Of a stretch of 64,000 nucleotides of DNA, positions 1-64,000 are shown piece after piece. Position 1 is the stretch's first letter. Each line of letters starts with the position of its first letter. Under the pieces are notes generated by a model, which saw nothing but the letters and a program-made list of their open reading frames with translations, was not told the origin of the DNA and did not search any database. The translations under genes were made by a program, and so were the position numbers. The DNA comes from Cenarchaeum sp. (GTDB taxonomy: Archaea > Thermoproteota > Nitrososphaeria > Nitrososphaerales > Nitrosopumilaceae), in contig CBDESU010000001.1 in assembly GCA_965242695.1 (NCBI GenBank), positions 416,001 to 480,000 on the forward strand. Direction: 5' to 3'.

Positions 1-32
1 TTGCGGCCCCTGCTGGCCCTCTTCAGCGGCAT
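1..32 (-). CDS. rps26e: 30S ribosomal protein S26e, 5' end only (runs off the window start)
   Basis: Reverse strand from ATG at 32 reads MPLKRASRGR, the N-terminus I recognise for thaumarchaeal S26e. TATA-like TTATAA at 63-68. Only 10 codons are visible. Confidence 0.7.
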   Translation of the reverse strand, partial: MPLKRASRGR

Positions 33-367
33 TACGCGACGGCGCCCCGCCCGCGCGCCCTCTTATAATGTGTGGGCCCCGCCCGCCCGCCTGCATCATG
101 CCGGGTCGGACTGGGCGCGGGCCTGCGCCGGCCCGGCCGCCGCGCAGGGCCCCTCCCTGCGCCCCTGCACGCCCCTGTGCAAAGACTTAACCGCATGCGG
201 CGCGCACCGTGGGCGGCTTGAGGGGACTGTGCCACAGGTGCCTCGCCTCGAACGTAGAGGTGTCCGTGCTGCGCGGCGTTGCCGTGTGCGCCGCATGCGC
301 GCCGGCCGAGGCCGGGGCCGCGCCGGGCACCAAAAAGCGATAAATCCGCCCCGCCGCGCCGCCGCGC

Positions 368-1279
368 GTGGCGGCGATAGCAGTGTACGGCCACTGCACG
401 ATGGACAGGATTGCGGTCGGCGGGGATGCCGTCGCCGGAGCCGACGCGCCGGGCGGCGCCGCATGCTACTGCGGCATCATGGCGGCCCGCCTCGGGTTTG
501 ACGCCGAGCTGCACACGCGGTACGGCCCGGACTTTCCTATGGATGCGCTCGAGGCTGCGGGCCGCGGCCGCATCCGCCTCGCCGGCGGCCCGGCCGCATC
601 CGCCTCGCAGTCGCCGACGACCCGATTCTCGATCGACATAGCGCCGGGCGGGGCCTCGCGCACGATCGTACTCGAGCGCGCATGCGACGAGGTGCGGCGC
701 GGCCCGTCTGCCGCCGACGGCTCAATCGTCAGCCCGCTGCTCGGCGAGGTCCCAGCCGCGATGCTCGCCGAGGTGCGCGACTCGGGCCGCCCCGTACTGG
801 TAGACGTGCAGGGGTTTGTGCGCCGAGCCGTGCAGGGGGGGACCGTCCGGCTCGAGCCGACCGAGATCGACCTCTCGGCCGCGGCGGCCGTAAAGGCCGG
901 CCGCGGCGAGCTAGAGTGCGTGTCGGGCGGCGCCTCGGGGCTAGACGGAATGCTCGCCGTCCAGAGGGCCGGCGCCGAGCGGATAGTCCACACGGACGGC
1001 GCGCATGTAATGATGCTCTCCGGCGACAGGCTGTACGAGCTGGACGTGCCCGTCAGGGGCGCCGCCGACACGACGGGAGCAGGCGACATCCTGTCTGCCG
1101 CGTTCCTGTGCACGCTCGTCCGCGAGGGCGACGACCTGTGGGCGCTGTGCTTTGGCGCCGGCGCGGCGCAGGCCGCGCTCGAGTCGGGGCGCGTCGGCAT
1201 CGACAAGGTCCCTGAAAGGGGCAAGGTCGAGTCGAACGCATCGTACTTTTACAACACGGTAAAGTTTCGCGGGGTGTGA
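368..1279 (+). CDS. PfkB/ribokinase-family carbohydrate kinase
   Basis: N-terminal G-H-x-x-x-D and PGG motifs; C-terminal DTTGAGD PfkB signature; GATAAAT upstream at ~339-345. Confidence 0.9.
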   Translation: MAAIAVYGHCTMDRIAVGGDAVAGADAPGGAACYCGIMAARLGFDAELHTRYGPDFPMDALEAAGRGRIRLAGGPAASASQSPTTRFSIDIAPGGASRTIVLERACDEVRRGPSAADGSIVSPLLGEVPAAMLAEVRDSGRPVLVDVQGFVRRAVQGGTVRLEPTEIDLSAAAAVKAGRGELECVSGGASGLDGMLAVQRAGAERIVHTDGAHVMMLSGDRLYELDVPVRGAADTTGAGDILSAAFLCTLVREGDDLWALCFGAGAAQAALESGRVGIDKVPERGKVESNASYFYNTVKFRGV

Positions 1280-1379
1280 GCGCCCTGCCGCCCTGCCGGC
1301 CGGCCCTGCGCGGCCTTGCGCGCGGCGGCGCCGTACGCCGCCTGCCACCCTTATAATTGGGCGCCGCCGCGGCGGCGCC

Positions 1380-2399
1380 GTGCTCGCCGGCATCTACGGC
1401 GGCGCCGCGGCCAAGGCGCCGGCCGTGCGCCGAATCAGGGACGTCCTGGACGAATCGGGGATCAGGGCGGTGTCGATCCCCGCAGGCAGGCCGCGGGCGG
1501 CCGCCTCGTCCGACGTCGATATAGTCATAGCCATGGGCGGCGACAGGGGCGTGCGGGGCTACTTCCACCGCGCCGTCGACCCGCCGCCGGCCCCCGTCCT
1601 GGGCCTCTCCGAGGCCGAGTCGAGCGGCTTTCTCGCGCAGGTCGACACGCGCGAGCTCGGCTCGTTCACCGGCCGGCTGCGCCGCGGCGACTATGCGGTC
1701 GAGGAGGTGCCGCGCCTCGGAGTTCGCATAGACGGCAAGGCGGTCCACCCCGTCCTCAACGACATCGCCGTGTTCCCGTCGCGCAGCGCGATGCTCATGG
1801 AGCACACCCTGCGCGTCGACGGCCGGGAGGTGTGGCACGACAGCAGCGACGGCATCATACTGTCGACGCCGATAGGATCGTCTGCGTACTCCATGTCCGC
1901 AGGCGGGCCGGTCATATTCCAAGAGTCGCGCGTGTTCGGCATAATCTCGGTCAACTCACTCGACGTGACGCGCCGGCCGCTGATCGTCCCGGACGGCAGC
2001 GCCATCGAGGTCGACGACGTCTCGTCGCGGCAGCACTGCGAGGCCGTGCTCGACGGGTCAGACCGCCTGTCGGTGACAAAGTCGGTCGACTGCACAAAGT
2101 CCGAGGCCGGCGCAAGGATAATCCGGATGAGGGAGGACCCGACGGCGATCTCGGCCCTTGCGCGCAAGGTGCACCTGGCAGGCGACCTGCTAAAGATGTC
2201 GCCGAGCTCGAAGCTCATCCTCAAGACGCTAGAGTACGAGGGGCCGCTCTCGCAGAGGGACCTCGCATCAAAGACGCTGCTGCCGGCAAGGACCGTGCGC
2301 CTGGCGCTGCGGCGCCTACAGGACGGGCGGTACGTCCGGCGCCGCGTGTCGGCGCGCGACGCGAGGCAGAAGATATACGAGATATCGAAGATTGCGTAG
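1380..2399 (+). CDS. NAD(+) kinase with C-terminal winged helix-turn-helix domain
   Basis: GGDRG, LND, DGIILSTPIGSSAYSMSAGGP NAD-kinase motifs; C-terminal SPSSKLILKTLEYEGPLSQRDLASKTLLPARTVRLAL HTH; TTATAA at 1351-1356. Confidence 0.92.
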   Translation: MLAGIYGGAAAKAPAVRRIRDVLDESGIRAVSIPAGRPRAAASSDVDIVIAMGGDRGVRGYFHRAVDPPPAPVLGLSEAESSGFLAQVDTRELGSFTGRLRRGDYAVEEVPRLGVRIDGKAVHPVLNDIAVFPSRSAMLMEHTLRVDGREVWHDSSDGIILSTPIGSSAYSMSAGGPVIFQESRVFGIISVNSLDVTRRPLIVPDGSAIEVDDVSSRQHCEAVLDGSDRLSVTKSVDCTKSEAGARIIRMREDPTAISALARKVHLAGDLLKMSPSSKLILKTLEYEGPLSQRDLASKTLLPARTVRLALRRLQDGRYVRRRVSARDARQKIYEISKIA

Positions 2400-2719
2400 C
2401 GCGCACTTGGCCGCAGGCGGCATCTAGATCCGTGCGATCCGACCGCCGCGCCCCGTGCCGGCCCGCGGCATCTCGACTGTCGGGCACTGACCGGGACGTG
2501 GCTCTGTCCGACCAAGCGGCCCTGTTCTCGACCGACCCGCCTGCGGCATCGCAATTTTGCGGCAGCTGCGCCGGCATCCCTCTTGTCTTTCGTGCGCCGC
2601 CGCAAAGTGCCACATGGCACACGCCTATTCCTTGCGTGCTTGTTTTTGTCCTGCCCGTCATACCTCCTTTTAATCCGCCGTGGGCGGCCGCAGGGCGCCT
2701 GCGTGGGACACCTGCGTGG

Positions 2720-3412
2720 ATGCCAATACCTCGGCGCACTCAAATAATGGGGCGGTCACCGCCCGGCGTGGTTAGCAAGGAAGATGTGGCCGCCAACAAG
2801 CTACGCCTCAGGAAGTCGAGAGATCTGATTGGGAGCCGTCCGTGTGTGGAAAGCACCGGCGACCACGAAAAGCCGGCCTCGTCCTGGCCCGACAAGGGCG
2901 CCGAGGGGGGCGCGGCCGAAGGCCGGCCGCGCCGCGGCCGATCATGGCACCTGCTCGGGAGCCGTCCGTATGTGGAAAGCACCGGCGACCACGAAAAGCC
3001 GGCCTCGTCCTGGCCCGACAAGGGCGCCGAGGGGGGCGCGGCCGAAGGCCGGCCGCGCCGCGGCCGATCATGGCACCTGCTCGGGAGCCGTCCGTATGTG
3101 GAAAGCACCGGCGACCACGAAAAGCCGGCCTCGTCCTGGCCCGACAAGGGCGCCGAGGGGGGCGCGGCCGAAGGCCGGCCGCGCCGCGGCCGATCATGGC
3201 ACCTGCTCGGGAGCCGTCCGTATGTGGAAAGCACCGGCGACCACGAAAAGCCGGCCTCGTCCTGGCCCGACAAGGGCGCCGAGGGGGGCGCGGCCGAAGG
3301 CCGGCCGCGCCGCGGCCGATCGTGGCACCTGCTCGGGAGCCGTCCGTATGTGGAAAGCGACGGCGACCGTGAACAGCCGGCATCGTCCTGCCCAAAGCGA
3401 AAACCGAACTGA
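2720..3412 (+). CDS. Hypothetical protein made mostly of 42-aa tandem repeats (start 2720 or 2747)
   Basis: 3' part of ORF 1316..3412; TTTTAA at ~2668-2673 upstream; repeat GSRPYVESTGDHEKPASSWPDKGAEGGAAEGRPRRGRSWHLL. Coding status uncertain because several frames are open. Confidence 0.4.
   Translation: MPIPRRTQIMGRSPPGVVSKEDVAANKLRLRKSRDLIGSRPCVESTGDHEKPASSWPDKGAEGGAAEGRPRRGRSWHLLGSRPYVESTGDHEKPASSWPDKGAEGGAAEGRPRRGRSWHLLGSRPYVESTGDHEKPASSWPDKGAEGGAAEGRPRRGRSWHLLGSRPYVESTGDHEKPASSWPDKGAEGGAAEGRPRRGRSWHLLGSRPYVESDGDREQPASSCPKRKPN
2831..3400. repeat. 126-bp tandem repeat, 4 near-identical copies plus a degenerate partial fifth
   Basis: Units begin gggagccgtccgt at 2831, 2957, 3083, 3209 and 3335; no unique spacers. 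Confidence 0.97.
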
Positions 3413-3766
3413 TGGCATGGGCAGAATGCGCGCTACGCGTTATGACTGCGGCACTGCTTCCTGCATGTCATAATGTGGTCGCGGAATATCCGGCACTTGC
3501 GAGCACGCAGTCCGACAGGGCGTGGTGTACCTGTGTCGCACACCCTCTTCCAGCCTGGCGGGGTGGGGCGATGGGCATGCCGCCGCGCCGGCTTGCCTGT
3601 AGATCGTGCACACACTGCCTGTCATGTGCCCTGCACTCGCTTTCGACCCTCACCATTAGTTCCGGCATGCAATACCGCGGCGAATCGCTAGTATGGTCCG
3701 TGCCGCAGCCTCTCGCGGTATCGGCCGAGGCGCACAGTGCATGTGCGCCAATTGAGGGGCGCGTGC

Positions 3767-5461
3767 CTACTGCCGCCCACCGGAGCGGGGCGCGCTGGAG
3801 TCGGCCTTTGCCCTTTCCCCTTGTCTGCCCGCCGCCGCGGCGCGTATGAACGCCTCGAACGCCGCCTCGGGGTAGCCGGGCCTGCTGCTGAACTCGGGGT
3901 GGAACTGCACGCCGACGAAGAACGGGTGCGACGGTATCTCGAGTATCTCCATCATCGCGCCGCCGCCGCCCGACTCTGCCGTCTCCCCCGTAAAGGCCAT
4001 GCCGGCATCCTCGAAGCGCTTCCTGTACCCGTTGTTGAACTCGTACCGGTGGCGGTGCCTGCGCGATATCTCGCCGGCCCCGTACATGCGGGCCGCGGCC
4101 GAGCCGGTGGCGAGCCGTATCCTTGATGCGCCGAGCCGCAGCGAGCCGCCCATGTCGCCGCCGTCGCGCTGCCCCTCCAGCAGGTCGACTACGGGATCGC
4201 GCGCATCCCTGTCGATCTCGGTCGTGTCGGCCCCCTCCAGCCCTAGAACGGACCGTGCGAATGCGACGGCGGCCAGCTGGAACCCGAAGCATATGCCAAG
4301 GTACGGCACGCGCGACTCCCTTGCATAGTCGGCCGCGGCAATGATGCCGGCGGCCCCCCTCGTGCCGAACCCGCCGGGCACGAGTATCCCGTCGTACCCC
4401 GACAGGGCCGCGCCCGTCCCGAGCGGGTCGACGAGCTCCGAGTCGAGCCAGTCGATCTCGACCGGCACGCCTGCCCCAGCCCCGGCGTGGGACAGGGCGT
4501 GGTTGACGCTCACGTAGCTGTCCGCGAGCGTCACGTACTTGCCGACCATGGCGATCTTGACGGGGGCCGGCACCCCCTCGCCCCCTGCAGCGGCTGCCGC
4601 CGAGCCGACTATCGCATCCCACTCGTCCCAGTGCGCCGACGTGTCGACGAGCCCGAATATGCCGAACTTTGCGAGCAGCGAAGAGACTATTCCCTGGCCG
4701 TGGAGCATCCTCGGCACCTCGAATATCGACCTCGCGTCGTGGCACGACAGGACGTCGTCGGGCGCGACGTTCGTGAACATCGACATCTTTTCCCTCGTCC
4801 TCGGCTCCAGCTGCGCCGAGCACCTCACGGCAAGGTAGTCCGGCTGTATGCCGATCCTCCTGAGCTCCTGCACGCTGTGCTGCGTCGGCTTTGTCTTCTG
4901 CTCGCCTACGACGTCAAGGGACGGCGCGAGCGTGACGTGGACGAACGCGACGCCGTCGGGCCCCTCCTCGGCCCTCATCTGCCTGAGCGCCTCCAGGAAC
5001 GGCAGGCTCTCGATGTCGCCCACGGTCCCGCCGCACTCGACGACGAGCATGTCGAGGCGCTCGCCGTCCGCTATGCGGCGTATCCTGGCCTTTATCTCGT
5101 CGGTCACGTGGGGTATGATCTGCACGCATGCGCCGAGGTACTTGCCGCGCCTCTCGGACTCGATCACCGAAGAGTAGACCTGCGCGGTCGTAATGTTGTG
5201 GTCCCTCGTCATGTTCTGGTTGAGGAACCTCTCGTAGTTGCCGACGTCCATGTCGCACTCGCCGCCGTCCTCGGTGACGAACACCTCGCCGTGCGCGACG
5301 GGGTTCATCGTGCCCGCGTCGTAGTTGAGGTAGGGGTCTATCTTGACGCACGACGTCCTCTGGCCGGACAGCTGGAGGAGCTTTGCAATCGACGACGTAA
5401 CGACGCCCTTGCCGAGGCCGGACATTACGCCTCCCGTCACGAAGACGTACCGCGTCCGCAC
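3767..5461 (-). CDS. pyrG: CTP synthase
   Basis: [48 protein letters not shown], glutaminase GICFG, RHRHRYE, QFHPEF. Confidence 0.99.
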
Positions 5462-5906
5462 ATTGCGCGGGCCGCCTGCGAGCTTTTAACCGTTTGGCGC
5501 CGGCCCGGAGCCCCCGTCGGCATGAGCTCAGGTCCCCCCCATCCGCATGCCCCTCCCTAGGCGTGCCGCCGCCCCTCTGCCTAGTGCGCATGCCAGGGCA
5601 TGGCCCGTTCCGCCGGCATCTTGAGGCCGCGTGACGGCGGCCATGTGGCCGCGCGGCCCCCGAGCCGGCGTTCTTGAGCCTGCTGCCGCTGCTGCCGGCA
5701 GGAGCCGCGCACGGCGGCGGCCATGTGGCCGCGCGCGGCCGCCCTCGGCGGCGCCTCCCGGGAAGGCAAGTCACAGGTTTTTTACAAGATTGTTAAGAAT
5801 TGTTTACACGGCAGATGATAAGCGGAGCGCGGCCGGACGGGTCGAGAGGGGGAGAGAGGCGGGCGTGCCACATGTCGACAAGGACGGCGGGAGGAGCATA
5901 GACGTC

Positions 5907-8483
5907 ATGTGCGCCTGCTGCCCTGCCGTCACCCGGATACGGCTCGAGCCGGATGCGCATGGGAGGGAAAAGGCCCTGCTGCGCGCCGAGATCGCAAGTC
6001 TGATCCGCCTGGTCCACAGGCTCAAGGCAGAGTTTGAGGACTACAAGGTCCGGGCGGACATTGCCAGGACGGAAGATGCAGGCAGGTTCATGGAGATGGC
6101 CGTCGAGATCTCGAAGGCCGGCGCCGAGCACCTGCGCACGGCAGACGACATGTCGCGGGATCTCGACGCGATCAAGTGGCAGATCGACGCCATAAAGGGC
6201 AACCACAACCCCAAGGACCTTGCCAAGCTGGCCGAGCTGGAGGCGCTGGTGCGCAAGCTCAAGAAGAGGCTCGAGTACTACGAGACGCCCAACAGCCGGC
6301 GCGGCATGCCGTCCCTGTACAACCCGCTGGCCAAGGCGTTCGACAGGGAGCAGGCAGAGTCGTGCGGGCGCCCCAGGCCCGATGCGGCGCTGGGCCCTCC
6401 CATGGGCCACCCCGGCGCCTCGCACCGCCTAAAGCCCGAAAAGGTCGTCCGCTACCCCATCTTCGAGTGCCTGCACTGCGGCCGCGCCACGTACGCCCAC
6501 CAGGCCAAGCAGCCCGAGTCGAAGACGTTCGTCGAGATCGGCGAGGACGACGGGCGCGTCCACGTGTGGCAGCTGATCGTCTGCAGGTTGTGGTGCTCAA
6601 AGTGCCACGAGTGGTCGCGCGCGCCGGACGCGCCGGACCTGAAGGGCACCTGGTTCGGCCCCGTCATGCTCTCAAAGATGCTCGTCCTGTACGCGCTTGC
6701 CGCGACGGACCGCAAGCTGTCGCGCTACCTGGAGAGCCTGCTCGGGACGTCGGCGTGCGCCTCGGCGCTGTGGAACGGGCGCAGGGCGGCCGCGCGCATC
6801 CTCGAGCCGTTCATGAAGCACCTTGAAAGGCTGCTCACGTCCACGGGATGGGGCCACTTTGACGAGACGACGATGCGCATGTTCGGCAGGCAGGGCTACC
6901 TGTGGCTGCTCACGGTGGCGTGCGCGGCCATGGTCGTGGCGCGCCCCTCGCGCGGCAAGGGCATATTCGACGAGGAGTTTGCGTTCGCGCGCCAGCTGGC
7001 AGGCGTCGTCGACGGCTACAAGGTGTACGAGATCATCCTCGGCGAGATCCAGCGGTGCTGGCGCCATGTCATCAACAACTTCAAGAAGGCCGCCATCGTG
7101 AGCGACGATCCCGCCGTCAGGTTGGCGTACCACGAGTTCTGCTCCCTGTACGAGCGCGTAAGCGGGATGGACACGGCGCCCGAGGAGGAGCGCGACTCCA
7201 TAGTCCAGAGGGCGCTGGCCATAGCGGGGCGCCTGCCAAAGGGCCACCCGTCGCGCGTCGAGATAGAGAACGCGGCCAAGAACTTGGTCACGTTCCTGAT
7301 GTTCAAGGACATGCCGCCGACGAACAACCCCGGCGAGAGCGACGTGCGGCGCGTGCCCGTCGCGCAGCGCAACGTGCGCTACCAGCTCCGCACCGTCGAG
7401 GGGGCAAGGGTGTTCTCGGTCATACTCTCGTTCATACTCACGTGCGACAAGCAGGGCATTCCGCTCGACGAGGCGTTCGTCGCGCTCGCCCGCGGCGCCG
7501 ACCCGGCCGACATATTCAAGGTCGGGCAGGTCGCGCCGAACCGGTGGGGTGGCGCCGGGAAGCCAGCAAGGCCTGGGAGGGGCCCCCTCGACGGCCCGAT
7601 GCCGCCCGAGTGCATCGCGGCGGCCCGGGCGGGCGGCGGCAGCGGGGGTAAAGGGGCGGCCGCGGATGCCGCGGCCGCGGATGCGAGCATCAGGGCGGCC
7701 GCGGAGGCGGCCAGGGCCGTGGAGGCCGCGGCCGCGGATGCGAGCATCAGGGCGGCCGCGGAGGCGGCCAGGGCCGTGGAGGCCGCGGCCGCGGATGCGA
7801 GCATCAGGGCGGCCGCGGAGGCGGCCAGGGCCGTGGAGGCCGCGGCCGCGGATGCGAGCATCAGGGCGGCCGCGGAGGCGGCCAGGGCCGTGGAGGCCGC
7901 GGCCGCGGATGCGAGCATCAGGGCGGCCGCGGAGGCGAGCATCAGGGCGGCCGCGGAGGCGGCCAGGGCCGTGGAGGCCGCGGCCGCGGATGCGAGCATC
8001 AGGGCGGCCGCGGAGGCGGCCAGGGCCGTGGAGGCCGCGGCCGCGGATGCGAGGATCCAAGAGGCCGTGGCCGTTGCAATCGCCCTGCATGCCCGGCAGT
8101 CCCCGCAAGCCCCTCGAGTAATGCCACGAACGGCATCGCAAGCCCACTGGAGCAGGGCCGCTCCGTCCCAGGCAGCTCCATCGATCCGCCTCCGCGCCGA
8201 CAGCCGCCGGTCGATGCCGCGATTGCTGCGTGCGCCGCGTCCTGCACCCGCCAGGCTGCGGCACCCTCCGAAGCCTCCACCGCCGAGCATGCGGCGATGC
8301 GGCACCCCGCAGAGGCGAAGGCGAAGGCCTGGCAACTGGCATGTGCCGATCAAGCCGTCCGTACCGCCCCCCTGCAAGTCCGATGACCCGGAAGTCCGGG
8401 TTCATGGCGCCAAGACGACTCGGCTAGACCTGCCGCAGTACCAGGGGACGGGGGTCCACGACCCGTCCCCGACTGGGGTTTGA
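5907..8483 (+). mobile_element. IS66-family DDE transposase with long low-complexity C-terminal extension (start uncertain, 5865-5907)
   Basis: Coiled coil followed by PNS...PS, GHPG, zinc ribbon CLHC...CSKC, HFDET, YLW, VDGYKVY, QRCWRH, PPTNNPGESDVR: IS66 TnpC pattern. Terminal inverted repeats not identified. Confidence 0.88.
7668..8055 (+). repeat. 57-bp in-frame tandem repeat (AAAADASIRAAAEAARAVE), about 6 copies, one with an internal partial duplication
   Basis: Repeated gccgcggccgcggatgcgagcatcagggcggccgcggaggcggccagggccgtggag within the transposase ORF. Confidence 0.95.
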
Positions 8484-8751
8484 CCGATCCGCCAAACGCC
8501 CATTCCTAGCCGTCGTTTCCGCTGCCAAACAGCCGCCATCAAGCATCATGCTGGCGCAGAACGACGCCCAGGCCGGCGCCGTGCGGCGCCGCCAGCCCAT
8601 GTCCGTCGGCAGTGTGTCCGCATCCGGCCCCTCCTGCACCGCCCTCATGCAAACCACTCGGCGATCGCCCGGCATTGCCTGTCGTCCTAGACGGAACGCA
8701 TGCCATGCGGTACGCCGCCAAGATGCCGGCAGGTCCACGCCGGCCTAGGCG

Positions 8752-9144
8752 TCACACAGGTAGGGGACCTGAGCTCATGCCCCCGTCGGGGCGCCGGCCG
8801 CGCGAGTCGAGCGACATGACGGCGCGCTCGACGAGGGCCGAGGCGCCGAGGTGCCCGACAAGGAACCTGCCTGCATCCTCGAGCGCGCCGCGCCCCCTGT
8901 ACCCCTCGTCGTAGGCAAGCTCGGCCGTGCCGGCGTCGGTCTCGACCACGGCCGTTATGAGCGAGTACGGGCCGCGCGGCCCGCCCGCACGCTCGACGTA
9001 CTCGCACAGTCGTATGGCCGTGACGGTGCGGCCGCGCGCGCGCACCGTCCCCCTGCCGCCCCCGCGCGCCGGCAGCACATCGAACACGCCGTCGGGCCGC
9101 CTGCCGGCGATCCTGCCGGGCGGCACATCCGAGACTCTGATCAC
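8752..9144 (-). CDS. Conserved hypothetical protein (130 aa)
   Basis: Globular-looking sequence (RLCEYVE...GPYSLITAVVETDAG...YDEGYRG); divergent from the dys gene across a shared AT-rich tract. Confidence 0.7.
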   Translation of the reverse strand: MIRVSDVPPGRIAGRRPDGVFDVLPARGGGRGTVRARGRTVTAIRLCEYVERAGGPRGPYSLITAVVETDAGTAELAYDEGYRGRGALEDAGRFLVGHLGASALVERAVMSLDSRGRRPDGGMSSGPLPV

Positions 9145-9159
9145 GCAGCGGGCAACGAG

Positions 9160-9170
9160 TTAATAGTATA
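9160..9170. promoter_or_regulatory. AT-rich tract, probable bidirectional TATA region
   Basis: TTAATAGTATA is the only AT-rich patch in the 43 bp between two divergent GTG starts (9144 on -, 9188 on +). Confidence 0.55.
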
Positions 9171-9187
9171 GGTGCGTTTGCCCGCCC

Positions 9188-10420
9188 GTGAAGCGCAGCC
9201 CGCCGGCCCGGCAGGCGCGGGGCGGGGTGCACGGCGGCGACGCGCGCCACTCGTTCACCGGCAGCGACATTCCGCGCATGCGCCTCGGCAGGGGCACCTC
9301 CGTTACCGACCTGCTCGACATGTACGCGCGCACGGGGTACAACGGCAGGCGCCTGGGCGAGGCGGCCCGGATGTTTGCGAGGATGATAGACGAGGGCGCC
9401 ACCGTGTGCCTTACGGTCTCGGGCGCCCTCACGCCGGTCGGGTTCGGCGGCATCTTCCAGGACCTCATCGAGCGCGGCTTTGTCGACTGGATCGTCGCGA
9501 CGGGGGCCAACGTGTACCACGAGGACCACTTTGCGTGGGGCCTGCCCGTCCGCCAGGGCAGCTCGGACGCCGACGATGCCGTCCTGTACGACCGCGAGAT
9601 CGTCCGCATACGCGACGTCTACATAAAGTTCTACGAGACGCTAGAGGCCGAGGACCAGATAGTCCAGAGGGCGTTCCGCGACCGCTTGGCCGACGGCGAG
9701 CCGTTCACGACCGCCGAGTTCTGCAACGCGCTCGGCGAGGTCTCGCGGCGGCACGCGCCGCACCCCGAGAACAGCTTCGTGGCCGCCGCGCACCGGTACG
9801 ACGTGCCGGTCTACATCTCGACGCTAAAGGACTCTTCGCTCGCGCTGAACCTTGCCGTGCACCGCCTGCGCGGCAAGGTGTACGGCGTCGACGTGGCGCG
9901 CGAGGTGCTAGAGCAGGCCGCGATAGTCCACTCCTCGAAGAGCTCGGGAATACTAGAGCTCGGCGGCGGCGTGCCAAAGAACACCGCGCAGCAGACGGGG
10001 CCGCTGCTCGACCAGATACTGCGGCGCGGGCACGGCGGCCAGGACTATATCGTCCAGGTCACCGACGCGCGGCCCGACACGGGCGGGCTGTCGGGGGCGA
10101 CCCTGGAGGAGGGCAAGAGCTGGGGCAAGGTGCGCGATGCGCGCGGCGGGACGGTGACGGTGTACGCCGATGCGACGGTGGCGTTTCCCCTGCTCGCGCT
10201 GTACGCGATAAGAAAGTGCAGGCGCCGCCGGCCCAAGCGCCTGTACAGGCACGTCCGTGGCATGTACGACCGGCTCAGGGACGACTACTTCAAGGATCCC
10301 GACGAGTTTTACGGCCTGCTCGACGACTCGTACCGGCCGACGGCGGCCGGGGCCGCGGCCCGCCTGGCCCGGGGGCGGCGGAAAAAGGCGGGGGCGGCGG
10401 TGCGCGCGCCGGCTATCTAG
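9188..10420 (+). CDS. dys: Deoxyhypusine synthase family protein (DHS / homospermidine synthesis-like)
   Basis: SGALTPVG, TGANVYHE, GGGVPKN, DTGGLSGATLEEGKSWGK, ADATVAFPLL motifs. Confidence 0.93.
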   Translation: MKRSPPARQARGGVHGGDARHSFTGSDIPRMRLGRGTSVTDLLDMYARTGYNGRRLGEAARMFARMIDEGATVCLTVSGALTPVGFGGIFQDLIERGFVDWIVATGANVYHEDHFAWGLPVRQGSSDADDAVLYDREIVRIRDVYIKFYETLEAEDQIVQRAFRDRLADGEPFTTAEFCNALGEVSRRHAPHPENSFVAAAHRYDVPVYISTLKDSSLALNLAVHRLRGKVYGVDVAREVLEQAAIVHSSKSSGILELGGGVPKNTAQQTGPLLDQILRRGHGGQDYIVQVTDARPDTGGLSGATLEEGKSWGKVRDARGGTVTVYADATVAFPLLALYAIRKCRRRRPKRLYRHVRGMYDRLRDDYFKDPDEFYGLLDDSYRPTAAGAAARLARGRRKKAGAAVRAPAI

Positions 10421-10424
10421 GTGC

Positions 10425-10637
10425 TTATCCCCTGTCGTACCTTGCGCGCTCCAGGTCGCGATCGCCCCTTGTCTCCTTTTTCCACTCCCTGTAGTGGGTC
10501 CTGCACAGGACGGCCTTCTTGGCCGACGTGGACAGGTCCATCCCGGCATCGTCGACCTTGCGCGCGTTGAGAGACCTGACGCCGTCGTTGTCGCACCCGG
10601 ACACGTCGCACTTTGCGCCCCTTGCTATGACGCCCAT
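10425..10637 (-). CDS. Small Cys/His-containing conserved hypothetical protein (70 aa), possible zinc binder
   Basis: C-x4-C ... C-x2-H pattern (CDVSGC, LCRTHY); TTAAATA on the - strand at ~10659-10665. Confidence 0.75.
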   Translation of the reverse strand: MGVIARGAKCDVSGCDNDGVRSLNARKVDDAGMDLSTSAKKAVLCRTHYREWKKETRGDRDLERARYDRG

Positions 10638-10922
10638 GGCACGGGTGCCGACGGGCCGTATTTAAGTCGGGCGTGCGCGTCGCACCCTTGGGCGCAGCGC
10701 TCCGGCCGGCAGCGGAATGCGTGCATGCGGATGCCGCGTGCAGGCCGGGGCGCGCGGCGGCGCAAATGGCGGCGCGCGCCGCCGCAGGCTGCGCAATGGG
10801 CGCAGGATCGGAATCGACCGGCGGCGGTGGGGCGCAGGCCGCCCTGGATGCGGCGGCACAAGGTGCGAACGGCAGAGGGCTTGGCTGGCTGCCCGCGGCC
10901 CGCGGCGAGCGGCGCCCTGGGA

Positions 10923-12014
10923 CTACCTGCCGCGGAGCGCCTCCCTTGCCAGCCTCATCCTCTTGAAGACCGCGGCCGGGTCGGTGGTGGAGCGGGTCGT
11001 CGATTCGATGAACTCCGCGTCCGACCGAAGGCGGCGCACGCGGCCTGCCAGGCCGCCGCCGCCGAAGAAGCCGGGGCTGCCCGCGACAGTGACGAGCAGG
11101 GCGTCGAGCACGGACGGGTTTACTCGGCCGCTCTGTCCGAGCGCCTCCCCCTCGAGCGCCTCCAGGAGCACGGCGCATGCCTGGGCAAATCTCGCCCGCT
11201 CCTCGCAAACAAACTCGTCCGGCGGATCGCGGTTGCTGTACATGTACGACGACAGAAAGTCTTTCATGGGCCTCTTGTACCCGCCAAGGTTGTGGCGCAG
11301 GGCCATGTAGCGCAGTATCAACTCCGCATCCCCCTGCCGCTCGTCGCGGCGCGGCATCCCTATGAGCCTCCTCCACTCGCCGAGTCCGTTGAGCTTGACG
11401 ATCAGGTCGTTGAGCCTGCCCGCGTATATGCGGCCTCTGGCCTCTTGATCCCCCGGCTGGATTCTCGCCGTGTTCAGCCGCTCGAATACGTGGTGCATGA
11501 CGGTCGGGTTCCCGTCCGGATCCATCTGGCGCATCACGATCACCCTCAGTAGGGTGTTCCTGAGCAGGCGCTGATCGGCGGGATCCAGGGCGGAAAACGA
11601 CTTGTTGTGGAGCCTCCCGCCCGGATTGACGCCGATCAATCGAAATTTTTCGGCCCTTTTTCCATTGGCGGCATCCTCGAACTCTTCCTTGAAAAAGCGG
11701 TGTACCGTCTCGAGGCGCTGGCGCCCGTCTATTACGAGCTGCGTGCGATCCCTCTGTTCGGACACGAACACGGGTGGCACGAGCAGGCCCATTATGAACG
11801 ACTCGATGAGGCGCGAGGCCCTGGGGCGGTCCCAGACGTACTGCCTCTGGAATCCCGGCATGACTATCTCGCGCCCCGCCATCCTCTGGTGCAGCAGCTC
11901 GAGCGGATAGTCTACTGGCGTGGCGACTATGTCGTGGTCAACCGGCATGAACTGGTCGTCGCCGTGGTCGCACTCGATCTCGCCCGCGGCCGGCGGAGCT
12001 TGTCCTGGCGCCAT
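10923..12014 (-). CDS. DUF262 (GmrS/ParB-Srx-like) domain protein
   Basis: PGFQRQYVW, LIESFIMG..VPPVF, VIDGRQRL, FERLN motifs. Start taken at MAPGQ; could be upstream. Confidence 0.88.
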   Translation of the reverse strand: MAPGQAPPAAGEIECDHGDDQFMPVDHDIVATPVDYPLELLHQRMAGREIVMPGFQRQYVWDRPRASRLIESFIMGLLVPPVFVSEQRDRTQLVIDGRQRLETVHRFFKEEFEDAANGKRAEKFRLIGVNPGGRLHNKSFSALDPADQRLLRNTLLRVIVMRQMDPDGNPTVMHHVFERLNTARIQPGDQEARGRIYAGRLNDLIVKLNGLGEWRRLIGMPRRDERQGDAELILRYMALRHNLGGYKRPMKDFLSSYMYSNRDPPDEFVCEERARFAQACAVLLEALEGEALGQSGRVNPSVLDALLVTVAGSPGFFGGGGLAGRVRRLRSDAEFIESTTRSTTDPAAVFKRMRLAREALRGR

Positions 12015-12307
12015 CGGGCAGGGCCGCACTGTCGCGTATATGGCCTTGACGGATCCGCCGCCGCCGCACCGGCCGCGGCGCCTCTCGCGCCAGGACTCCC
12101 AGGCTCGCATGCCTCCCGGCGCGGGGCCGCCTGCGCCTGCGGCGAGCCTGCGCCGTGTGCACTGCGGCGGGATCGGCAGAGGCCCTGCCCGCGCACTGCC
12201 GCTTTGACCGCATCACCGCCGCGCGAATCTGCATGCGGAGCCGGCGATGCCGGATCGCCGCGGCCCTGCCCTGCGCGGTTTATAAGGGCCGCCTCCGGCC
12301 GCGCCCC

Positions 12308-12709
12308 GTGGGAGGCACCAAGAACAAGTCGCCGGCGCAGAAGGAGAGGTCGCAGGCGTCAAAAAAGCCCGACTTCAAGAAGTCCAAGAAGGGCGGCAAG
12401 GAGGGCGATGGCGCCTCGCAGTCCTCGCCCTCGGTCGAGATCAGGGTAGTCATGACCGATGCGCAGGCCAAGAAGGCGATGGCCTCGAGCCGCACGGTCA
12501 CGGCCCACAACCTGGCAAGGCAGGCGGGGGTCAAGATATCGGCCGCCCATGCATACCTGCGCGGCGCCGCCGAGCGCGGCCTGGTCAAAGCCGTCGGCGG
12601 AAAGAGCGGCCACCGCGTGTACGCGGTGGTCGACACGAAGGTTCCTGCAAAGGCGCCTGGCATGGCCTCGACGCTCGGTACCACGAGCGGGTCGTCAAAG
12701 ACCAAGTAG
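12308..12709 (+). CDS. rps25e: 30S ribosomal protein S25e
   Basis: GTG start 24 nt after TTTATAA (12279-12285); Lys-rich N-terminus MGGTKNKSPAQKE; winged helix VTAHNLARQAGVKISAAHAYLR. Confidence 0.85.
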   Translation: MGGTKNKSPAQKERSQASKKPDFKKSKKGGKEGDGASQSSPSVEIRVVMTDAQAKKAMASSRTVTAHNLARQAGVKISAAHAYLRGAAERGLVKAVGGKSGHRVYAVVDTKVPAKAPGMASTLGTTSGSSKTK

Positions 12710-12886
12710 GCGGCCGGGCTGGCGTTCATACTGCGCACCATCATGGCCGCGCCGTGCATCGTGTAGCGGCTGTACGGCGCGCTGCCGCCGGCGCCTGCCG
12801 TGCCGCGGCCGCGGGATGCACAGGTGCCTGAATGCCCTTGGGGGATGCCGCGCGCCGTGCGGCCGCGCCGGCTCGCGCCGCCGAGC

Positions 12887-13285
12887 CTATGCCTGCCGAA
12901 CCGCGATCGTGTCCCCGCGCCGCGCCTTCCCGAGCAGGGCCGCGCCGCCCTCGCCGAGCCTCCCGATCGGCGTCAGCCGCCTGCCCGTCGCGCCGCCCTT
13001 GGTGAAAAAGCACACGCTCCCGCCGTGCGGCAGGAACGCAACGTCACCGGCGGCAAACTCCGTCCTCTGCCTCTCGGCGCCGGCCTGCACCGCGGTCTGA
13101 AAGTGCACCGCCGCGGCGCTGCCGGCCACGGCGGCATCGAGCGCGTGGGCTCCACCCAACACCGGCAGGGCCCTTAGCAGGAGGCCGACGGTGGACGGGG
13201 CAAGGTGCCTCTTTAGCTCGAGCGGGGCCGAGCCTGCGCCGACGACCTCGACGATCAGCGCCGCCCTCGACACGGACCCGTCCAT
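12887..13285 (-). CDS. Cyclophilin-like fold protein (TM1367/DUF369-like)
   Basis: LKRHLAPSTV..L.RALP, GDVAFLPHGGSVCFF, TPIGRL pattern; TTATAA at 13308-13313. Confidence 0.75.
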   Translation of the reverse strand: MDGSVSRAALIVEVVGAGSAPLELKRHLAPSTVGLLLRALPVLGGAHALDAAVAGSAAAVHFQTAVQAGAERQRTEFAAGDVAFLPHGGSVCFFTKGGATGRRLTPIGRLGEGGAALLGKARRGDTIAVRQA

Positions 13286-13346
13286 GCCGCCGCGCGCCCT
13301 GCGCCGGTTATAACGAATGCGCGCCGCGCCGCGGCGCGCGCCGGGC

Positions 13347-14411
13347 CTACCCGAGGTACACGTAGCCGCGCCCCTTCTCGCCCCTCACGAGCAGGGCCGA
13401 TCCCGCGCCGCCGGCCGCGGCGGCCGCGGCCGCCCTCCTTTCTGTCACCGCATGCTTTACCTGCGCATCGCAGTCGTCGATCTTGTGGAGCGCCATGGCC
13501 TCGGGGAACAGCGGCTCGACCGGGGATCCCTTTTCGAGCGCCCCGTGGTGGCTCAGGACCATGTGCACCAGCTTGTCGCGCACCGCGTCGGGAACGCCCT
13601 CGGCCCCGGCCATCGCATCCCATACGATCCTTGCGCCCACCGGTATGTGCCCGAACATGATCTCCCCGTCCGTCCTGTCGATGGTCGCGCCGATCTTGTA
13701 CCCCCTCGTCTTGCCAATGTCGTGCAGCAGGCAGCCGGCCACGAGGAGGTCGCCGTCGAGGCCCTCCCCGTGCTGCTCTGCGACGGCCCTCGCAATGGCC
13801 GCCATGCTGAGCGAGTGCTCGAGCAGGCCGCCGGCGTACCCGTGGTGGTACCGGACGGCGGCGGGGGCCGCCGAGAACTCGGCAATCATCCTGTCGTCAA
13901 AGACCGCCTCGAGCGCGGCCCTGACGCCGGGGCTGCGCACGGACCGTATGACCTCGCGCAGCCTCTCGACCATCTCGCCGACGTCCTTTTCGCCGGACTG
14001 GACAAGCTCGGCCCTGTCGTACTCGTCCGTCCTGGCCATGGATACGTTCCTGTCCTTTGGCGACACGTGCACCTCCAGCTTGTCGTTGTACGACTTTACG
14101 ATGCCGTTCGATATGGCGACCACGTCTCCCACCTTGAACGACCGGTACGCCGCCATCGTCTCCTCTTCGCTGTCGCCGCCCCAGTACTTTACGTCGATCG
14201 TGCCTGTCTTGTCGCCTATCTCGAAGAAGAAATACATGCCCTGCTTGTTCTTGTACTTTGCCGGCTCCTTTCTCTTGCCGACTACCGCAAAGTACCCGTT
14301 GACGCGTAGCTCCTTTTTCATCTCGTCGACGTACGTGCCCTTGCCGGCCGCGCCGCCGGCCTGCGCGCCGCCGGCCTGCATGCCCGCGCTGCCGTCAAGC
14401 GTCGCACTCAA
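13347..14411 (-). CDS. YhaM/Cbf1-family 3'-5' exoribonuclease (OB fold + HD domain)
   Basis: GDKTGTIDVKYW OB fold; APAAVRYHHGYAGGLLEHS, LLHDIGK, GHI, HMVLSHHG..E.GSP, LHKIDDCDA. Start TTG 14411 or ATG 14381. Confidence 0.92.
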   Translation of the reverse strand: MSATLDGSAGMQAGGAQAGGAAGKGTYVDEMKKELRVNGYFAVVGKRKEPAKYKNKQGMYFFFEIGDKTGTIDVKYWGGDSEEETMAAYRSFKVGDVVAISNGIVKSYNDKLEVHVSPKDRNVSMARTDEYDRAELVQSGEKDVGEMVERLREVIRSVRSPGVRAALEAVFDDRMIAEFSAAPAAVRYHHGYAGGLLEHSLSMAAIARAVAEQHGEGLDGDLLVAGCLLHDIGKTRGYKIGATIDRTDGEIMFGHIPVGARIVWDAMAGAEGVPDAVRDKLVHMVLSHHGALEKGSPVEPLFPEAMALHKIDDCDAQVKHAVTERRAAAAAAAGGAGSALLVRGEKGRGYVYLG

Positions 14412-14682
14412 TGCCGTGCGCGCCGCGCCGGCGCTATTAAAGCCGTCCGGGGCCCCCTGCGCATTCCGGATCGGGCCGTCCGCGCCGGGGTTCGCAGCGG
14501 CCCCGATCGGGCGCAGCCTCGGCGCGGAATGCGCCGCATCGCAGCGGCCGGGCGTTCGTGCGCCGGCGGTGGGTGCCGGGGCCTGCCGCCGGCGCGGCGC
14601 GCCCAGCAGGGGGCGCGGGCACTGCGATCGGCCCGCGATCGGCCGCCTAGATACATATAAGGTCTTTCCGGCCCGCGCGTGC

Positions 14683-15315
14683 TTGCCCGGAGCAAACGAT
14701 GGGGCGGCTGCGGGTGGCGGCGCCGCGGCCGGTTCTACAGGTAGCGATGCGAATGGAGGCGATCCGCCCAAGGTTGCGGCCGACGGCGATGGCGCGTCGT
14801 CCGCTCCCGGCTCGGCCGCCGAGGGCGCCGGGCCGGATGCCGTCGAGGACGGGGGCATGCCCGACCTGGCCGCCGACGAGGACTCTGTCGAAAGCGATGA
14901 CGTCCCCAACCCAGGGCTGAAAAAGGCACTCGAGTCGTACAGCAAGCTGTTCAACCCCGAGCTGATGACGCCCGACGAGCAGGACAAGCTCGACGAAAGG
15001 CTCCGCGAGATAAGGGAGCGGCCGGTGGTTGAGACCGACGCTCCGCACGAGCCGGTGGAGATTGCGCAGGGCGCGGACGGGATAGAGGTGGGCCCGCCGA
15101 CGCTGACGCGGTTTGAAAAGGCGCGCATCATGGGCGCCAGGGCGCTCCAGCTGTCCGAGGGCGCCCCCGCCTTTATCGAGATACCAGAGTCTGCCATGAC
15201 CTCGCTCGACATTGCCATGGTGGAGCTCGACCAGAGGGTCATCCCGATAACGATACGCCGCGTGCTGCCAAACGGCGACTATCAGAACATACCGATCGAC
15301 TACTTCAAGGCCTGA
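14683..15315 (+). CDS. rpoK: DNA-directed RNA polymerase subunit K/omega (Rpo6) with acidic N-terminal extension
   Basis: PPTLTRFEKARIMGARALQLSEGAP...IPITIRRVLP signature; TTG start ~22 nt after TATAA at ~14657-14661. Confidence 0.95.
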   Translation: MPGANDGAAAGGGAAAGSTGSDANGGDPPKVAADGDGASSAPGSAAEGAGPDAVEDGGMPDLAADEDSVESDDVPNPGLKKALESYSKLFNPELMTPDEQDKLDERLREIRERPVVETDAPHEPVEIAQGADGIEVGPPTLTRFEKARIMGARALQLSEGAPAFIEIPESAMTSLDIAMVELDQRVIPITIRRVLPNGDYQNIPIDYFKA

Positions 15316-15717
15316 CCGCGGGCCTTCCTTCGCGCCGGCCCGGGCGCCATCTTCCTGCGGAGCGCCGGGTCCATGGGCGCCCCGCCCCTGCGCACTTTCC
15401 CTGCCGGGGCCGCCCGCCCCGCCGTGCGTTCCGAGCCTGCGACCCTTGGCGGCTTGGGCGTTGGAGGCCTTCGCCGGTTGCCGCAGGTGCGACTTGGCGC
15501 GCCGCGACGCGGATGTGCCCTGCCTGAAGTGTCCCTTGGCATCGAACGCGCCGAGGGCCGGTTTGCGGCGCACTGCGGGGCGCCGGGCATCATCTGGTTG
15601 AGGGCACGGGAGCGGCGCAATGCACGTTGAGCAATGATTTCGAGGCTGTCTGAAAGATACCATGCGCGGCCTTTTGCACCGCCGGCGTCGGCCGCCGCAG
15701 CCGATATTGCAGCGGCC

Positions 15718-17448
15718 CTAGTCGTAGCGTCCGCCGCCGCGGCCTCTGCCGCCTCCGCGCCCGCCATAGCGGCCGCCGCCGCCGTCGCGGCCCCGGTCTC
15801 CGCCGTCGCGGCCCCGGTCTCCGCCGTATCGGCCTCCGCCTCCGCCGCCGTCGCGGCCCCGGTCTCCGCCGTATCGGCCTCCGCCTCCGCCGCCGTCGCG
15901 GCCCCGGTCTCCGCCGTATCGGCCTCCGCCTCCGCCTCCGTCGCGGCCCCGGTCTCCGCCGTATCGGCCTCCGCCTCCGCCTCCGTCGCGGCCCCGGTCT
16001 CCGCCGTATCGGCCTCCGCCTCCGCCTCCGCCTCCGTCGCGGCCCCGGTCTCCGCCGTATCGGCCTCCGCCTCCGCCAAAGCCTCCGCGGCCTCCACTTC
16101 TGCCTCCGCCGCCTCCAAAGCGCCCTCCGCCGTCGCGTCCTCCGCCTCCGCCAAAGCCTCCGCGGCCTCCGCCGCGCCCGCCTCCAAAGCCTCCGCGGCC
16201 TCCGCCGCCTCCAAAGCGCCCTCCGCCGCGCCCGACCCTGCCGTCCCTCGCATCGTGCCGCCGCCTGCCGCCGCCGCCCTGCCCGTACCGCCGCGACCCG
16301 ACCTGGCGCTTGAGCGGGTCGGGAATGTTTACCTCTATCCCCATGACCTTGTTGAGGTCTGTCATTTCGACCTTTACCTGGCGCTTGATTATGTTGAAGT
16401 CGCCGGCCGAAGAGTACGACACGAGGGTTATCGCCCTGCCCTTGGCGCCGGCCCTGGCGGTGCGGCCGATCCTGTGGAAGTACACCATCTCCTGGTTGGG
16501 CACGTCGTAGTTGACGACAAGCGCCACCTGGGGCACGTCTATCCCGCGGGCGGCCACGTCCGTCGCCACGAGTATCTTTGCCTTGCCGGTGCGGAACTTT
16601 GACATCGACTGCTCGCGCCTGCTCTGCGACATGTCGCCCTCGATCGCGACGACGTCCATGCCCTCCCTTCGCAGGTCCCGCGCCACGTCCCTCGTGCGGT
16701 ACTTTGTAGAGCAGAACACGATCGACTGCCCCTCTTCATTCTCGCCGATGAACCTGAGCAGGTGGCCCATCTTTTCGCGGTCCTTTATGACGAGGAACGA
16801 CTGGTCGATCCCCTCGCCGCTCAGGTCGTCGGCGTCGAGCAGGAACTGCTTCGGATTGCGCAGATAGTCCTCGGACAGGCGCAGTATCTCGATGGGCATC
16901 GTCGCCGAGAACAGCGACATGACCTTGTCCTCGGGCGTCATGTCTAGTATGTAGTGTATGTCGTCGATGAACCCCATGTCGAGCATCGTGTCGGCCTCGT
17001 CCAGGACGACGTGCGTGACGCCGCCGAGGTCGATCGAGCCGCGCTTTATGTGGTCTATGAGCCTGCCGGGCGTGGCCACGATGACCTCGACGCCCCTCTC
17101 GAGCGCGTTCAGCTGCACCTCCATGCCCTGCCCGCCGTATATGGCGGCGGCCCGCACGTCGGTGTGCTTTGCAAACTTGCGTATCTCGTCGGTGATCTGG
17201 ACAGCCAGCTCCCTCGTGGGCGCGACGATCAGCCCCTGGATGTCGCCGCCGGCCTTTACGTCCTGCAGCATCGATATCGAGTAGGCCGCCGTCTTGCCCG
17301 TGCCAGTGTGCGCCTGGCCGACGACGTCCCTGCCGGTGAGCAGTACCGGGATGGCCGCCTCCTGTATGGGGAACGTCTTGGTGAAGCCCATGTCCCTTAT
17401 GGCGTCTAGCAGCTCCTGCTTTATCCCCAGTTCCTCAAATTGTGCCAT
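15718..17448 (-). CDS. DEAD-box RNA helicase with Gly/Arg-rich C-terminal tail
   Basis: Q motif (FPIQ), AHTGTGKT, PTRELA, TPGR, DEAD, SAT, ARGID, HRIGRTARAG. Confidence 0.97.
   Translation of the reverse strand: MAQFEELGIKQELLDAIRDMGFTKTFPIQEAAIPVLLTGRDVVGQAHTGTGKTAAYSISMLQDVKAGGDIQGLIVAPTRELAVQITDEIRKFAKHTDVRAAAIYGGQGMEVQLNALERGVEVIVATPGRLIDHIKRGSIDLGGVTHVVLDEADTMLDMGFIDDIHYILDMTPEDKVMSLFSATMPIEILRLSEDYLRNPKQFLLDADDLSGEGIDQSFLVIKDREKMGHLLRFIGENEEGQSIVFCSTKYRTRDVARDLRREGMDVVAIEGDMSQSRREQSMSKFRTGKAKILVATDVAARGIDVPQVALVVNYDVPNQEMVYFHRIGRTARAGAKGRAITLVSYSSAGDFNIIKRQVKVEMTDLNKVMGIEVNIPDPLKRQVGSRRYGQGGGGRRRHDARDGRVGRGGGRFGGGGGRGGFGGGRGGGRGGFGGGGGRDGGGRFGGGGGRSGGRGGFGGGGGRYGGDRGRDGGGGGGGGRYGGDRGRDGGGGGGRYGGDRGRDGGGGGGRYGGDRGRDGGGGGGRYGGDRGRDGGGGGGRYGGDRGRDGGDRGRDGGGGRYGGRGGGRGRGGGRYD
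15760..16230 (-). repeat. Tandem GGGGG-RYGGDRGRD and GGRFGGGGGRGGFGG repeats in the helicase tail
   Basis: ~45-bp units (gccgtcgcggccccggtctccgccgtatcggcctccgcc...) with variable Gly counts. Confidence 0.93.
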
Positions 17449-18191
17449 TTTCCTCACTCAGCAATGGCCGAAACGCATTGCCGCTCCGCCATTATTCCGG
17501 CGGGGCGCCCGGCGCGCTACTAATAAACCCTGGGGGGCGGACTCGATCTTCGTCGTGCGCCTGCCTGCCTGCCCTGCAGCCCTCTGCGGGGCGTTCGCGG
17601 CAACCGCCCGTGCGATCGCTGGGAGGGGGACAGTTCGCGCTGCGGGGCGGGGCTGCATTCGGCGGACTCCCACCCCCTGTCGGCGGGCAGGGCGGGCGTG
17701 TAGCGGAGTTGGGCGTGCAGCAGCGCCCTGATCGCATCGTGTGCCGCCGCAGCACAACACATTAATGGTGCAGTTGTGGCTTGCCGGCATGGACGGTTCC
17801 AAGCGCGGCAAGCGGGCAACCGAGAGCCGACGACTTGACGGTAGCAGGCCATACGTGTCGGACATATGGGACATTGAAAAACCGGCGACCTCTAGGCCCC
17901 CTCGAAGGTCTGACTGATTTTTTTGCATGTGATACAATGCCGCATACGAACCGGGGCGGGTCGCTGCCTGGAGGTCGAATCTCATGTTGCCATGAGGCGG
18001 CCCCTATTGCACATCGTCACCTGTGCGTGCATAGCCGATTAGTAATGTTTATAAGCAGGTACTTTATATTGGTTAAACGGTACTTATTTCAAAATCGCCT
18101 TGGTAGTCGGCACGTTTGAATGGGCGCGATCTAGAATACTTAACCCAAAAAATATGTATAGTATGTCAAGCTTGACAGTCTATTGTAAGGC

Positions 18192-18809
18192 TCAATCTGT
18201 CTTCACAATGTCGGATATTGGATACTTTTCTTTAAGCTTGCGCATGACTTCCGGTATGCTGTCAAGCAACGCATGTTCAGATTCTTCAAGCTTATGGTAC
18301 AAGTGATGCGCATGGGATGGTTCTATGTTTGATTCTTGCATTTCGCGTATTTTTTTAAGCGCTATGTTGTGATCTTTTACGCGCTGAAATACGTCTTGAG
18401 TGTCTTGGTGGATCCTTGGGTCTATAAATGTTGTTTTACCTAGGTTTCCCAAACTATCGTAAACGTCGTGATTGAACAAACGGCTCATAAAGTAGACAGG
18501 TTGATCCTGAATTCTTACAACGCGCAAATCTTGGTGCTTGTTTGTGTCCAGGTCTTGGAGCGTATCGCGCAGCTCCATGTACAAGGACGCGGCCGCTCTC
18601 TGACCCTCTGTCATGTCCGAGTGCAGCCGTCTGGCAAAATACAGACCGGGTGCGATCGCGAGTGACATTGTGGTCACTATGGCCGCCAGTCTCTCGACAG
18701 ACATGCACTCCCATGGCGAAGGCCAATCACAGTTCCAAAACGCCACTATCGCCGCCGTGGCCGCGATCGTGTCGGCGAGCGCTATGTGGGACATTGCCGC
18801 TACGTTCAT
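18192..18809 (-). CDS. Low-GC hypothetical membrane-anchored protein
   Basis: 3' part of ORF 18192..19400; two N-terminal hydrophobic segments then a helical soluble domain; markedly AT-richer than flanks. Confidence 0.65.
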   Translation of the reverse strand: MNVAAMSHIALADTIAATAAIVAFWNCDWPSPWECMSVERLAAIVTTMSLAIAPGLYFARRLHSDMTEGQRAAASLYMELRDTLQDLDTNKHQDLRVVRIQDQPVYFMSRLFNHDVYDSLGNLGKTTFIDPRIHQDTQDVFQRVKDHNIALKKIREMQESNIEPSHAHHLYHKLEESEHALLDSIPEVMRKLKEKYPISDIVKTD

Positions 18810-19401
18810 GTTCACCACCACAAAATTTTCTAAACCGCCTTTACTTATATGCCCATTAGGGCTACACGCGAGAGCTCCGGTCTTGGGGTGAACCATGTCG
18901 GCCGCCTTGACAACGCCGCCACATCCGGCGCCCGGTACGATCGATGCCGTGCCGCTGGGGCGGGGGGAGACGGGAGGGCCGACGTGACGGCGGCCGAGGC
19001 CACTGCACGGAGGGGGATGTGCGGGGGGGGGGGGGGGGGAGGGGAGGACGTGCCATGTGCATGCCCGCCGCGCGGCGCCTGCGGAGCGCACCGGCCCGCC
19101 GCCGTCAACCCGAGGTGTCGGCAGGGGGAGGGGAGGGGGGGACAGGGGCAGAGGCCGGATCCTTCCCTCGGCCTGCCGGCGCCCGTCATCCGGCGCCGCT
19201 GTTCCTTGCCCCTCCACCGCCCGGGGGCATCCATGCAGGCGGCCCCTCGCCGCCGGCGGCCCGCGGGCCTGAACGACGATCGCGAGGCGGCGCATCGCTT
19301 TATACCACGAGGCGGCCCCGACAAGGCGTGGACAGCGGCGGCAGGCGGGGGCGGATGGCCTGCTGCAACCGCGGCTGCCCGCAGCGCGGGGGCGGCGCAT
19401 A

Positions 19402-20169
19402 GTGGGCGACTATACATTCTCTACGATAAAGATCGTGCCGCACGCAGCGCGCGGCGAGTCGGTCAACATAGGGATACTGCTCTACGACCCCGCCCAAAAG
19501 CTTCTGCACCGGAGGCTTACCGACAACTGGGACGAGGTGCGGCGGCGGGCCGGGGTCGAGTCGCTGCCCGACTTGGGGGCCGTTTCGGGCGATGTCCCGG
19601 CCAGGGTCGGCGACGACTACCTGGCATCGCTGGCGGAGAATTCTTTGGGAAACATAGTCATAACGGCACCGCGCCCCCTCATGCCCTTTGCGACGCATCT
19701 GGACGCGCTAGAGTGGGTGTTTCGATCGCAGATAGGCGTGCCGAGCGGCGGCAGGAGGCGGGCCGATGGGGCCGATGCCGTCCTTGCCGGGCTCGTAGCC
19801 GAGGCGAAGTTTCCGAGCGGAAGCTGCCGCCGCTGGCACAAGTTCGGAAGCGGCGAGACGTCGATACGGTTCCCGTACGTGTTCGGCAGGGCCGGCAGGC
19901 CGTCGGCCGCAATGTTTGCCGTCTCGTTTTCCCAGGCGCACGCGCTTGCCCGCATCAAGGAGCGGCTGTACGACATCATGACGATAAGGGAGCGGCACGG
20001 GAGCGGCATCGAGTTCACAATGCTCGCCGTCCAGCGCAGGGGCGACATGGACCCGCTTGACGACGACACGCGAAACGGGCTGGGGATGCTCGACGAGCGG
20101 CGCGTGGGCGTGGTGTACATGGACGGCATACGGGATGCGCTTGCCCGCATACGCCGCATCGTGGCCTAG
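19402..20169 (+). CDS. DUF3037-domain protein with C-terminal extension
   Basis: N-terminal YTFSTIKIVPHAARGESVNIGILLYDP matches the DUF3037 pattern Y..I+.VP...RGE..N.G++L. Confidence 0.8.
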   Translation: MGDYTFSTIKIVPHAARGESVNIGILLYDPAQKLLHRRLTDNWDEVRRRAGVESLPDLGAVSGDVPARVGDDYLASLAENSLGNIVITAPRPLMPFATHLDALEWVFRSQIGVPSGGRRRADGADAVLAGLVAEAKFPSGSCRRWHKFGSGETSIRFPYVFGRAGRPSAAMFAVSFSQAHALARIKERLYDIMTIRERHGSGIEFTMLAVQRRGDMDPLDDDTRNGLGMLDERRVGVVYMDGIRDALARIRRIVA

Positions 20170-20323
20170 CCTGCCGCCCTGCCGGCCTGCTTGCCTGCCA
20201 CGCATCCCGTCGATGCCGCCGTGATCGCACCTTGGCCGCCACGGCGGCGGAGGCGGCAGGCTGGCCGGCGGCAGCGAGGCGGTAGGATGCCGCAGCGCGA
20301 TGGCGCGGGCGATCGTGGATGAG

Positions 20324-20397
20324 AGCCAATGAGGGGATTTGAACCCCCGACCCTTCGCTTACAAAGCGGATGCTCTGCCGGGCTGAGCTACATTGGC
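20324..20397 (-). tRNA. tRNA-Thr(TGT), no intron, CCA not encoded
   Basis: Reverse complement GCCAATG-TA-GCTCAGCCCGGCAGAGC-A-TCCGC-TTTGTAA-GCGAA-GGGTC-GGGGGTTCAAATCCCCT-CATTGGC-T folds as a cloverleaf; anticodon TGT. Confidence 0.95.
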
Positions 20398-20478
20398 GCG
20401 CGCCGGCTTGGCGGCGGCGCCGTATAAGCGCTTCCTGCCGCCGGCCTGGTTTTTATACGGGCGCGCCGGCCGCCGCCC

Positions 20479-20709
20479 GTGAGGTTCAAGCGGCTGCCGC
20501 GCCGCAAGCTCAAGGTTCTGACGGGCCTGTTCTTTGGCGCCGGCAGCCTCGGCATACTGACCGGCCTCGGCGCGGGCGGCGGGCTGGAGATGACGGCGTT
20601 CGGCACCGCCTTTGTGTGCATCGGCGGGCTGACCGGCTGGATGTTGCTCACGCAGGAGCCGACGAGCCTAAAGGATAAGCGCGCGAAAAAGCGGCGCGGC
20701 GGCAGGTAG
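20479..20709 (+). CDS. Small two-TM membrane protein (76 aa)
   Basis: Basic ends flanking two hydrophobic helices; TTTTTATA at ~20450-20457. Confidence 0.75.
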   Translation: MRFKRLPRRKLKVLTGLFFGAGSLGILTGLGAGGGLEMTAFGTAFVCIGGLTGWMLLTQEPTSLKDKRAKKRRGGR

Positions 20710-20864
20710 GGCCCCTTCCGGCCCGCGCGCCGCCGCCGGCTGGACGGCACAGGATCCTGGCTCCGGGCCGTCCCTCGCAGCCCGCGCGCCGCCCTGCCGG
20801 GCCGCGCCGGCCGGCCGCGACCGAGCGATCTAGGAATAAATTTGCCCGGCGGCGCGGCCCGCCC

Positions 20865-21416
20865 GTGCTGGATCTGGTCGCAAGGCAGCTGTTCCTCACA
20901 AAGGGCAAGGGCGTCCACGAGGACAAGCTGACGAGCTTCGAGTACGCCCTGCGCGATGCGGGGATCGCGGGGACCAACATCGTGCTCATATCGAGCATAT
21001 TCCCGCCGCGCGCAAAGCTGATCTCGCGCAAAGAGGGCCTCAAGCTCATCCGGCCCGGCCAGATACTGTTCACGATCTACTCGAAGAACCAGACGAGCGA
21101 GCCGCACAGGCTCATCGCCTCGTCGGTCGGGCTTGCGCTCCCAAAGGACCCCGCGCGGTACGGCTACCTGTCCGAGCACGACTCGTTCGGCCAGTCGGAA
21201 AAGACGGCAGGCGACTACGCCGAGGACATCGCCGCCCAGATGCTGGCCTCGTCGCTCGGCATACCGTTCGACATCGACAAGAGCTGGGACGAGAAGCGGC
21301 AGCAGTGGAACATATCGGGCGAGATATACCGCACGCAGAACATTACGCAGACGGCCGTCGGCAACAAGGACGGCAAGTGGACTACCGTGTTCGCCGCGGC
21401 CTGCCTAATCCTTTGA
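20865..21416 (+). CDS. pdaD: Pyruvoyl-dependent arginine decarboxylase
   Basis: LTSFEYALRDAGI, NIVLISSIFPP (Ser-Ser self-cleavage site), YGYLSEH, WTTVFAAA. Confidence 0.95.
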   Translation: MLDLVARQLFLTKGKGVHEDKLTSFEYALRDAGIAGTNIVLISSIFPPRAKLISRKEGLKLIRPGQILFTIYSKNQTSEPHRLIASSVGLALPKDPARYGYLSEHDSFGQSEKTAGDYAEDIAAQMLASSLGIPFDIDKSWDEKRQQWNISGEIYRTQNITQTAVGNKDGKWTTVFAAACLIL

Positions 21417-22652
21417 GCCGGGCGGTCTCCTGTACCCCCTCAGAAAGAACGCCGCGGCGCCGCCTGCCGCCGCCACGGCAACGGCCGCCGCGGCGGCCTG
21501 CGCATGCCATCCGTCCCCCTCCTGCGCCGCGCCGCCTTCGCCTTCGACGCCCTCCCCCGGAATGCCCCCGCCGGGCCCGCCGACGACGAGGGCCAGGCCG
21601 CCGGCGCCGACCGACTGCGTCCTCCCGAACAGGAACCTCGCATCCGACCTGCCGCCGCCCTCCTCGGATATGATCCAGCCGGCCTGCCCGAGGTCGGCCG
21701 GCGCGTCGACGCCGTTTGCCGTCCTCGTCTCGAGCCGGCCCGGCTCGGCCGCGCCGATCGTCCCGTTGCCGACGACGAGCACGTGGACGATCGAGTTGAG
21801 CGGGTAGAACGCCTGCGAAAAGTAGCCGGACCTGCGCAGGACGTCGACCCCGAGGTAGTCTAGCGGGGCGATGACGGGCCCCGCCGAGCCGGCCCCCTCC
21901 CTGTACGCGGACACCTTTAGCTGGTAGAGGGCGCCGGACTGGGACGGGAGCATGGAGAACGTCATCTTTGCCGACTCGCCGCCGGCCATCGACGTGGCCG
22001 CATCGTAGAATCCTCCGGCGTCCCTTATGGGCCTGGCCAGCAGTATGGCCGACGCCTTTTCGAACATGGAGTCGGTCGACTCCATGGGCATCGTGAACAC
22101 GGCCGACACCGTGTCCCTGCCCGAGACGACCCCCGACGTGTCGAGGGCCACGTTGGCCTCGTCCCTATGGTGTATGAACACGGAGTGGAAGGATGCGTCG
22201 ATGTCGAGCAGCGCGTTGATCTTGTCGATGTACAGCATGCCGATCTCCCTGGCCGTGTCCTGCGTCCCCCTTATGCCGCCCCACTCGGGGTCCCTCTTTA
22301 CGTTGACCATCACGCACGACATGTGCTCCTGCACGCCGAGCACGCACCTGTCCTCGTTCGTCACCACGACTGCGACGACCCTGTCGTCGGCGAGCAGCAT
22401 GCCCTCGAGGTCAGGCGGGATCCTGATCTCCTGCCCGCTCGTACTCTGCAGCGTTATGGCCGCGGTTATGGTGTCCGAGACGGCCGGCGCTATGACGACC
22501 TGGGCCGTCTCCTGGTACGTCGCTAGCCTGATCTCATCGCCGTCCTGGGCCCACGCGGCATCGGGCATGCCTGCGGCGGCTGCGGCAGCCAGGATGGCCG
22601 CAAGAGCGGCGGCGGCCGCGAGCGGAGGACGGCCGGAATGGTGGGCGCCCAT
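21405..22652 (-). CDS. Secreted/membrane-anchored hypothetical protein
   Basis: Signal peptide (LAAAAALAAILAAAAAAGMPDAAWA/Q), globular body, C-terminal TM plus FLRGYRR; 12-nt convergent overlap with pdaD. Confidence 0.85.
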   Translation of the reverse strand: MGAHHSGRPPLAAAAALAAILAAAAAAGMPDAAWAQDGDEIRLATYQETAQVVIAPAVSDTITAAITLQSTSGQEIRIPPDLEGMLLADDRVVAVVVTNEDRCVLGVQEHMSCVMVNVKRDPEWGGIRGTQDTAREIGMLYIDKINALLDIDASFHSVFIHHRDEANVALDTSGVVSGRDTVSAVFTMPMESTDSMFEKASAILLARPIRDAGGFYDAATSMAGGESAKMTFSMLPSQSGALYQLKVSAYREGAGSAGPVIAPLDYLGVDVLRRSGYFSQAFYPLNSIVHVLVVGNGTIGAAEPGRLETRTANGVDAPADLGQAGWIISEEGGGRSDARFLFGRTQSVGAGGLALVVGGPGGGIPGEGVEGEGGAAQEGDGWHAQAAAAAVAVAAAGGAAAFFLRGYRRPPGSKD

Positions 22653-23216
22653 TGCCCGCCGCCGGCGCGGCCTGGGTATTAACGTTGGCAGGGCGCTGCC
22701 GTGCGCCCCGGTTGCAGAGGCGGGGTGAGGATGGAGTGGGGGGCGGTTCTGCCCGCGGGCGGGGCGATCGTAGTGCGGATCGCCAGGTGCACGTGCATGG
22801 CCGGCGGCGGGCCGGGCGCGCGGCCGCATCGGCAGGGCCGCCGAGGCGGCTGGGGTGGTGCGTGCGGAACCGCGGCCTCATGAGGGCGGCAGCGGCTGGG
22901 GGGGGGGGCGCCGTTGGTCCCTGCTGCATGGGTGCGAAATTAACTCCAAAGATGCCGTGGCCTCCTCTTGCGGGACGGCTTGCTCTGGGCCTGCCCGCAG
23001 CGGGGCGTATGGGGGGGGGGGGCGGATGAGGCGCGCGACGGCGCGCGACGGCGCACCGTTCGCCGACTCGGCGGCAGAGGCCGCGGCTGTCCCGAATCTG
23101 ACTTCCGTGCCTAGGAATGACGGGAGCCGGTCGTGCCTCTGCCTCGACTGTTGGCGGCCCTAGATGGCAGGGCGAACCGACAAATGGTTATATAGCGAAT
23201 GCGGGTGGGGCGCGGC

Positions 23217-23537
23217 ATGGCGATGGCGGAGCAAGCGCGGGCGCGGACAGTGCGCCGCGGAGGGGCGGTAGCCGGTTCCCAACAGGCGCAGGATTGCGAG
23301 TTGAAGGCACAGCCGCGCGGCGACCTTGACTACCGGGTGAGCCCCGCCGAGATCGACCACATGCTTGCCATGTACCGGAAGAATGCGGAGCCGGATGTGG
23401 CGGCAAGGATGGACCGGGCAATGGCAGAGAAGATTATCAGGGACCGCAAGGCTTGGGTCAGGGAGAATACCGATTATGACCTCCGTGTCCGCCTTCCTAG
23501 GGAACTGGTGCGCGCATATTGCCTGCACCCGGTATAG
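23217..23537 (+). CDS. Small hypothetical protein
   Basis: TTATATA at ~23188-23194 upstream; helical charged sequence. Confidence 0.5.
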   Translation: MAMAEQARARTVRRGGAVAGSQQAQDCELKAQPRGDLDYRVSPAEIDHMLAMYRKNAEPDVAARMDRAMAEKIIRDRKAWVRENTDYDLRVRLPRELVRAYCLHPV

Positions 23538-23761
23538 GGTCGTGCTAGCGGTACAGTGTTGCATAACCGCGCTGTTGACGACTACGGCATAGACACGCGT
23601 AGGCATCAGAATGAGCTTTTGTGCAACACGGTAGCTAGCGGGGAACTGCAAGGCTGCCGGCGCGGACGCATCATCGACAGGCTCTGGCGCGATTCTGCAC
23701 TGCGTTGCTTCCGCGCACACGGCACATGAGGCGCCTCACTTGCCGATCCTACCTTGCAGCA

Positions 23762-25417
23762 TCATTTGTGGGCCCAGAGTTCCGCCGCCCTGCGGCGAGC
23801 CTTGTTGGCTTCCTCGCCCCTGCCATGCATGGCTAGTACTTCTGCCAGTCCACTCCATGCCTGCGCACTCCCAGAGTCCAGCCTCACGGCCGCGCGGTAC
23901 GACTGCAGGGCCTCGCCGGCGCGGCCCGTTTCGAGCAGGGCCTTGCCCATGCCGAGGTGCGCCCTTGCACTGCGGGCGTCGAGCCTCACGGCCGCGCGGT
24001 ACGACTGCAGGGCCTCGCCGGCGCGGCCCGTTTCGAGCAGGGCATCGCCCATGCCAAGGCGGGCGCCGGCACTGCGGGCGTCGAGCCTCACGGCCGCGCG
24101 GTACGACTGCAGGGCCTCGCCGGCGCGTCCTGCCTCGAGCAATACCCTGCCGAGCCCACCGTACGCCGCTCCGGCCCCTAGGCTGCGCGCAATGCCGCCG
24201 GCGGCAAAGCCGCGGCCCTGCGCTCCCGCGCGCGCCGCCTCCCGCCCGGCCCCGCCGACGATATCCTCCTCTGAAATGCGGATTGCCGCACGGTACTCTC
24301 TGATCGCCTCTTCGCGGCGCCCCGCCAAGGCGAGCGAGTTTGCAAGGCCGGCGCGGCCCGCGGCATCGCTCGGATCCGTCTTGATCGCGCTGCGGTACCA
24401 ACGAACGGCCTCTTCGTGGCGCCCCATCATGGCCAAGGCGAGGCCGCATCCCGTGTACGGCGACATTTCCTCCGAGTCTAGGAGGAGCGCGCCCTCGTAG
24501 CACTCTATGGCCTGCGCCTCGCCCCCGATGCCCCGCACCACGCCCAGTGCATGGCCCCTTGAAAGGCGGGCCGCGACATAGCCGGGGTCTGCCTCGACTG
24601 CCGCCCTGTACATTGCAAGTGCCGCCCCGTGCCGGCCGGCCCGCATCTCCAAGTGGCCCATCTCGAGGTACGCCAGGGCGTACGAGGGGTCGATCTGCAT
24701 GGCCCTCTTGTAGCGCGCCCTGGCCTCGCGCGCGCGGCCGAGCCGCGCAAGCGCGTGGCCCTCGCACACCTGCGCCCACGCCTCCCTCTTCCCCGCGGCG
24801 CCGAGGCGCCCGCACACGCCGAGCACCCCGCGGTACGCCCTGCGCGCATCCGCATAGCGCCCGGCGGCCGACATGACGTGGCCCTCGACGAGCAGGAGGG
24901 CAGCCATGTACCGCGGGCGCGCGGCAATGACCGCATGCACGATGGCCTCGACCAGGGCGTACGCCTCGGCCTCCGTGTACCTTATGGCGTGCACGGTGTG
25001 CACAAGGACGTGCCGCACCCTGTACAGGCGGCGGAGCCTCTTGCCGTGCACCCTGACGCACTCGAGCAGCGCCCATATGCCGCGCTGCTTGGCCACCCTC
25101 TTGAGGGACTCTCTGCTCTGAAAGGTGCGGAGCGACGCCTCGATCCTAGACATGCTCAGCGCTATGGCCGCGCGAATCCCCTCGACGGTCTCGATGGCCG
25201 TGCGCCGGCCCCCAGACTTTTCGTCGATGTCGATCTCTAGGATCAGCCGGACGAACTGCTCGAGGACGGTCACGCACTGCACGATCACGCCCATCCGGGA
25301 CATCTCGTTGCCGGAGCCGATGCAGGCCTTGATCGTGGCGACCCTGATGAACACGCCGAGCATGCTCTGCGCGACAAGCTCGCGCGTGAGCGGGTATCTT
25401 CTTTTTTCCGGGGACAC
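23762..25417 (-). CDS. TPR-repeat protein with putative N-terminal HEPN-like domain
   Basis: About 10 TPR units (e.g. ARLGMGDALLETGRAGEALQSYRAAVRLDARSA); N-terminal helical domain with LEQ and RHVLVH (Rx4H); TATA-like TTATAAATAAT upstream. Confidence 0.85.
   Translation of the reverse strand: MSPEKRRYPLTRELVAQSMLGVFIRVATIKACIGSGNEMSRMGVIVQCVTVLEQFVRLILEIDIDEKSGGRRTAIETVEGIRAAIALSMSRIEASLRTFQSRESLKRVAKQRGIWALLECVRVHGKRLRRLYRVRHVLVHTVHAIRYTEAEAYALVEAIVHAVIAARPRYMAALLLVEGHVMSAAGRYADARRAYRGVLGVCGRLGAAGKREAWAQVCEGHALARLGRAREARARYKRAMQIDPSYALAYLEMGHLEMRAGRHGAALAMYRAAVEADPGYVAARLSRGHALGVVRGIGGEAQAIECYEGALLLDSEEMSPYTGCGLALAMMGRHEEAVRWYRSAIKTDPSDAAGRAGLANSLALAGRREEAIREYRAAIRISEEDIVGGAGREAARAGAQGRGFAAGGIARSLGAGAAYGGLGRVLLEAGRAGEALQSYRAAVRLDARSAGARLGMGDALLETGRAGEALQSYRAAVRLDARSARAHLGMGKALLETGRAGEALQSYRAAVRLDSGSAQAWSGLAEVLAMHGRGEEANKARRRAAELWAHK
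23881..24140 (-). repeat. Near-identical 102-bp (34-aa TPR) repeats, 3 copies
   Basis: gcctcacggccgcgcggtacgactgcagggcctcgccggcgcg at 23881, 23983 and 24085. Confidence 0.93.
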
Positions 25418-25715
25418 AAAAGTACCAAATACTACTATTATTTATAACTGGCGGTCTGTCCATGCGGCGGGATGGGGGGCGCAGTGGCCGCGGACGCGGG
25501 CCATCCTCCGGGCGGCCCGCCCCCATCCGCCCGCGCCGGCAGGGTGCGCCCCGCGAGTCTGGCGTCGACTCGCCTCCTTGGCGGGGCGCCGATCGCCGCA
25601 CGGGCGCCGATGCCGGCTCCGCTGCGCAAAAGGGGCGCGGCGGGGGTGCGGCGCGCCCCCGCGGCCCCCGCGCCCATCCGCGCCGTCTTTAAGGCGGCCC
25701 CGGCACGCGCCGCGC

Positions 25716-26183
25716 ATGCGGCTAGGGTCTGGCGGGCGCACCGGGAGGCGCCGCCTGATCGACGGCCTGCTGCTCGCCTTTGCGGCCATGGCCGTGTTCT
25801 CGATCGCCGCCACCATACCCCACGAGGCGGGCCATGTCGCAGTGTGCATCGCCGGCGGGCACGAATACGACCTTATGGCCGGCCCGCTCGGCCCCATGGT
25901 CGACTGCTCGGCCGTCCCGGACCCACTGTGGCTGTACAGGGCAGCCGGCGGCGCGGCCGGCGCGGCCGCACTCGCGCCGCTTCTTGCATGGGGCCGCGTC
26001 AGGAATTCGGAGCCGTGGCGCGCGGGCCTGGCCGCCGCGGTATACCTGCAGGCCGCAATCATGGTCGTCGAGACGCTTGCGCACCCGCTGTACATGACAA
26101 GCCCCCTGCCGACTGCCGCCGTCACCGCCTCGTCGCTGGCGATCATACTGTGCATGATGATCCCGCGCCGCCGGGCGGAATGA
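25716..26183 (+). CDS. Small membrane protein with HExxH motif (peptidase M50-like)
   Basis: TM followed by TIPHEAGHVAV, then AAGG and further TMs; TTTAA at ~25688-25692. Confidence 0.65.
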   Translation: MRLGSGGRTGRRRLIDGLLLAFAAMAVFSIAATIPHEAGHVAVCIAGGHEYDLMAGPLGPMVDCSAVPDPLWLYRAAGGAAGAAALAPLLAWGRVRNSEPWRAGLAAAVYLQAAIMVVETLAHPLYMTSPLPTAAVTASSLAIILCMMIPRRRAE

Positions 26184-26329
26184 CTCTTGCCGCCCCCGCT
26201 TCGGAGGCCGGGGGTGGGGGAGGGGTGCTCCGTTGCCCCGCCTCGATCATGGCAGGCCGCAGCTTGCGGTTGCTTGCGAACAGGGACGAGGGGCGCAGGC
26301 GCGGCGAGCCCTCCCTCTAGGCCGAACCG

Positions 26330-26440
26330 GGCGCCTGGACGTGCGGCGCGTCCCTGCCAGGATCATGCGCCCACATGCGAACGGCAGGATCGAGCGGTTC
26401 CACGGGGCGGCCGGGCGCCGCCTGCGCGGGCTCAAGGCAG
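26330..26440 (+). pseudogene. Integrase-core (rve-type DDE transposase) remnant
   Basis: RPHANGRIERFHG..GRRLRGLK resembles the P..NG.IER.H signature of IS481/IS3-type catalytic cores; no intact gene around it. Confidence 0.5.
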
Positions 26441-26871
26441 AGTCGTCGCAGACTGCGACCCGGTCTGGCCTGCCGTGGGGCCGCCATGCCGTGGGTGGGC
26501 CGTCCGCCGCGTCGACGGCCCGCAGGATGCCGCGCCGCCGCGGCCGGCGCACCGGCACTGCCGCGAGAGGCGCCGCATGCCGCTTGGGGGGGGGGCGAGA
26601 TCCTGCCGTGTCCTGCGTCCGCAAGATGGCCCGGGGAGGCGGTGGCGAACGAGCAGTACGGAATCGCATACAGGCGCGAGAGGGGCCTGCGCCCTCCCAC
26701 TGTATGCGCCCGCCGCGGGGCGCCCAGCCGCCTAGTGCAGACTCGGGTCCGGGACGCCATGCGTCTGGCGGGGTCGGCACGGCCCTGCGCAGCGTGACAA
26801 GAAGCGGTGGCTCCGGCGCTCGGGCGCTGGGGGCCTGAATACGTACCCCCAGATCTCCGCCGCGGCTATTC

Positions 26872-26878
26872 TTTTATA
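26872..26878 (+). promoter_or_regulatory. TATA box upstream of giant protein 1
   Basis: TTTTATA in a GC-rich context, 30 nt before ATG 26908. Confidence 0.6.
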
Positions 26879-26930
26879 GGCCCAATTTGGACGGCGGGCG
26901 GACAACAATGGCGCAAAGCACATCCCCTGC

Positions 26931-29900
26931 ATGCGGCATGGGCCGGCCGCATGGGGACTCTCGCGGCAGAGCTGGGGGGGGGGGGGTGCGGAACACCGGC
27001 CCCGCCGCCGCCGTATAGCCGCCGTTGTGCCCGCGCTTGCCGTGGCCGCCGCCGCGGCCATGCTTGCCGTGGCCGCGCCGCCCGATGCCGATGCAGGATC
27101 GGGCACCATCGACCAGTGCTATAGATTGGGCCCCTCCGATATAGACTCGATCCGATTCCGCTCGTCCAACGGCACGTATAAGATCGGCGACACGATCGAC
27201 ATACGCGTCACCGTCATCAATACTAGGGCCTTCGATACGGGCACGTCTGGGAATCCCAGCGCCCGGCATGTCCTGGAGCATAGCAAAATCAGGCTCGAGA
27301 CGGGCGGCGAGTCAGACGGGTTCGCCGACTTCGTAACGGCCCCGAGCTATGGAAGATGGGTCGACTACCGCTACACGGTGCGAGCCGGCGACAACAGCAG
27401 CGACCTAGACTACCATTCGACAAGGGCGCTGTACTGGCGCCTCATTGGACACGGCGCGTATGACCACAACGTTGTGCATACCAACAGTGGCGACTTCGAG
27501 TGCCTCCTCCCGCAGCCGGGGGGCCCAGGATCCCTGTCGAACAAGTCCGACATAGGGATCGACGGCATCGCGCCGCGCGTGGCCAACGTCACCTTGTCTC
27601 CACCCGACGGGGGGTACGGCCTGGACGACGGCGTCGAATTCAACGTCAACTTTGACGATACGGTCGTATACTCGGGCGCCGCGCCCATTCTGCTGCTAAA
27701 CCTGAGCAGCGGGGAGTTCCGCAACGCCACCTACGCGTCGGGAAACAACACGGACAGGCTTACATTCGCATACGTGGTGCAGGGCGGCGACGATGCGTCC
27801 GACGTAGGCTACAACGGCACGATGGCGCTGACGACGGCCGGCAGCATGACCGACAAGCCCGGCAACCCTGCCAACCTGACCCTGTCCGCATCGGGATCGC
27901 TCGGACGCTCGGGGCCCGTTCCGATAGATGCGACCCGGCCGACCGTCCTGAACGTCACGTCTCCGAACGGGACGGGCCCGCACACGGAGGGCTCGACCAT
28001 CGCAATCAGGGTCTTGTTCAGCGAGAACGTGGAAGTCGTCACCACCGGCGGCGCGCCGCGGATCGAGCTGGACACGGGCTCGCCCGGCGGCCGGTACGCC
28101 GACTACGATTCGGACGCGAGCACCGCCCAAACCCTGGCGTTTTCCTACAGTGTGGCGGAGGGCGACGAGACGCTCGACCTGGCCTATGCGAACAGAATGG
28201 CCCTGTCCGAGAACGGCGGGATCATACAGGACGAGGTGGGCAACAGGGCCACCAACCTGACCCTGGCCGATCCCGCCGCGGCCGGACCGCTCGGCGCCTT
28301 GGGGCCGATCCGCCTCGATGCAAAGGGGCCGGCATACGTGTCGGTCTCGTCGACGACCCCCAACGGCACGTACGGCATCGGCTCGTCCGTCGCTGTCACG
28401 GTCACCTTCAACGAGAATGTTGTCGTCGACACTACGGGCGGCACGCCAAGGATCGCACTGGACACGGGCTCGCCCGGCCGGTACGCCGACTACGATTCGG
28501 CCGCGAGCACTGCCCGAACGCTGGCGTTTTCGTACACGGTGACCGAGGGCGACGACACGGCCGACCTAGACTACACTGCCGCTGCCGTCATTCTGCCCAA
28601 CGGCGGGACCATACAGGACACGGTCGGCAACGGCGCCGACCTGGACCTGCCCCTGCCGGGCACGGACGGCCTGCTCGACTCGGGGACGATCCGGCTCGAG
28701 ACGGTGCGGCCGGTGGTGGAGCATGTTTCGTCGGAGGCGGGCACCGGCCCGCACTCCGTCGACACCGTGATCGACGTGCGGGTGAAGCTTGACGAGGCCG
28801 TCATCGTCAACAACTCAAGCGGCACGCCGACCATACGGCTGGAGACGGGCACGACCGACCGGAACGCGACGCTTGTCGGAGGCAACAACTCTGACACGCT
28901 GGTATTCTCGTACACGGTGCGGCAGGGCGACGAGACGGACGACCTGAACTATACGGGCACGACGGCCCTGTCCGCCAACGGCGCAACCATACGGGATGTG
29001 GCCGGCAATGGCGCCGACCTGGACCTGCCGGACTGGGGAAACGGGGACACGCTCGGAGAGCGCAAGGACATCGCAGTCGACACCGCGGCGCCCGTGGTGT
29101 GGTTCGCCCATGCCGAGTATCCGAACCACATACGCGTCACCTTTGACGATCCCGTGGCGTCCGGCTCCCTGAACGCCTCGGCCGGCTGGTCCATATCGGG
29201 GCCTAGCGCGGTCAACCTTTCAATAGCCGCCCTCGGGCCCGTCACGATGTCGGCGCCGCGGGACAATATCGTCTTTACGCTCAACGACACCCTGCCCGAC
29301 ACGGCCCCCGATCTCGAGCTGTCCTACGACGCCGGCGCCGGCGGCATCGCCGACGAGGCCGGCAATCTCCTGCAGGACACGACGGGCATAGTCGTGGCCG
29401 ACCGCATACGGCCCAAGATCGACGAGGCGCTGATCACGGGGAACCGGGAGATTACCATCGCCTATACAGAGCCGGTCGCCGCATCGCAGGGCGCCTACTC
29501 GGGGCTCGAGATCGGAGGGGATGCCCGCCAGCTGGACCCGTACGACACGGATGCCCTCCTCCGCCAGCACGCGATCACCTTTGCCGGCGATCCTGCCCCC
29601 GTCCCAGAGCCGCCGAGCAGCATGACAGTAGACGGCAGGGCGGTGCTCGACGGGGCCGACCAGCCAAACCCGCTCGGCGACGATATCTTGACCGTGGACA
29701 TACAGGACGGAAGGGTCCTGGACGTGTTCTCGTCAAGGATTACGGGCCCCGACACGGCCGTCATTGCGTACACCAGGAACGCAGAGGCCCCGCTTGAGGC
29801 CTACTCTTCGCTCGTGGTCGGCGGGCAGGACAGGATGATAACGGGGCTGGCAGGGGGAGGCGCCGGCGCCGGCAGCCACTTCCACACGCTTACGTTCGCC

Positions 29901-32645
29901 CCGGGCGGCGCGCCGCCGAACGCGACCGGCAGCGTGGCGATTGACGGCACGGCCGTCATGTCGCCGGGAATGGACATGCGGCTCGGCAACGGCACGGTCC
30001 AGCGCACGCTTGCCGACGGCCAGTCGCCGTCGGTGCTCGGCGCCACGGCCGTATCGCTCGACACGATACGGGTCTTGTTCAGCGAGCCCGTGGCGGCCCC
30101 GGGAACAGGCGCCGGCGGCTGGTCGGTGTCGGGCCGCGACGCGGCGGGCCTCGCCGTCGCATCGATCCGGGACGTTGCGGAGCCGTCGAACTTGCTCGAC
30201 CTCACACTGGGAGGCGATCTGCCCGACACGGCGCCCGACGCGATAACCCTCTCGTACCGCCCGGCCGACGGCGGCAGCGTCGAGGATGCGGCCGGAAACG
30301 GCCTTGTTGCCTCGTCGACGAGCGTCGCAGACGGGATCGCCCCAGAGGTTCGATCTGCCGTCGTTTCGGGGCCAAACGAGGCCGAGGTTCGGTACACGGA
30401 GCCGATGCGGGCCGCGCCAGGAGCGTACGCGTCAGTGATGCTGTCCTCGGGCGGGGGCACGCGCATGGTCGACGGCATCGAGGGCAACGGGACCCAAACC
30501 CACACGGTCTTGTTCGGCGGCGATCCGGCGGGGCCGAATGCGACCGGCGTACTGGAGGCGGATGCGGCGGCGGTGCGCGATGCGGCGGGTCATGCGCTAG
30601 CCGCAGGCGGCGCGATCGTGCTTGCCGACGGCCAGTCGCCGTCGGTGCTCGGCGCCACGGCCGTATCGCTCGACACCATCCGGGTCTTGTTCAGCGAGCC
30701 CGTGGCGGCCCCGGGCACGGGAGCCGGCGGCTGGTCGGTGTCTGGCCGCGACGCGGCGGGCCTTGCCGTCGCCTCGAGCCAGGACGCCGCAGGGCCGACA
30801 GACTCGCTCGATCTTGTCCTTGACGCCGATCTGCCCGACACGGCGCCCGACGGGGTGGTGATCTCGTACGATCCGGCAGGCGGCAACATTGCCGATCCGG
30901 TCGGCAACGAGCCTGCCGCCTCGTCGACGGACGTTGTCGACGGGATCGCCCCAGAGGTGAGGTCCGCCATTGTCGCGGGGCCGAACGCGGCCGAGGTTAT
31001 GTACACGGAGCCCGTGTGGGCCGCGCCCGGCGCGTACGCGTCCGTCATGCTGTCCTCGGGCGGCGGCCTGCGCGTGGTATCCAGCCTGGCGGGCAACGGG
31101 ACCGCCGTGCATACGGTGGCGTTTGGAGGCGAGCCTGCGGGGCCGGGGGAGACGGGCGTGCTAGAGATGGATGCGACGGCGGTACGCGATGCGGCCCGGC
31201 TTCCGCTCGGGACAAACGCCGCACTCCTGCTAAATCTGGCCGGCGCGGCGCCGCAGCCGGGCAACGCCACGGCCAGGGCCGTGTTTACTGCGACCAACAT
31301 CGCGACCATAACGTACTCGGCGGCGCTCGGGCCGCCGGCTGGCCACGACGGCCCCGTGTACGCCGCGGTCGAGATCAACGCAGAGGACGGCAGCGGAGGC
31401 GGCACGCGCCCCGTGTCCAGCGTGGAAGGGCTGGGCACGGCGGTCCACACCGTCGCGTTCGGCGGGGACGGCGTGGGCCGCAACCAGACGGGGACGATCA
31501 CGCTTGCGGTCGACCTGGAGGGGACGGGCGCCGCCGCAACCGGCATCGACCCGCCGCGGTTTGCGGCAGGCGAGATACCCGCCGCATCCGGCCTGACCGT
31601 GCAGACCGTCCTGGTTGCGCAGACGCGGCCGCCGCCGGTCAGCATCGAGCCGGACGGCTTTACCAGGGCGGTCGACGGCACCGCGGCCGGCGGGGATGCG
31701 CGCTTGGCGATCAACGTGACGGGGCTGGCCGGCGCGCCGGACGCGCAGGGCACGGCCGCGTTCCCGACAGAGGCAGTCACGCTGACGGCCTCGTTCGGCA
31801 CGGTGACGTTCCCGCCGGGCGTCACGGCAACATCCGTCCCCGCAGCCGGCGCGCTCTACCTGTACGTAGACGACGGCGGGACTTCCGACGAGGCCGCCAC
31901 CGCCGCCTTGGCGTATCCAAACTCTGGCGGAATGGTGCTGCGAACGATCGTCGAGGCCGGCGGCGGCGACGGCCGCATCACGTTCGACATGCCCGTCCGC
32001 ATATCCCTTGACGGCCAGGCCGGCGGCCGCGCGTTCTACATCGAGGGCGGAGCGGACGGCGCGATTATGCCGATCGACCTGGCATGCGCGGCAGACGACA
32101 CGGAGCGGGTCCATCGCCAGCTCGACGGCGCAGGCAAGTGCAGGATCGAGTCGGGAGGCGACATGGTGGTCCACACGTACCACCTGACGCGGTTCGGCAC
32201 GGCCGCATCCGAGCGCGGCACGCCGCCGCCCGTCGACCACACGTGCTCGATGCGCCTCGGCACGGAACGCCTGGCAGCGCAGGCCCGCCCCGGCGACTAT
32301 TCCGATGCGGCCGAGCAGGCGGTGGTAAACTCGGGGTCGCTGCCGTTCTCGAGCGTCGAGCTCGAGGCGACCCCGTGGTCCGTCACTCCCCTCCCGGGCG
32401 CGCCTGTCCAGAACACAACATTGTCGCAGCTTCCGACCAACGCCACGCTGCTGAGCGCGGCCGGATCGGATGCGGGATTTGTCCCGCTGCCGGCAGGCGG
32501 CGCCGCCGTCGTCGCAAGCGGCCTTGGCGGCGGCCTAGAAGCGCCGCTGTGGTTCATGCTCAACCTGACGGGGCACGCCCAGGTGGAGGGAGCCGAACTG
32601 GCGCAGCGCGTCGAGTACACGGCAGAGTGCGCCGGCGCCAGGTAG
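26931..32645 (+). CDS. Large secreted surface protein 1 (1,904 aa; Ig-like repeats, HL/T module, no obvious membrane anchor)
   Basis: RRRR + hydrophobic signal + DADA; repeats ending D.AGN...D...P; many NxS/T sequons; HTYHLTRFG at ~32172-32198. True start may be 26908 (see findings). Confidence 0.9.
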   Translation: MRHGPAAWGLSRQSWGGGGAEHRPRRRRIAAVVPALAVAAAAAMLAVAAPPDADAGSGTIDQCYRLGPSDIDSIRFRSSNGTYKIGDTIDIRVTVINTRAFDTGTSGNPSARHVLEHSKIRLETGGESDGFADFVTAPSYGRWVDYRYTVRAGDNSSDLDYHSTRALYWRLIGHGAYDHNVVHTNSGDFECLLPQPGGPGSLSNKSDIGIDGIAPRVANVTLSPPDGGYGLDDGVEFNVNFDDTVVYSGAAPILLLNLSSGEFRNATYASGNNTDRLTFAYVVQGGDDASDVGYNGTMALTTAGSMTDKPGNPANLTLSASGSLGRSGPVPIDATRPTVLNVTSPNGTGPHTEGSTIAIRVLFSENVEVVTTGGAPRIELDTGSPGGRYADYDSDASTAQTLAFSYSVAEGDETLDLAYANRMALSENGGIIQDEVGNRATNLTLADPAAAGPLGALGPIRLDAKGPAYVSVSSTTPNGTYGIGSSVAVTVTFNENVVVDTTGGTPRIALDTGSPGRYADYDSAASTARTLAFSYTVTEGDDTADLDYTAAAVILPNGGTIQDTVGNGADLDLPLPGTDGLLDSGTIRLETVRPVVEHVSSEAGTGPHSVDTVIDVRVKLDEAVIVNNSSGTPTIRLETGTTDRNATLVGGNNSDTLVFSYTVRQGDETDDLNYTGTTALSANGATIRDVAGNGADLDLPDWGNGDTLGERKDIAVDTAAPVVWFAHAEYPNHIRVTFDDPVASGSLNASAGWSISGPSAVNLSIAALGPVTMSAPRDNIVFTLNDTLPDTAPDLELSYDAGAGGIADEAGNLLQDTTGIVVADRIRPKIDEALITGNREITIAYTEPVAASQGAYSGLEIGGDARQLDPYDTDALLRQHAITFAGDPAPVPEPPSSMTVDGRAVLDGADQPNPLGDDILTVDIQDGRVLDVFSSRITGPDTAVIAYTRNAEAPLEAYSSLVVGGQDRMITGLAGGGAGAGSHFHTLTFAPGGAPPNATGSVAIDGTAVMSPGMDMRLGNGTVQRTLADGQSPSVLGATAVSLDTIRVLFSEPVAAPGTGAGGWSVSGRDAAGLAVASIRDVAEPSNLLDLTLGGDLPDTAPDAITLSYRPADGGSVEDAAGNGLVASSTSVADGIAPEVRSAVVSGPNEAEVRYTEPMRAAPGAYASVMLSSGGGTRMVDGIEGNGTQTHTVLFGGDPAGPNATGVLEADAAAVRDAAGHALAAGGAIVLADGQSPSVLGATAVSLDTIRVLFSEPVAAPGTGAGGWSVSGRDAAGLAVASSQDAAGPTDSLDLVLDADLPDTAPDGVVISYDPAGGNIADPVGNEPAASSTDVVDGIAPEVRSAIVAGPNAAEVMYTEPVWAAPGAYASVMLSSGGGLRVVSSLAGNGTAVHTVAFGGEPAGPGETGVLEMDATAVRDAARLPLGTNAALLLNLAGAAPQPGNATARAVFTATNIATITYSAALGPPAGHDGPVYAAVEINAEDGSGGGTRPVSSVEGLGTAVHTVAFGGDGVGRNQTGTITLAVDLEGTGAAATGIDPPRFAAGEIPAASGLTVQTVLVAQTRPPPVSIEPDGFTRAVDGTAAGGDARLAINVTGLAGAPDAQGTAAFPTEAVTLTASFGTVTFPPGVTATSVPAAGALYLYVDDGGTSDEAATAALAYPNSGGMVLRTIVEAGGGDGRITFDMPVRISLDGQAGGRAFYIEGGADGAIMPIDLACAADDTERVHRQLDGAGKCRIESGGDMVVHTYHLTRFGTAASERGTPPPVDHTCSMRLGTERLAAQARPGDYSDAAEQAVVNSGSLPFSSVELEATPWSVTPLPGAPVQNTTLSQLPTNATLLSAAGSDAGFVPLPAGGAAVVASGLGGGLEAPLWFMLNLTGHAQVEGAELAQRVEYTAECAGAR

Positions 32646-32852
32646 CCCCCGCCCACTCCACTCTGGGCGCCGCGGCCCCTGATGCGGCTGCCGCATCGGC
32701 GCGATCCACCCCGTCCTGTAGCGCAACCGCCGCCTCGATCGGCCAAAAATCCCCCCGCAGGCGCGAGTGGGGGGGGGGTGAACAACTTTTGGGATCCTGC
32801 AGGCACGGCAGGCGGCCAGCACACTTAAGAGGTTGCAGGGCGGCGGCGGGCC

Positions 32853-35800
32853 GTGCATGAGGCCATAAGCGTCTCCGCCTTGCGAGCGCGGCAGATGCCG
32901 GGATCCAATTCTAGATGTGGGGGGGGGCGGGAGTCGGAAAGGGGGCGGCGCGGCGTGAATAGGGGCGCGGCGCGCCGGCGGCCAGCCCCTGCCGCGGCGC
33001 TTGCGCTGGCAGCTGTTGCTGTCGCCGCCGTGGCGATCGCGCTGCCGGCCGGAGGCGGAGACGGCGCCGTCTGCCGCACTGCGCCGCCGATCTGCCGCAC
33101 TGCCGCCGCCGTCCCGCCAGAGCTCTGCGATGCGCCCGCCGCGTCCCATGCGCCCGCGCCGCCGGCCGCCTCGGAATGGCTCGGCCGGCTTGCCGGCGAT
33201 GCGCTAGGCGCCGTGCTTCCTCCGGCAGAGGCGGCCACGTGCTCCCGGATCGCCGATGCGTACATCTTTGACGGGGACAAGTTGGTGATCACGTACACCA
33301 GGCCGGTAGACATAAGGTACGACCACATAAGGCCGTCGACCGACGGCACGATATCAAGGGCGCACTGCACGGGCGGCGACAACCGCGCCGCCTGCTACGA
33401 CGTACTGGCGCACCACGAGGCATGCTACGTCCAGACGCTCAGGGGCCCCCAGCTGAGCGGCTCCGGGGTAGCCTCCTGCAACGCCGTCTCCGAGCGGCAC
33501 CCATGGGGAGGGCGGGAGATACTGAGCGTTCAGGGCAACTCGACGTTCGATCTTGTCACCATCGGGACCCACATAAAGTTTTGGGAAGACTACTATTACA
33601 GCGACACGGGGTACAGAAGCACCGCCCACCTGACGGACGGGACGACCGCGAGGTTCTCGGCCGTCCGCACGGGCGGCGACTGCTTTCCGGCCGGCACCTA
33701 CACGGCACGGGATGCCCTGCCTCCGTCGGTCGACCGCACGCTGGAGCCGACGCTGGATCTTGCGGCCGGCCAGCTGAAATTCAGGTCTACAGAGCCCCTC
33801 TCTGGAACCGCCCTGCCCGGCACCATCAGGATCGCCGGCGTCACGGCGCTCGACGCGGCCTCGCGCGTGAGCGTCTCGCGAGGCACCGACGTCACGGTGG
33901 CCCTCACCCCCGGCGACCATGATCTGCTCAACTCGCGGCTCGCCCGGGCGTCGACGGACACCTTCAAGACAGTCAACCTTGGGCTGCACGACTATTCGGG
34001 CAACGCCTTCCATACGGGCAGGTGGTGGCAGACCTTTGCGATCGTCCACGACAACGCCGCGCCCACGCTGCAGTACTGGTGGCTGGACTTCAACACGGGA
34101 GTGCTTACCCTGAGATTCAACGAGGCCGTGCACTGGATATACACCCCGTACGTGTACCTGGAAGATCCGCGCGGCGGCAACCGCCACTCCCTTGCGTCCG
34201 CCACCGCCCCGTCCAGCCTGCGCACCGCGACCGTCGAGCTCACAATTCCACCGAGCCTGCTCGAGACGCTCGGCGACGTGCACAGGGGGCACAAGACTGC
34301 CCAGCACACCGGCCTGCGGCTAGACCTGCTGCGCGGCGCCACGGCCGACAACTTGAACAACCGCTTTGCGGGACTGCTCGACAGGGAGATCGGGGTCACA
34401 GAGGACAGCGTGGCGCCGCGGATCGCGTCCGGCACGGCGCCTGCGCTGGACATGGCCCGGCACACGCTGGCCCTCACGTTCGACGAGCGCATCGACGTCT
34501 CCGAGTCCAACGCGGGCAGGATAAAGGTGGCCAATTCCACCGACCATGTGTACCTGCAAGGCGGGTCGGTCGGCGGCCGCGACGGCAGGTCAGTGGTCGT
34601 GTCGTTCGGCAGCATCGTCAAGGCTGAAATCGCCGACCTTGGCACGCCGCTGACCGTCTCGCTCGATGCCGGCGCATTCAAGGACATGTGGGGCAACGGC
34701 AACGCGGCATCGCAGGCGCTGGCCGCGACCGTCGGGCGCGACTGGGTGCGGCCGGGATTTAACGGCGCCTCGCTCGACCTCGAGACGGGCGACCTGGCGG
34801 CAACGTTCAGCGAGGCAGTATACGTCGACCGCGTATACGCGGTAGGCTATACCCTGCACGTGGCGGACCAGACTGCGCCGCAGCAGAAGATCCGCGTGAA
34901 CCTGCGGGGCGCGGACGTTGTAACGGACGGCCGGTACGCCGACGCGGTCACGCTGCGGCTGACCGCGGCGCAGAGGGCCGCCGTCATCGGCGCCGGCGGC
35001 CCGTCGCCTGACGTACGGATAACCGTCGGCGGCTGGGCGTTCAGCGACTATCCTGTGGGCAACCATGGGTGGTACTTTCCGCTACCGGGGTCGCAGGTGG
35101 CCGTCTCGCCCGACACCGGCGCGCCGTCGAACGCGAGCGTGCCCCTGTTGGACCTGGCCAACGGGACGATCCGCATCCAGTTCGACGAGCACGTCGACCG
35201 GTCGGCGTTCAACGCGTCGGGCATGCGGGCCGAGGCGGCCAACGGCTCGTCGCTGTCCCTGGCCGGCGCCGTGCCGGCTGCCGCGTGGACGGGCCGAACG
35301 GCCGTGCTGGATCTGCCGCCCCCCCTCGCGGCTGCGGTCAGGCAGGCGTACGGAACCGGCGGCCAGCTGCTCCTGACCGTGCCGAATACGGCGTTCTCGG
35401 ACCTGTCGGGAAACCGGTTCGCCGGCATGGCCAGGGTCGACATGGTCGCCGTGGGAGAGACGGGCCCGCTGCTGCTAGTGCACGGACCCCGCCTGGACCT
35501 GGGCACCGGCATCCTTGAGATGGGGTTCGACCGGGCCGTGCTCGCGCCCGACACCCTTGCAGGCGTCTCCATAGGCGGCAACGGGACCTCGCCGGTGCCC
35601 CTGGACGGCGCCGGCGCGAGCCTCGCCGGCACGCCGCCGAGCAACCTTTCGATCGCGCTGACGGACGCGCAAAAGGCCGGCGCGGCGGCGGCGCACAGGG
35701 ACGGCGGATACCTGACGCTCCACGTGCCGCCGACCACGTTCAGCGACGTGCACCACCACCGCTTTGCGGGCCTCCAGAACGCCGCGCTGCAGGCCGAGCC

Positions 35801-38800
35801 CGACGCGCTGCCGCCCGCGCTGGAATCGGCCCCTGCGTTCAACGTCGCCGCCGGCACCGTGTCGATGTCGTTTGACGAGTACGTCGTACTCGGCACGGTC
35901 GCTCCGGGCGGGATCGACGTGTACAACCCGCACCGGGAAACGTCCCTGGCCGGCGCCGCGGTGTCCGCGCAGGGAGCGGGAGGCGGAGGAGTCTTGGACG
36001 CGGGCGTTGTGGTCACGCTGACGCCGCTGCAGCGCGCCCTCGTGTACATTGCAATGCACAGCGACCCGAACATATACGTCCGCGTGTCGAACTCGTCGAT
36101 ATTCGACGTGTCGGGCAACGCGTTTGCAGGCGTGGACACGGGCGCGCCGCCCGGCACGGGCGGCAATCCGGGCAGCCCGCGCGCCGCCGCCGACCCAGGG
36201 CTGCCGCCGCCCGCACTGCGGCCGGGATCCGAGCAGGCCGTTCCGCGGGGCGGCGGCGGAGATGGCGGCGCCCTGCCGCTTCCGCACCTGCCGGGCCACA
36301 AGGGGCCGATCGGGCCTGCGCCGCCGGGCGAAGGCACTGGCGGCGGCGCCCCGATGCGCTCCAGCCACCTGTCGAGCACGCTGGTGCTCAACCGCGGCGC
36401 GGACTCGCCGGTGCGCCTGGACCTGAATACCGGTATACTAGAGGTCGAGTTCACCTCGTGGGCGTACCTGCCGTTGACCAACCTGACGGAGGCGGCCATA
36501 CGCGCCGGCGGCGTCAATGTGACGCTCGAGGGTGCCGCCGTCGACACATCGCACGGCCTGCTGGGATTCTTCAACGAGACGGTCGTCATAAACCTGACGG
36601 CTGCGCAAAAGGCCGCCGTCGCGGCGGCCGGCACAGAGGCGCGGCTTGTCGCGGCCGTCGGGTCGTTTGCCGACGCTTCGCGTAAACTGTCCCTGGCCAT
36701 GAACGAGGCCATCGACATAACGCCCGACACGACGCCCCCGTCGCTCGTGCGGCAGGGCGCCGGCGGGCCGGCGCTGGATCTCGGCGCCGGCACCGTCGCG
36801 CTCGCGTACGACGAGCACGTGGCAGAGCCGGGCGGCGGGTTCGATGCCGGCCTGCTCGCGGTCGATGCCGGCGGGGAGCGCATGCGGCTCGACGGCGCGC
36901 AGGGCATGGATGCCGTCAACGAGACCGTAACGGTGTCCCTTGCGCCGGACCAAAAGGCGCGGCTCGCAGCCGCAGTGTCGGCGGCCGCAGGCATGGGCGC
37001 GGCCGCGACGATCGATGTTGCGCCGGGCGCGGCGGCGGACGTCTCGGGCAATGCCGCGCCGGGCGCGGCGGACGTGCCCCTCTTGGTGGGCGGCGACACG
37101 GCGGCGCCGATGCTTGCATCGCCGCCGGTCCTGAACCTGGGCACCGGCATGCTCGTGCTAGACTTTGACGAGTACGTCGCCGTCGGGGATGTCAGGCCGC
37201 AGGACGTCGCCGTGGCGGACAGGAACGGGGGCGGAAGCGAGTCGCCGTCGTCGGTGGCATCAGAGGGCGACGGCGCCCGCATACTGCTCGCATTCCTGCC
37301 GGCGCAGTCCGATGCCCTCGCGCTGTCGAACGCGACGGCGGGGCCCCTCGCGCTCACAATCGCCGGCTCGGCCGGCATCGCCGACCTGTCGGGCAATCCG
37401 TTCGCGGGGCTGTCCGGCGCAAACCTTACGGTCGTCGACGACTCGACGCCGCCGGCCCTCCTGCCCGGGACGATCCCCCAGCTGGACATCGGCGCCGGCA
37501 CGGTCTCGATGATGTTCACCGAGCACATTCCGGCCGACGGCATCGACCTGTCGGGCGCGGCGATCGAGGACGTCAACGGCGCAAGCCGCATCCCGCTCGC
37601 CGGCGCGGCCGTCCTGCCGCCGTCGGGCCCAGAGGTGGAGCGCAGGACAATCGACGACGACACGCTCCGCATAGTCCTCACGCCGGCCCAAAGGGCCGCC
37701 GTCGCACTGGCCAGCCTAGAGGCCGGCCCCGTCCGGATCGACGTCCCGTCGTCGGCCATAGCGGATGCGGCCGGCCTGCGGTTCGCCGGCCTGTCGAACG
37801 CGCCGCTCGGCATCGCGCCGGATGCTACGCCTCCCGAGATCCCGCCGGGCTCGCCGCCCGTCCTGGACCTGTCCTCGGGCCTGCTCGCCGTCCCGTTCAC
37901 CGAGCACGTCGATGCGCCCGGCGCGAGCATCCTGGGCGCGTTCCTGACGGCCTCTGGCGCATCGAACGCGGCCGCTCCCTCTACGATTCCGCTCGCCGGC
38001 GGGGCGGCAATCGTCGTGCCTGCGCCGCCCGGCAGCGCCTCCTTGACGGTGCGGCTGTCTGCCGGCCAGCTGGCGGCAGTGGCCGCCGCCGGCGCCTCTT
38101 CCGCGGTAAACCTGACCGTGCCTGCCGGCGCCGTCTCCGACCTGTCGGGCAACCCGTTCGCCGGCCTCGCCGGCGAGCCGATCGCCGTCGTGCTCGACGA
38201 GGCTCCCCCCGCCCTGGCATCCCTGCCGGTGATCGACCTTGACGACGGAACCGTCCTGATTACGTTTGGCGAGTACGTCGATGCCGGCGCGGCAAACGCC
38301 ACGGGCATATCCGTCGCGGGGCCGGGCGGGGCCGGCCGGCCGGGCGATCCGCATGCGGGCCCCGCCATGGTGGGCCTGGAGGGGGCCGCGATATCCGTCC
38401 ATCCGCCGCCCCCGTACGGACGACAGGGGGGCCAGGCGGACTTGCCGGCATCGGCGGCCGCATCCCTGTCGATCCTGGTCACGATGACGGCCGAGCAAAA
38501 GGCCGCCGCCGCCGCATCGGCGGCCTCGGAGGTATCCATCGACGGGCACACCGCCTCCATCCACGACATGTCGGGCAACCGGTACGGCGGGATCGACCGC
38601 GGCCGAGCCCTGGTCGCGCCCGACGAGACTGGCCCCGCGCCGGCATCGGCCTCGCTCGACCTGGGGGCGGGGACGCTGTCCATATCGTTTGACGAGCACG
38701 TGCACGCCGGGGCCGCCGTCGACCCGGCCGGCCTTGTGGTCGCAGTCGCGCCGCCTGCGGGCCAGTCCGCCGCGCTGCCGCCCCCTGCCGCCGTCCGGGT

Positions 38801-41800
38801 CGGACTTGACGGCGCCGCGGCATCGGCCTCGGAGAATGCGGTCACGGTGGTGCTGGCGGGGGATCAGAGGGCCGCCCTGCAGGATGCCGCCGGGCGGGCT
38901 GCGGGAGGCGCCCCGGCCATATCGCTCGACATTGCGCGCGGATTCGCCGAGGATCTGGCGGGCAATCCGATGGCCGCCGCCCGCGGCCTGGCCGCATTGC
39001 TCGTGCCGGATCGGACGCCGCCGGGCCTGGCCGCCGCCGGCATCGGCCCCGTCCTGAACCTGGCGTCGGGAACGCTGACGCTCGCGTTCGACGAGTACAT
39101 CGACGCGCAGGGAGTGCGCCTGCACGACGTCTCGATCGCGGGCCCCGACGGGCAGAACCGGACGGCCCTTGGCGGGGCATCGCTTGCGGGAATCGCCGAC
39201 TCTGGCCTTGTCACGGTGCGCCTGACCCCCGGGCAGGCCGATGCCGCAAGGTCGCTCAACGCGAGCGCCGCCGGCCGGCCCCTCGTTGCGAGCGCCGCCG
39301 CCGGCGCGTTCCAGGACCTGGCGGGAAACCCGTCGCCCGAAAACCTCTTCTCCGGCGCCGCCCTGTCCGCAACGGGGGAGGCCGGGCGGCCGGGGCTTGC
39401 AGGCATGCCCGTGCTGGACCTGGCCAACGGCACCGTGCGAATCGCGTTCGACAGGGCCGTGGAGGCGCCTCTGGCCAGCCTGCGCGGCATCTACGTCATG
39501 GGGGCGGACAGGACGGGCGGGGCGACCAGCCTTGCCGGCGCCGAGATGTACAGCGCGCCGGGATCTTCCGAGATCGCCGTCGGGCTTACCGGCGCGCAAA
39601 AGGCGTCGATCGCAAGATCGTACTCCCTGACGGGCTCGGAGGGCGCGACGATCGACGTCTCGGCCGCGGCTGGCATCGCCGACCGCTGGCGCAACGCGTT
39701 CGAGGGCCTGGCCGCCGAGCCGATGGACGTTGTTCCCGACGGCGCGCCGCCGGGCCTGTCCGGCGCGGCAGTCGACCTGTCGGCTGGCACCGTCCGGCTC
39801 GACTTTGACGAGTTCGTCGCAGCCGGCGGCGCGGATCCGTCGGCGGTGCGCATGGCATCCTCGGGCGGCGCACCGGACATACCGCTTGCCGGCGCCCGCA
39901 TCCTTGCCGCCGCGGACGGGCCGTCCGTCCTCCTTGGAATGACCGCATCGCAAAAGGCCGCCGCCGCCGCGGCCCACGCCGCCGGATCGTCCCTGTCGAT
40001 ACTGGCCGGGCCGGGCGAAGTGGTGAGCGACCTGTCGGGCAACGCGTACGCGGGCGCGGCCGGGGCGCAGCCTGCGCCGGCCGACGTCGCGGCCGACGCC
40101 GCATCGCCGTCGCTCGATGCGCGCCTCGGGGATCCCGTACTGGACCTGGGCTCGGGCGTGCTGACGCTCGCATTCGACGAGCATCTTGCGCCCGGCAATG
40201 CCGGCGGCGCCGTGTCGCTCCTGCCCGGCGCGCCGGGGTCGGCCCCGGTCCAGCTTTTGCCCCTCCCTCCGTCGTCGGGCAGCGGCAACCGGTCGGGGCC
40301 GTCCGTCGAGTCGTCGACGGCGGCATTCCAGCTCTCGCCAGTGCAGAAGGGGAGCCTGCTCGCCGGCGGCGCCGGAGCCGGCGCGGCGGCGGCCCAGCTC
40401 GTGCGCCTCGACATGGGGCCTGGCGCCCTTGCCGACCTGGCGGGAAACCCGTCCGCCGCGGCCCTGGCGCGGCCCGTCCAGGTCGTCCCAGACTCCGCCC
40501 CGCCCTCGCTTGATCCCGACCTGCCGCCGGCGCTCGACCTGGGCAGCGGGGCGCTGCGCATTGCATTTGACGAGCCGATCGACATCCTGTCGTCCGACCT
40601 GTCGGGCCTGTCGCTGTCGGCATCGGCCTCCGAAGGCGGGGATGCGCCAGAGCCGGTCGCGCTTTCGGCGGCCCACCTGGAGCCGCCGTACGGCTGGGCC
40701 TCTTCGGTGACCGTCCTGCTCACGAGGGACGAGAGGGGGCAGCTGGGGGCCGGCGTGGCCGCGGCGGCGGCCGCCGCCGGCGACGGCGCCTCGCCCGGGG
40801 TCGTACTGCGCATCGCATCCGGCGCGTTCGCCGACATGTCGGGGAACGGCATCGAGGCGGCCGAGCTGGCCGTCGAGGCGGCCGCCGATGCCGACCCGCC
40901 GCACCTTGACCGGTCCGCGCCGCCGCTGCTCCACACCGGCGCCTCGCCGCCGAGCCTAGAGTTCGACTTTGACGAGTACGTGGACGTCTCCGGAATCGAC
41001 ACGTCTGGTATAGTACTGGGGGCCGCCGGGGCCAACCTCAGCGTGCCGCTTGCCGGCGCGTCCGCCTACGCGGCGCAGCTTGGGCCCGGGCAGCAGGGCG
41101 ACGGCTACCGGGTCAGGATCCCGCTCACCGATGCGCAGGCCTCGGCGGCCGCATCCGCGCTCGCCGGCGGCGCGCGGCTGGTCGTCGACGCGCCAGAGGG
41201 GGCGTTTGCCGACCTGGCCGGCAACGCGTTTGCCGGCCTCGGAGGCCACGGCGTCCTGGCAAGCGGCGACGTCGCGGCGCCCGCCATGGCGGCCTCGCCC
41301 CACCTGCACCTGGGCCTGCACGTGCTGACCCTGGCGTTCGGCGAGCCCGTAAGGCTTGCCGCCGACGGCCTGGCCGGCATCGAGCTGTCCGGCTCGAACG
41401 GCTCGCACAGGACGTCGCTCGACGGCGCGCTAGCGCCGCCCGGCCCCTCGACGGCGCTGCGCATCGAGCTTGGGGCCGCGCAGGCCGAGCGGGCAAAGTC
41501 CGCGCTGCGGGCCGACGGCGGCCTGGCGATATCGATCTCGGCAGAGGCGGTGCAGGACCTCTCGTACAACCACTTTGCGGGGCTGCGGGATGCGCACGTG
41601 GATGCAATCCTCGACGCGAGGGGGCCAGAACTGGTCGAAGCGGGGCGGCATGCGCCCTCGCTCGACCTTGCCGGCGGCCTGCTCACCGTCCAGTTCAGCG
41701 AGGCCGTGGATGCGGCGCGGTACAACCTGACGGGCGCGACGATATCGCGCGCCGCCGGCGCCGGCGGCGGCCCGCCGGTGGATCTTGGCGGCGCGACTGT

Positions 41801-44800
41801 CCTGGCAGGCGGCGCCGGCGGCGGCCAGCCGTCGCCGACGACCCGCATTGCGATAACGGACCTGCAAAAGTCGGCGCTTGTCGGAGGCGGCTTCGGGGCG
41901 GCGGCCTTGGGGCAGGCGGCCCTCCTGTCTATTCCGGCAGGAGCCTTTTACGACATGGAGGGCAACGCCGCGCCCGCGGTGGACGGGGCGCCGCTGGCGG
42001 TTGCCCCCGATGCGGCAGGCCCGTCGTTCGACTCGCATGCGGCCCCGCCCGTCCTGGACCTGGAAAGGGGCATCCTCGAGGTGCGCTTTGACGAGCCGGT
42101 CGAGATCTCTTGGCCGGCAGCCAGCGGCGGCGTTCCTGCATCGGGGCCGCTCCCGAGGCTGGACATTGCAGTGTTCGACGGCTCGTCGGGAGGCGACGGG
42201 CGGCACCGCGTGCCGATTGCCGCGCCGCCGGCGGAGCTGCCGCAAGAGGGAGGCGCCGCCAGCAGAACGATCTCGATCTCGCTCGATCCGGGCCAGAGGG
42301 CCGCCCTGGCCGATGCAATCGACGCCTCTGCGCTGCTCGGCTTTGGGGCCGGCGCGGTCCTTGTCGCAGGCGACGGCCTTGTGCGCGACCTGTCCGGAAA
42401 CGGCCTTGCGGGATACGCCGCCGGCGCAGGGGGAACAGGCGGCACGGCGCTGGCCGTCGTGCCGGATGCCGCTCCGCCGGCCCTCGACCCGCGCCGCCCG
42501 CCCGTGCTGGACATGGGATCGGGCATGCTGACGGCGTGGTTTGACGAGTATGTAGTCCTGGCGGCCGGCCCTGCCGGCCCCGCCGCGCTGGAGATTGAGA
42601 TGAACGGAACCGGAACCGGAACCGGAACCGTCGGCGGATCCCTCTCCCTGGCCGGCGCCTCGGTGCAGGCGCCGCCCGCGGACGGATCCGAAGAGGTCGT
42701 CGTGCGTTTGACGCACGACCAAAAGGCGTGGCTGGCCGCCGCCGGCGCCGCCGGCCCCGATGCGCGGCCCGTCCTGCGCGTGGGCCCCGGCGCGGCCGCG
42801 GATCTGCACGGAAACCCGAACGCGGCCGCATCGGCGCCGGCCGTGCTCGTGCGACCCGATGCGGCCCCGCCGCGGCTAGAGGCCCCGCCCGTCCTGAACA
42901 CCGCCCTGGGGGACGTCCACTTTGATCTTGACGAGTTTGCAGACGCGCGGCGGGCCGCCCCTGAGGGGCTGGCGATCGAGAATGCGGACGGCTCGCAGCA
43001 CGTGCGCCTTGCGGGGGCCGGAGCCAGGGCCGTGCCGGCCGGGGCGGGGCTGCCTGCCGACTATTCGGATCGCATCGACGTCGAGCCGGCAGGCGCGCAG
43101 CTTGCCGCCATACTCGGGTACGCCTCGGCAGGCGGCCCGGCCGCGGTCCGGCTCAACATGTCCGGCGCCGCATTCGAGGACATGGCCGGCAACGCCATCG
43201 CGCCGCTTGCGCGCGCGCCGCTGACTGTAACCGACGACGCCGGCGGCCCCGATCTGCTGTCCGTGCGCGTCGACCTCGGCGACGGGGACGTATCCCTGTC
43301 GTTCAACGAGACCGTCGATGCCGCAGGCGCGATCCTCTCGCAGATGCGCCTTGGCCCGCCGGGCGGCGCAGGCGGCGGCATCTCCCTTGCCGGAGCGTCC
43401 CTGCTGCTGCCGCACGGCGTAGAGTCGGACAGGATCGAGCTGCAGCTGTCCGGCGCGCAAAAGGCCGCCGCCGCGGCGGCGCACGCCGCATCCGCCCCGG
43501 GAAGCGGCCTGGCCCTTGCCGCCCCGCCGGGCGCCGTCGACGACGCGTACGGCAACCATGCCGGACGCCTGAACGCCAGCGCGGCGGTCGAGCCAGACGC
43601 GACGCCGCCGGCGCTGCTGCCTGCCCATTCGGGCCGCGACGCGCCGCACCTCGACCTTGGCACCGGGGTGCTAACGCTCCGGTTCAGCGAGCATGTCGCC
43701 ACGGCGGCCATCGACCCGTCGGGCATATCCGTGCGCGGCGCCAGTGCGGCGGGCGACGCCAGCGGCGGCAGCGGCCTGGCGGTCAATCTCGCCGGCGCAT
43801 CCGTATCGCAGGCCCGCGAAGGGCCCTACTCGGACTCGATCTCGATAAGGATGGCGCCGGAGTCAAAGGCGGCAGCGGCTGCGTCCGTCGGCCCCCGCTC
43901 GCTTGCCGGCCTGCTCGACATCGGCGCGAACGCATCGGTTGCAGACCCGTCGTCGGTGGGCATGCTGCCCGTGTCCGGCGCGCCGCTGCTTGTGAGGCCC
44001 GACAGGTCGCCTCCCGTCGTCGATGCGGCCCGCTCGTACGTAGACCTGCGCGACGGCACGGTGGCGATCGCGTTTGACGAGTACGTCGAGGCGGTCGACA
44101 CGTCGAGGATGGCCGTCGGCGCGCAAGGCGCCGCCGATGCGGTCTCTTTGGGATCCTTGTCCGCCCCCGCGGCCCCGTCCGATACGGTGGTCGTGCGCAT
44201 GACGGCAGACCAGACGCTCGCAGTCGCATCTCTCCTCGAGGCCGCCTCGGCCGGCGGCGCAGAGGCGGAGGGGCGCGCCGTCCTGCACATCGGGCCGGGA
44301 GCGCTCGCCGACGCGTCCGGCAACCGGTTCGCCGGCACCCCCGCCGGCGCCGGCCTGGTCCCGGGCTCTACGCTGCCGCCGATATCCGTAATCGGCGCAT
44401 CCGTGACCGCGCCCGGCACCGTCGAGATCGAGTACTCGCACGCCGTAGAGTCCTCTCCAGAGGACTATGCGCTAGAGGTGGACGGCGAGCGGCGCACGAT
44501 CGCCGGCGTGTCCGGCTCGGGCGGCGCGGTGTACGCGGTATCATTCGAGCCGGCCGATGCCCGGCCGGATGCGGCCGGAACGGTCTCGATCGGCAGGCTG
44601 TCGGGCCCCGGCTACCTGTTTGGCGGCGCCGATGCCGCTGCGGTGTCCGACGGGCAGGCGCCGAGCGCGGTGTCCGCCGCCGCGGTCGGCGCCTCGGCCG
44701 TATCGCTGCACTTTGACGAGCCGGTCGCCGGCGTCGACGCGTCCGACTTGGCCGTAGCAGGGGTCGGCTCGAGGGCCGTCGAGATCGCCGGCGTGTCCGG

Positions 44801-47800
44801 CTCGGGCGCATCGCGGCTCGTCCTCGTCGGCGCGCCGGCGTTCGCAGGCGGCGCGTCGGGGACGATCGAGGTGCTCGCCGCCGGCGCGTTCGAGGACCTG
44901 GCCGGCAACGCCAACGGCGCGCCTGCGCGCATCGACGTACAACCGGCCTCCGTGTCCGTCCGCGCCGAGGGGCCGGCCCCGGTCGTCCTCACGGCCGACA
45001 CGGTGGTGCGCAACGTGACGGGCGCGGCGCCGCGCATCGACCTGTCGGCGGTCAACGGAACCTTCCCCGAGGCCGGCGACTTTGCGGTCGTGGTGCGGGG
45101 CGCCGGGGATGCCGCCCCGTCCGCCACGGTCGTCTTTCCGGCCGGGACGTCGGCCGTCTCGGGGCTGCCTGCCGACTCTGTGATTGAATTCTCGACGGTC
45201 GCCCGAGCCGTGCCCGACAGGGCCGTGATCGGCGGCGGCGAGATCGGCATCGTCGTCGAGCTTGGCCGCAACGGCACCGTCGTGTTCGACAGGCCCGTGC
45301 GGATAGTGCTGCCCGGGGCGGCCGGCCACGCCGCGTTCTGGATGGGCGCCGACGGCGCGGTCTCGCCGATCGGGCGGTGCGCCGGCGGCGTGCCGGATCC
45401 CGTGCCCGCCGGCGCCGCCGGGGAGGCGGAGGCGGCCGCCGCCGCAGAGGCGCACCTCGGCGGCAGCGGAGAGTGCGCCGCCGACACCGCATCGGGCGCC
45501 AAGGTGATCTACACGCACCACTTTACCGCGTTCGGGACGGTGGCGCCGCCCGCCGCCCGGGAGCCGCTGCCGCCGCTGGCCGGAGCGGCCGCCGGGGACG
45601 GGGACGGCGCGCCCGCGCCGCCGCCGGCGGGCGCATGCGCTGCCAACCTCACAGGGTGCTCGTTCGAGGCATACGATGCGCCCTCCGTCGGCGGCCTGCG
45701 CCCTGTCGGACCGGGCGCGGCGTTTGGCGGCATGCTGTACGCGGCGGGGCCGGCCTCGAACGCCCCGCTCGGCGAGTCCCTGTACGCGATCGACATGGGG
45801 CGCGGCGGACCCGGCGCCGTTGCCGCCTCGGTCTCGGAGATCGAGCTGCGGATATTCGACGGCATCGACGCCAGGGTGGACATACTCGGCGTGTGGGCCG
45901 GCGGCGGGGCGCCGGATCCGGCGGGCGCCGCATCGACTCCCCCGCTGCTTGCCGCCGCCGCGACGTACCAGATACCCGTCCAGGGGGCCGCCGCCGACGG
46001 AAGCCTGTCGCCGCCGGTGCCCGTACTGCTCGTCATCGACGCCGCCGCCGGATCCCTTGCGGGGCATATCGACCTGTCGTATGTCAACCACAGGGGCCTG
46101 CTCGCCTCGGCCGGCGTGCCGGCGCTGCTCGACGCCTATGCGGCCGCCGGCGCCGCGTACGTCGGGATGCCGCCCGACCCGGCAGCCGCGGCCGGCGACG
46201 GGGCGCCGCCGGCCACAGGCCCCATCCTGCTCGTAAACGTCTCGGATCCGTCGGCCCCCGCACTGGTGCCGATATACGACGACGATGCGGCATCGCCCCC
46301 GTCGCCGGCCGGATACTACTATCCGCGCGAGGGGTGGCAGCCGACGGCGATGGCCGCCCGCGGCACGGCCGTGTACATGGTCGGCGAGGCGTGGCGCCCG
46401 GCGGAAGGCGGCGCTGGCGCCGCCGCCGCCGGCCAGGGCACTGCCTCGCAGGGCCTGCACGGGCTGCACACGCTGTCGTTTGCGGCGGGGGGGACGGCCG
46501 GAGCCATAACGCCGCGCTACTCACTCGTCTCGAGCATTGCGGCGGCGGGCGAGCAGGGAACCGATGCCGATCCCTCGCAATACGCGGCGATCGGCATGGC
46601 CGTCGACCCTGTCCGCTCAAAGCTGTACGTCCTGTACGGGAACGGCACGATCTCGGTGTACGCACTCGATGCCGCCGACATGTCCATGCCGCCGGTGCCG
46701 TCGTTCCTGTACCACCTGGACGCGTCCGTGCGGGATCCGCGCGACCTGGCCCTTGACGCCGGGACGGGGGTGCTGTACGCGGCCGACGGCGGATCGGTGC
46801 GGGTCTACGATGCCGCCGCCGACATTCTTGTCGCGACGGTGGCCGATGCCGCCGCCGGAGCGGCCGGAGTCTCCAGCCTGGTGCTGGCCGGGCCGCCGCC
46901 CGGCGCCGCCGCCGCGACCGTGTACGCATTGCCGGCCGATCCGTCCGCCCCCGTGAGAATAGTGGGCATCCTCGGTGACATGGTCGGCGGAGGCGAAGGC
47001 GACGGCGCCGGCGAAGGCGGCGCGACCGATCGGCAGCCTGGGCCGCCCCCCGTCGTAGTCGCCGCGCCGCCCCCGGCGCCATCCGCGGGCCTGTTCTTTG
47101 GCGGAGGCGGCGGCGGAGGCGGCTCGGGCGGCGGCGGATCGGGACCGACCGGGCTGGCCGCCCGCCCTGATGCGGTCGTGGTCCGCTCCGTATCCTGGGA
47201 CTGCAATGACGGCACGATGCGGATAGTAGTGGCCAGCGCCGGCGAAGGCGGCGGGGCGGCGCCGGACGTGGCCGTGCTGTCGTCCGCCGGCGCAGCCGCG
47301 GCGCGCAATACGGGCGAAGCATCCGGCCAGGGACTGTTCACGTACGAGGCGCCGCTTCCAGGCGACGGCGTAGTCTCGATCAGGGCCGTGCTGGCCGACG
47401 GCCGCGCGGTGGCTACGGCGTCAAAGACGGTCCGCACGGACGGCCAGTGCGAAGGCGAGGTGGCGTTTGACGGAGGCCGCCTCCCTGCCGCCACCTCTGC
47501 CGAAGCGGCCTCTGCCGACGCCGCCTCTGCGCCGTCGGACGCATCCGGACTGTCGGGGGCGGATGCGCAGCCTGATGCCGATGCCGAGCCGCCCGCATCT
47601 CCGCGAACCGGCGGCGCCGCCTCTTCAGATCCTGATGCCGAGCCGGCCGCCGCGCCGGAATCGGAGGCTCCGCCGGGGCCCGCAGCGGCGGCATCTACGC
47701 CCGAGCCCGGGCCCCCAGCCGGCGAAGCCGCGCAGGCCGAGCCAGTGGCGCCGCGGCCCGATGCCGCCGCATCCTCAGAGGCGGCGGATCCGGCAGATGC

Positions 47801-48359
47801 GGCCGATGCGCCGCGGCCCGATGCCGCCGCATCCGGGCCCGAGGGCGGCGGCTGCCTGATCGCAACGGCGGCATACGGAACCGAGCTTGCGCCACAGGTG
47901 CAGGTGCTCCGCGAGGTGCGCGACGCGGCCGTCATGTCGGAGGGATTCGGCCCCGCATTCATGGCATCCTTCAACACCGCATACTATGCGGTCTCGCCGC
48001 AGGTGGCCGACCTGGAGCGCGAGCATCCCGCACTGCGCGATGCGATCCGAGCACTGATCGCGCCGATTCTGCACCTGGCAGGGCTGGCCGCGGCGCTGGG
48101 GCAGGGAGCCTTGGCGTACGCAGCCGCGGCGGCGGTGGCCGTTGCACTGTCCCTCTTGGCGGCCGCCCGCGCCGCCGGGCGCGCCGACGCCCCGCCCTCG
48201 CCAGCGCGTAGGCAGGGGTCCCTAGGGCGGGATGCCGACCGTGCGGCAGCCGACGGCGCGCACGCGGCACTGCTGGCGCCCGAGCGCACCTGTTCCAAGC
48301 CTGCCGGCAAGGCGCGGCAGGCACGAGGCCGGACGCCCCGGACCTTGGGGGGCGCCTGA
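32853..48359 (+). CDS. Giant surface protein 2 (5,168 aa): Cys-rich tip, ~28 Ig-like repeats, HF/T module, beta-propeller-like domain, CFI-box-CTERM anchor
   Basis: Repeat consensus P.LDL..G.L.L.FDE.V...L.GA...LT..QKAA...GAF.DL.GN; C-terminal GGGCLIATAAYGTELAPQVQVLREVRD...YYAVSPQVADLERE followed by a TM. Confidence 0.93.
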   Translation: MHEAISVSALRARQMPGSNSRCGGGRESERGRRGVNRGAARRRPAPAAALALAAVAVAAVAIALPAGGGDGAVCRTAPPICRTAAAVPPELCDAPAASHAPAPPAASEWLGRLAGDALGAVLPPAEAATCSRIADAYIFDGDKLVITYTRPVDIRYDHIRPSTDGTISRAHCTGGDNRAACYDVLAHHEACYVQTLRGPQLSGSGVASCNAVSERHPWGGREILSVQGNSTFDLVTIGTHIKFWEDYYYSDTGYRSTAHLTDGTTARFSAVRTGGDCFPAGTYTARDALPPSVDRTLEPTLDLAAGQLKFRSTEPLSGTALPGTIRIAGVTALDAASRVSVSRGTDVTVALTPGDHDLLNSRLARASTDTFKTVNLGLHDYSGNAFHTGRWWQTFAIVHDNAAPTLQYWWLDFNTGVLTLRFNEAVHWIYTPYVYLEDPRGGNRHSLASATAPSSLRTATVELTIPPSLLETLGDVHRGHKTAQHTGLRLDLLRGATADNLNNRFAGLLDREIGVTEDSVAPRIASGTAPALDMARHTLALTFDERIDVSESNAGRIKVANSTDHVYLQGGSVGGRDGRSVVVSFGSIVKAEIADLGTPLTVSLDAGAFKDMWGNGNAASQALAATVGRDWVRPGFNGASLDLETGDLAATFSEAVYVDRVYAVGYTLHVADQTAPQQKIRVNLRGADVVTDGRYADAVTLRLTAAQRAAVIGAGGPSPDVRITVGGWAFSDYPVGNHGWYFPLPGSQVAVSPDTGAPSNASVPLLDLANGTIRIQFDEHVDRSAFNASGMRAEAANGSSLSLAGAVPAAAWTGRTAVLDLPPPLAAAVRQAYGTGGQLLLTVPNTAFSDLSGNRFAGMARVDMVAVGETGPLLLVHGPRLDLGTGILEMGFDRAVLAPDTLAGVSIGGNGTSPVPLDGAGASLAGTPPSNLSIALTDAQKAGAAAAHRDGGYLTLHVPPTTFSDVHHHRFAGLQNAALQAEPDALPPALESAPAFNVAAGTVSMSFDEYVVLGTVAPGGIDVYNPHRETSLAGAAVSAQGAGGGGVLDAGVVVTLTPLQRALVYIAMHSDPNIYVRVSNSSIFDVSGNAFAGVDTGAPPGTGGNPGSPRAAADPGLPPPALRPGSEQAVPRGGGGDGGALPLPHLPGHKGPIGPAPPGEGTGGGAPMRSSHLSSTLVLNRGADSPVRLDLNTGILEVEFTSWAYLPLTNLTEAAIRAGGVNVTLEGAAVDTSHGLLGFFNETVVINLTAAQKAAVAAAGTEARLVAAVGSFADASRKLSLAMNEAIDITPDTTPPSLVRQGAGGPALDLGAGTVALAYDEHVAEPGGGFDAGLLAVDAGGERMRLDGAQGMDAVNETVTVSLAPDQKARLAAAVSAAAGMGAAATIDVAPGAAADVSGNAAPGAADVPLLVGGDTAAPMLASPPVLNLGTGMLVLDFDEYVAVGDVRPQDVAVADRNGGGSESPSSVASEGDGARILLAFLPAQSDALALSNATAGPLALTIAGSAGIADLSGNPFAGLSGANLTVVDDSTPPALLPGTIPQLDIGAGTVSMMFTEHIPADGIDLSGAAIEDVNGASRIPLAGAAVLPPSGPEVERRTIDDDTLRIVLTPAQRAAVALASLEAGPVRIDVPSSAIADAAGLRFAGLSNAPLGIAPDATPPEIPPGSPPVLDLSSGLLAVPFTEHVDAPGASILGAFLTASGASNAAAPSTIPLAGGAAIVVPAPPGSASLTVRLSAGQLAAVAAAGASSAVNLTVPAGAVSDLSGNPFAGLAGEPIAVVLDEAPPALASLPVIDLDDGTVLITFGEYVDAGAANATGISVAGPGGAGRPGDPHAGPAMVGLEGAAISVHPPPPYGRQGGQADLPASAAASLSILVTMTAEQKAAAAASAASEVSIDGHTASIHDMSGNRYGGIDRGRALVAPDETGPAPASASLDLGAGTLSISFDEHVHAGAAVDPAGLVVAVAPPAGQSAALPPPAAVRVGLDGAAASASENAVTVVLAGDQRAALQDAAGRAAGGAPAISLDIARGFAEDLAGNPMAAARGLAALLVPDRTPPGLAAAGIGPVLNLASGTLTLAFDEYIDAQGVRLHDVSIAGPDGQNRTALGGASLAGIADSGLVTVRLTPGQADAARSLNASAAGRPLVASAAAGAFQDLAGNPSPENLFSGAALSATGEAGRPGLAGMPVLDLANGTVRIAFDRAVEAPLASLRGIYVMGADRTGGATSLAGAEMYSAPGSSEIAVGLTGAQKASIARSYSLTGSEGATIDVSAAAGIADRWRNAFEGLAAEPMDVVPDGAPPGLSGAAVDLSAGTVRLDFDEFVAAGGADPSAVRMASSGGAPDIPLAGARILAAADGPSVLLGMTASQKAAAAAAHAAGSSLSILAGPGEVVSDLSGNAYAGAAGAQPAPADVAADAASPSLDARLGDPVLDLGSGVLTLAFDEHLAPGNAGGAVSLLPGAPGSAPVQLLPLPPSSGSGNRSGPSVESSTAAFQLSPVQKGSLLAGGAGAGAAAAQLVRLDMGPGALADLAGNPSAAALARPVQVVPDSAPPSLDPDLPPALDLGSGALRIAFDEPIDILSSDLSGLSLSASASEGGDAPEPVALSAAHLEPPYGWASSVTVLLTRDERGQLGAGVAAAAAAAGDGASPGVVLRIASGAFADMSGNGIEAAELAVEAAADADPPHLDRSAPPLLHTGASPPSLEFDFDEYVDVSGIDTSGIVLGAAGANLSVPLAGASAYAAQLGPGQQGDGYRVRIPLTDAQASAAASALAGGARLVVDAPEGAFADLAGNAFAGLGGHGVLASGDVAAPAMAASPHLHLGLHVLTLAFGEPVRLAADGLAGIELSGSNGSHRTSLDGALAPPGPSTALRIELGAAQAERAKSALRADGGLAISISAEAVQDLSYNHFAGLRDAHVDAILDARGPELVEAGRHAPSLDLAGGLLTVQFSEAVDAARYNLTGATISRAAGAGGGPPVDLGGATVLAGGAGGGQPSPTTRIAITDLQKSALVGGGFGAAALGQAALLSIPAGAFYDMEGNAAPAVDGAPLAVAPDAAGPSFDSHAAPPVLDLERGILEVRFDEPVEISWPAASGGVPASGPLPRLDIAVFDGSSGGDGRHRVPIAAPPAELPQEGGAASRTISISLDPGQRAALADAIDASALLGFGAGAVLVAGDGLVRDLSGNGLAGYAAGAGGTGGTALAVVPDAAPPALDPRRPPVLDMGSGMLTAWFDEYVVLAAGPAGPAALEIEMNGTGTGTGTVGGSLSLAGASVQAPPADGSEEVVVRLTHDQKAWLAAAGAAGPDARPVLRVGPGAAADLHGNPNAAASAPAVLVRPDAAPPRLEAPPVLNTALGDVHFDLDEFADARRAAPEGLAIENADGSQHVRLAGAGARAVPAGAGLPADYSDRIDVEPAGAQLAAILGYASAGGPAAVRLNMSGAAFEDMAGNAIAPLARAPLTVTDDAGGPDLLSVRVDLGDGDVSLSFNETVDAAGAILSQMRLGPPGGAGGGISLAGASLLLPHGVESDRIELQLSGAQKAAAAAAHAASAPGSGLALAAPPGAVDDAYGNHAGRLNASAAVEPDATPPALLPAHSGRDAPHLDLGTGVLTLRFSEHVATAAIDPSGISVRGASAAGDASGGSGLAVNLAGASVSQAREGPYSDSISIRMAPESKAAAAASVGPRSLAGLLDIGANASVADPSSVGMLPVSGAPLLVRPDRSPPVVDAARSYVDLRDGTVAIAFDEYVEAVDTSRMAVGAQGAADAVSLGSLSAPAAPSDTVVVRMTADQTLAVASLLEAASAGGAEAEGRAVLHIGPGALADASGNRFAGTPAGAGLVPGSTLPPISVIGASVTAPGTVEIEYSHAVESSPEDYALEVDGERRTIAGVSGSGGAVYAVSFEPADARPDAAGTVSIGRLSGPGYLFGGADAAAVSDGQAPSAVSAAAVGASAVSLHFDEPVAGVDASDLAVAGVGSRAVEIAGVSGSGASRLVLVGAPAFAGGASGTIEVLAAGAFEDLAGNANGAPARIDVQPASVSVRAEGPAPVVLTADTVVRNVTGAAPRIDLSAVNGTFPEAGDFAVVVRGAGDAAPSATVVFPAGTSAVSGLPADSVIEFSTVARAVPDRAVIGGGEIGIVVELGRNGTVVFDRPVRIVLPGAAGHAAFWMGADGAVSPIGRCAGGVPDPVPAGAAGEAEAAAAAEAHLGGSGECAADTASGAKVIYTHHFTAFGTVAPPAAREPLPPLAGAAAGDGDGAPAPPPAGACAANLTGCSFEAYDAPSVGGLRPVGPGAAFGGMLYAAGPASNAPLGESLYAIDMGRGGPGAVAASVSEIELRIFDGIDARVDILGVWAGGGAPDPAGAASTPPLLAAAATYQIPVQGAAADGSLSPPVPVLLVIDAAAGSLAGHIDLSYVNHRGLLASAGVPALLDAYAAAGAAYVGMPPDPAAAAGDGAPPATGPILLVNVSDPSAPALVPIYDDDAASPPSPAGYYYPREGWQPTAMAARGTAVYMVGEAWRPAEGGAGAAAAGQGTASQGLHGLHTLSFAAGGTAGAITPRYSLVSSIAAAGEQGTDADPSQYAAIGMAVDPVRSKLYVLYGNGTISVYALDAADMSMPPVPSFLYHLDASVRDPRDLALDAGTGVLYAADGGSVRVYDAAADILVATVADAAAGAAGVSSLVLAGPPPGAAAATVYALPADPSAPVRIVGILGDMVGGGEGDGAGEGGATDRQPGPPPVVVAAPPPAPSAGLFFGGGGGGGGSGGGGSGPTGLAARPDAVVVRSVSWDCNDGTMRIVVASAGEGGGAAPDVAVLSSAGAAAARNTGEASGQGLFTYEAPLPGDGVVSIRAVLADGRAVATASKTVRTDGQCEGEVAFDGGRLPAATSAEAASADAASAPSDASGLSGADAQPDADAEPPASPRTGGAASSDPDAEPAAAPESEAPPGPAAAASTPEPGPPAGEAAQAEPVAPRPDAAASSEAADPADAADAPRPDAAASGPEGGGCLIATAAYGTELAPQVQVLREVRDAAVMSEGFGPAFMASFNTAYYAVSPQVADLEREHPALRDAIRALIAPILHLAGLAAALGQGALAYAAAAAVAVALSLLAAARAAGRADAPPSPARRQGSLGRDADRAAADGAHAALLAPERTCSKPAGKARQARGRTPRTLGGA

Positions 48360-48745
48360 CCATGCTTGATCGGGCATGCGGTGCGGCCGATCCCATGCCG
48401 GTTCCGCCCCCACCCCTGCGCTCCTCCGGCGGCATGGCGTCCCTGTCGGGGCTGCCGTGCCGGGCATCGCCCGCCGCCTCCTCCTCGCATGGCCGTACGC
48501 GATCGACGCACCGGCATAATCGTACATCGACCACTGCGACGCCGCATGCCCCCGCAGTCCGCCTCGCAGCGGCGGGCCCCTCTTGCCGCGTCGGGCCTGG
48601 GCACCGCCGCATGACCGAGATGCCGCGACCCTTCCGCCGCATGCCGCCGGCAGGACTCGCCTGGCCTGCAAACGATCGCCATTTACACCGGGGGCCACAG
48701 CTAGGCGGCATTGGACGGGCGGAATGCGGCTGGACGTGATGCGGG

Positions 48746-51700
48746 GTGAGGTTGCATGCCGGGTGCATCGAGCGGCGGCGGACTGCCGGTCTGCCTGCAT
48801 CTGCGCCCGCGATGGCGCTTGTCTTGGCCGCCGTCGCCGTAGCCGCCGTCGCCGTCGCCGTCGCCGTGCCGGCCCTTTCGCCCGACGCCGTCCATGTCGC
48901 GGGCGGTGACGACGCCGCGGCCGCCGCGGCCGCAGTCGCCGGCGCCGCCGCGGCCGCCGCGCAGGCCATACTGCTCGGCGCAACGGGGGCGGACATCCTG
49001 CCAGAGGCCGAGGCCCAGCGCTCGCGGATCACGTGGATTGGGCTGTATCAGGACTATGGCCCCAGAATCAAAATCGTCTTTAGCTGCTGGCCGGTGCCGA
49101 GCACATACAACTCGGACTACCGCCTGGTCATCGACGGCGAGCGCCGCAACCTGCACTCCTTCCTGTACGCCGGCAGGGCGGTGCTCTTCCGCATCACGGG
49201 CGACACCGACACCTCGTCGACCGGCACGCTCGACATGCGGGCATCGACGCGGAGCAGCCTTGGCTGCTGGCACCCGGCCCATTCTGGAATAACCGTGCCG
49301 GACAGGTCGTCCCCCCAGCTCCTGGGCGTCAACTACGACCGCGAGAACTCGCGGATCACGTTCGTAACCGGCGAGGCGCTCCGGCAGGGCTCGCCCCCTC
49401 CCAGCTCGATCGCGATCAAGTGGATGGACGTGCCGGCGCCGTCCGGACGCCAGCACTGCGCCGCCGCGCCCGGCGGGCAGGTGTGCACGAACAGCTTGTA
49501 CGCCTCCTGGTCGGCCCAGCGCCTGCTCTCGCACTGCGGCGCAGGCGGCGGCGATCCCATCTGCGGCAACGCGGCGAGCCTGGGCGGAGCGACGCTGTCC
49601 AAGCGCAGCGCGGCGGTATACGACATGAGCCTCACCGCAGCCCAGGTCTCGGCGCTGGACGGGCACCTGGCCCGGGGCCACTCGCTGGTCGCGACCGGCG
49701 CAGGCGGCGCCGCCGACGCCGCCGGCAACCGCCTCAGGCCCTCCCTGATGTTCGTCACGCCCGTCCCTGACTCGTCGCCCCCCGAGGTTCGGTCCGCCTC
49801 GCTGGACATGGACGGCGCGCTGCTGACGCTGCGGTTCAGCGAGCTCGTCAACCCGTCTGCAACGCGCCCCGCCTCGATCGCGCTCGTCCTGCCCGGCGCC
49901 GGGGCCGGCGGCCCCGCCAGCGCATCCCTGGAAGGCTCCGTGGTGCCGGGCGGCCCCGTGCCGGGATCCAACGGCAGCGTTGTCACGATAAGGCTCGCGC
50001 CGGAGCCGATGGCCGCCGCGGCGGCGGCGGAGCGGATCGGCGGGGCGCTGGCAGTCAACTTTACGGCCGGCGCGTTCAGGGACGTGTCTGGAAGGGGCGC
50101 GGATGCGTCGGAACCCGGCGGCATCGCGCTCTCCGTGATCCTGGATACGAAGAGGCCCGCCTGGAGGGTCGCACCGCACCTGGACTTGGACGCGGGCACA
50201 ATGACCTTTGTATTTGACGAGTACATCGACGCCTCTGCGTCGCGCCCCGGCCGGATCACACTCGGGGGCGCCAACGGCAGCGGCGCCTTCGACCTGGGCG
50301 CGGCGGCCCTGCCGGACGGGGACGGCCAGACGGTCGCGCTCACGCTTGCCGGATGGCACAGGACGCGCGCCCAGGCGATCCTGAACGAGGAGCCGCCGCT
50401 CCGGGCGGTCATTGCCCGCCCCTTCAGCGACCTGTCCGGCAACCTCAACCGCGAATGGACGGTCAGCCCGACCGTAGTGCCCGACACCACGGCCCCCGTC
50501 GTATACAACGCGACGCTGGACCAGGGAGCCGGCCGGCTGATCCTGGCGGCGAGCGAGCCCCTTGACGCCTCGCGGGTCGATCTCGGGTCGATCTACATTG
50601 GCGGGAATGCGGACGGCCTGCCGGCGAACCAGACGTCGTCCGGAAGCCTGGTCCATGCGTACGGGGCGCTCGGCGCAGTGCAGCACGGCCGGATGAGCCT
50701 GGCCGGCGCCTCGCCGCCAGCGTCCGACGGGAATGCGCTGTCCATGGGGCTGACTGCGGCGCAGAGGGCCGCCTTCCTGGGCGAGTACGAGTTTTACGGA
50801 GGCCTGGTCGCCAACCTCACAGCTCCCCTGTACGACACGGCCGGCATCGCAACGGAGCAGGCGCGGATTGCCAACGACTCGGTCATAGTCCTGGAGGATG
50901 CGGCGGGACCCGCGCCCGACCCCGACCTGCCGGCGTCGGTGAATCTGGCCACCGGCACGATGGCGGTGCACCTCGACGAGTACGCCATAGTGGACGAGAC
51001 GGCGCCGCGGAAGGTGAGGATCGTGGGCGCCGACGACGGCGCGCCCATTGCGGCGGCCTCGTCCGTCAGCGACGGCCCCAACGATGCGGCCCCCGTGGTC
51101 GCCCTCGGGAACCACACGGGACGCTACAACGTCACTGCATCGGCGCGCATCGTGCTCGACGTGGATCCGGGCGGACTTGCCGCGCTGGCCGAGGCCCACT
51201 CGAACGGAACCGCCGCGGTCCTGGTGCTCGAAGAGGGCGCGTTTGCCGACCTGCACGGGATCCGATCCGCCGCCGCGACGTTCAGGTCGGGGCCGACCAT
51301 CGCCGATCTGATCGCCTGGTTCAGCGGGCCGTCGGCGGCCGAGCCCTTCCCGTACGACTCTTCGCCCCGGATCAGGTTCGCCGACGATGCATCCCCGCCC
51401 GGCCTCGTGCCGGGGGAGGCGCCGGTGCTGGACCTGGAGCGCGGCACGCTCTCGATGCGGTTCAACGAGACGATCCACATGCAGTGGATCGACCTGGGGG
51501 CCGTCAGGCTGCGCAGCGCGCAGTGGGACGGGGCGCTGTCCCTGGCCGGCGCGTCGCTGCCCGACGGCGACTCGGACACGGTCGTGATCGCGCTGTCCGA
51601 GTCCCACATGGCCGAGCTTGCAGGGCGCGGGCCGGCCGCCCTGGGCACGCTGGTGCTCGACGTGGGATCCCACGCGATCTCCGACCTGGCGCACCACGAC

Positions 51701-54700
51701 TTTGCGGGCCTGGCGGGCTCTCCGATCTCGGTCGTGCGCGACACTGCCGGGCCGCGCATCCTCGATGCGGCCCTCGATCTGGGCACCGGGGTGATGTCGG
51801 TGCGGTTTGACGAGGCGGTCGACGCCGCTGGCCTGAACGCATCGGCGCTCACGGTGCGCGCCGGCGCCGGCTCCGGCGCCAACTCGACCGCCGGGGCGGG
51901 CGTTCCGCTCGCCGGCGCCGCCGTGGCGCCCGCCCCGCAGGGCCGCGCTGCCGGGGCGGACGGGCTGGTGGAGCTGGCCATACCGCACCGCCTCCTCGAT
52001 GCGGTCGTCTCGTCGGTGGGACCGGGCCTGCCGGATGCCGCGCCGGGAGCGGCCCCGGACCTGTGGCAGGGGCTCTTGACGCTCTACTTTTACGGCGCGG
52101 TGCTCAATGCAGCGCCGGGACTGGTGCAGGACCTGTGGGGAAACGAGTTCGGCGGGGCGGCCGGATGGCCGCTGCGGATCGTCCCAGATGCGGTTCCGCC
52201 GAAGCTTGACGACGCGCGGGCCGGCACGGCGCATCCGGCCGTCCTGAACCTGGAGGCCGGCACGATCTCGCTCAGGTTCGACGAGAGCGTGTCGGTAGCG
52301 CTGGCCGACGCGTCGCTCATGCGCGTGGCGCACCGTAACGGATCCGCCGTCGCGGAACTGGCCGGCGCGGCCGTCGGCGCCTCCACCGCCGGCGAGTCCG
52401 TGGGGCCGGCAGCGCAGCGGCCCTCTGCGCCGCGGCTCGACGACCTCCTGGTGATCCGGCTGACGGGCGCGCAGGATGCCGCGCTTGCGGCCGCAGTTGC
52501 CGCGTCGGCCCCGGCCCTGGATATAGTGCTGGCCGCGGGGGCCGTCTCTGATGCATCGGGCAACGCAAACACCGCGACTGCGCACAACCTCTCCGTTGCG
52601 GAGGACAAGACGCCGCCGACGCTGGCCCCCGGCGGGCCCCGCCCGTCGCTCGACATAGAGCGCGGCCGGCTGTCGGTCTGGTTCAGCGAGGCCGTCGACG
52701 GGCCGTCGGCCGATGCGGGAGGGCTGCGCGTGACGGCCGCGGCCGGCGCCCATCCGACAGGCCTGCTCGGGGCGCGGCTGCAGGCGTCCGCCGGCGGCGA
52801 GCTCGCCGCGCTGCTGACCGAGGCGCAGCGCGCGTCCGCGGCCAGGGCCCTGCGGGCCGCAGAGGCGGGCGGGCCGCCGGCGGACGGCCCGCAGGGCGCG
52901 CGCCTGTTCCTGGATATAGAGGGCACCGCGGTCGAGGATCTTGCGCACCACCGGTTCGCCGGCGCCTCGGGCCTGCCGCTGGACGTGGCGCCCGACCGGT
53001 CGCCGCCTGCCGTGTCGTCGGCCGTGCTGGACCTGGGCCGCGGCGCCGGGACGCTCACGCTGCGCGCCGCGGCCGGCGAGCACCTGGACGGGAACGCCAC
53101 TAATCCGTCCCTGCTCGCGCTGCGCGGCTCCGCGCACGGCGGCGCGTGCCATACCGCGCTCGGCGGCGCGCCGGGCCTGCACGCCACGTCGGGCTCTACG
53201 ATTACGGTGCGCCTGACGGCGGAGCAAAAGGCCGCGATCGATGCGGGATGCGGCAGGGACGGCCCGTCGCTCGTCAACGTCTCGGCCGGCGCGTTCGCAG
53301 ATGCGTCGGGCAATCCCGTCCGGGCCGGCGCCGCGGCCAACCTGTCCGTGGCGCCGGACAGGTCGGGGCCCGCCTTGGCGGCGGATCCCGAGCTGGACCT
53401 TGGCGCCGGAACGCTGCTGCTGGAGTTTACGGAGCGCATAGGGGCCGGATCGGCCGACGCATCGGCCCTGACGCTGGAGGTCGGGAGCGCGGGGACGCCC
53501 GCCCGAATTCCACTCGAGGGCGCGGCGGCGGCCGCCCCTCCGCCGCCGTCGCACCCCGCGCTCTCCTCGCGCGGCCCGCAGGAGGACCATGCTGCGCTGG
53601 TCGCGCTCAGCCTGACGCCTGCCCAAAAGTCGGCCGCCGTCCTGGCCGGCGCCGGCGCCCCGGCGCCGGTGCGCGCGGACATGTCGGCTGGGCTCGCCGG
53701 CGACATTCTCGGCAACCGCTTTGCGGGCGAGTCCGGCCGGGCGGTGTCGACCGTCGCCGACGCGGCGCCGCCTGCCATCGCCAACGCCTCGCTCGACATC
53801 GGCGCCGGCTCGCTCGTGCTGTACGCCGACGAGCATGCGGACGGCGCGTCGATCGACCCGTCCGGGGTGCGCATCGCCGGCCCGCCCGGCGTGGGCCTGT
53901 CCGGCGCGCACCCGTCCGCCTCGCACTCTTCGGCGCGGCCGGCCGTAGTGCTGAACCTGACCGAGGCGCAGAGGGCCTCGGCGGCGGCGGCCCACAACGG
54001 CACGACGGAGGGCCTGGCCGTCGACGTCGACGCGGCCGCGTTCGCCGACCTGTCCGGAAACCCCGTGCAGGCGCGCAGCGGGATTGCGCTCGCCGTGGCC
54101 GCCGATGCGGACCCCCCCGCACTGGCCGCGGATCCCGTGCTGAACCTGTCCGACGAGACGCTCACGCTGTGGTTTGACGAGTGGGTCGACGCCTCGCGCA
54201 CCGACACATCCGGCATACGCGCGCACGGCGCGCAGCAGGCAGGGGCGCCGGCGGGAGGGCCGGGGACTGCCAGCCTTGCCAATGCGACGCTGCGCGCGGC
54301 ATCCGACGGCGCGCGCGTCACCCTTGCGCTCACCGATGCGATCGAGACTGCCGTGCTTGCCGCCAACCTCACGCACGGGCCGCTGCGCATAACCTTCCCC
54401 GACGGGGCGTTTCGCGACATGTCCGGCAACGCCCTGGAGAACGCGGCCAACCTCACGCTGGCGATCACGTCCGACGGCGACGCGCCGCTGCCGTGCGGGG
54501 CCCACAACGCATCCGATCCGGGCATGTGCGGAACAGGCGGCGCCCCGGCCGGCCAGGTGCTCGACCTGGATGCGGGCATGCTGCTGCTCCGCTTTGACGA
54601 GCCCGTCGATTCCTCCCGGATCGACCTGGCGGGGCTGGCCGTCGGCGGGGCGGGCGGGCTCAACCGCACCTCGCTTGGCGGCGCCGCGGTGGTCGCGCCC

Positions 54701-57700
54701 GACGCGGACACGGCGCACCCCTCGGTGGCCCTTACGCGGATGCAGCTTGCGGCCGCATCGTCGGCGCACCGCGCCGCCTCGCAGGGGCCGCAGCAGGACG
54801 ACGGCGCCTCCCTGCTGCTCGACATTGCAGAGGGGGCTGTGATCAACGCAGCCGGAATTCCGATTCGGGGCGTAGAGGGGCTTGCCCTTGGCGTGCGCGA
54901 CGACACGACGGGGCCCGCGCCGGACGCCGTCCGCGCCGCCTCGCTGGACATGGGCATCGGCGAGCTTGCCGTGCCGCTCGACGAGTGGGCCGACCCGGCG
55001 CAGGTCAACGCCTCTGCGATAGCGCTCCGGGCGGGAGGGCAGTCGACGGCGGTGAGGCTGGGCGGGCCGGGGGCGCCCCCTGCGCAGGCCCTGGGCGACG
55101 TCGTCGCGGTGCGCCTCTCGCCGGAGCAAAAGACGGCCGCCGCCGCGGCCCTAGAGGCGGCGCGGCAGCCGGGCGCGCCGCTGGGCCCCATGGCGGCCGA
55201 CCTTGACGCCGGCGCCTTTGCCGACCTGTCGGGCAACCCGTCGGGGCGGGCATCGGCGCTGCCCGTCAACGTGACTGCCGATGCGCTGCCGCCGGGCCTT
55301 GCCGCCCCGCCGGCACTCGACCTCTCGTCGGGGGCCCTCGTGCTGCGGTTTGACGAGCAGGTCTGGGCGGCGCCGGGGGCCGACCCGTCGGGCCTTGCGA
55401 TCTCCGACTCGGCCGGGGATCATGCCACGCTGCTATCGGGCGCGGCGCTCCCGTCCGACCCCGACGTCGCCGTCGTACTGGCCCTCTCGCAGGCGCAAAA
55501 GGCGTCCGTCGTCGGCGCGCTCGCCGCCATCGCCCCCGCCTCCGACCTGTACCTGTCCATTCCCGCCGGATTCTTCGTCGATTCTGGCCGGCTCGGCTCG
55601 GCGGCCGTGCAGCGCGTGCCGGTCGCAGTCGCACTCGATGCGGCCCCGCCCGAGCTGTCCGCCCCTGCGGGCCAGCCACACGCGCTGGACCTGTCCGCCG
55701 GAACGCTGGCGCTGCGGTTCGACGAGCACGTCGATGCGGCGCGCACCGATGCGGCGGGCCTGAGCCTTGTCGGGGCGGCGGGGGCCGGCCGGGTGCCGCT
55801 CGCAGGCGCCGCCGTGTCGGCTGCCAACGGCGCGTCTGCCGGCGGCCTGCTCGTCTCGCTCACGCCGGATCAGAAGGCGCGCGCCGTCGCAGTCGGCGCG
55901 GCGGGACTCGATGCGTCCGGCTCGTCCGTCTTTGACCTGTCGGGCAACCCGATGCGCGCCGTCCGTTCGATCCCGCTCGGCGTCTCTGCCGACACGGCCC
56001 CGCCGGATCCAGACGAGGCCGGCATCGTGCTGGACCTCTCGGCCGGCACGCTCGAGGTGAGGTTCGACGAATACGTCGACGCCTCGCGCATGAACGCATC
56101 GCTCATACGGATACTCGACGGGCTTGGCGTGGAGCACGCCTCGCTGGCGGGGGCCTCGGCCGCGCCGTCGGCGGGCGACGGCACGGTCGCGGTCGTCTCG
56201 ATGACCGCGCACCAGGAGGCGTCCGCTGTCGAGGCCACGCGGGCGGCCGAGGGCCGGCCGGCGCTCGCATCGATCGCCGCCGGCGCGTTCTACGACCTGT
56301 CGGGGAACCCGTCGCCGGCCGTGCGCGCCGCCCAGATTGTACTGGCCGCCGACGGCGATCCGCCGCGCCTGGCCGACGGCATCGCGCCCGAGGTGGATCT
56401 GGGCTCGGGCATCCTCACCGTGCGGTTCAGCGAGTACGTCGACCTCGGGACCGCAAACCTGTCGGGGGCGGCGGTGCGCCCAGCACTCGGCGGGGATGCG
56501 CCCGCCGCCCCGGCCGTTCCGCTCGCGGGCCTGTCGGCCGGCGGCGGCGGCGGGTACGCCAGGGACATGGCGGTGGCGCTAGCCCCGTCCGGCAAGGCGG
56601 CCGCGGTTGCGGCGTACGCCGCCTCGGGCGGCCTGCTCTTGGACATGCGGCCCGGGGCCGTGGAAGACCTTGCGATGCACGGGTCGGCCGCAGTCGACGG
56701 CGCCCGCATGGCGGTCGCGCCCGACTCGACGGCGCCCGGGCTGCTGCCGGAGAATGCGACGCTGGACATGGGCCGCGGCGTCCTGCGGATACACCTTGAC
56801 GAGTACGTCGATGCGGCGGCGGCCGACGCGTCCGCGCTTGCGCTCGTGATCCTGCCTGCCGGCGGCGGCGGGGGCGGCGGGGGCGGCGGGGGCGGCGGCG
56901 GCGGCGGTGCGGAGGAGGCGGGCCGGCTGCCGCTTGCCGGCGCAAGGGCGGTCGCCAGTCCCAACGCCTCCGATTCCGGCGCCTCGGCCGGCATCGGCGC
57001 CACCGACGCGCCGGCCATCCTGCTTACCGCCGCCCAAAAGGCGTGGGCGCACCGCGTCCCCGAGGGCCGGCTCGGCCTAGAGGCGGCGCCGGGCGCGTTC
57101 GCGGACCTTTCGGGCAACCAGCTGTCCGACGCCGGCGCCCGGCTCGGGGTCGATCGCGCGCCCGACGGCATCCCCCCGGCGCTCGATCCGTCGTCGAGGC
57201 CCGTCCTGAACCTGGCCACCGGGCGCCTGGCCGTTGCCCTCGACGAGTTCGTCGACGCGCGCGCCGTCGACATGTCTGCCATTGCGATACTCGGGGGCAA
57301 CGGCAGCGGACGGCAGCCTGCCGCCGACGCCGTCGTAGTCGCATCCCTCGAGGGCGCCGCGCTGGTCGAAGGGGCCGCGCAGGGCGCGCCCGGCATCGGC
57401 GGCATGCCCCGCGTGCAGCTCCAGCTTACGGCCGGACAGGCGGCCGCCGCCGAGGAGTTCCGCCTGTCAGGCGCCGCCGGCGGCGCCCTCTCGATCGGGC
57501 TGCGGGCCGGCGCCTTTGCCGATCTCGCCGGCAACCCGTCGCGGGCGGTCGCCGCCGCGCCCGCCCTGGTGCTGGACGACGATGCGGCGCCCCTGCTGGC
57601 CGCCGCCCCGCTGCTCGACCTCGACGGGGCCGGCGCCACCCTGTCGATCCTGTTCAACGAGGCCGTCGATGCGCCTGCCATAGACCTGGCCGGCATTGCG

Positions 57701-60700
57701 ATAGCCGCGCCGGGCCGCGCCCCCGCCGCCGGGGCCGCGCCGGGCCTGTCCGGCGCCGCGCTGCCGGCCGCGCCGGCCCCGAACGTGTCGATATCGCTCA
57801 CGCCGGCGCAAAAGCTGCGCGTGCTCGGCGACCTGTTCGATCCGGACGGCCCCGGATCGCTCGAGCTCGGAATATCGCCCGCGGCCGTCTCGGACCTGGC
57901 CGGCAACGCATTTGCGGGGGTCAACGGCTCGTACCTGCCGGTGCGCCCGGACACGACGCCCCCGCGCCTTGCAGCTCCGCCGGTCCTCGACCTGGGGGCC
58001 GGCACCGTCAGAATCGAGCTCGACGAGGCGGTGCTGGTGCCCGCCGGCGCCGATCCGGCCGCCGGCATGCTGCTGGGCCTTCCCGCGTCCGGCCCCGCGG
58101 CTGCACTCGTGGGCATGGGCGGCTCGGAAATGTCCCTCTCGCCCGGCAGGGATGCGATCCTGGTGTCGCTGACGGCTGCGCAAAAGGCGTCCGCGGTGGC
58201 GGCCGCGGCGCGGCAGGCCGCCGCCCCGCACTCGCTGATCATCCCGAACGGCACGATAACGGACGTCTCGGGAAACCAGCTTGCGGGGCTCGGCCCCGGC
58301 GGCGCGGCGGCGCTCGAGGTCGCCGCCGACCATGCGCCTCCCGCAATCGCCCGCGCGCCCGTCCTCGACCTGGGCGCCGGCACGCTTGCGTTTTCGTTCA
58401 GCGAGCACGTAAACGTCTCGTCGGCCGATCCGTCGCGCATCGCCGTCGACGGCAACCCCGCGGCCGGAAACGACCACGTGCGCCTGGGCGGGAGCGGCGT
58501 CCTGGCAGGCGGCGGCCCCGGCGGCGCGGCAGGCTCGGCGGACGTCTCGCTGGCCCTCTCGCCCGACCACAAGGGGCGCATACTCGACGGCCCCGGAGGC
58601 GTCGATGCGGCCGCGCACGCGCACGCGGACATCGGCGCCGGCGCGTTTGACGATCTCTCGGGCAACCACCTGCCGCGCATCGACGATCTCGGGCTTTCGG
58701 TGGTGCCCGACCGCACGCCGCCGGCCCTGGCCGCCGCCCCCGCCATCGACCTCGGGCGCGGCATGGTCGGGCTAGAGTTCGACGAGTGGGTGGATCCGGC
58801 AAGGGCCAGCCTGCGGGCCGTCTCGCTCGCAGTGCACGCGGCGGGCGGCGGCGCCGGCAACGGATCCGATGCGGCCGGCCGCGAGCGCAGCATGGACGTG
58901 TCGGGGGCGGAGCTTGTGCAGGATCGGCGCGGCGCCGGCGCCTCGGGCGGCCACCTGGCCGAGATCCGCCTCACGGCGGACCAAAAGGCGTGGGCGTCGG
59001 CAGCATACGCGGATGCGTCGGCCGCGCGGGGCCTGGAGGTGGGCGTGCGGCTCGGCGCCGGCGCGTTCCGCGACCTGGCCGGAAACCCGCTGGCCGGCGC
59101 GGATGCCCCGGCCCGGGCGGACGTCTCGCCAGACCTGGTGCCGCCGGCGCTCGACCCGTCCAGGCCGCCCGTCCTGAACCTGGCCACCTCGACGCTGGCG
59201 ATCTACCTCACCGAGCATGCGGGCGCGCAGGGGATCGACGCATCGGCGCTTGTTCTCAGGGGGCCGCCGGGCGGCGGAGGCGGGGATCAAGGCGGCGTGA
59301 CGCTTGCCGGCGCATCGCAGGATGCCGGGTACGACCCGTCCCGCCCGCGCCTGACCCTGACGGGCGAGCAGGCGCGCGGCGCGGCGGCGGCCGCGGGGGC
59401 GTCCAATTCCACGGCCGGCCGCGGATCCCTGCTCCTTGACGCGGCGGCCGGCGCCGTCGAGGACCTGGCCGGCAACCCGTCAGAGGCGGCGCGCGGCCTG
59501 CCCGTGGCCCTTGTCGACGACGGGACGCCGCCCGAGGTGCAGCCGCCTGCCGTGCTGGATCTGGGGGCGGGCGTCCTGACGGTGCGGTTCTCCGAGGCCC
59601 TCGACCCGCGCATAGGGCTGCAGGGGATCTCCATCGCCCGGCAGGACGGCGGGGACGGCAGCCGGCCGGCAGGCGAGGACATGTCCGGCGCCGAGCTGCG
59701 CGCCGATGCCCCTGCCGATACCGTCGCCGTCCTGCTCTCGCCGGCGCAAAAGGCGTGGGCGGTGGAGGCGGCCGCCGCGGGGCCGGTAGCGCTCGCCGTT
59801 GCGCGCGGCGCCGTCGAGGACCTGGCCGGCAATCCAGTCGGGGACGAGCCCGGCGTGCCGGTCGCCGTGGAGGATGACCGCGTCCCGCCGGGACTCCTTG
59901 CCGGGGCGCGCCCCGTCGTCGACCTCAACGACGGCACGATCCTGTTCCGCTTTGACGAGTACATCGACGCCGCAACGGCCGACCCGTCGAGGATCGTCCT
60001 CCGGCTGTCCGGCCCGGCAGCCGCCGCGTTGGATCCCTCCGCGCCGGGCGGCGGCGAGACGTCGGTGCGCCTCGGCGGCCCAGCCGCCGCGCCGCCGGAG
60101 CCTGCCGCCGGCGACGGCGCCTCCCTGTCCGTCCCGCTTACGCCTGCGCAAAAGGCGTGGGCCGTCGGGACCGAGGCGGCCGCGCCGGGGCACATCCTGG
60201 TGGACATCGCCGCCGGCATGGTCGCAGACCTGTCGGGGAACCGCCTGCCGGCGGCCGGCGGCCTGGAGGATGTGGTCGTCGCCGACGCCGAGCCGCCGCA
60301 CCTGGGCGAGCCGGGGCCCGTCCTGGACATCAACCGCGGCGCGCTCACGCTCGTCTTTGACGAGCACATGGACGTGTCCGCATCCGATGCGCTGGGAATC
60401 TCCGCGAGCCGGGCGGCCGGCGGCGCCCCGATCTACCTGGGCGGCTCGATCAACGGGACGGGCGATTCCGAGACGATAGTCGTGGCGATCGGGGCCGAGC
60501 ATCTTGGCGATCTGGAAGCGGCCGCATCGGGCGGCGGCGGGCTCTTGCTGGACGTGGCGCCGCGCTCGCTGTTCGACCTGTCGGGCAACCCGTTCGGCGG
60601 ACTGGCCGCAAGCCCCGTCAGCACGCTGCGGCCGGCCGAGGTCGAGTCGGCGGCGGTGACTGGCCCCTCAGAGATCGCCGTCCGCTATACCGAGAGCCTC

Positions 60701-63700
60701 GCCGCGCCGGCCGGCATGTACTCGAACGTGGAGCTGCACCCGGGCGGGCCGCGCGGCATCGCCGGAGTCGACGGGTCGGGCGGCGCGCTGCACACGATCC
60801 GCCTGGACGGCGAGGCGGCCGCGTCGCATGCCGCCGCCACGCTCGACATTGCCGCGGTTCCGGCGGCCGCCGGGGACTCGGGGCATCGGTTTGCCGGCGC
60901 GCAGGGGGTGCGCGCCGCCGACGGGCAGGAGCCCCGAGCGGCGCGGGCCGTCGCGTTCTCCGGCTCGGCCGTCCTGGTCACGTTCAGCGAGGCCGTCAGG
61001 GGAGCCGATGCGTCGGGCCTGTCGCTGGAGGGGGCGGCCGGCGGCGATCCGCTCCGGCCGCTGTCCGCCGGCGGAACGGGCGCCTCGCGGCTCTACGACT
61101 TTGCCGGCGCGCCGCTTGCCGAGTACGCGGGCGGCATGGATGCGGTCCTGGCCGCCGGCTCGTACGGGGATGCGGCGGGCAACCAGGGCGCGGCGGCCCG
61201 CATCGGCGTGCGGCCCGCACCGGACGGGTTCGAGTCGCCCGCCGGCGCGCCGGTCCCGATCAGGCAAGACATGGCGGCCACGTCCATATCGGGGGATGCG
61301 CCGAGCATCGACGTCTCGCACATTGCCGACGCGCCGTTTCCCGACCGCGCCGTAGTCGTCTCGTCGAACGCGTCGAACGCGACGGTCACGTTCCCGCCGG
61401 GCGTGGCGATAACGGGCGGCCTGCCCCCCGACGGCGTCATCTCCGTCCTGCCGGCCGCGCGCGCCGTGGAGGATCGCAGCGGGATAGGTGCCGGCCGGAT
61501 AGTCGCGCTAGTCGAGGTAGGCCCTGCGGCCGGCACGATCGCCTTTGATGCGCCGATCCGCATCGCGCTCGCCGGCGCGGCCGGGGCCGAGGCCTTTTGG
61601 ATCGGCGAGGACGGAGCGGCGCGCCTGATTGCGGCGCAGTGCGCGGCCGACTCGCACGAGGCGGCCGCCGCGCAGCTGCGCGGCGCGGGCGAGTGCGCCA
61701 TGGACTCTGGCCCAGACAAGGTCGTCTACACCTACCACCTAAGCGCGTTCGGGGCAGTCGAGCGGCCCGCTGCCGCTGCCGCCGGCGGGGACGGAGACGG
61801 AGGCGCCGGCGGAGGCGCCGGCGGAGGCGCAGGAGGCGCCGACAGGGGCGCAGGCGCAGGCACAGGCGTAGGAGGCGCGCCGCTGCCGGCCCCGACCGGC
61901 CCCTGCGCGTCCGACGTCGACCTGTGCCGCATATCCTCCGTGTCTGGGTTTGGGCAGGCCGGCGCGGCGCTCGGCCCCGTCGCCGCGGCGCCTGCCTCGC
62001 ACGGCGGCCTTGTGTACATTGCCGAGGCGTCGGGCCCCGCCGGCCCCGACGGCGGCGCCTCCGCCTCCGCCGCCACGTCCATCCTGGCGTACGATCCGGC
62101 GGGCCCCTCGCCCTCGCCGCCGGCGGCGCGCTACGAGGTCGGCGGCACGGTATCGGCGATGATGTTTGATGCGCGGGAGGGCCGGCTGGTTGCCGCCTCG
62201 CACGGTGGAGACGAGGGCGGCGGGCCCGCCGGGGCGCCCGCCCGCCTGCACGTGATCGCAGCCGACCTGTCCGAGGGCGCCGACACGCCGCTTGCCTACA
62301 GGGACCGCCTCGGCAGGAATGCGCCCGCCGGCGCCGTCCCTGCGCACCTTGCGGCGGGGCCGGCCGGCATCGTACTGGTCGGCATGAACGCAGAGGGCGC
62401 GGCCCACGACGGGTACATGGAGGACGGGCCGATCCTGTCCGTAGACTACCGCGCCGGAGAGGTGCTGCCCATGTACGGCCCTGGCGAGATCCCGTCGCCG
62501 TCGGGGTACTACTATCCGCTGCAGGGGTGGCAGCCGACGGCGATGGCGGCCAGCTCGGACGGCATGGCGGCGTACATGGCCGGCGCCGTGTGGCTGCCAG
62601 GCAACGACCTGCACACGAGGCCCAACGCGTACGGCCTGCAGGCCGTATCCTTTGACGGCGCGGACGGCCGGTTCACGCCCCGGTACACGCTGCTTGACGG
62701 GGGGCGCCTCGACCTGTCGATCCTGCCCGATCCGGACGGCGGCGAAGGCGGCGCCAGGGCGGGCACGGCGGCGGCCGGAATGGCCCTTTACGAGGCCGCC
62801 TCCCGGCTGTACGTCCTGTTCGAGAACGGGACGCTTGCCGCGTACGGGACGGCGCCGCTCGAGCTGCTCCACGTCGTCGATCGGCTCGGCGCCGGCTCGG
62901 AGCCCGCGGGCCTTGCGATAGACCCCGCCGCCGGCCTGCTGTACGCGGCGACCGGGTCCGGCCTTGCAATGTACTCGGTGCCCGGCGATCGCCTCTTGGA
63001 CTACAGGGACCTGGACGGCATGCCGGCCGGAGTCGCCGTCGCGCCGTCCGATCCGGCCGCCACCGCCACCGGCGGCGGTGCGGGCGGGGCCGTCGCGTAC
63101 GTCCCGACCGCGGCGCCGGACTCGCAGCCGCTGGCCGCCAGGCCGGCCCCTGCCGGCGGCGCGCAGCCGCCGCCCGCGCCGCCGACGCCGCCCGCGCCCC
63201 AGCCTCCCGTCGTCGTGGTGGCCACGCCGCCCGCTCCCGCACAGTCGCCCTTTGGGCCGGGGAGCGGCGGAGGCGGAGGCGGCGGAGGCGGCGGAGGCGG
63301 AGGCGGCGGAGGCGGCGGAGCATGGCCCAGCGTCTCGATACGCTCCGTGTCGTGGGACTGCAGCAGCGCAGTGCTCGAAGCCGTCCTGTCGCACGCGGCC
63401 GGCGCCTCTGTCGACGTGCACGTGTCCTCGTCGGAAGGGAGCGTCAGGGCGCACAGGGCGGCAGCGCAGGGGGCAGGCGATGCGGCCGGCCTTGTCGCAT
63501 ACGAGGCCCCGCTGCCGGCCGATGCGGTGGTGAGCATAAGGGCCCTTGCCGCCGACGGCCGGCTGGTCGGCTCCGACACGCGCACGGTTCGAACCGGCGG
63601 GCAGTGCGAGGGGACGGTCGAGTTTTTGCCGGCAGGGGATGCCGCCCCGGCCGCCGCCCCGGCAGGGAGCGGCGGCGGATCTGCGGATGCCGCGTACGGG

Positions 63701-64000
63701 GCCGATCCGGATCAGGGTTCCGATCGGCCCGCGCCGGCCGCGCAGGAGGCGCCCGGCGATGACGCTGCCGCGCCCGATCCGGCGCCGAGCGGCCGCGGCG
63801 CCGAGGGCGTCCCTGCAGCCGCACCGGGGGACGAGTCGCCGGGGCGGCAGGGACTGCAGCAGCAGGGCGAGCAGGCGCCTCGGCAGCCGGGGCAGGGGGC
63901 GCAGGCCGGGGAGCCGGACGGTTCGGCGCCTCGGCAGGATGCCCCCGGTTCGGGGCAGGGGGCGCAGGCCGGGGAGCCGGACGGTTCGGCGCCTCGGCAG
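48746..64000 (+). CDS. Giant surface protein 3 (>5,000 aa, 3'-truncated by the window), paralog of protein 2; absent from the ORF track
   Basis: Frame opens after TGA 48737 (GTG 48746, TTG 48752, ATG 48812): RRR + MALVLAAVAVAAVAVAVAVP. No stop-terminated + ORF in this frame is listed in the track. Spot translations in this frame give DLSGN/FDE repeats, YTYHLSAFG (61727-61753) and RSVSWDC (~63341-63361). Confidence 0.9.
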   Translation, partial: MRLHAGCIERRRTAGLPASAPAMALVLAAVAVAAVAVAVAVPALSPDAVHVAGGDDAAAAAAAVAGAAAAAAQAILLGATGADILPEAEAQRSRITWIGLYQDYGPRIKIVFSCWPVPSTYNSDYRLVIDGERRNLHSFLYAGRAVLFRITGDTDTSSTGTLDMRASTRSSLGCWHPAHSGITVPDRSSPQLLGVNYDRENSRITFVTGEALRQGSPPPSSIAIKWMDVPAPSGRQHCAAAPGGQVCTNSLYASWSAQRLLSHCGAGGGDPICGNAASLGGATLSKRSAAVYDMSLTAAQVSALDGHLARGHSLVATGAGGAADAAGNRLRPSLMFVTPVPDSSPPEVRSASLDMDGALLTLRFSELVNPSATRPASIALVLPGAGAGGPASASLEGSVVPGGPVPGSNGSVVTIRLAPEPMAAAAAAERIGGALAVNFTAGAFRDVSGRGADASEPGGIALSVILDTKRPAWRVAPHLDLDAGTMTFVFDEYIDASASRPGRITLGGANGSGAFDLGAAALPDGDGQTVALTLAGWHRTRAQAILNEEPPLRAVIARPFSDLSGNLNREWTVSPTVVPDTTAPVVYNATLDQGAGRLILAASEPLDASRVDLGSIYIGGNADGLPANQTSSGSLVHAYGALGAVQHGRMSLAGASPPASDGNALSMGLTAAQRAAFLGEYEFYGGLVANLTAPLYDTAGIATEQARIANDSVIVLEDAAGPAPDPDLPASVNLATGTMAVHLDEYAIVDETAPRKVRIVGADDGAPIAAASSVSDGPNDAAPVVALGNHTGRYNVTASARIVLDVDPGGLAALAEAHSNGTAAVLVLEEGAFADLHGIRSAAATFRSGPTIADLIAWFSGPSAAEPFPYDSSPRIRFADDASPPGLVPGEAPVLDLERGTLSMRFNETIHMQWIDLGAVRLRSAQWDGALSLAGASLPDGDSDTVVIALSESHMAELAGRGPAALGTLVLDVGSHAISDLAHHDFAGLAGSPISVVRDTAGPRILDAALDLGTGVMSVRFDEAVDAAGLNASALTVRAGAGSGANSTAGAGVPLAGAAVAPAPQGRAAGADGLVELAIPHRLLDAVVSSVGPGLPDAAPGAAPDLWQGLLTLYFYGAVLNAAPGLVQDLWGNEFGGAAGWPLRIVPDAVPPKLDDARAGTAHPAVLNLEAGTISLRFDESVSVALADASLMRVAHRNGSAVAELAGAAVGASTAGESVGPAAQRPSAPRLDDLLVIRLTGAQDAALAAAVAASAPALDIVLAAGAVSDASGNANTATAHNLSVAEDKTPPTLAPGGPRPSLDIERGRLSVWFSEAVDGPSADAGGLRVTAAAGAHPTGLLGARLQASAGGELAALLTEAQRASAARALRAAEAGGPPADGPQGARLFLDIEGTAVEDLAHHRFAGASGLPLDVAPDRSPPAVSSAVLDLGRGAGTLTLRAAAGEHLDGNATNPSLLALRGSAHGGACHTALGGAPGLHATSGSTITVRLTAEQKAAIDAGCGRDGPSLVNVSAGAFADASGNPVRAGAAANLSVAPDRSGPALAADPELDLGAGTLLLEFTERIGAGSADASALTLEVGSAGTPARIPLEGAAAAAPPPPSHPALSSRGPQEDHAALVALSLTPAQKSAAVLAGAGAPAPVRADMSAGLAGDILGNRFAGESGRAVSTVADAAPPAIANASLDIGAGSLVLYADEHADGASIDPSGVRIAGPPGVGLSGAHPSASHSSARPAVVLNLTEAQRASAAAAHNGTTEGLAVDVDAAAFADLSGNPVQARSGIALAVAADADPPALAADPVLNLSDETLTLWFDEWVDASRTDTSGIRAHGAQQAGAPAGGPGTASLANATLRAASDGARVTLALTDAIETAVLAANLTHGPLRITFPDGAFRDMSGNALENAANLTLAITSDGDAPLPCGAHNASDPGMCGTGGAPAGQVLDLDAGMLLLRFDEPVDSSRIDLAGLAVGGAGGLNRTSLGGAAVVAPDADTAHPSVALTRMQLAAASSAHRAASQGPQQDDGASLLLDIAEGAVINAAGIPIRGVEGLALGVRDDTTGPAPDAVRAASLDMGIGELAVPLDEWADPAQVNASAIALRAGGQSTAVRLGGPGAPPAQALGDVVAVRLSPEQKTAAAAALEAARQPGAPLGPMAADLDAGAFADLSGNPSGRASALPVNVTADALPPGLAAPPALDLSSGALVLRFDEQVWAAPGADPSGLAISDSAGDHATLLSGAALPSDPDVAVVLALSQAQKASVVGALAAIAPASDLYLSIPAGFFVDSGRLGSAAVQRVPVAVALDAAPPELSAPAGQPHALDLSAGTLALRFDEHVDAARTDAAGLSLVGAAGAGRVPLAGAAVSAANGASAGGLLVSLTPDQKARAVAVGAAGLDASGSSVFDLSGNPMRAVRSIPLGVSADTAPPDPDEAGIVLDLSAGTLEVRFDEYVDASRMNASLIRILDGLGVEHASLAGASAAPSAGDGTVAVVSMTAHQEASAVEATRAAEGRPALASIAAGAFYDLSGNPSPAVRAAQIVLAADGDPPRLADGIAPEVDLGSGILTVRFSEYVDLGTANLSGAAVRPALGGDAPAAPAVPLAGLSAGGGGGYARDMAVALAPSGKAAAVAAYAASGGLLLDMRPGAVEDLAMHGSAAVDGARMAVAPDSTAPGLLPENATLDMGRGVLRIHLDEYVDAAAADASALALVILPAGGGGGGGGGGGGGGGGAEEAGRLPLAGARAVASPNASDSGASAGIGATDAPAILLTAAQKAWAHRVPEGRLGLEAAPGAFADLSGNQLSDAGARLGVDRAPDGIPPALDPSSRPVLNLATGRLAVALDEFVDARAVDMSAIAILGGNGSGRQPAADAVVVASLEGAALVEGAAQGAPGIGGMPRVQLQLTAGQAAAAEEFRLSGAAGGALSIGLRAGAFADLAGNPSRAVAAAPALVLDDDAAPLLAAAPLLDLDGAGATLSILFNEAVDAPAIDLAGIAIAAPGRAPAAGAAPGLSGAALPAAPAPNVSISLTPAQKLRVLGDLFDPDGPGSLELGISPAAVSDLAGNAFAGVNGSYLPVRPDTTPPRLAAPPVLDLGAGTVRIELDEAVLVPAGADPAAGMLLGLPASGPAAALVGMGGSEMSLSPGRDAILVSLTAAQKASAVAAAARQAAAPHSLIIPNGTITDVSGNQLAGLGPGGAAALEVAADHAPPAIARAPVLDLGAGTLAFSFSEHVNVSSADPSRIAVDGNPAAGNDHVRLGGSGVLAGGGPGGAAGSADVSLALSPDHKGRILDGPGGVDAAAHAHADIGAGAFDDLSGNHLPRIDDLGLSVVPDRTPPALAAAPAIDLGRGMVGLEFDEWVDPARASLRAVSLAVHAAGGGAGNGSDAAGRERSMDVSGAELVQDRRGAGASGGHLAEIRLTADQKAWASAAYADASAARGLEVGVRLGAGAFRDLAGNPLAGADAPARADVSPDLVPPALDPSRPPVLNLATSTLAIYLTEHAGAQGIDASALVLRGPPGGGGGDQGGVTLAGASQDAGYDPSRPRLTLTGEQARGAAAAAGASNSTAGRGSLLLDAAAGAVEDLAGNPSEAARGLPVALVDDGTPPEVQPPAVLDLGAGVLTVRFSEALDPRIGLQGISIARQDGGDGSRPAGEDMSGAELRADAPADTVAVLLSPAQKAWAVEAAAAGPVALAVARGAVEDLAGNPVGDEPGVPVAVEDDRVPPGLLAGARPVVDLNDGTILFRFDEYIDAATADPSRIVLRLSGPAAAALDPSAPGGGETSVRLGGPAAAPPEPAAGDGASLSVPLTPAQKAWAVGTEAAAPGHILVDIAAGMVADLSGNRLPAAGGLEDVVVADAEPPHLGEPGPVLDINRGALTLVFDEHMDVSASDALGISASRAAGGAPIYLGGSINGTGDSETIVVAIGAEHLGDLEAAASGGGGLLLDVAPRSLFDLSGNPFGGLAASPVSTLRPAEVESAAVTGPSEIAVRYTESLAAPAGMYSNVELHPGGPRGIAGVDGSGGALHTIRLDGEAAASHAAATLDIAAVPAAAGDSGHRFAGAQGVRAADGQEPRAARAVAFSGSAVLVTFSEAVRGADASGLSLEGAAGGDPLRPLSAGGTGASRLYDFAGAPLAEYAGGMDAVLAAGSYGDAAGNQGAAARIGVRPAPDGFESPAGAPVPIRQDMAATSISGDAPSIDVSHIADAPFPDRAVVVSSNASNATVTFPPGVAITGGLPPDGVISVLPAARAVEDRSGIGAGRIVALVEVGPAAGTIAFDAPIRIALAGAAGAEAFWIGEDGAARLIAAQCAADSHEAAAAQLRGAGECAMDSGPDKVVYTYHLSAFGAVERPAAAAAGGDGDGGAGGGAGGGAGGADRGAGAGTGVGGAPLPAPTGPCASDVDLCRISSVSGFGQAGAALGPVAAAPASHGGLVYIAEASGPAGPDGGASASAATSILAYDPAGPSPSPPAARYEVGGTVSAMMFDAREGRLVAASHGGDEGGGPAGAPARLHVIAADLSEGADTPLAYRDRLGRNAPAGAVPAHLAAGPAGIVLVGMNAEGAAHDGYMEDGPILSVDYRAGEVLPMYGPGEIPSPSGYYYPLQGWQPTAMAASSDGMAAYMAGAVWLPGNDLHTRPNAYGLQAVSFDGADGRFTPRYTLLDGGRLDLSILPDPDGGEGGARAGTAAAGMALYEAASRLYVLFENGTLAAYGTAPLELLHVVDRLGAGSEPAGLAIDPAAGLLYAATGSGLAMYSVPGDRLLDYRDLDGMPAGVAVAPSDPAATATGGGAGGAVAYVPTAAPDSQPLAARPAPAGGAQPPPAPPTPPAPQPPVVVVATPPAPAQSPFGPGSGGGGGGGGGGGGGGGGGGAWPSVSIRSVSWDCSSAVLEAVLSHAAGASVDVHVSSSEGSVRAHRAAAQGAGDAAGLVAYEAPLPADAVVSIRALAADGRLVGSDTRTVRTGGQCEGTVEFLPAGDAAPAAAPAGSGGGSADAAYGADPDQGSDRPAPAAQEAPGDDAAAPDPAPSGRGAEGVPAAAPGDESPGRQGLQQQGEQAPRQPGQGAQAGEPDGSAPRQDAPGSGQGAQAGEPDGSAPRQ
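63889..64000 (+). repeat. 63-bp tandem repeat in the Pro/Gly/Gln linker of protein 3 (at least 2 copies, truncated)
   Basis: ggggcagggggcgcaggccggggagccggacggttcggcgcctcggcag at 63889 and 63952. Confidence 0.85.

Follow-up and report, generated by a model that had tools for sequence, protein, structure and literature searches.

Giant surface proteins of a Cenarchaeum genome carry a ZU5-like module that probably belongs to the MAIN-type self-cleaving devices

The closest described relatives of the module considered here are the MAIN (Microbial Autoproteolysis INducing) domains, such as that of Bacillus subtilis YfkN, reported by Brogan and Rudner in a bioRxiv preprint of May 2026 (10.64898/2026.05.12.724683). 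According to that preprint, these domains occur in bacteria and archaea, and experiments showed them to cleave themselves at an HX(S/T) motif and to stay associated afterwards; in YfkN the cut falls between F and S of HFS, the S1346A substitution abolishes cleavage, and the fragments co-purify. The family was defined there by PSI-BLAST from the YfkN domain, with about 15,000 hits. There is also a computational precedent. Zhang et al. 2012 (PMC3482391) united ZU5, GPS and the Nup98 autoprotease in one ZU5 superfamily and described the ZU5 domains that occur in large surface proteins of bacteria as probably processing themselves.

We analysed a window of 64,000 nucleotides from a Cenarchaeum sp. 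assembly (GCA_965242695.1, contig CBDESU010000001.1), in which three giant surface proteins carry modules that are probable members of this already described MAIN-type device, in an archaeal branch. Because the concept of a self-cleaving joint is already in the 2026 preprint, archaea included, and has its precedent of 2012, our finding is confirmatory and comes as no surprise. Of local interest are how far the module has expanded, the anchoring by CFI boxes, a C-terminal domain without an anchor and a subfamily in which His has become Arg.

Three giant proteins and their modules

All three ORFs lie on the forward strand, and hydrophobic N-terminal leaders were found on the giant proteins. In protein 1 (26931..32645, 1904 aa) the leader is followed by a stalk of Ig-like repeats (Big_5 match, E 1e-15), the module and a Cys-bracketed C-terminal domain. 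Protein 2 (32853..48359, 5168 aa) has a leader, a repeat stalk, the module, an unassigned region of about 750 aa and a CFI-box-CTERM anchor; its pieces 32853-38852, 38853-44999 and 45519-48356 match no Pfam family at E ≤ 0.01. Protein 3 starts at 48746 and runs to the window end at 64000, from where its ORF continues for about 447 nt; between the stop codons in the genome it measures 5236 aa. In proteins 2 and 3 the signal comes first and the order is then passenger, module and anchor, as in the MAIN architecture.

The module of protein 1 (31608..32240, residues 1560-1770) is supported by the three-protein alignment, an AlphaFold model and Foldseek, those of protein 2 (44934..45578) and protein 3 (61166..61795) by alignments. 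A homologous domain of about 200 aa in all three proteins had been claimed in the first-pass annotation, and it is indeed there: the modules are about 190 aa long, with 35-42% identity to the protein 1 stretch. The residue pattern given for it fits the invariant columns, which read F-P-x-G, F-D-x-P-x-R-I-x-L-x-G-x-A-G-x-x-A-F, G-x-D-G, L-x-G-x-G-x-C and T-x-H-x-x-x-F-G. Two upstream Cys had been noted as well; the second is invariant, and the first is present in all three proteins, shifted by an insertion in protein 2.

The three motifs reported at the end of the domain are all in place and were verified codon by codon. Protein 1 has H-L-T at 32181..32189 (CAC CTG ACG, + strand), in the context MVVHTYHLTRFGTA; with the motif His at residue 1751, the predicted cut lies between Leu1752 and Thr1753 and would leave an N-terminal fragment of 1752 aa. 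In protein 2 the motif is H-F-T at 45519..45527 (CAC TTT ACC, + strand; His 4223), in the context KVIYTHHFTAFGTV, with a predicted cut between Phe4224 and Thr4225 and a predicted N-terminal fragment of 4224 aa. For protein 3 it is H-L-S at 61736..61744 (CAC CTA AGC, + strand; His 4331), in the context KVVYTYHLSAFGAV, where the predicted cut between Leu4332 and Ser4333 would give 4332 aa.

One may object that such motifs can resemble each other by chance in low-complexity, high-GC sequence, as the window has 63-76% G+C in 4-kb windows and the proteins are rich in Ala and Gly. We give this practically no credence and reject it. The pattern T[YH]H[LFM][TS].[FY] occurs 38 times when every stop-to-stop frame of at least 150 aa in the genome is scanned (3.74 million residues), and 38 of 38 occurrences fall in module-bearing ORFs; the module profile matches 1815 cluster representatives at E ≤ 0.001, and hhalign links it to bacterial modules at 99.6%.

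Conservation, predicted fold and links to bacterial modules

The module extends well beyond these three genes. There are 51 copies in 49 ORFs of the genome, together 9.5% of its DNA, and the protein 2 module as a query has 39 matches in the genome. The module family occurs frequently in Patescibacteria, Bacillota and DPANN archaea, and the anchors that follow it in bacterial relatives are PG_binding_1, SLH, dockerin, T9SS or TM; the motif is carried by 117 of the 120 homologues listed. Conservation was assessed over 230 proteins, which contain 233 near-complete copies of the module. The claim that His, Ser/Thr and Phe are conserved stands in this larger set, with His in 227 copies, Thr or Ser in 226 and Phe or Tyr at +3 in 232; the two Cys are found in 233 and 231 of the 233.

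Conservation of this kind can be read in another way. The module could be a non-catalytic, ZU5-like spacer or adaptor between stalk and anchor, with TYH(L/F)(T/S)xFG as the buried core of its last two strands, which is never cut. Indeed, His is replaced by Arg in 9 of the 51 genome copies (eight RxS, one RxG), and these nine paralogues keep T-Y-R-L-(S/G)-x-F, thus the strand motif is maintained without a catalytic base. Two further copies lack His or the nucleophile (one VxT, one HxA). Since such copies exist, the strand-turn-strand is kept even where catalysis is unlikely, and therefore conservation alone is no proof of cleavage. Furthermore, in the set of 233 copies profile positions G100, I136, R113, D143, P111 and F108 equal His and Thr in conservation.

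Structure prediction bears on both readings. For protein 1, AlphaFold2 modelled residues 1560-1904 with a pLDDT of 86.4 and a pTM of 0.80. The motif had been expected on a turn before a terminal strand, and in the model this is where it lies: T194 is the sole non-strand residue between strands 185-193 and 195-201, which places H-L and T at a predicted one-residue break between the last two strands. The protein 2 module modelled alone gave a pLDDT of 42.6, and because this model failed the fold evidence is limited to protein 1.

In a Foldseek search of the PDB with the protein 1 model, ankyrin ZU5 accounts for 7 of the 10 best-ranked chains (for example 4d8o, E 2.2e-4, probability 0.99); UNC5b ZU5 matches at E 0.016 and, weakly, the GAIN domain of BAI3 (E 0.073, probability 0.23). 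TM-scores to the ZU5 structures are 0.26-0.28, normalised to the two-domain query, and they are low because the model holds two domains. When the three modules were run against all of Pfam-A (hmmscan, E ≤ 10), there was no match to ZU5, to GAIN/GPS (PF16489, PF01825) or to the Nup98 autoprotease (PF04096); the sole match was a chance one at E 0.52. In the converse direction, the Pfam ZU5 model (PF00791) gives no hit in the genome at E ≤ 10, and in a phylum sample it matches in 2 of 301 genomes, one of them above the cut-off. No NCBIfam model covers the module, and the only helices in the protein 1 model are three short ones, with no sign of a helical GAIN_A subdomain. Predicted fold and geometry, conservation and architecture together fit the GPS/ZU5-like autoproteolysis module that had been proposed. 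Because GAIN subdomain A and any Pfam match to GPS, GAIN, ZU5 or Nup98 are lacking, we call the module GAIN_B/ZU5-like and not a GAIN domain.

The structural ranking itself can be held in favour of a spacer, as ankyrin and UNC5 ZU5 are the best matches. Many ZU5 domains, those of ankyrin and UNC5 among them, are not known to cleave, and both of these are cytoplasmic.

The two putative fragments of protein 1 were also folded as separate chains, giving an ipSAE of 0.81 against 0.17 for the best control; among solved complexes 58 of 80 reach the ipSAE mark, among mismatched pairs 2 of 110. The runs share at least 96% of contacts, the partner pLDDT is at least 79, and residues 195-200 touch 109-116 and 140-145; in this prediction the strand after the motif is flanked on both sides by strands of the N-terminal piece. 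A pass in this test is expected, since both chains come from the same predicted domain, each being one half of it; as a prediction, it shows how the strand is embedded and not that fragments bind.

This embedding matters for a further possibility, namely that the motif is recognised by another protein, a protease or sorting enzyme that acts in trans. The motif is almost invariant, and CFI-box-CTERM sorting signals are present, so envelope processing enzymes are to be expected. However, a motif within a folded beta-sandwich, whose next strand is predicted to be buried between two others, is a poor substrate, and it recurs across bacteria and archaea whose envelopes and anchors differ greatly. 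In our opinion an external enzyme is very improbable.

The remaining evidence comes from profile comparisons by hhalign. The archaeal module profile (A3) matches that of CPR/Bacillota modules with 'DLVIWTKHFTxF' (A5) at 99.6%, E 2.6e-24, and that of Bacilli modules with 'KTNHF[TS]' (A6) at 95.9%, E 5.4e-9, with the motifs aligned. A6 in turn matches the profile of YfkN-type and SLH-type 'HFSKYAVL' domains (A7) at 95.6%, E 1.2e-8. Direct comparison of A3 with A7 is not significant (probability 8.5%, E 0.004, and 28 columns around FDxPVxIxL only), that of A5 with A7 reaches 3.5%, and a search of this genome with A7 gives no match at E ≤ 0.1. An NF006937 equivalog was used in place of B. subtilis YfkN: the ORF of row 1 in A7 is one (2808 bits; multifunctional nucleotidase, YfkN type), with HFS at 1342-1344 and an LPxTATN signal. 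At the level of profiles, then, the module appears to be tied to the YfkN-type MAIN domain only via the Bacilli intermediate.

Along this path, from archaeal HLT through CPR/Bacillota HFT to Bacilli HF[TS], the rest of the sequence falls to 18-24% identity while His and the hydroxyl residue persist. This argues against a mere spacer, as do the link of the Bacilli-type modules to the YfkN-type domain, which is proven to cleave at this dyad, the predicted break between strands at the motif and a position between passenger and anchor that is the same as in proven MAIN proteins. We therefore regard the spacer as unlikely, and consider it probable that the modules belong to the ZU5/GPS(GAIN_B)/MAIN superfamily, cut themselves at the motif and leave the stalk held non-covalently to the C-terminal piece.

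Anchors, proposed cleavage and its meaning

The anchors behind the modules differ. The CFI-box-CTERM sorting/anchor domain of protein 2 (47853..48068, + strand; residues 1285-1356 of query P0003) matches NF041770 at E 3.2e-19 and 68.5 bits, the curated cut-off being 40 bits. That of protein 3 lies just outside the window (E 1.3e-18, 66.6 bits, residues 784-856 of query L018). In the tail of protein 1 there is neither a CFI-box-CTERM nor a TM-like stretch. It carries instead a C-terminal domain of about 140 aa (32220..32642, + strand) bracketed by two invariant Cys (C213 and C341 in A2), a candidate attachment or sorting domain. Its profile is found in 42 ORFs of the genome, 31 with the module and 11 without, at a median of 1 residue from the ORF end, and it has no match in Pfam at E ≤ 10.

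We infer cleavage, continued association of the fragments and release by force in these modules, and the steps may be pictured as follows. After export and folding, His at -2 would activate the Thr/Ser hydroxyl, which would attack the carbonyl of the preceding Leu or Phe (N-O acyl shift), and the resulting ester would be hydrolysed. The chain would thereby be cut between L and T in protein 1, F and T in protein 2, or L and S in protein 3. The strand with which the new C-terminal fragment begins, (T/S)xFG(T/A), would stay as an inner strand of the sandwich, and because it remains inserted, a stalk of 1752 to 4332 aa would stay attached without a covalent bond. The C-terminal piece would end in the CFI-box-CTERM membrane anchor in proteins 2 and 3 and in the small Cys-bracketed domain in protein 1. 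Force could then pull the joint apart, and the adhesive stalk would be shed.

If the modules do cleave, the set of force-releasable surface tethers in this genome would rank among the largest seen so far, and the GAIN/MAIN principle would extend to archaea without peptidoglycan and with a CFI-box membrane anchor. The genome also contains natural controls for the role of cleavage, in the His-to-Arg paralogues and in anchored versus anchorless tails. Given that no Pfam or NCBIfam model exists for the module, many giant surface proteins labelled 'hypothetical' would be better annotated with a model made from these alignments. It is tempting to speculate further, with considerable doubt, that a sheddable coat of about 50 members, taking up 9.5% of the genome, might be organised around this joint, and that in it cleavable H-x-T/S and presumably uncleavable R-x-S tethers stand together; the domain of about 140 aa on 42 ORFs might then be an undescribed archaeal attachment or sorting domain that docks secreted members to the envelope or to the CFI-box-anchored giants.

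Comparison with known self-cleaving domains

In the FIIND (ZU5-UPA) of NLRP1 and CARD8, which is cytoplasmic and serves innate-immunity signalling, the chain is cut where a ZU5-like sandwich ends, and the opening strand of the domain behind it remains in the sandwich. Protein 1 may offer a parallel, since a second small beta domain follows its module directly and is predicted to pack on it. ZU5 domains, with ankyrin, UNC5 and PIDD as examples, give the best structural matches of the module, although the Pfam ZU5 model does not match it. The ZU5 domains of polymorphic toxins, as described in PMC3482391, differ in standing near the N-terminus of RHS proteins. SEA and bacterial SEAL domains (PMC10556640) share with the device proposed here extracellular autoproteolysis, associated fragments and a proposed role in force sensing, but they have another fold and motif, and no similarity to the modules was found.

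GAIN/GPS of adhesion GPCRs and polycystin-1 (PMC3321182) is closer: H-L-(T/S) is in the same place, and here the cut is predicted before a last, embedded strand, as the MAIN preprint describes it for GAIN/GPS. The adhesive ectodomain is likewise N-terminal and the membrane anchor C-terminal, but the archaeal modules have no 7TM receptor behind them.

Closest of all are the MAIN domains. Like the archaeal modules as predicted here, they are beta-sandwiches with H-x-(S/T) in a turn before the last strand, in very large proteins composed of a signal, a large adhesive or enzymatic passenger, the module and a surface anchor. The archaeal modules differ in having HLT, HFT or HLS and not HFS, two near-invariant Cys ahead of the motif, CFI-box-CTERM or the terminal domain of about 140 aa in place of sortase, SLH or PG-binding anchors, and as many as 51 copies in this one genome.

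Three giant proteins and their common module

Three giant ORFs stand consecutively on the same + strand of the window: protein 1 at 26931-32645 (1904 aa), protein 2 at 32853-48359 (5168 aa) and protein 3 from 48746 to past the window end (5236 aa stop to stop in the genome). All three have a hydrophobic leader at the N-terminus. The motifs that the first-pass annotation had read from the sequence are exact in position, namely HLT of protein 1 at 32181-32189 (+; His is residue 1751), HFT of protein 2 at 45519-45527 (+; residue 4223) and HLS of protein 3 at 61736-61744 (+; residue 4331). The homologous domain of some 200 aa said to end in this motif is present as well: the three stretches are about 190-200 aa long, have 35-42% identity to the first sequence in their alignment, and keep FDxPxRIxLxGxAGxxAF, LxGxGxC and TxHxxxFG invariant. 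In the mechanism that we propose, His would activate the Thr/Ser hydroxyl for attack on the preceding carbonyl, and an N-O acyl shift with hydrolysis would cut the chain between L and T, F and T, or L and S.

The G+C content of the window is 63-76% (4-kb windows), and the host genome is archaeal: the rRNA models that fit its operon best are those for archaeal LSU and archaeal SSU (1450 bits over the full length). A DEAD-box RNA helicase (CshA/DbpA-like, E 1e-126; 15718-17457, -) and an HD/HDIG-domain protein (YhaM-like, E 1e-30; 13347-15242, -) are encoded upstream of the three giants. Part of the ORF at 5631-8483 (+) resembles an IS66-family transposase (E 8.9e-37; its 127 bits fall short of the cut-off, 180).

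A transitive link to proven self-cleaving domains

The experimental precedent is a recent preprint (Brogan and Rudner, bioRxiv 10.64898/2026.05.12.724683, 13 May 2026). According to the portion of it used here, MAIN domains are GAIN_B-like beta-sandwiches of bacteria and archaea, in proteins ordered as signal, passenger, MAIN and anchor. B. subtilis YfkN is cut between F and S of HFS, and its S1346A variant is uncut; the fragments co-purify and are released from cells by SDS or heat. Earlier, as far as the cited part of their paper goes, Zhang et al. 2012 (PMC3482391) had grouped ZU5 with GPS and the Nup98 autoprotease and had predicted that ZU5 domains in large surface proteins of bacteria process themselves.

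Profile comparison places the archaeal module clearly among homologues of the DLVIWTKHFTxF modules: the profile of 11 archaeal copies aligns with theirs at an hhalign probability of 99.6% (E 2.6e-24, 156 columns) with the motifs in register. The DLVIWTKHFTxF type is frequent among Patescibacteria, Bacillota and DPANN archaea, and 167 of 189 pattern matches were confirmed with its own profile; the pattern scan of genome contigs with the archaeal profile gave 5 pattern matches, none of them confirmed. The archaeal profile also matches the KTNHF[TS] modules of Bacilli SLH proteins (95.9%, E 5.4e-9).

YfkN itself was represented by a 1429-aa Bacilli ORF from a 5'-nucleotidase search (NF006937 equivalog, 2808 bits). 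HFS occupies residues 1342-1344 of this ORF, which also bears an LPxTATN sorting signal, and relatives of its C-terminal domain made up a profile of 16 rows. This YfkN-type profile matches the KTNHF[TS] profile (95.6%, E 1.2e-8). Compared directly with the archaeal profile it gives 8.5% and E 0.004, over the FDxPVxIxL stretch only. The connection with the experimentally proven family is thus transitive, via one intermediate, rather than direct. The DLVIWTKHFTxF and YfkN-type profiles have no significant match to each other, and the latter has no match in the window's genome at E<=0.1. Among 251 Bacilli genomes the DLVIWTKHFTxF module was found in 6, the KTNHF[TS] module in 8 and the YfkN-type domain in 13.

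Pfam and NCBIfam find nothing on the module, either in the whole window proteins and isolated modules or in two sets of 9 bacterial relatives, and Pfam ZU5 has no match in the window's genome at E<=10 and matches in 2 of 301 genomes of the phylum. A PDB sequence profile search with the protein 1 module and tail returned two chance matches (E 1.6 and 2.1). The nearest named ESM Atlas cluster, 'ZU5 domain-containing protein' (0.86), carries PF00791 on 30% of its members and is weak, a lead only. PGF-pre-PGF (TIGR04213) was rejected as the identity of the module; in the relative P0345 the module occupies 215-384, and PGF-pre-PGF follows it at 437-550. One of the Pfam ZU5 hits in the phylum is a 716-aa archaeal protein (L019:841-2988, +). 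Its ZU5 match is weak (20.6 bits) and is followed some 45 residues later by a DHLTAF motif; it also has CFI-box-CTERM, and it represents the same architecture in compact form. With 3 rows, the family of this protein is too small to serve as a bridge, aligning with the archaeal profile over the motif only (probability 0.4%).

Fold, conservation and the Arg subfamily

AlphaFold2 modelled residues 1560-1904 of protein 1 confidently (19-row alignment, pLDDT 86.4, pTM 0.80). The expectation that the motif sits at a turn before a strand agrees with this model, in which Thr is the sole non-strand residue between strands 185-193 and 195-201. The anticipated likeness to ZU5 and GAIN folds was borne out for ZU5, ankyrin ZU5 structures making up 7 of the 10 best-ranked PDB chains in Foldseek (4d8o, E 2.2e-4, probability 0.99; also 6m3q, 6m3p, 3ud2 and 3ud1); for GAIN the match is weak (BAI3 GAIN domain, E 0.073). 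The top rank went to a TasA fibre chain (E 1.4e-4), and UNC5b gave E 0.016. The query comprises two domains, which keeps the TM-scores low (0.26-0.28). The model of the protein 2 module alone (11 rows) reached a pLDDT of 42.6 and was discarded, hence the fold evidence rests on protein 1.

When the would-be fragments of protein 1 were folded as separate chains, ipSAE was 0.81 against 0.17 for the best control, which shows embedding and not binding, since the chains are two halves of one domain. Among solved complexes 58 of 80 come up to this ipSAE mark, among mismatched pairs 2 of 110; the split-chain runs share at least 96% of their contacts, with a partner pLDDT of at least 79. Residues 195-200 pack against 109-116 and 140-145, so the prediction puts the post-cleavage strand among the inner strands of the sandwich.

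Conservation was judged on near-complete copies (i-E<=1e-5, profile start <=60, end >=177), which number 233 in 230 proteins; partial matches were dropped. As claimed from the three window copies, His (227/233) and Thr or Ser (222 and 4) are conserved. Phe/Tyr at +3 is present in 232/233, and the two upstream Cys are kept in 233 and 231 copies. Several other core columns are as conserved as the dyad, so conservation alone does not single it out.

An alternative is that the module is a non-catalytic ZU5-like spacer. In its favour, nine paralogues outside the window have Arg for His, eight with T-Y-R-L-S-A-F and one more with R-x-G, which shows that the strand motif can persist when the catalytic base is gone. 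Against the self-cleavage reading one may also count the missing direct YfkN-type profile match, the missing Pfam match and the weak GAIN match. The persistence of His and Thr/Ser from the archaeal to the bacterial modules and the position of Thr in the model are what the spacer has to be weighed against, and in our opinion it is unlikely. Under the self-cleavage reading, the Arg-for-His paralogues are probably uncleavable versions of the joint. Examples are C1:369890-370453, C1:71533-72096 and C2:1428632-1429219 of the window's genome; a CFI box lies downstream of several such modules.

Copy number, anchors and comparison with known systems

The module is not limited to the three window genes. 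With the protein 2 module, tblastn found 39 places in the 3.89-Mb genome, and the archaeal profile found 51 domains in 49 ORFs, which together measure 123,621 aa between stops and take up 9.5% of the genome. The motif classes are 35 HxT, 3 HxS, 8 RxS, 1 RxG, 1 VxT and 1 HxA, 2 of the 51 domains stopping short of the profile end and hence falling outside them. In all frames of at least 150 aa the pattern T[YH]H[LFM][TS].[FY] occurs 38 times, each time within an ORF that carries the module. Another four paralogues (5139-5256 aa), which have the module too, cluster at C1:887994-1004500, about 400-500 kb downstream of the window; with proteins 2 and 3 they make up a six-member family of giants that hardly differ in length.

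At E<=1e-5 the module occurs in 13 of 41 genomes of the order, the window's own included: in all 4 other genomes of the genus (43, 10, 2 and 1 matches), in 12 of 24 of the family, and in none of 16 genomes from 16 other families. In a library of 1.84 billion proteins the profile has 1815 matches at E<=0.001, of which 717 reach E<=1e-10 and 98 reach E<=1e-30. One of the relatives, the 1760-aa archaeal metagenome protein P0124, has two modules (573-772 and 1404-1607), as does the Bacilli SLH protein L106 (G377:C9; KTNHF[TS] type), every motif being intact.

Behind the module, proteins 2 and 3 have a stretch of about 750 aa that matches nothing in Pfam, and then CFI-box-CTERM (NF041770; 68.5 and 66.6 bits, cut-off 40), the box of protein 3 lying just beyond the window end. 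The intervening region (45580-47850 and 61800-64000) has a long Gly run and then a conserved 'SVSWDC...' domain. Protein 1 ends instead in a domain of about 140 aa between two invariant Cys (32220-32642), with no Pfam match and no TM-like segment found in the tail; its C-terminal fragment is without a known anchor, which also speaks against the self-cleavage reading. The profile of this terminal domain matches 42 ORFs of the genome, 31 with the module and 11 without, nearly always at the extreme C-terminus (median 1 residue left). It behaves like an independent unit and is a candidate for an attachment or sorting domain of archaea. Of the modules in the genome that extend to the end of the profile, 27 have a short tail (100-190 aa) behind them. 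Bacterial relatives have PG_binding_1, SLH, dockerin, T9SS or TM anchors downstream. Since anchors or terminal domains come after the module in archaeal and bacterial relatives alike, it always lies between the passenger and the cell-holding part. By analogy with the proposal in the cited portion of the preprint (10.64898/2026.05.12.724683), the joint might serve force release of the stalk.

Searches on archaeal and bacterial ZU5 autoproteolysis and thaumarchaeal sponge surface proteins found no paper on these archaeal proteins, and none was found on CFI-box-CTERM. Among the matches listed, no paper joined 'Thaumarchaeota' and 'autoproteolysis', and autoproteolytic ZU5-like domains of the bacterial cell wall brought up only inflammasome reviews. 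The kind of system is already known, from the cited parts of the 2026 preprint (10.64898/2026.05.12.724683) and, computationally, of the 2012 paper (PMC3482391). Four features are particular to this archaeon: its scale (51 copies, 9.5% of the genome), anchoring by a CFI box, a terminal domain that lacks an anchor, and a natural subfamily with Arg in place of His.
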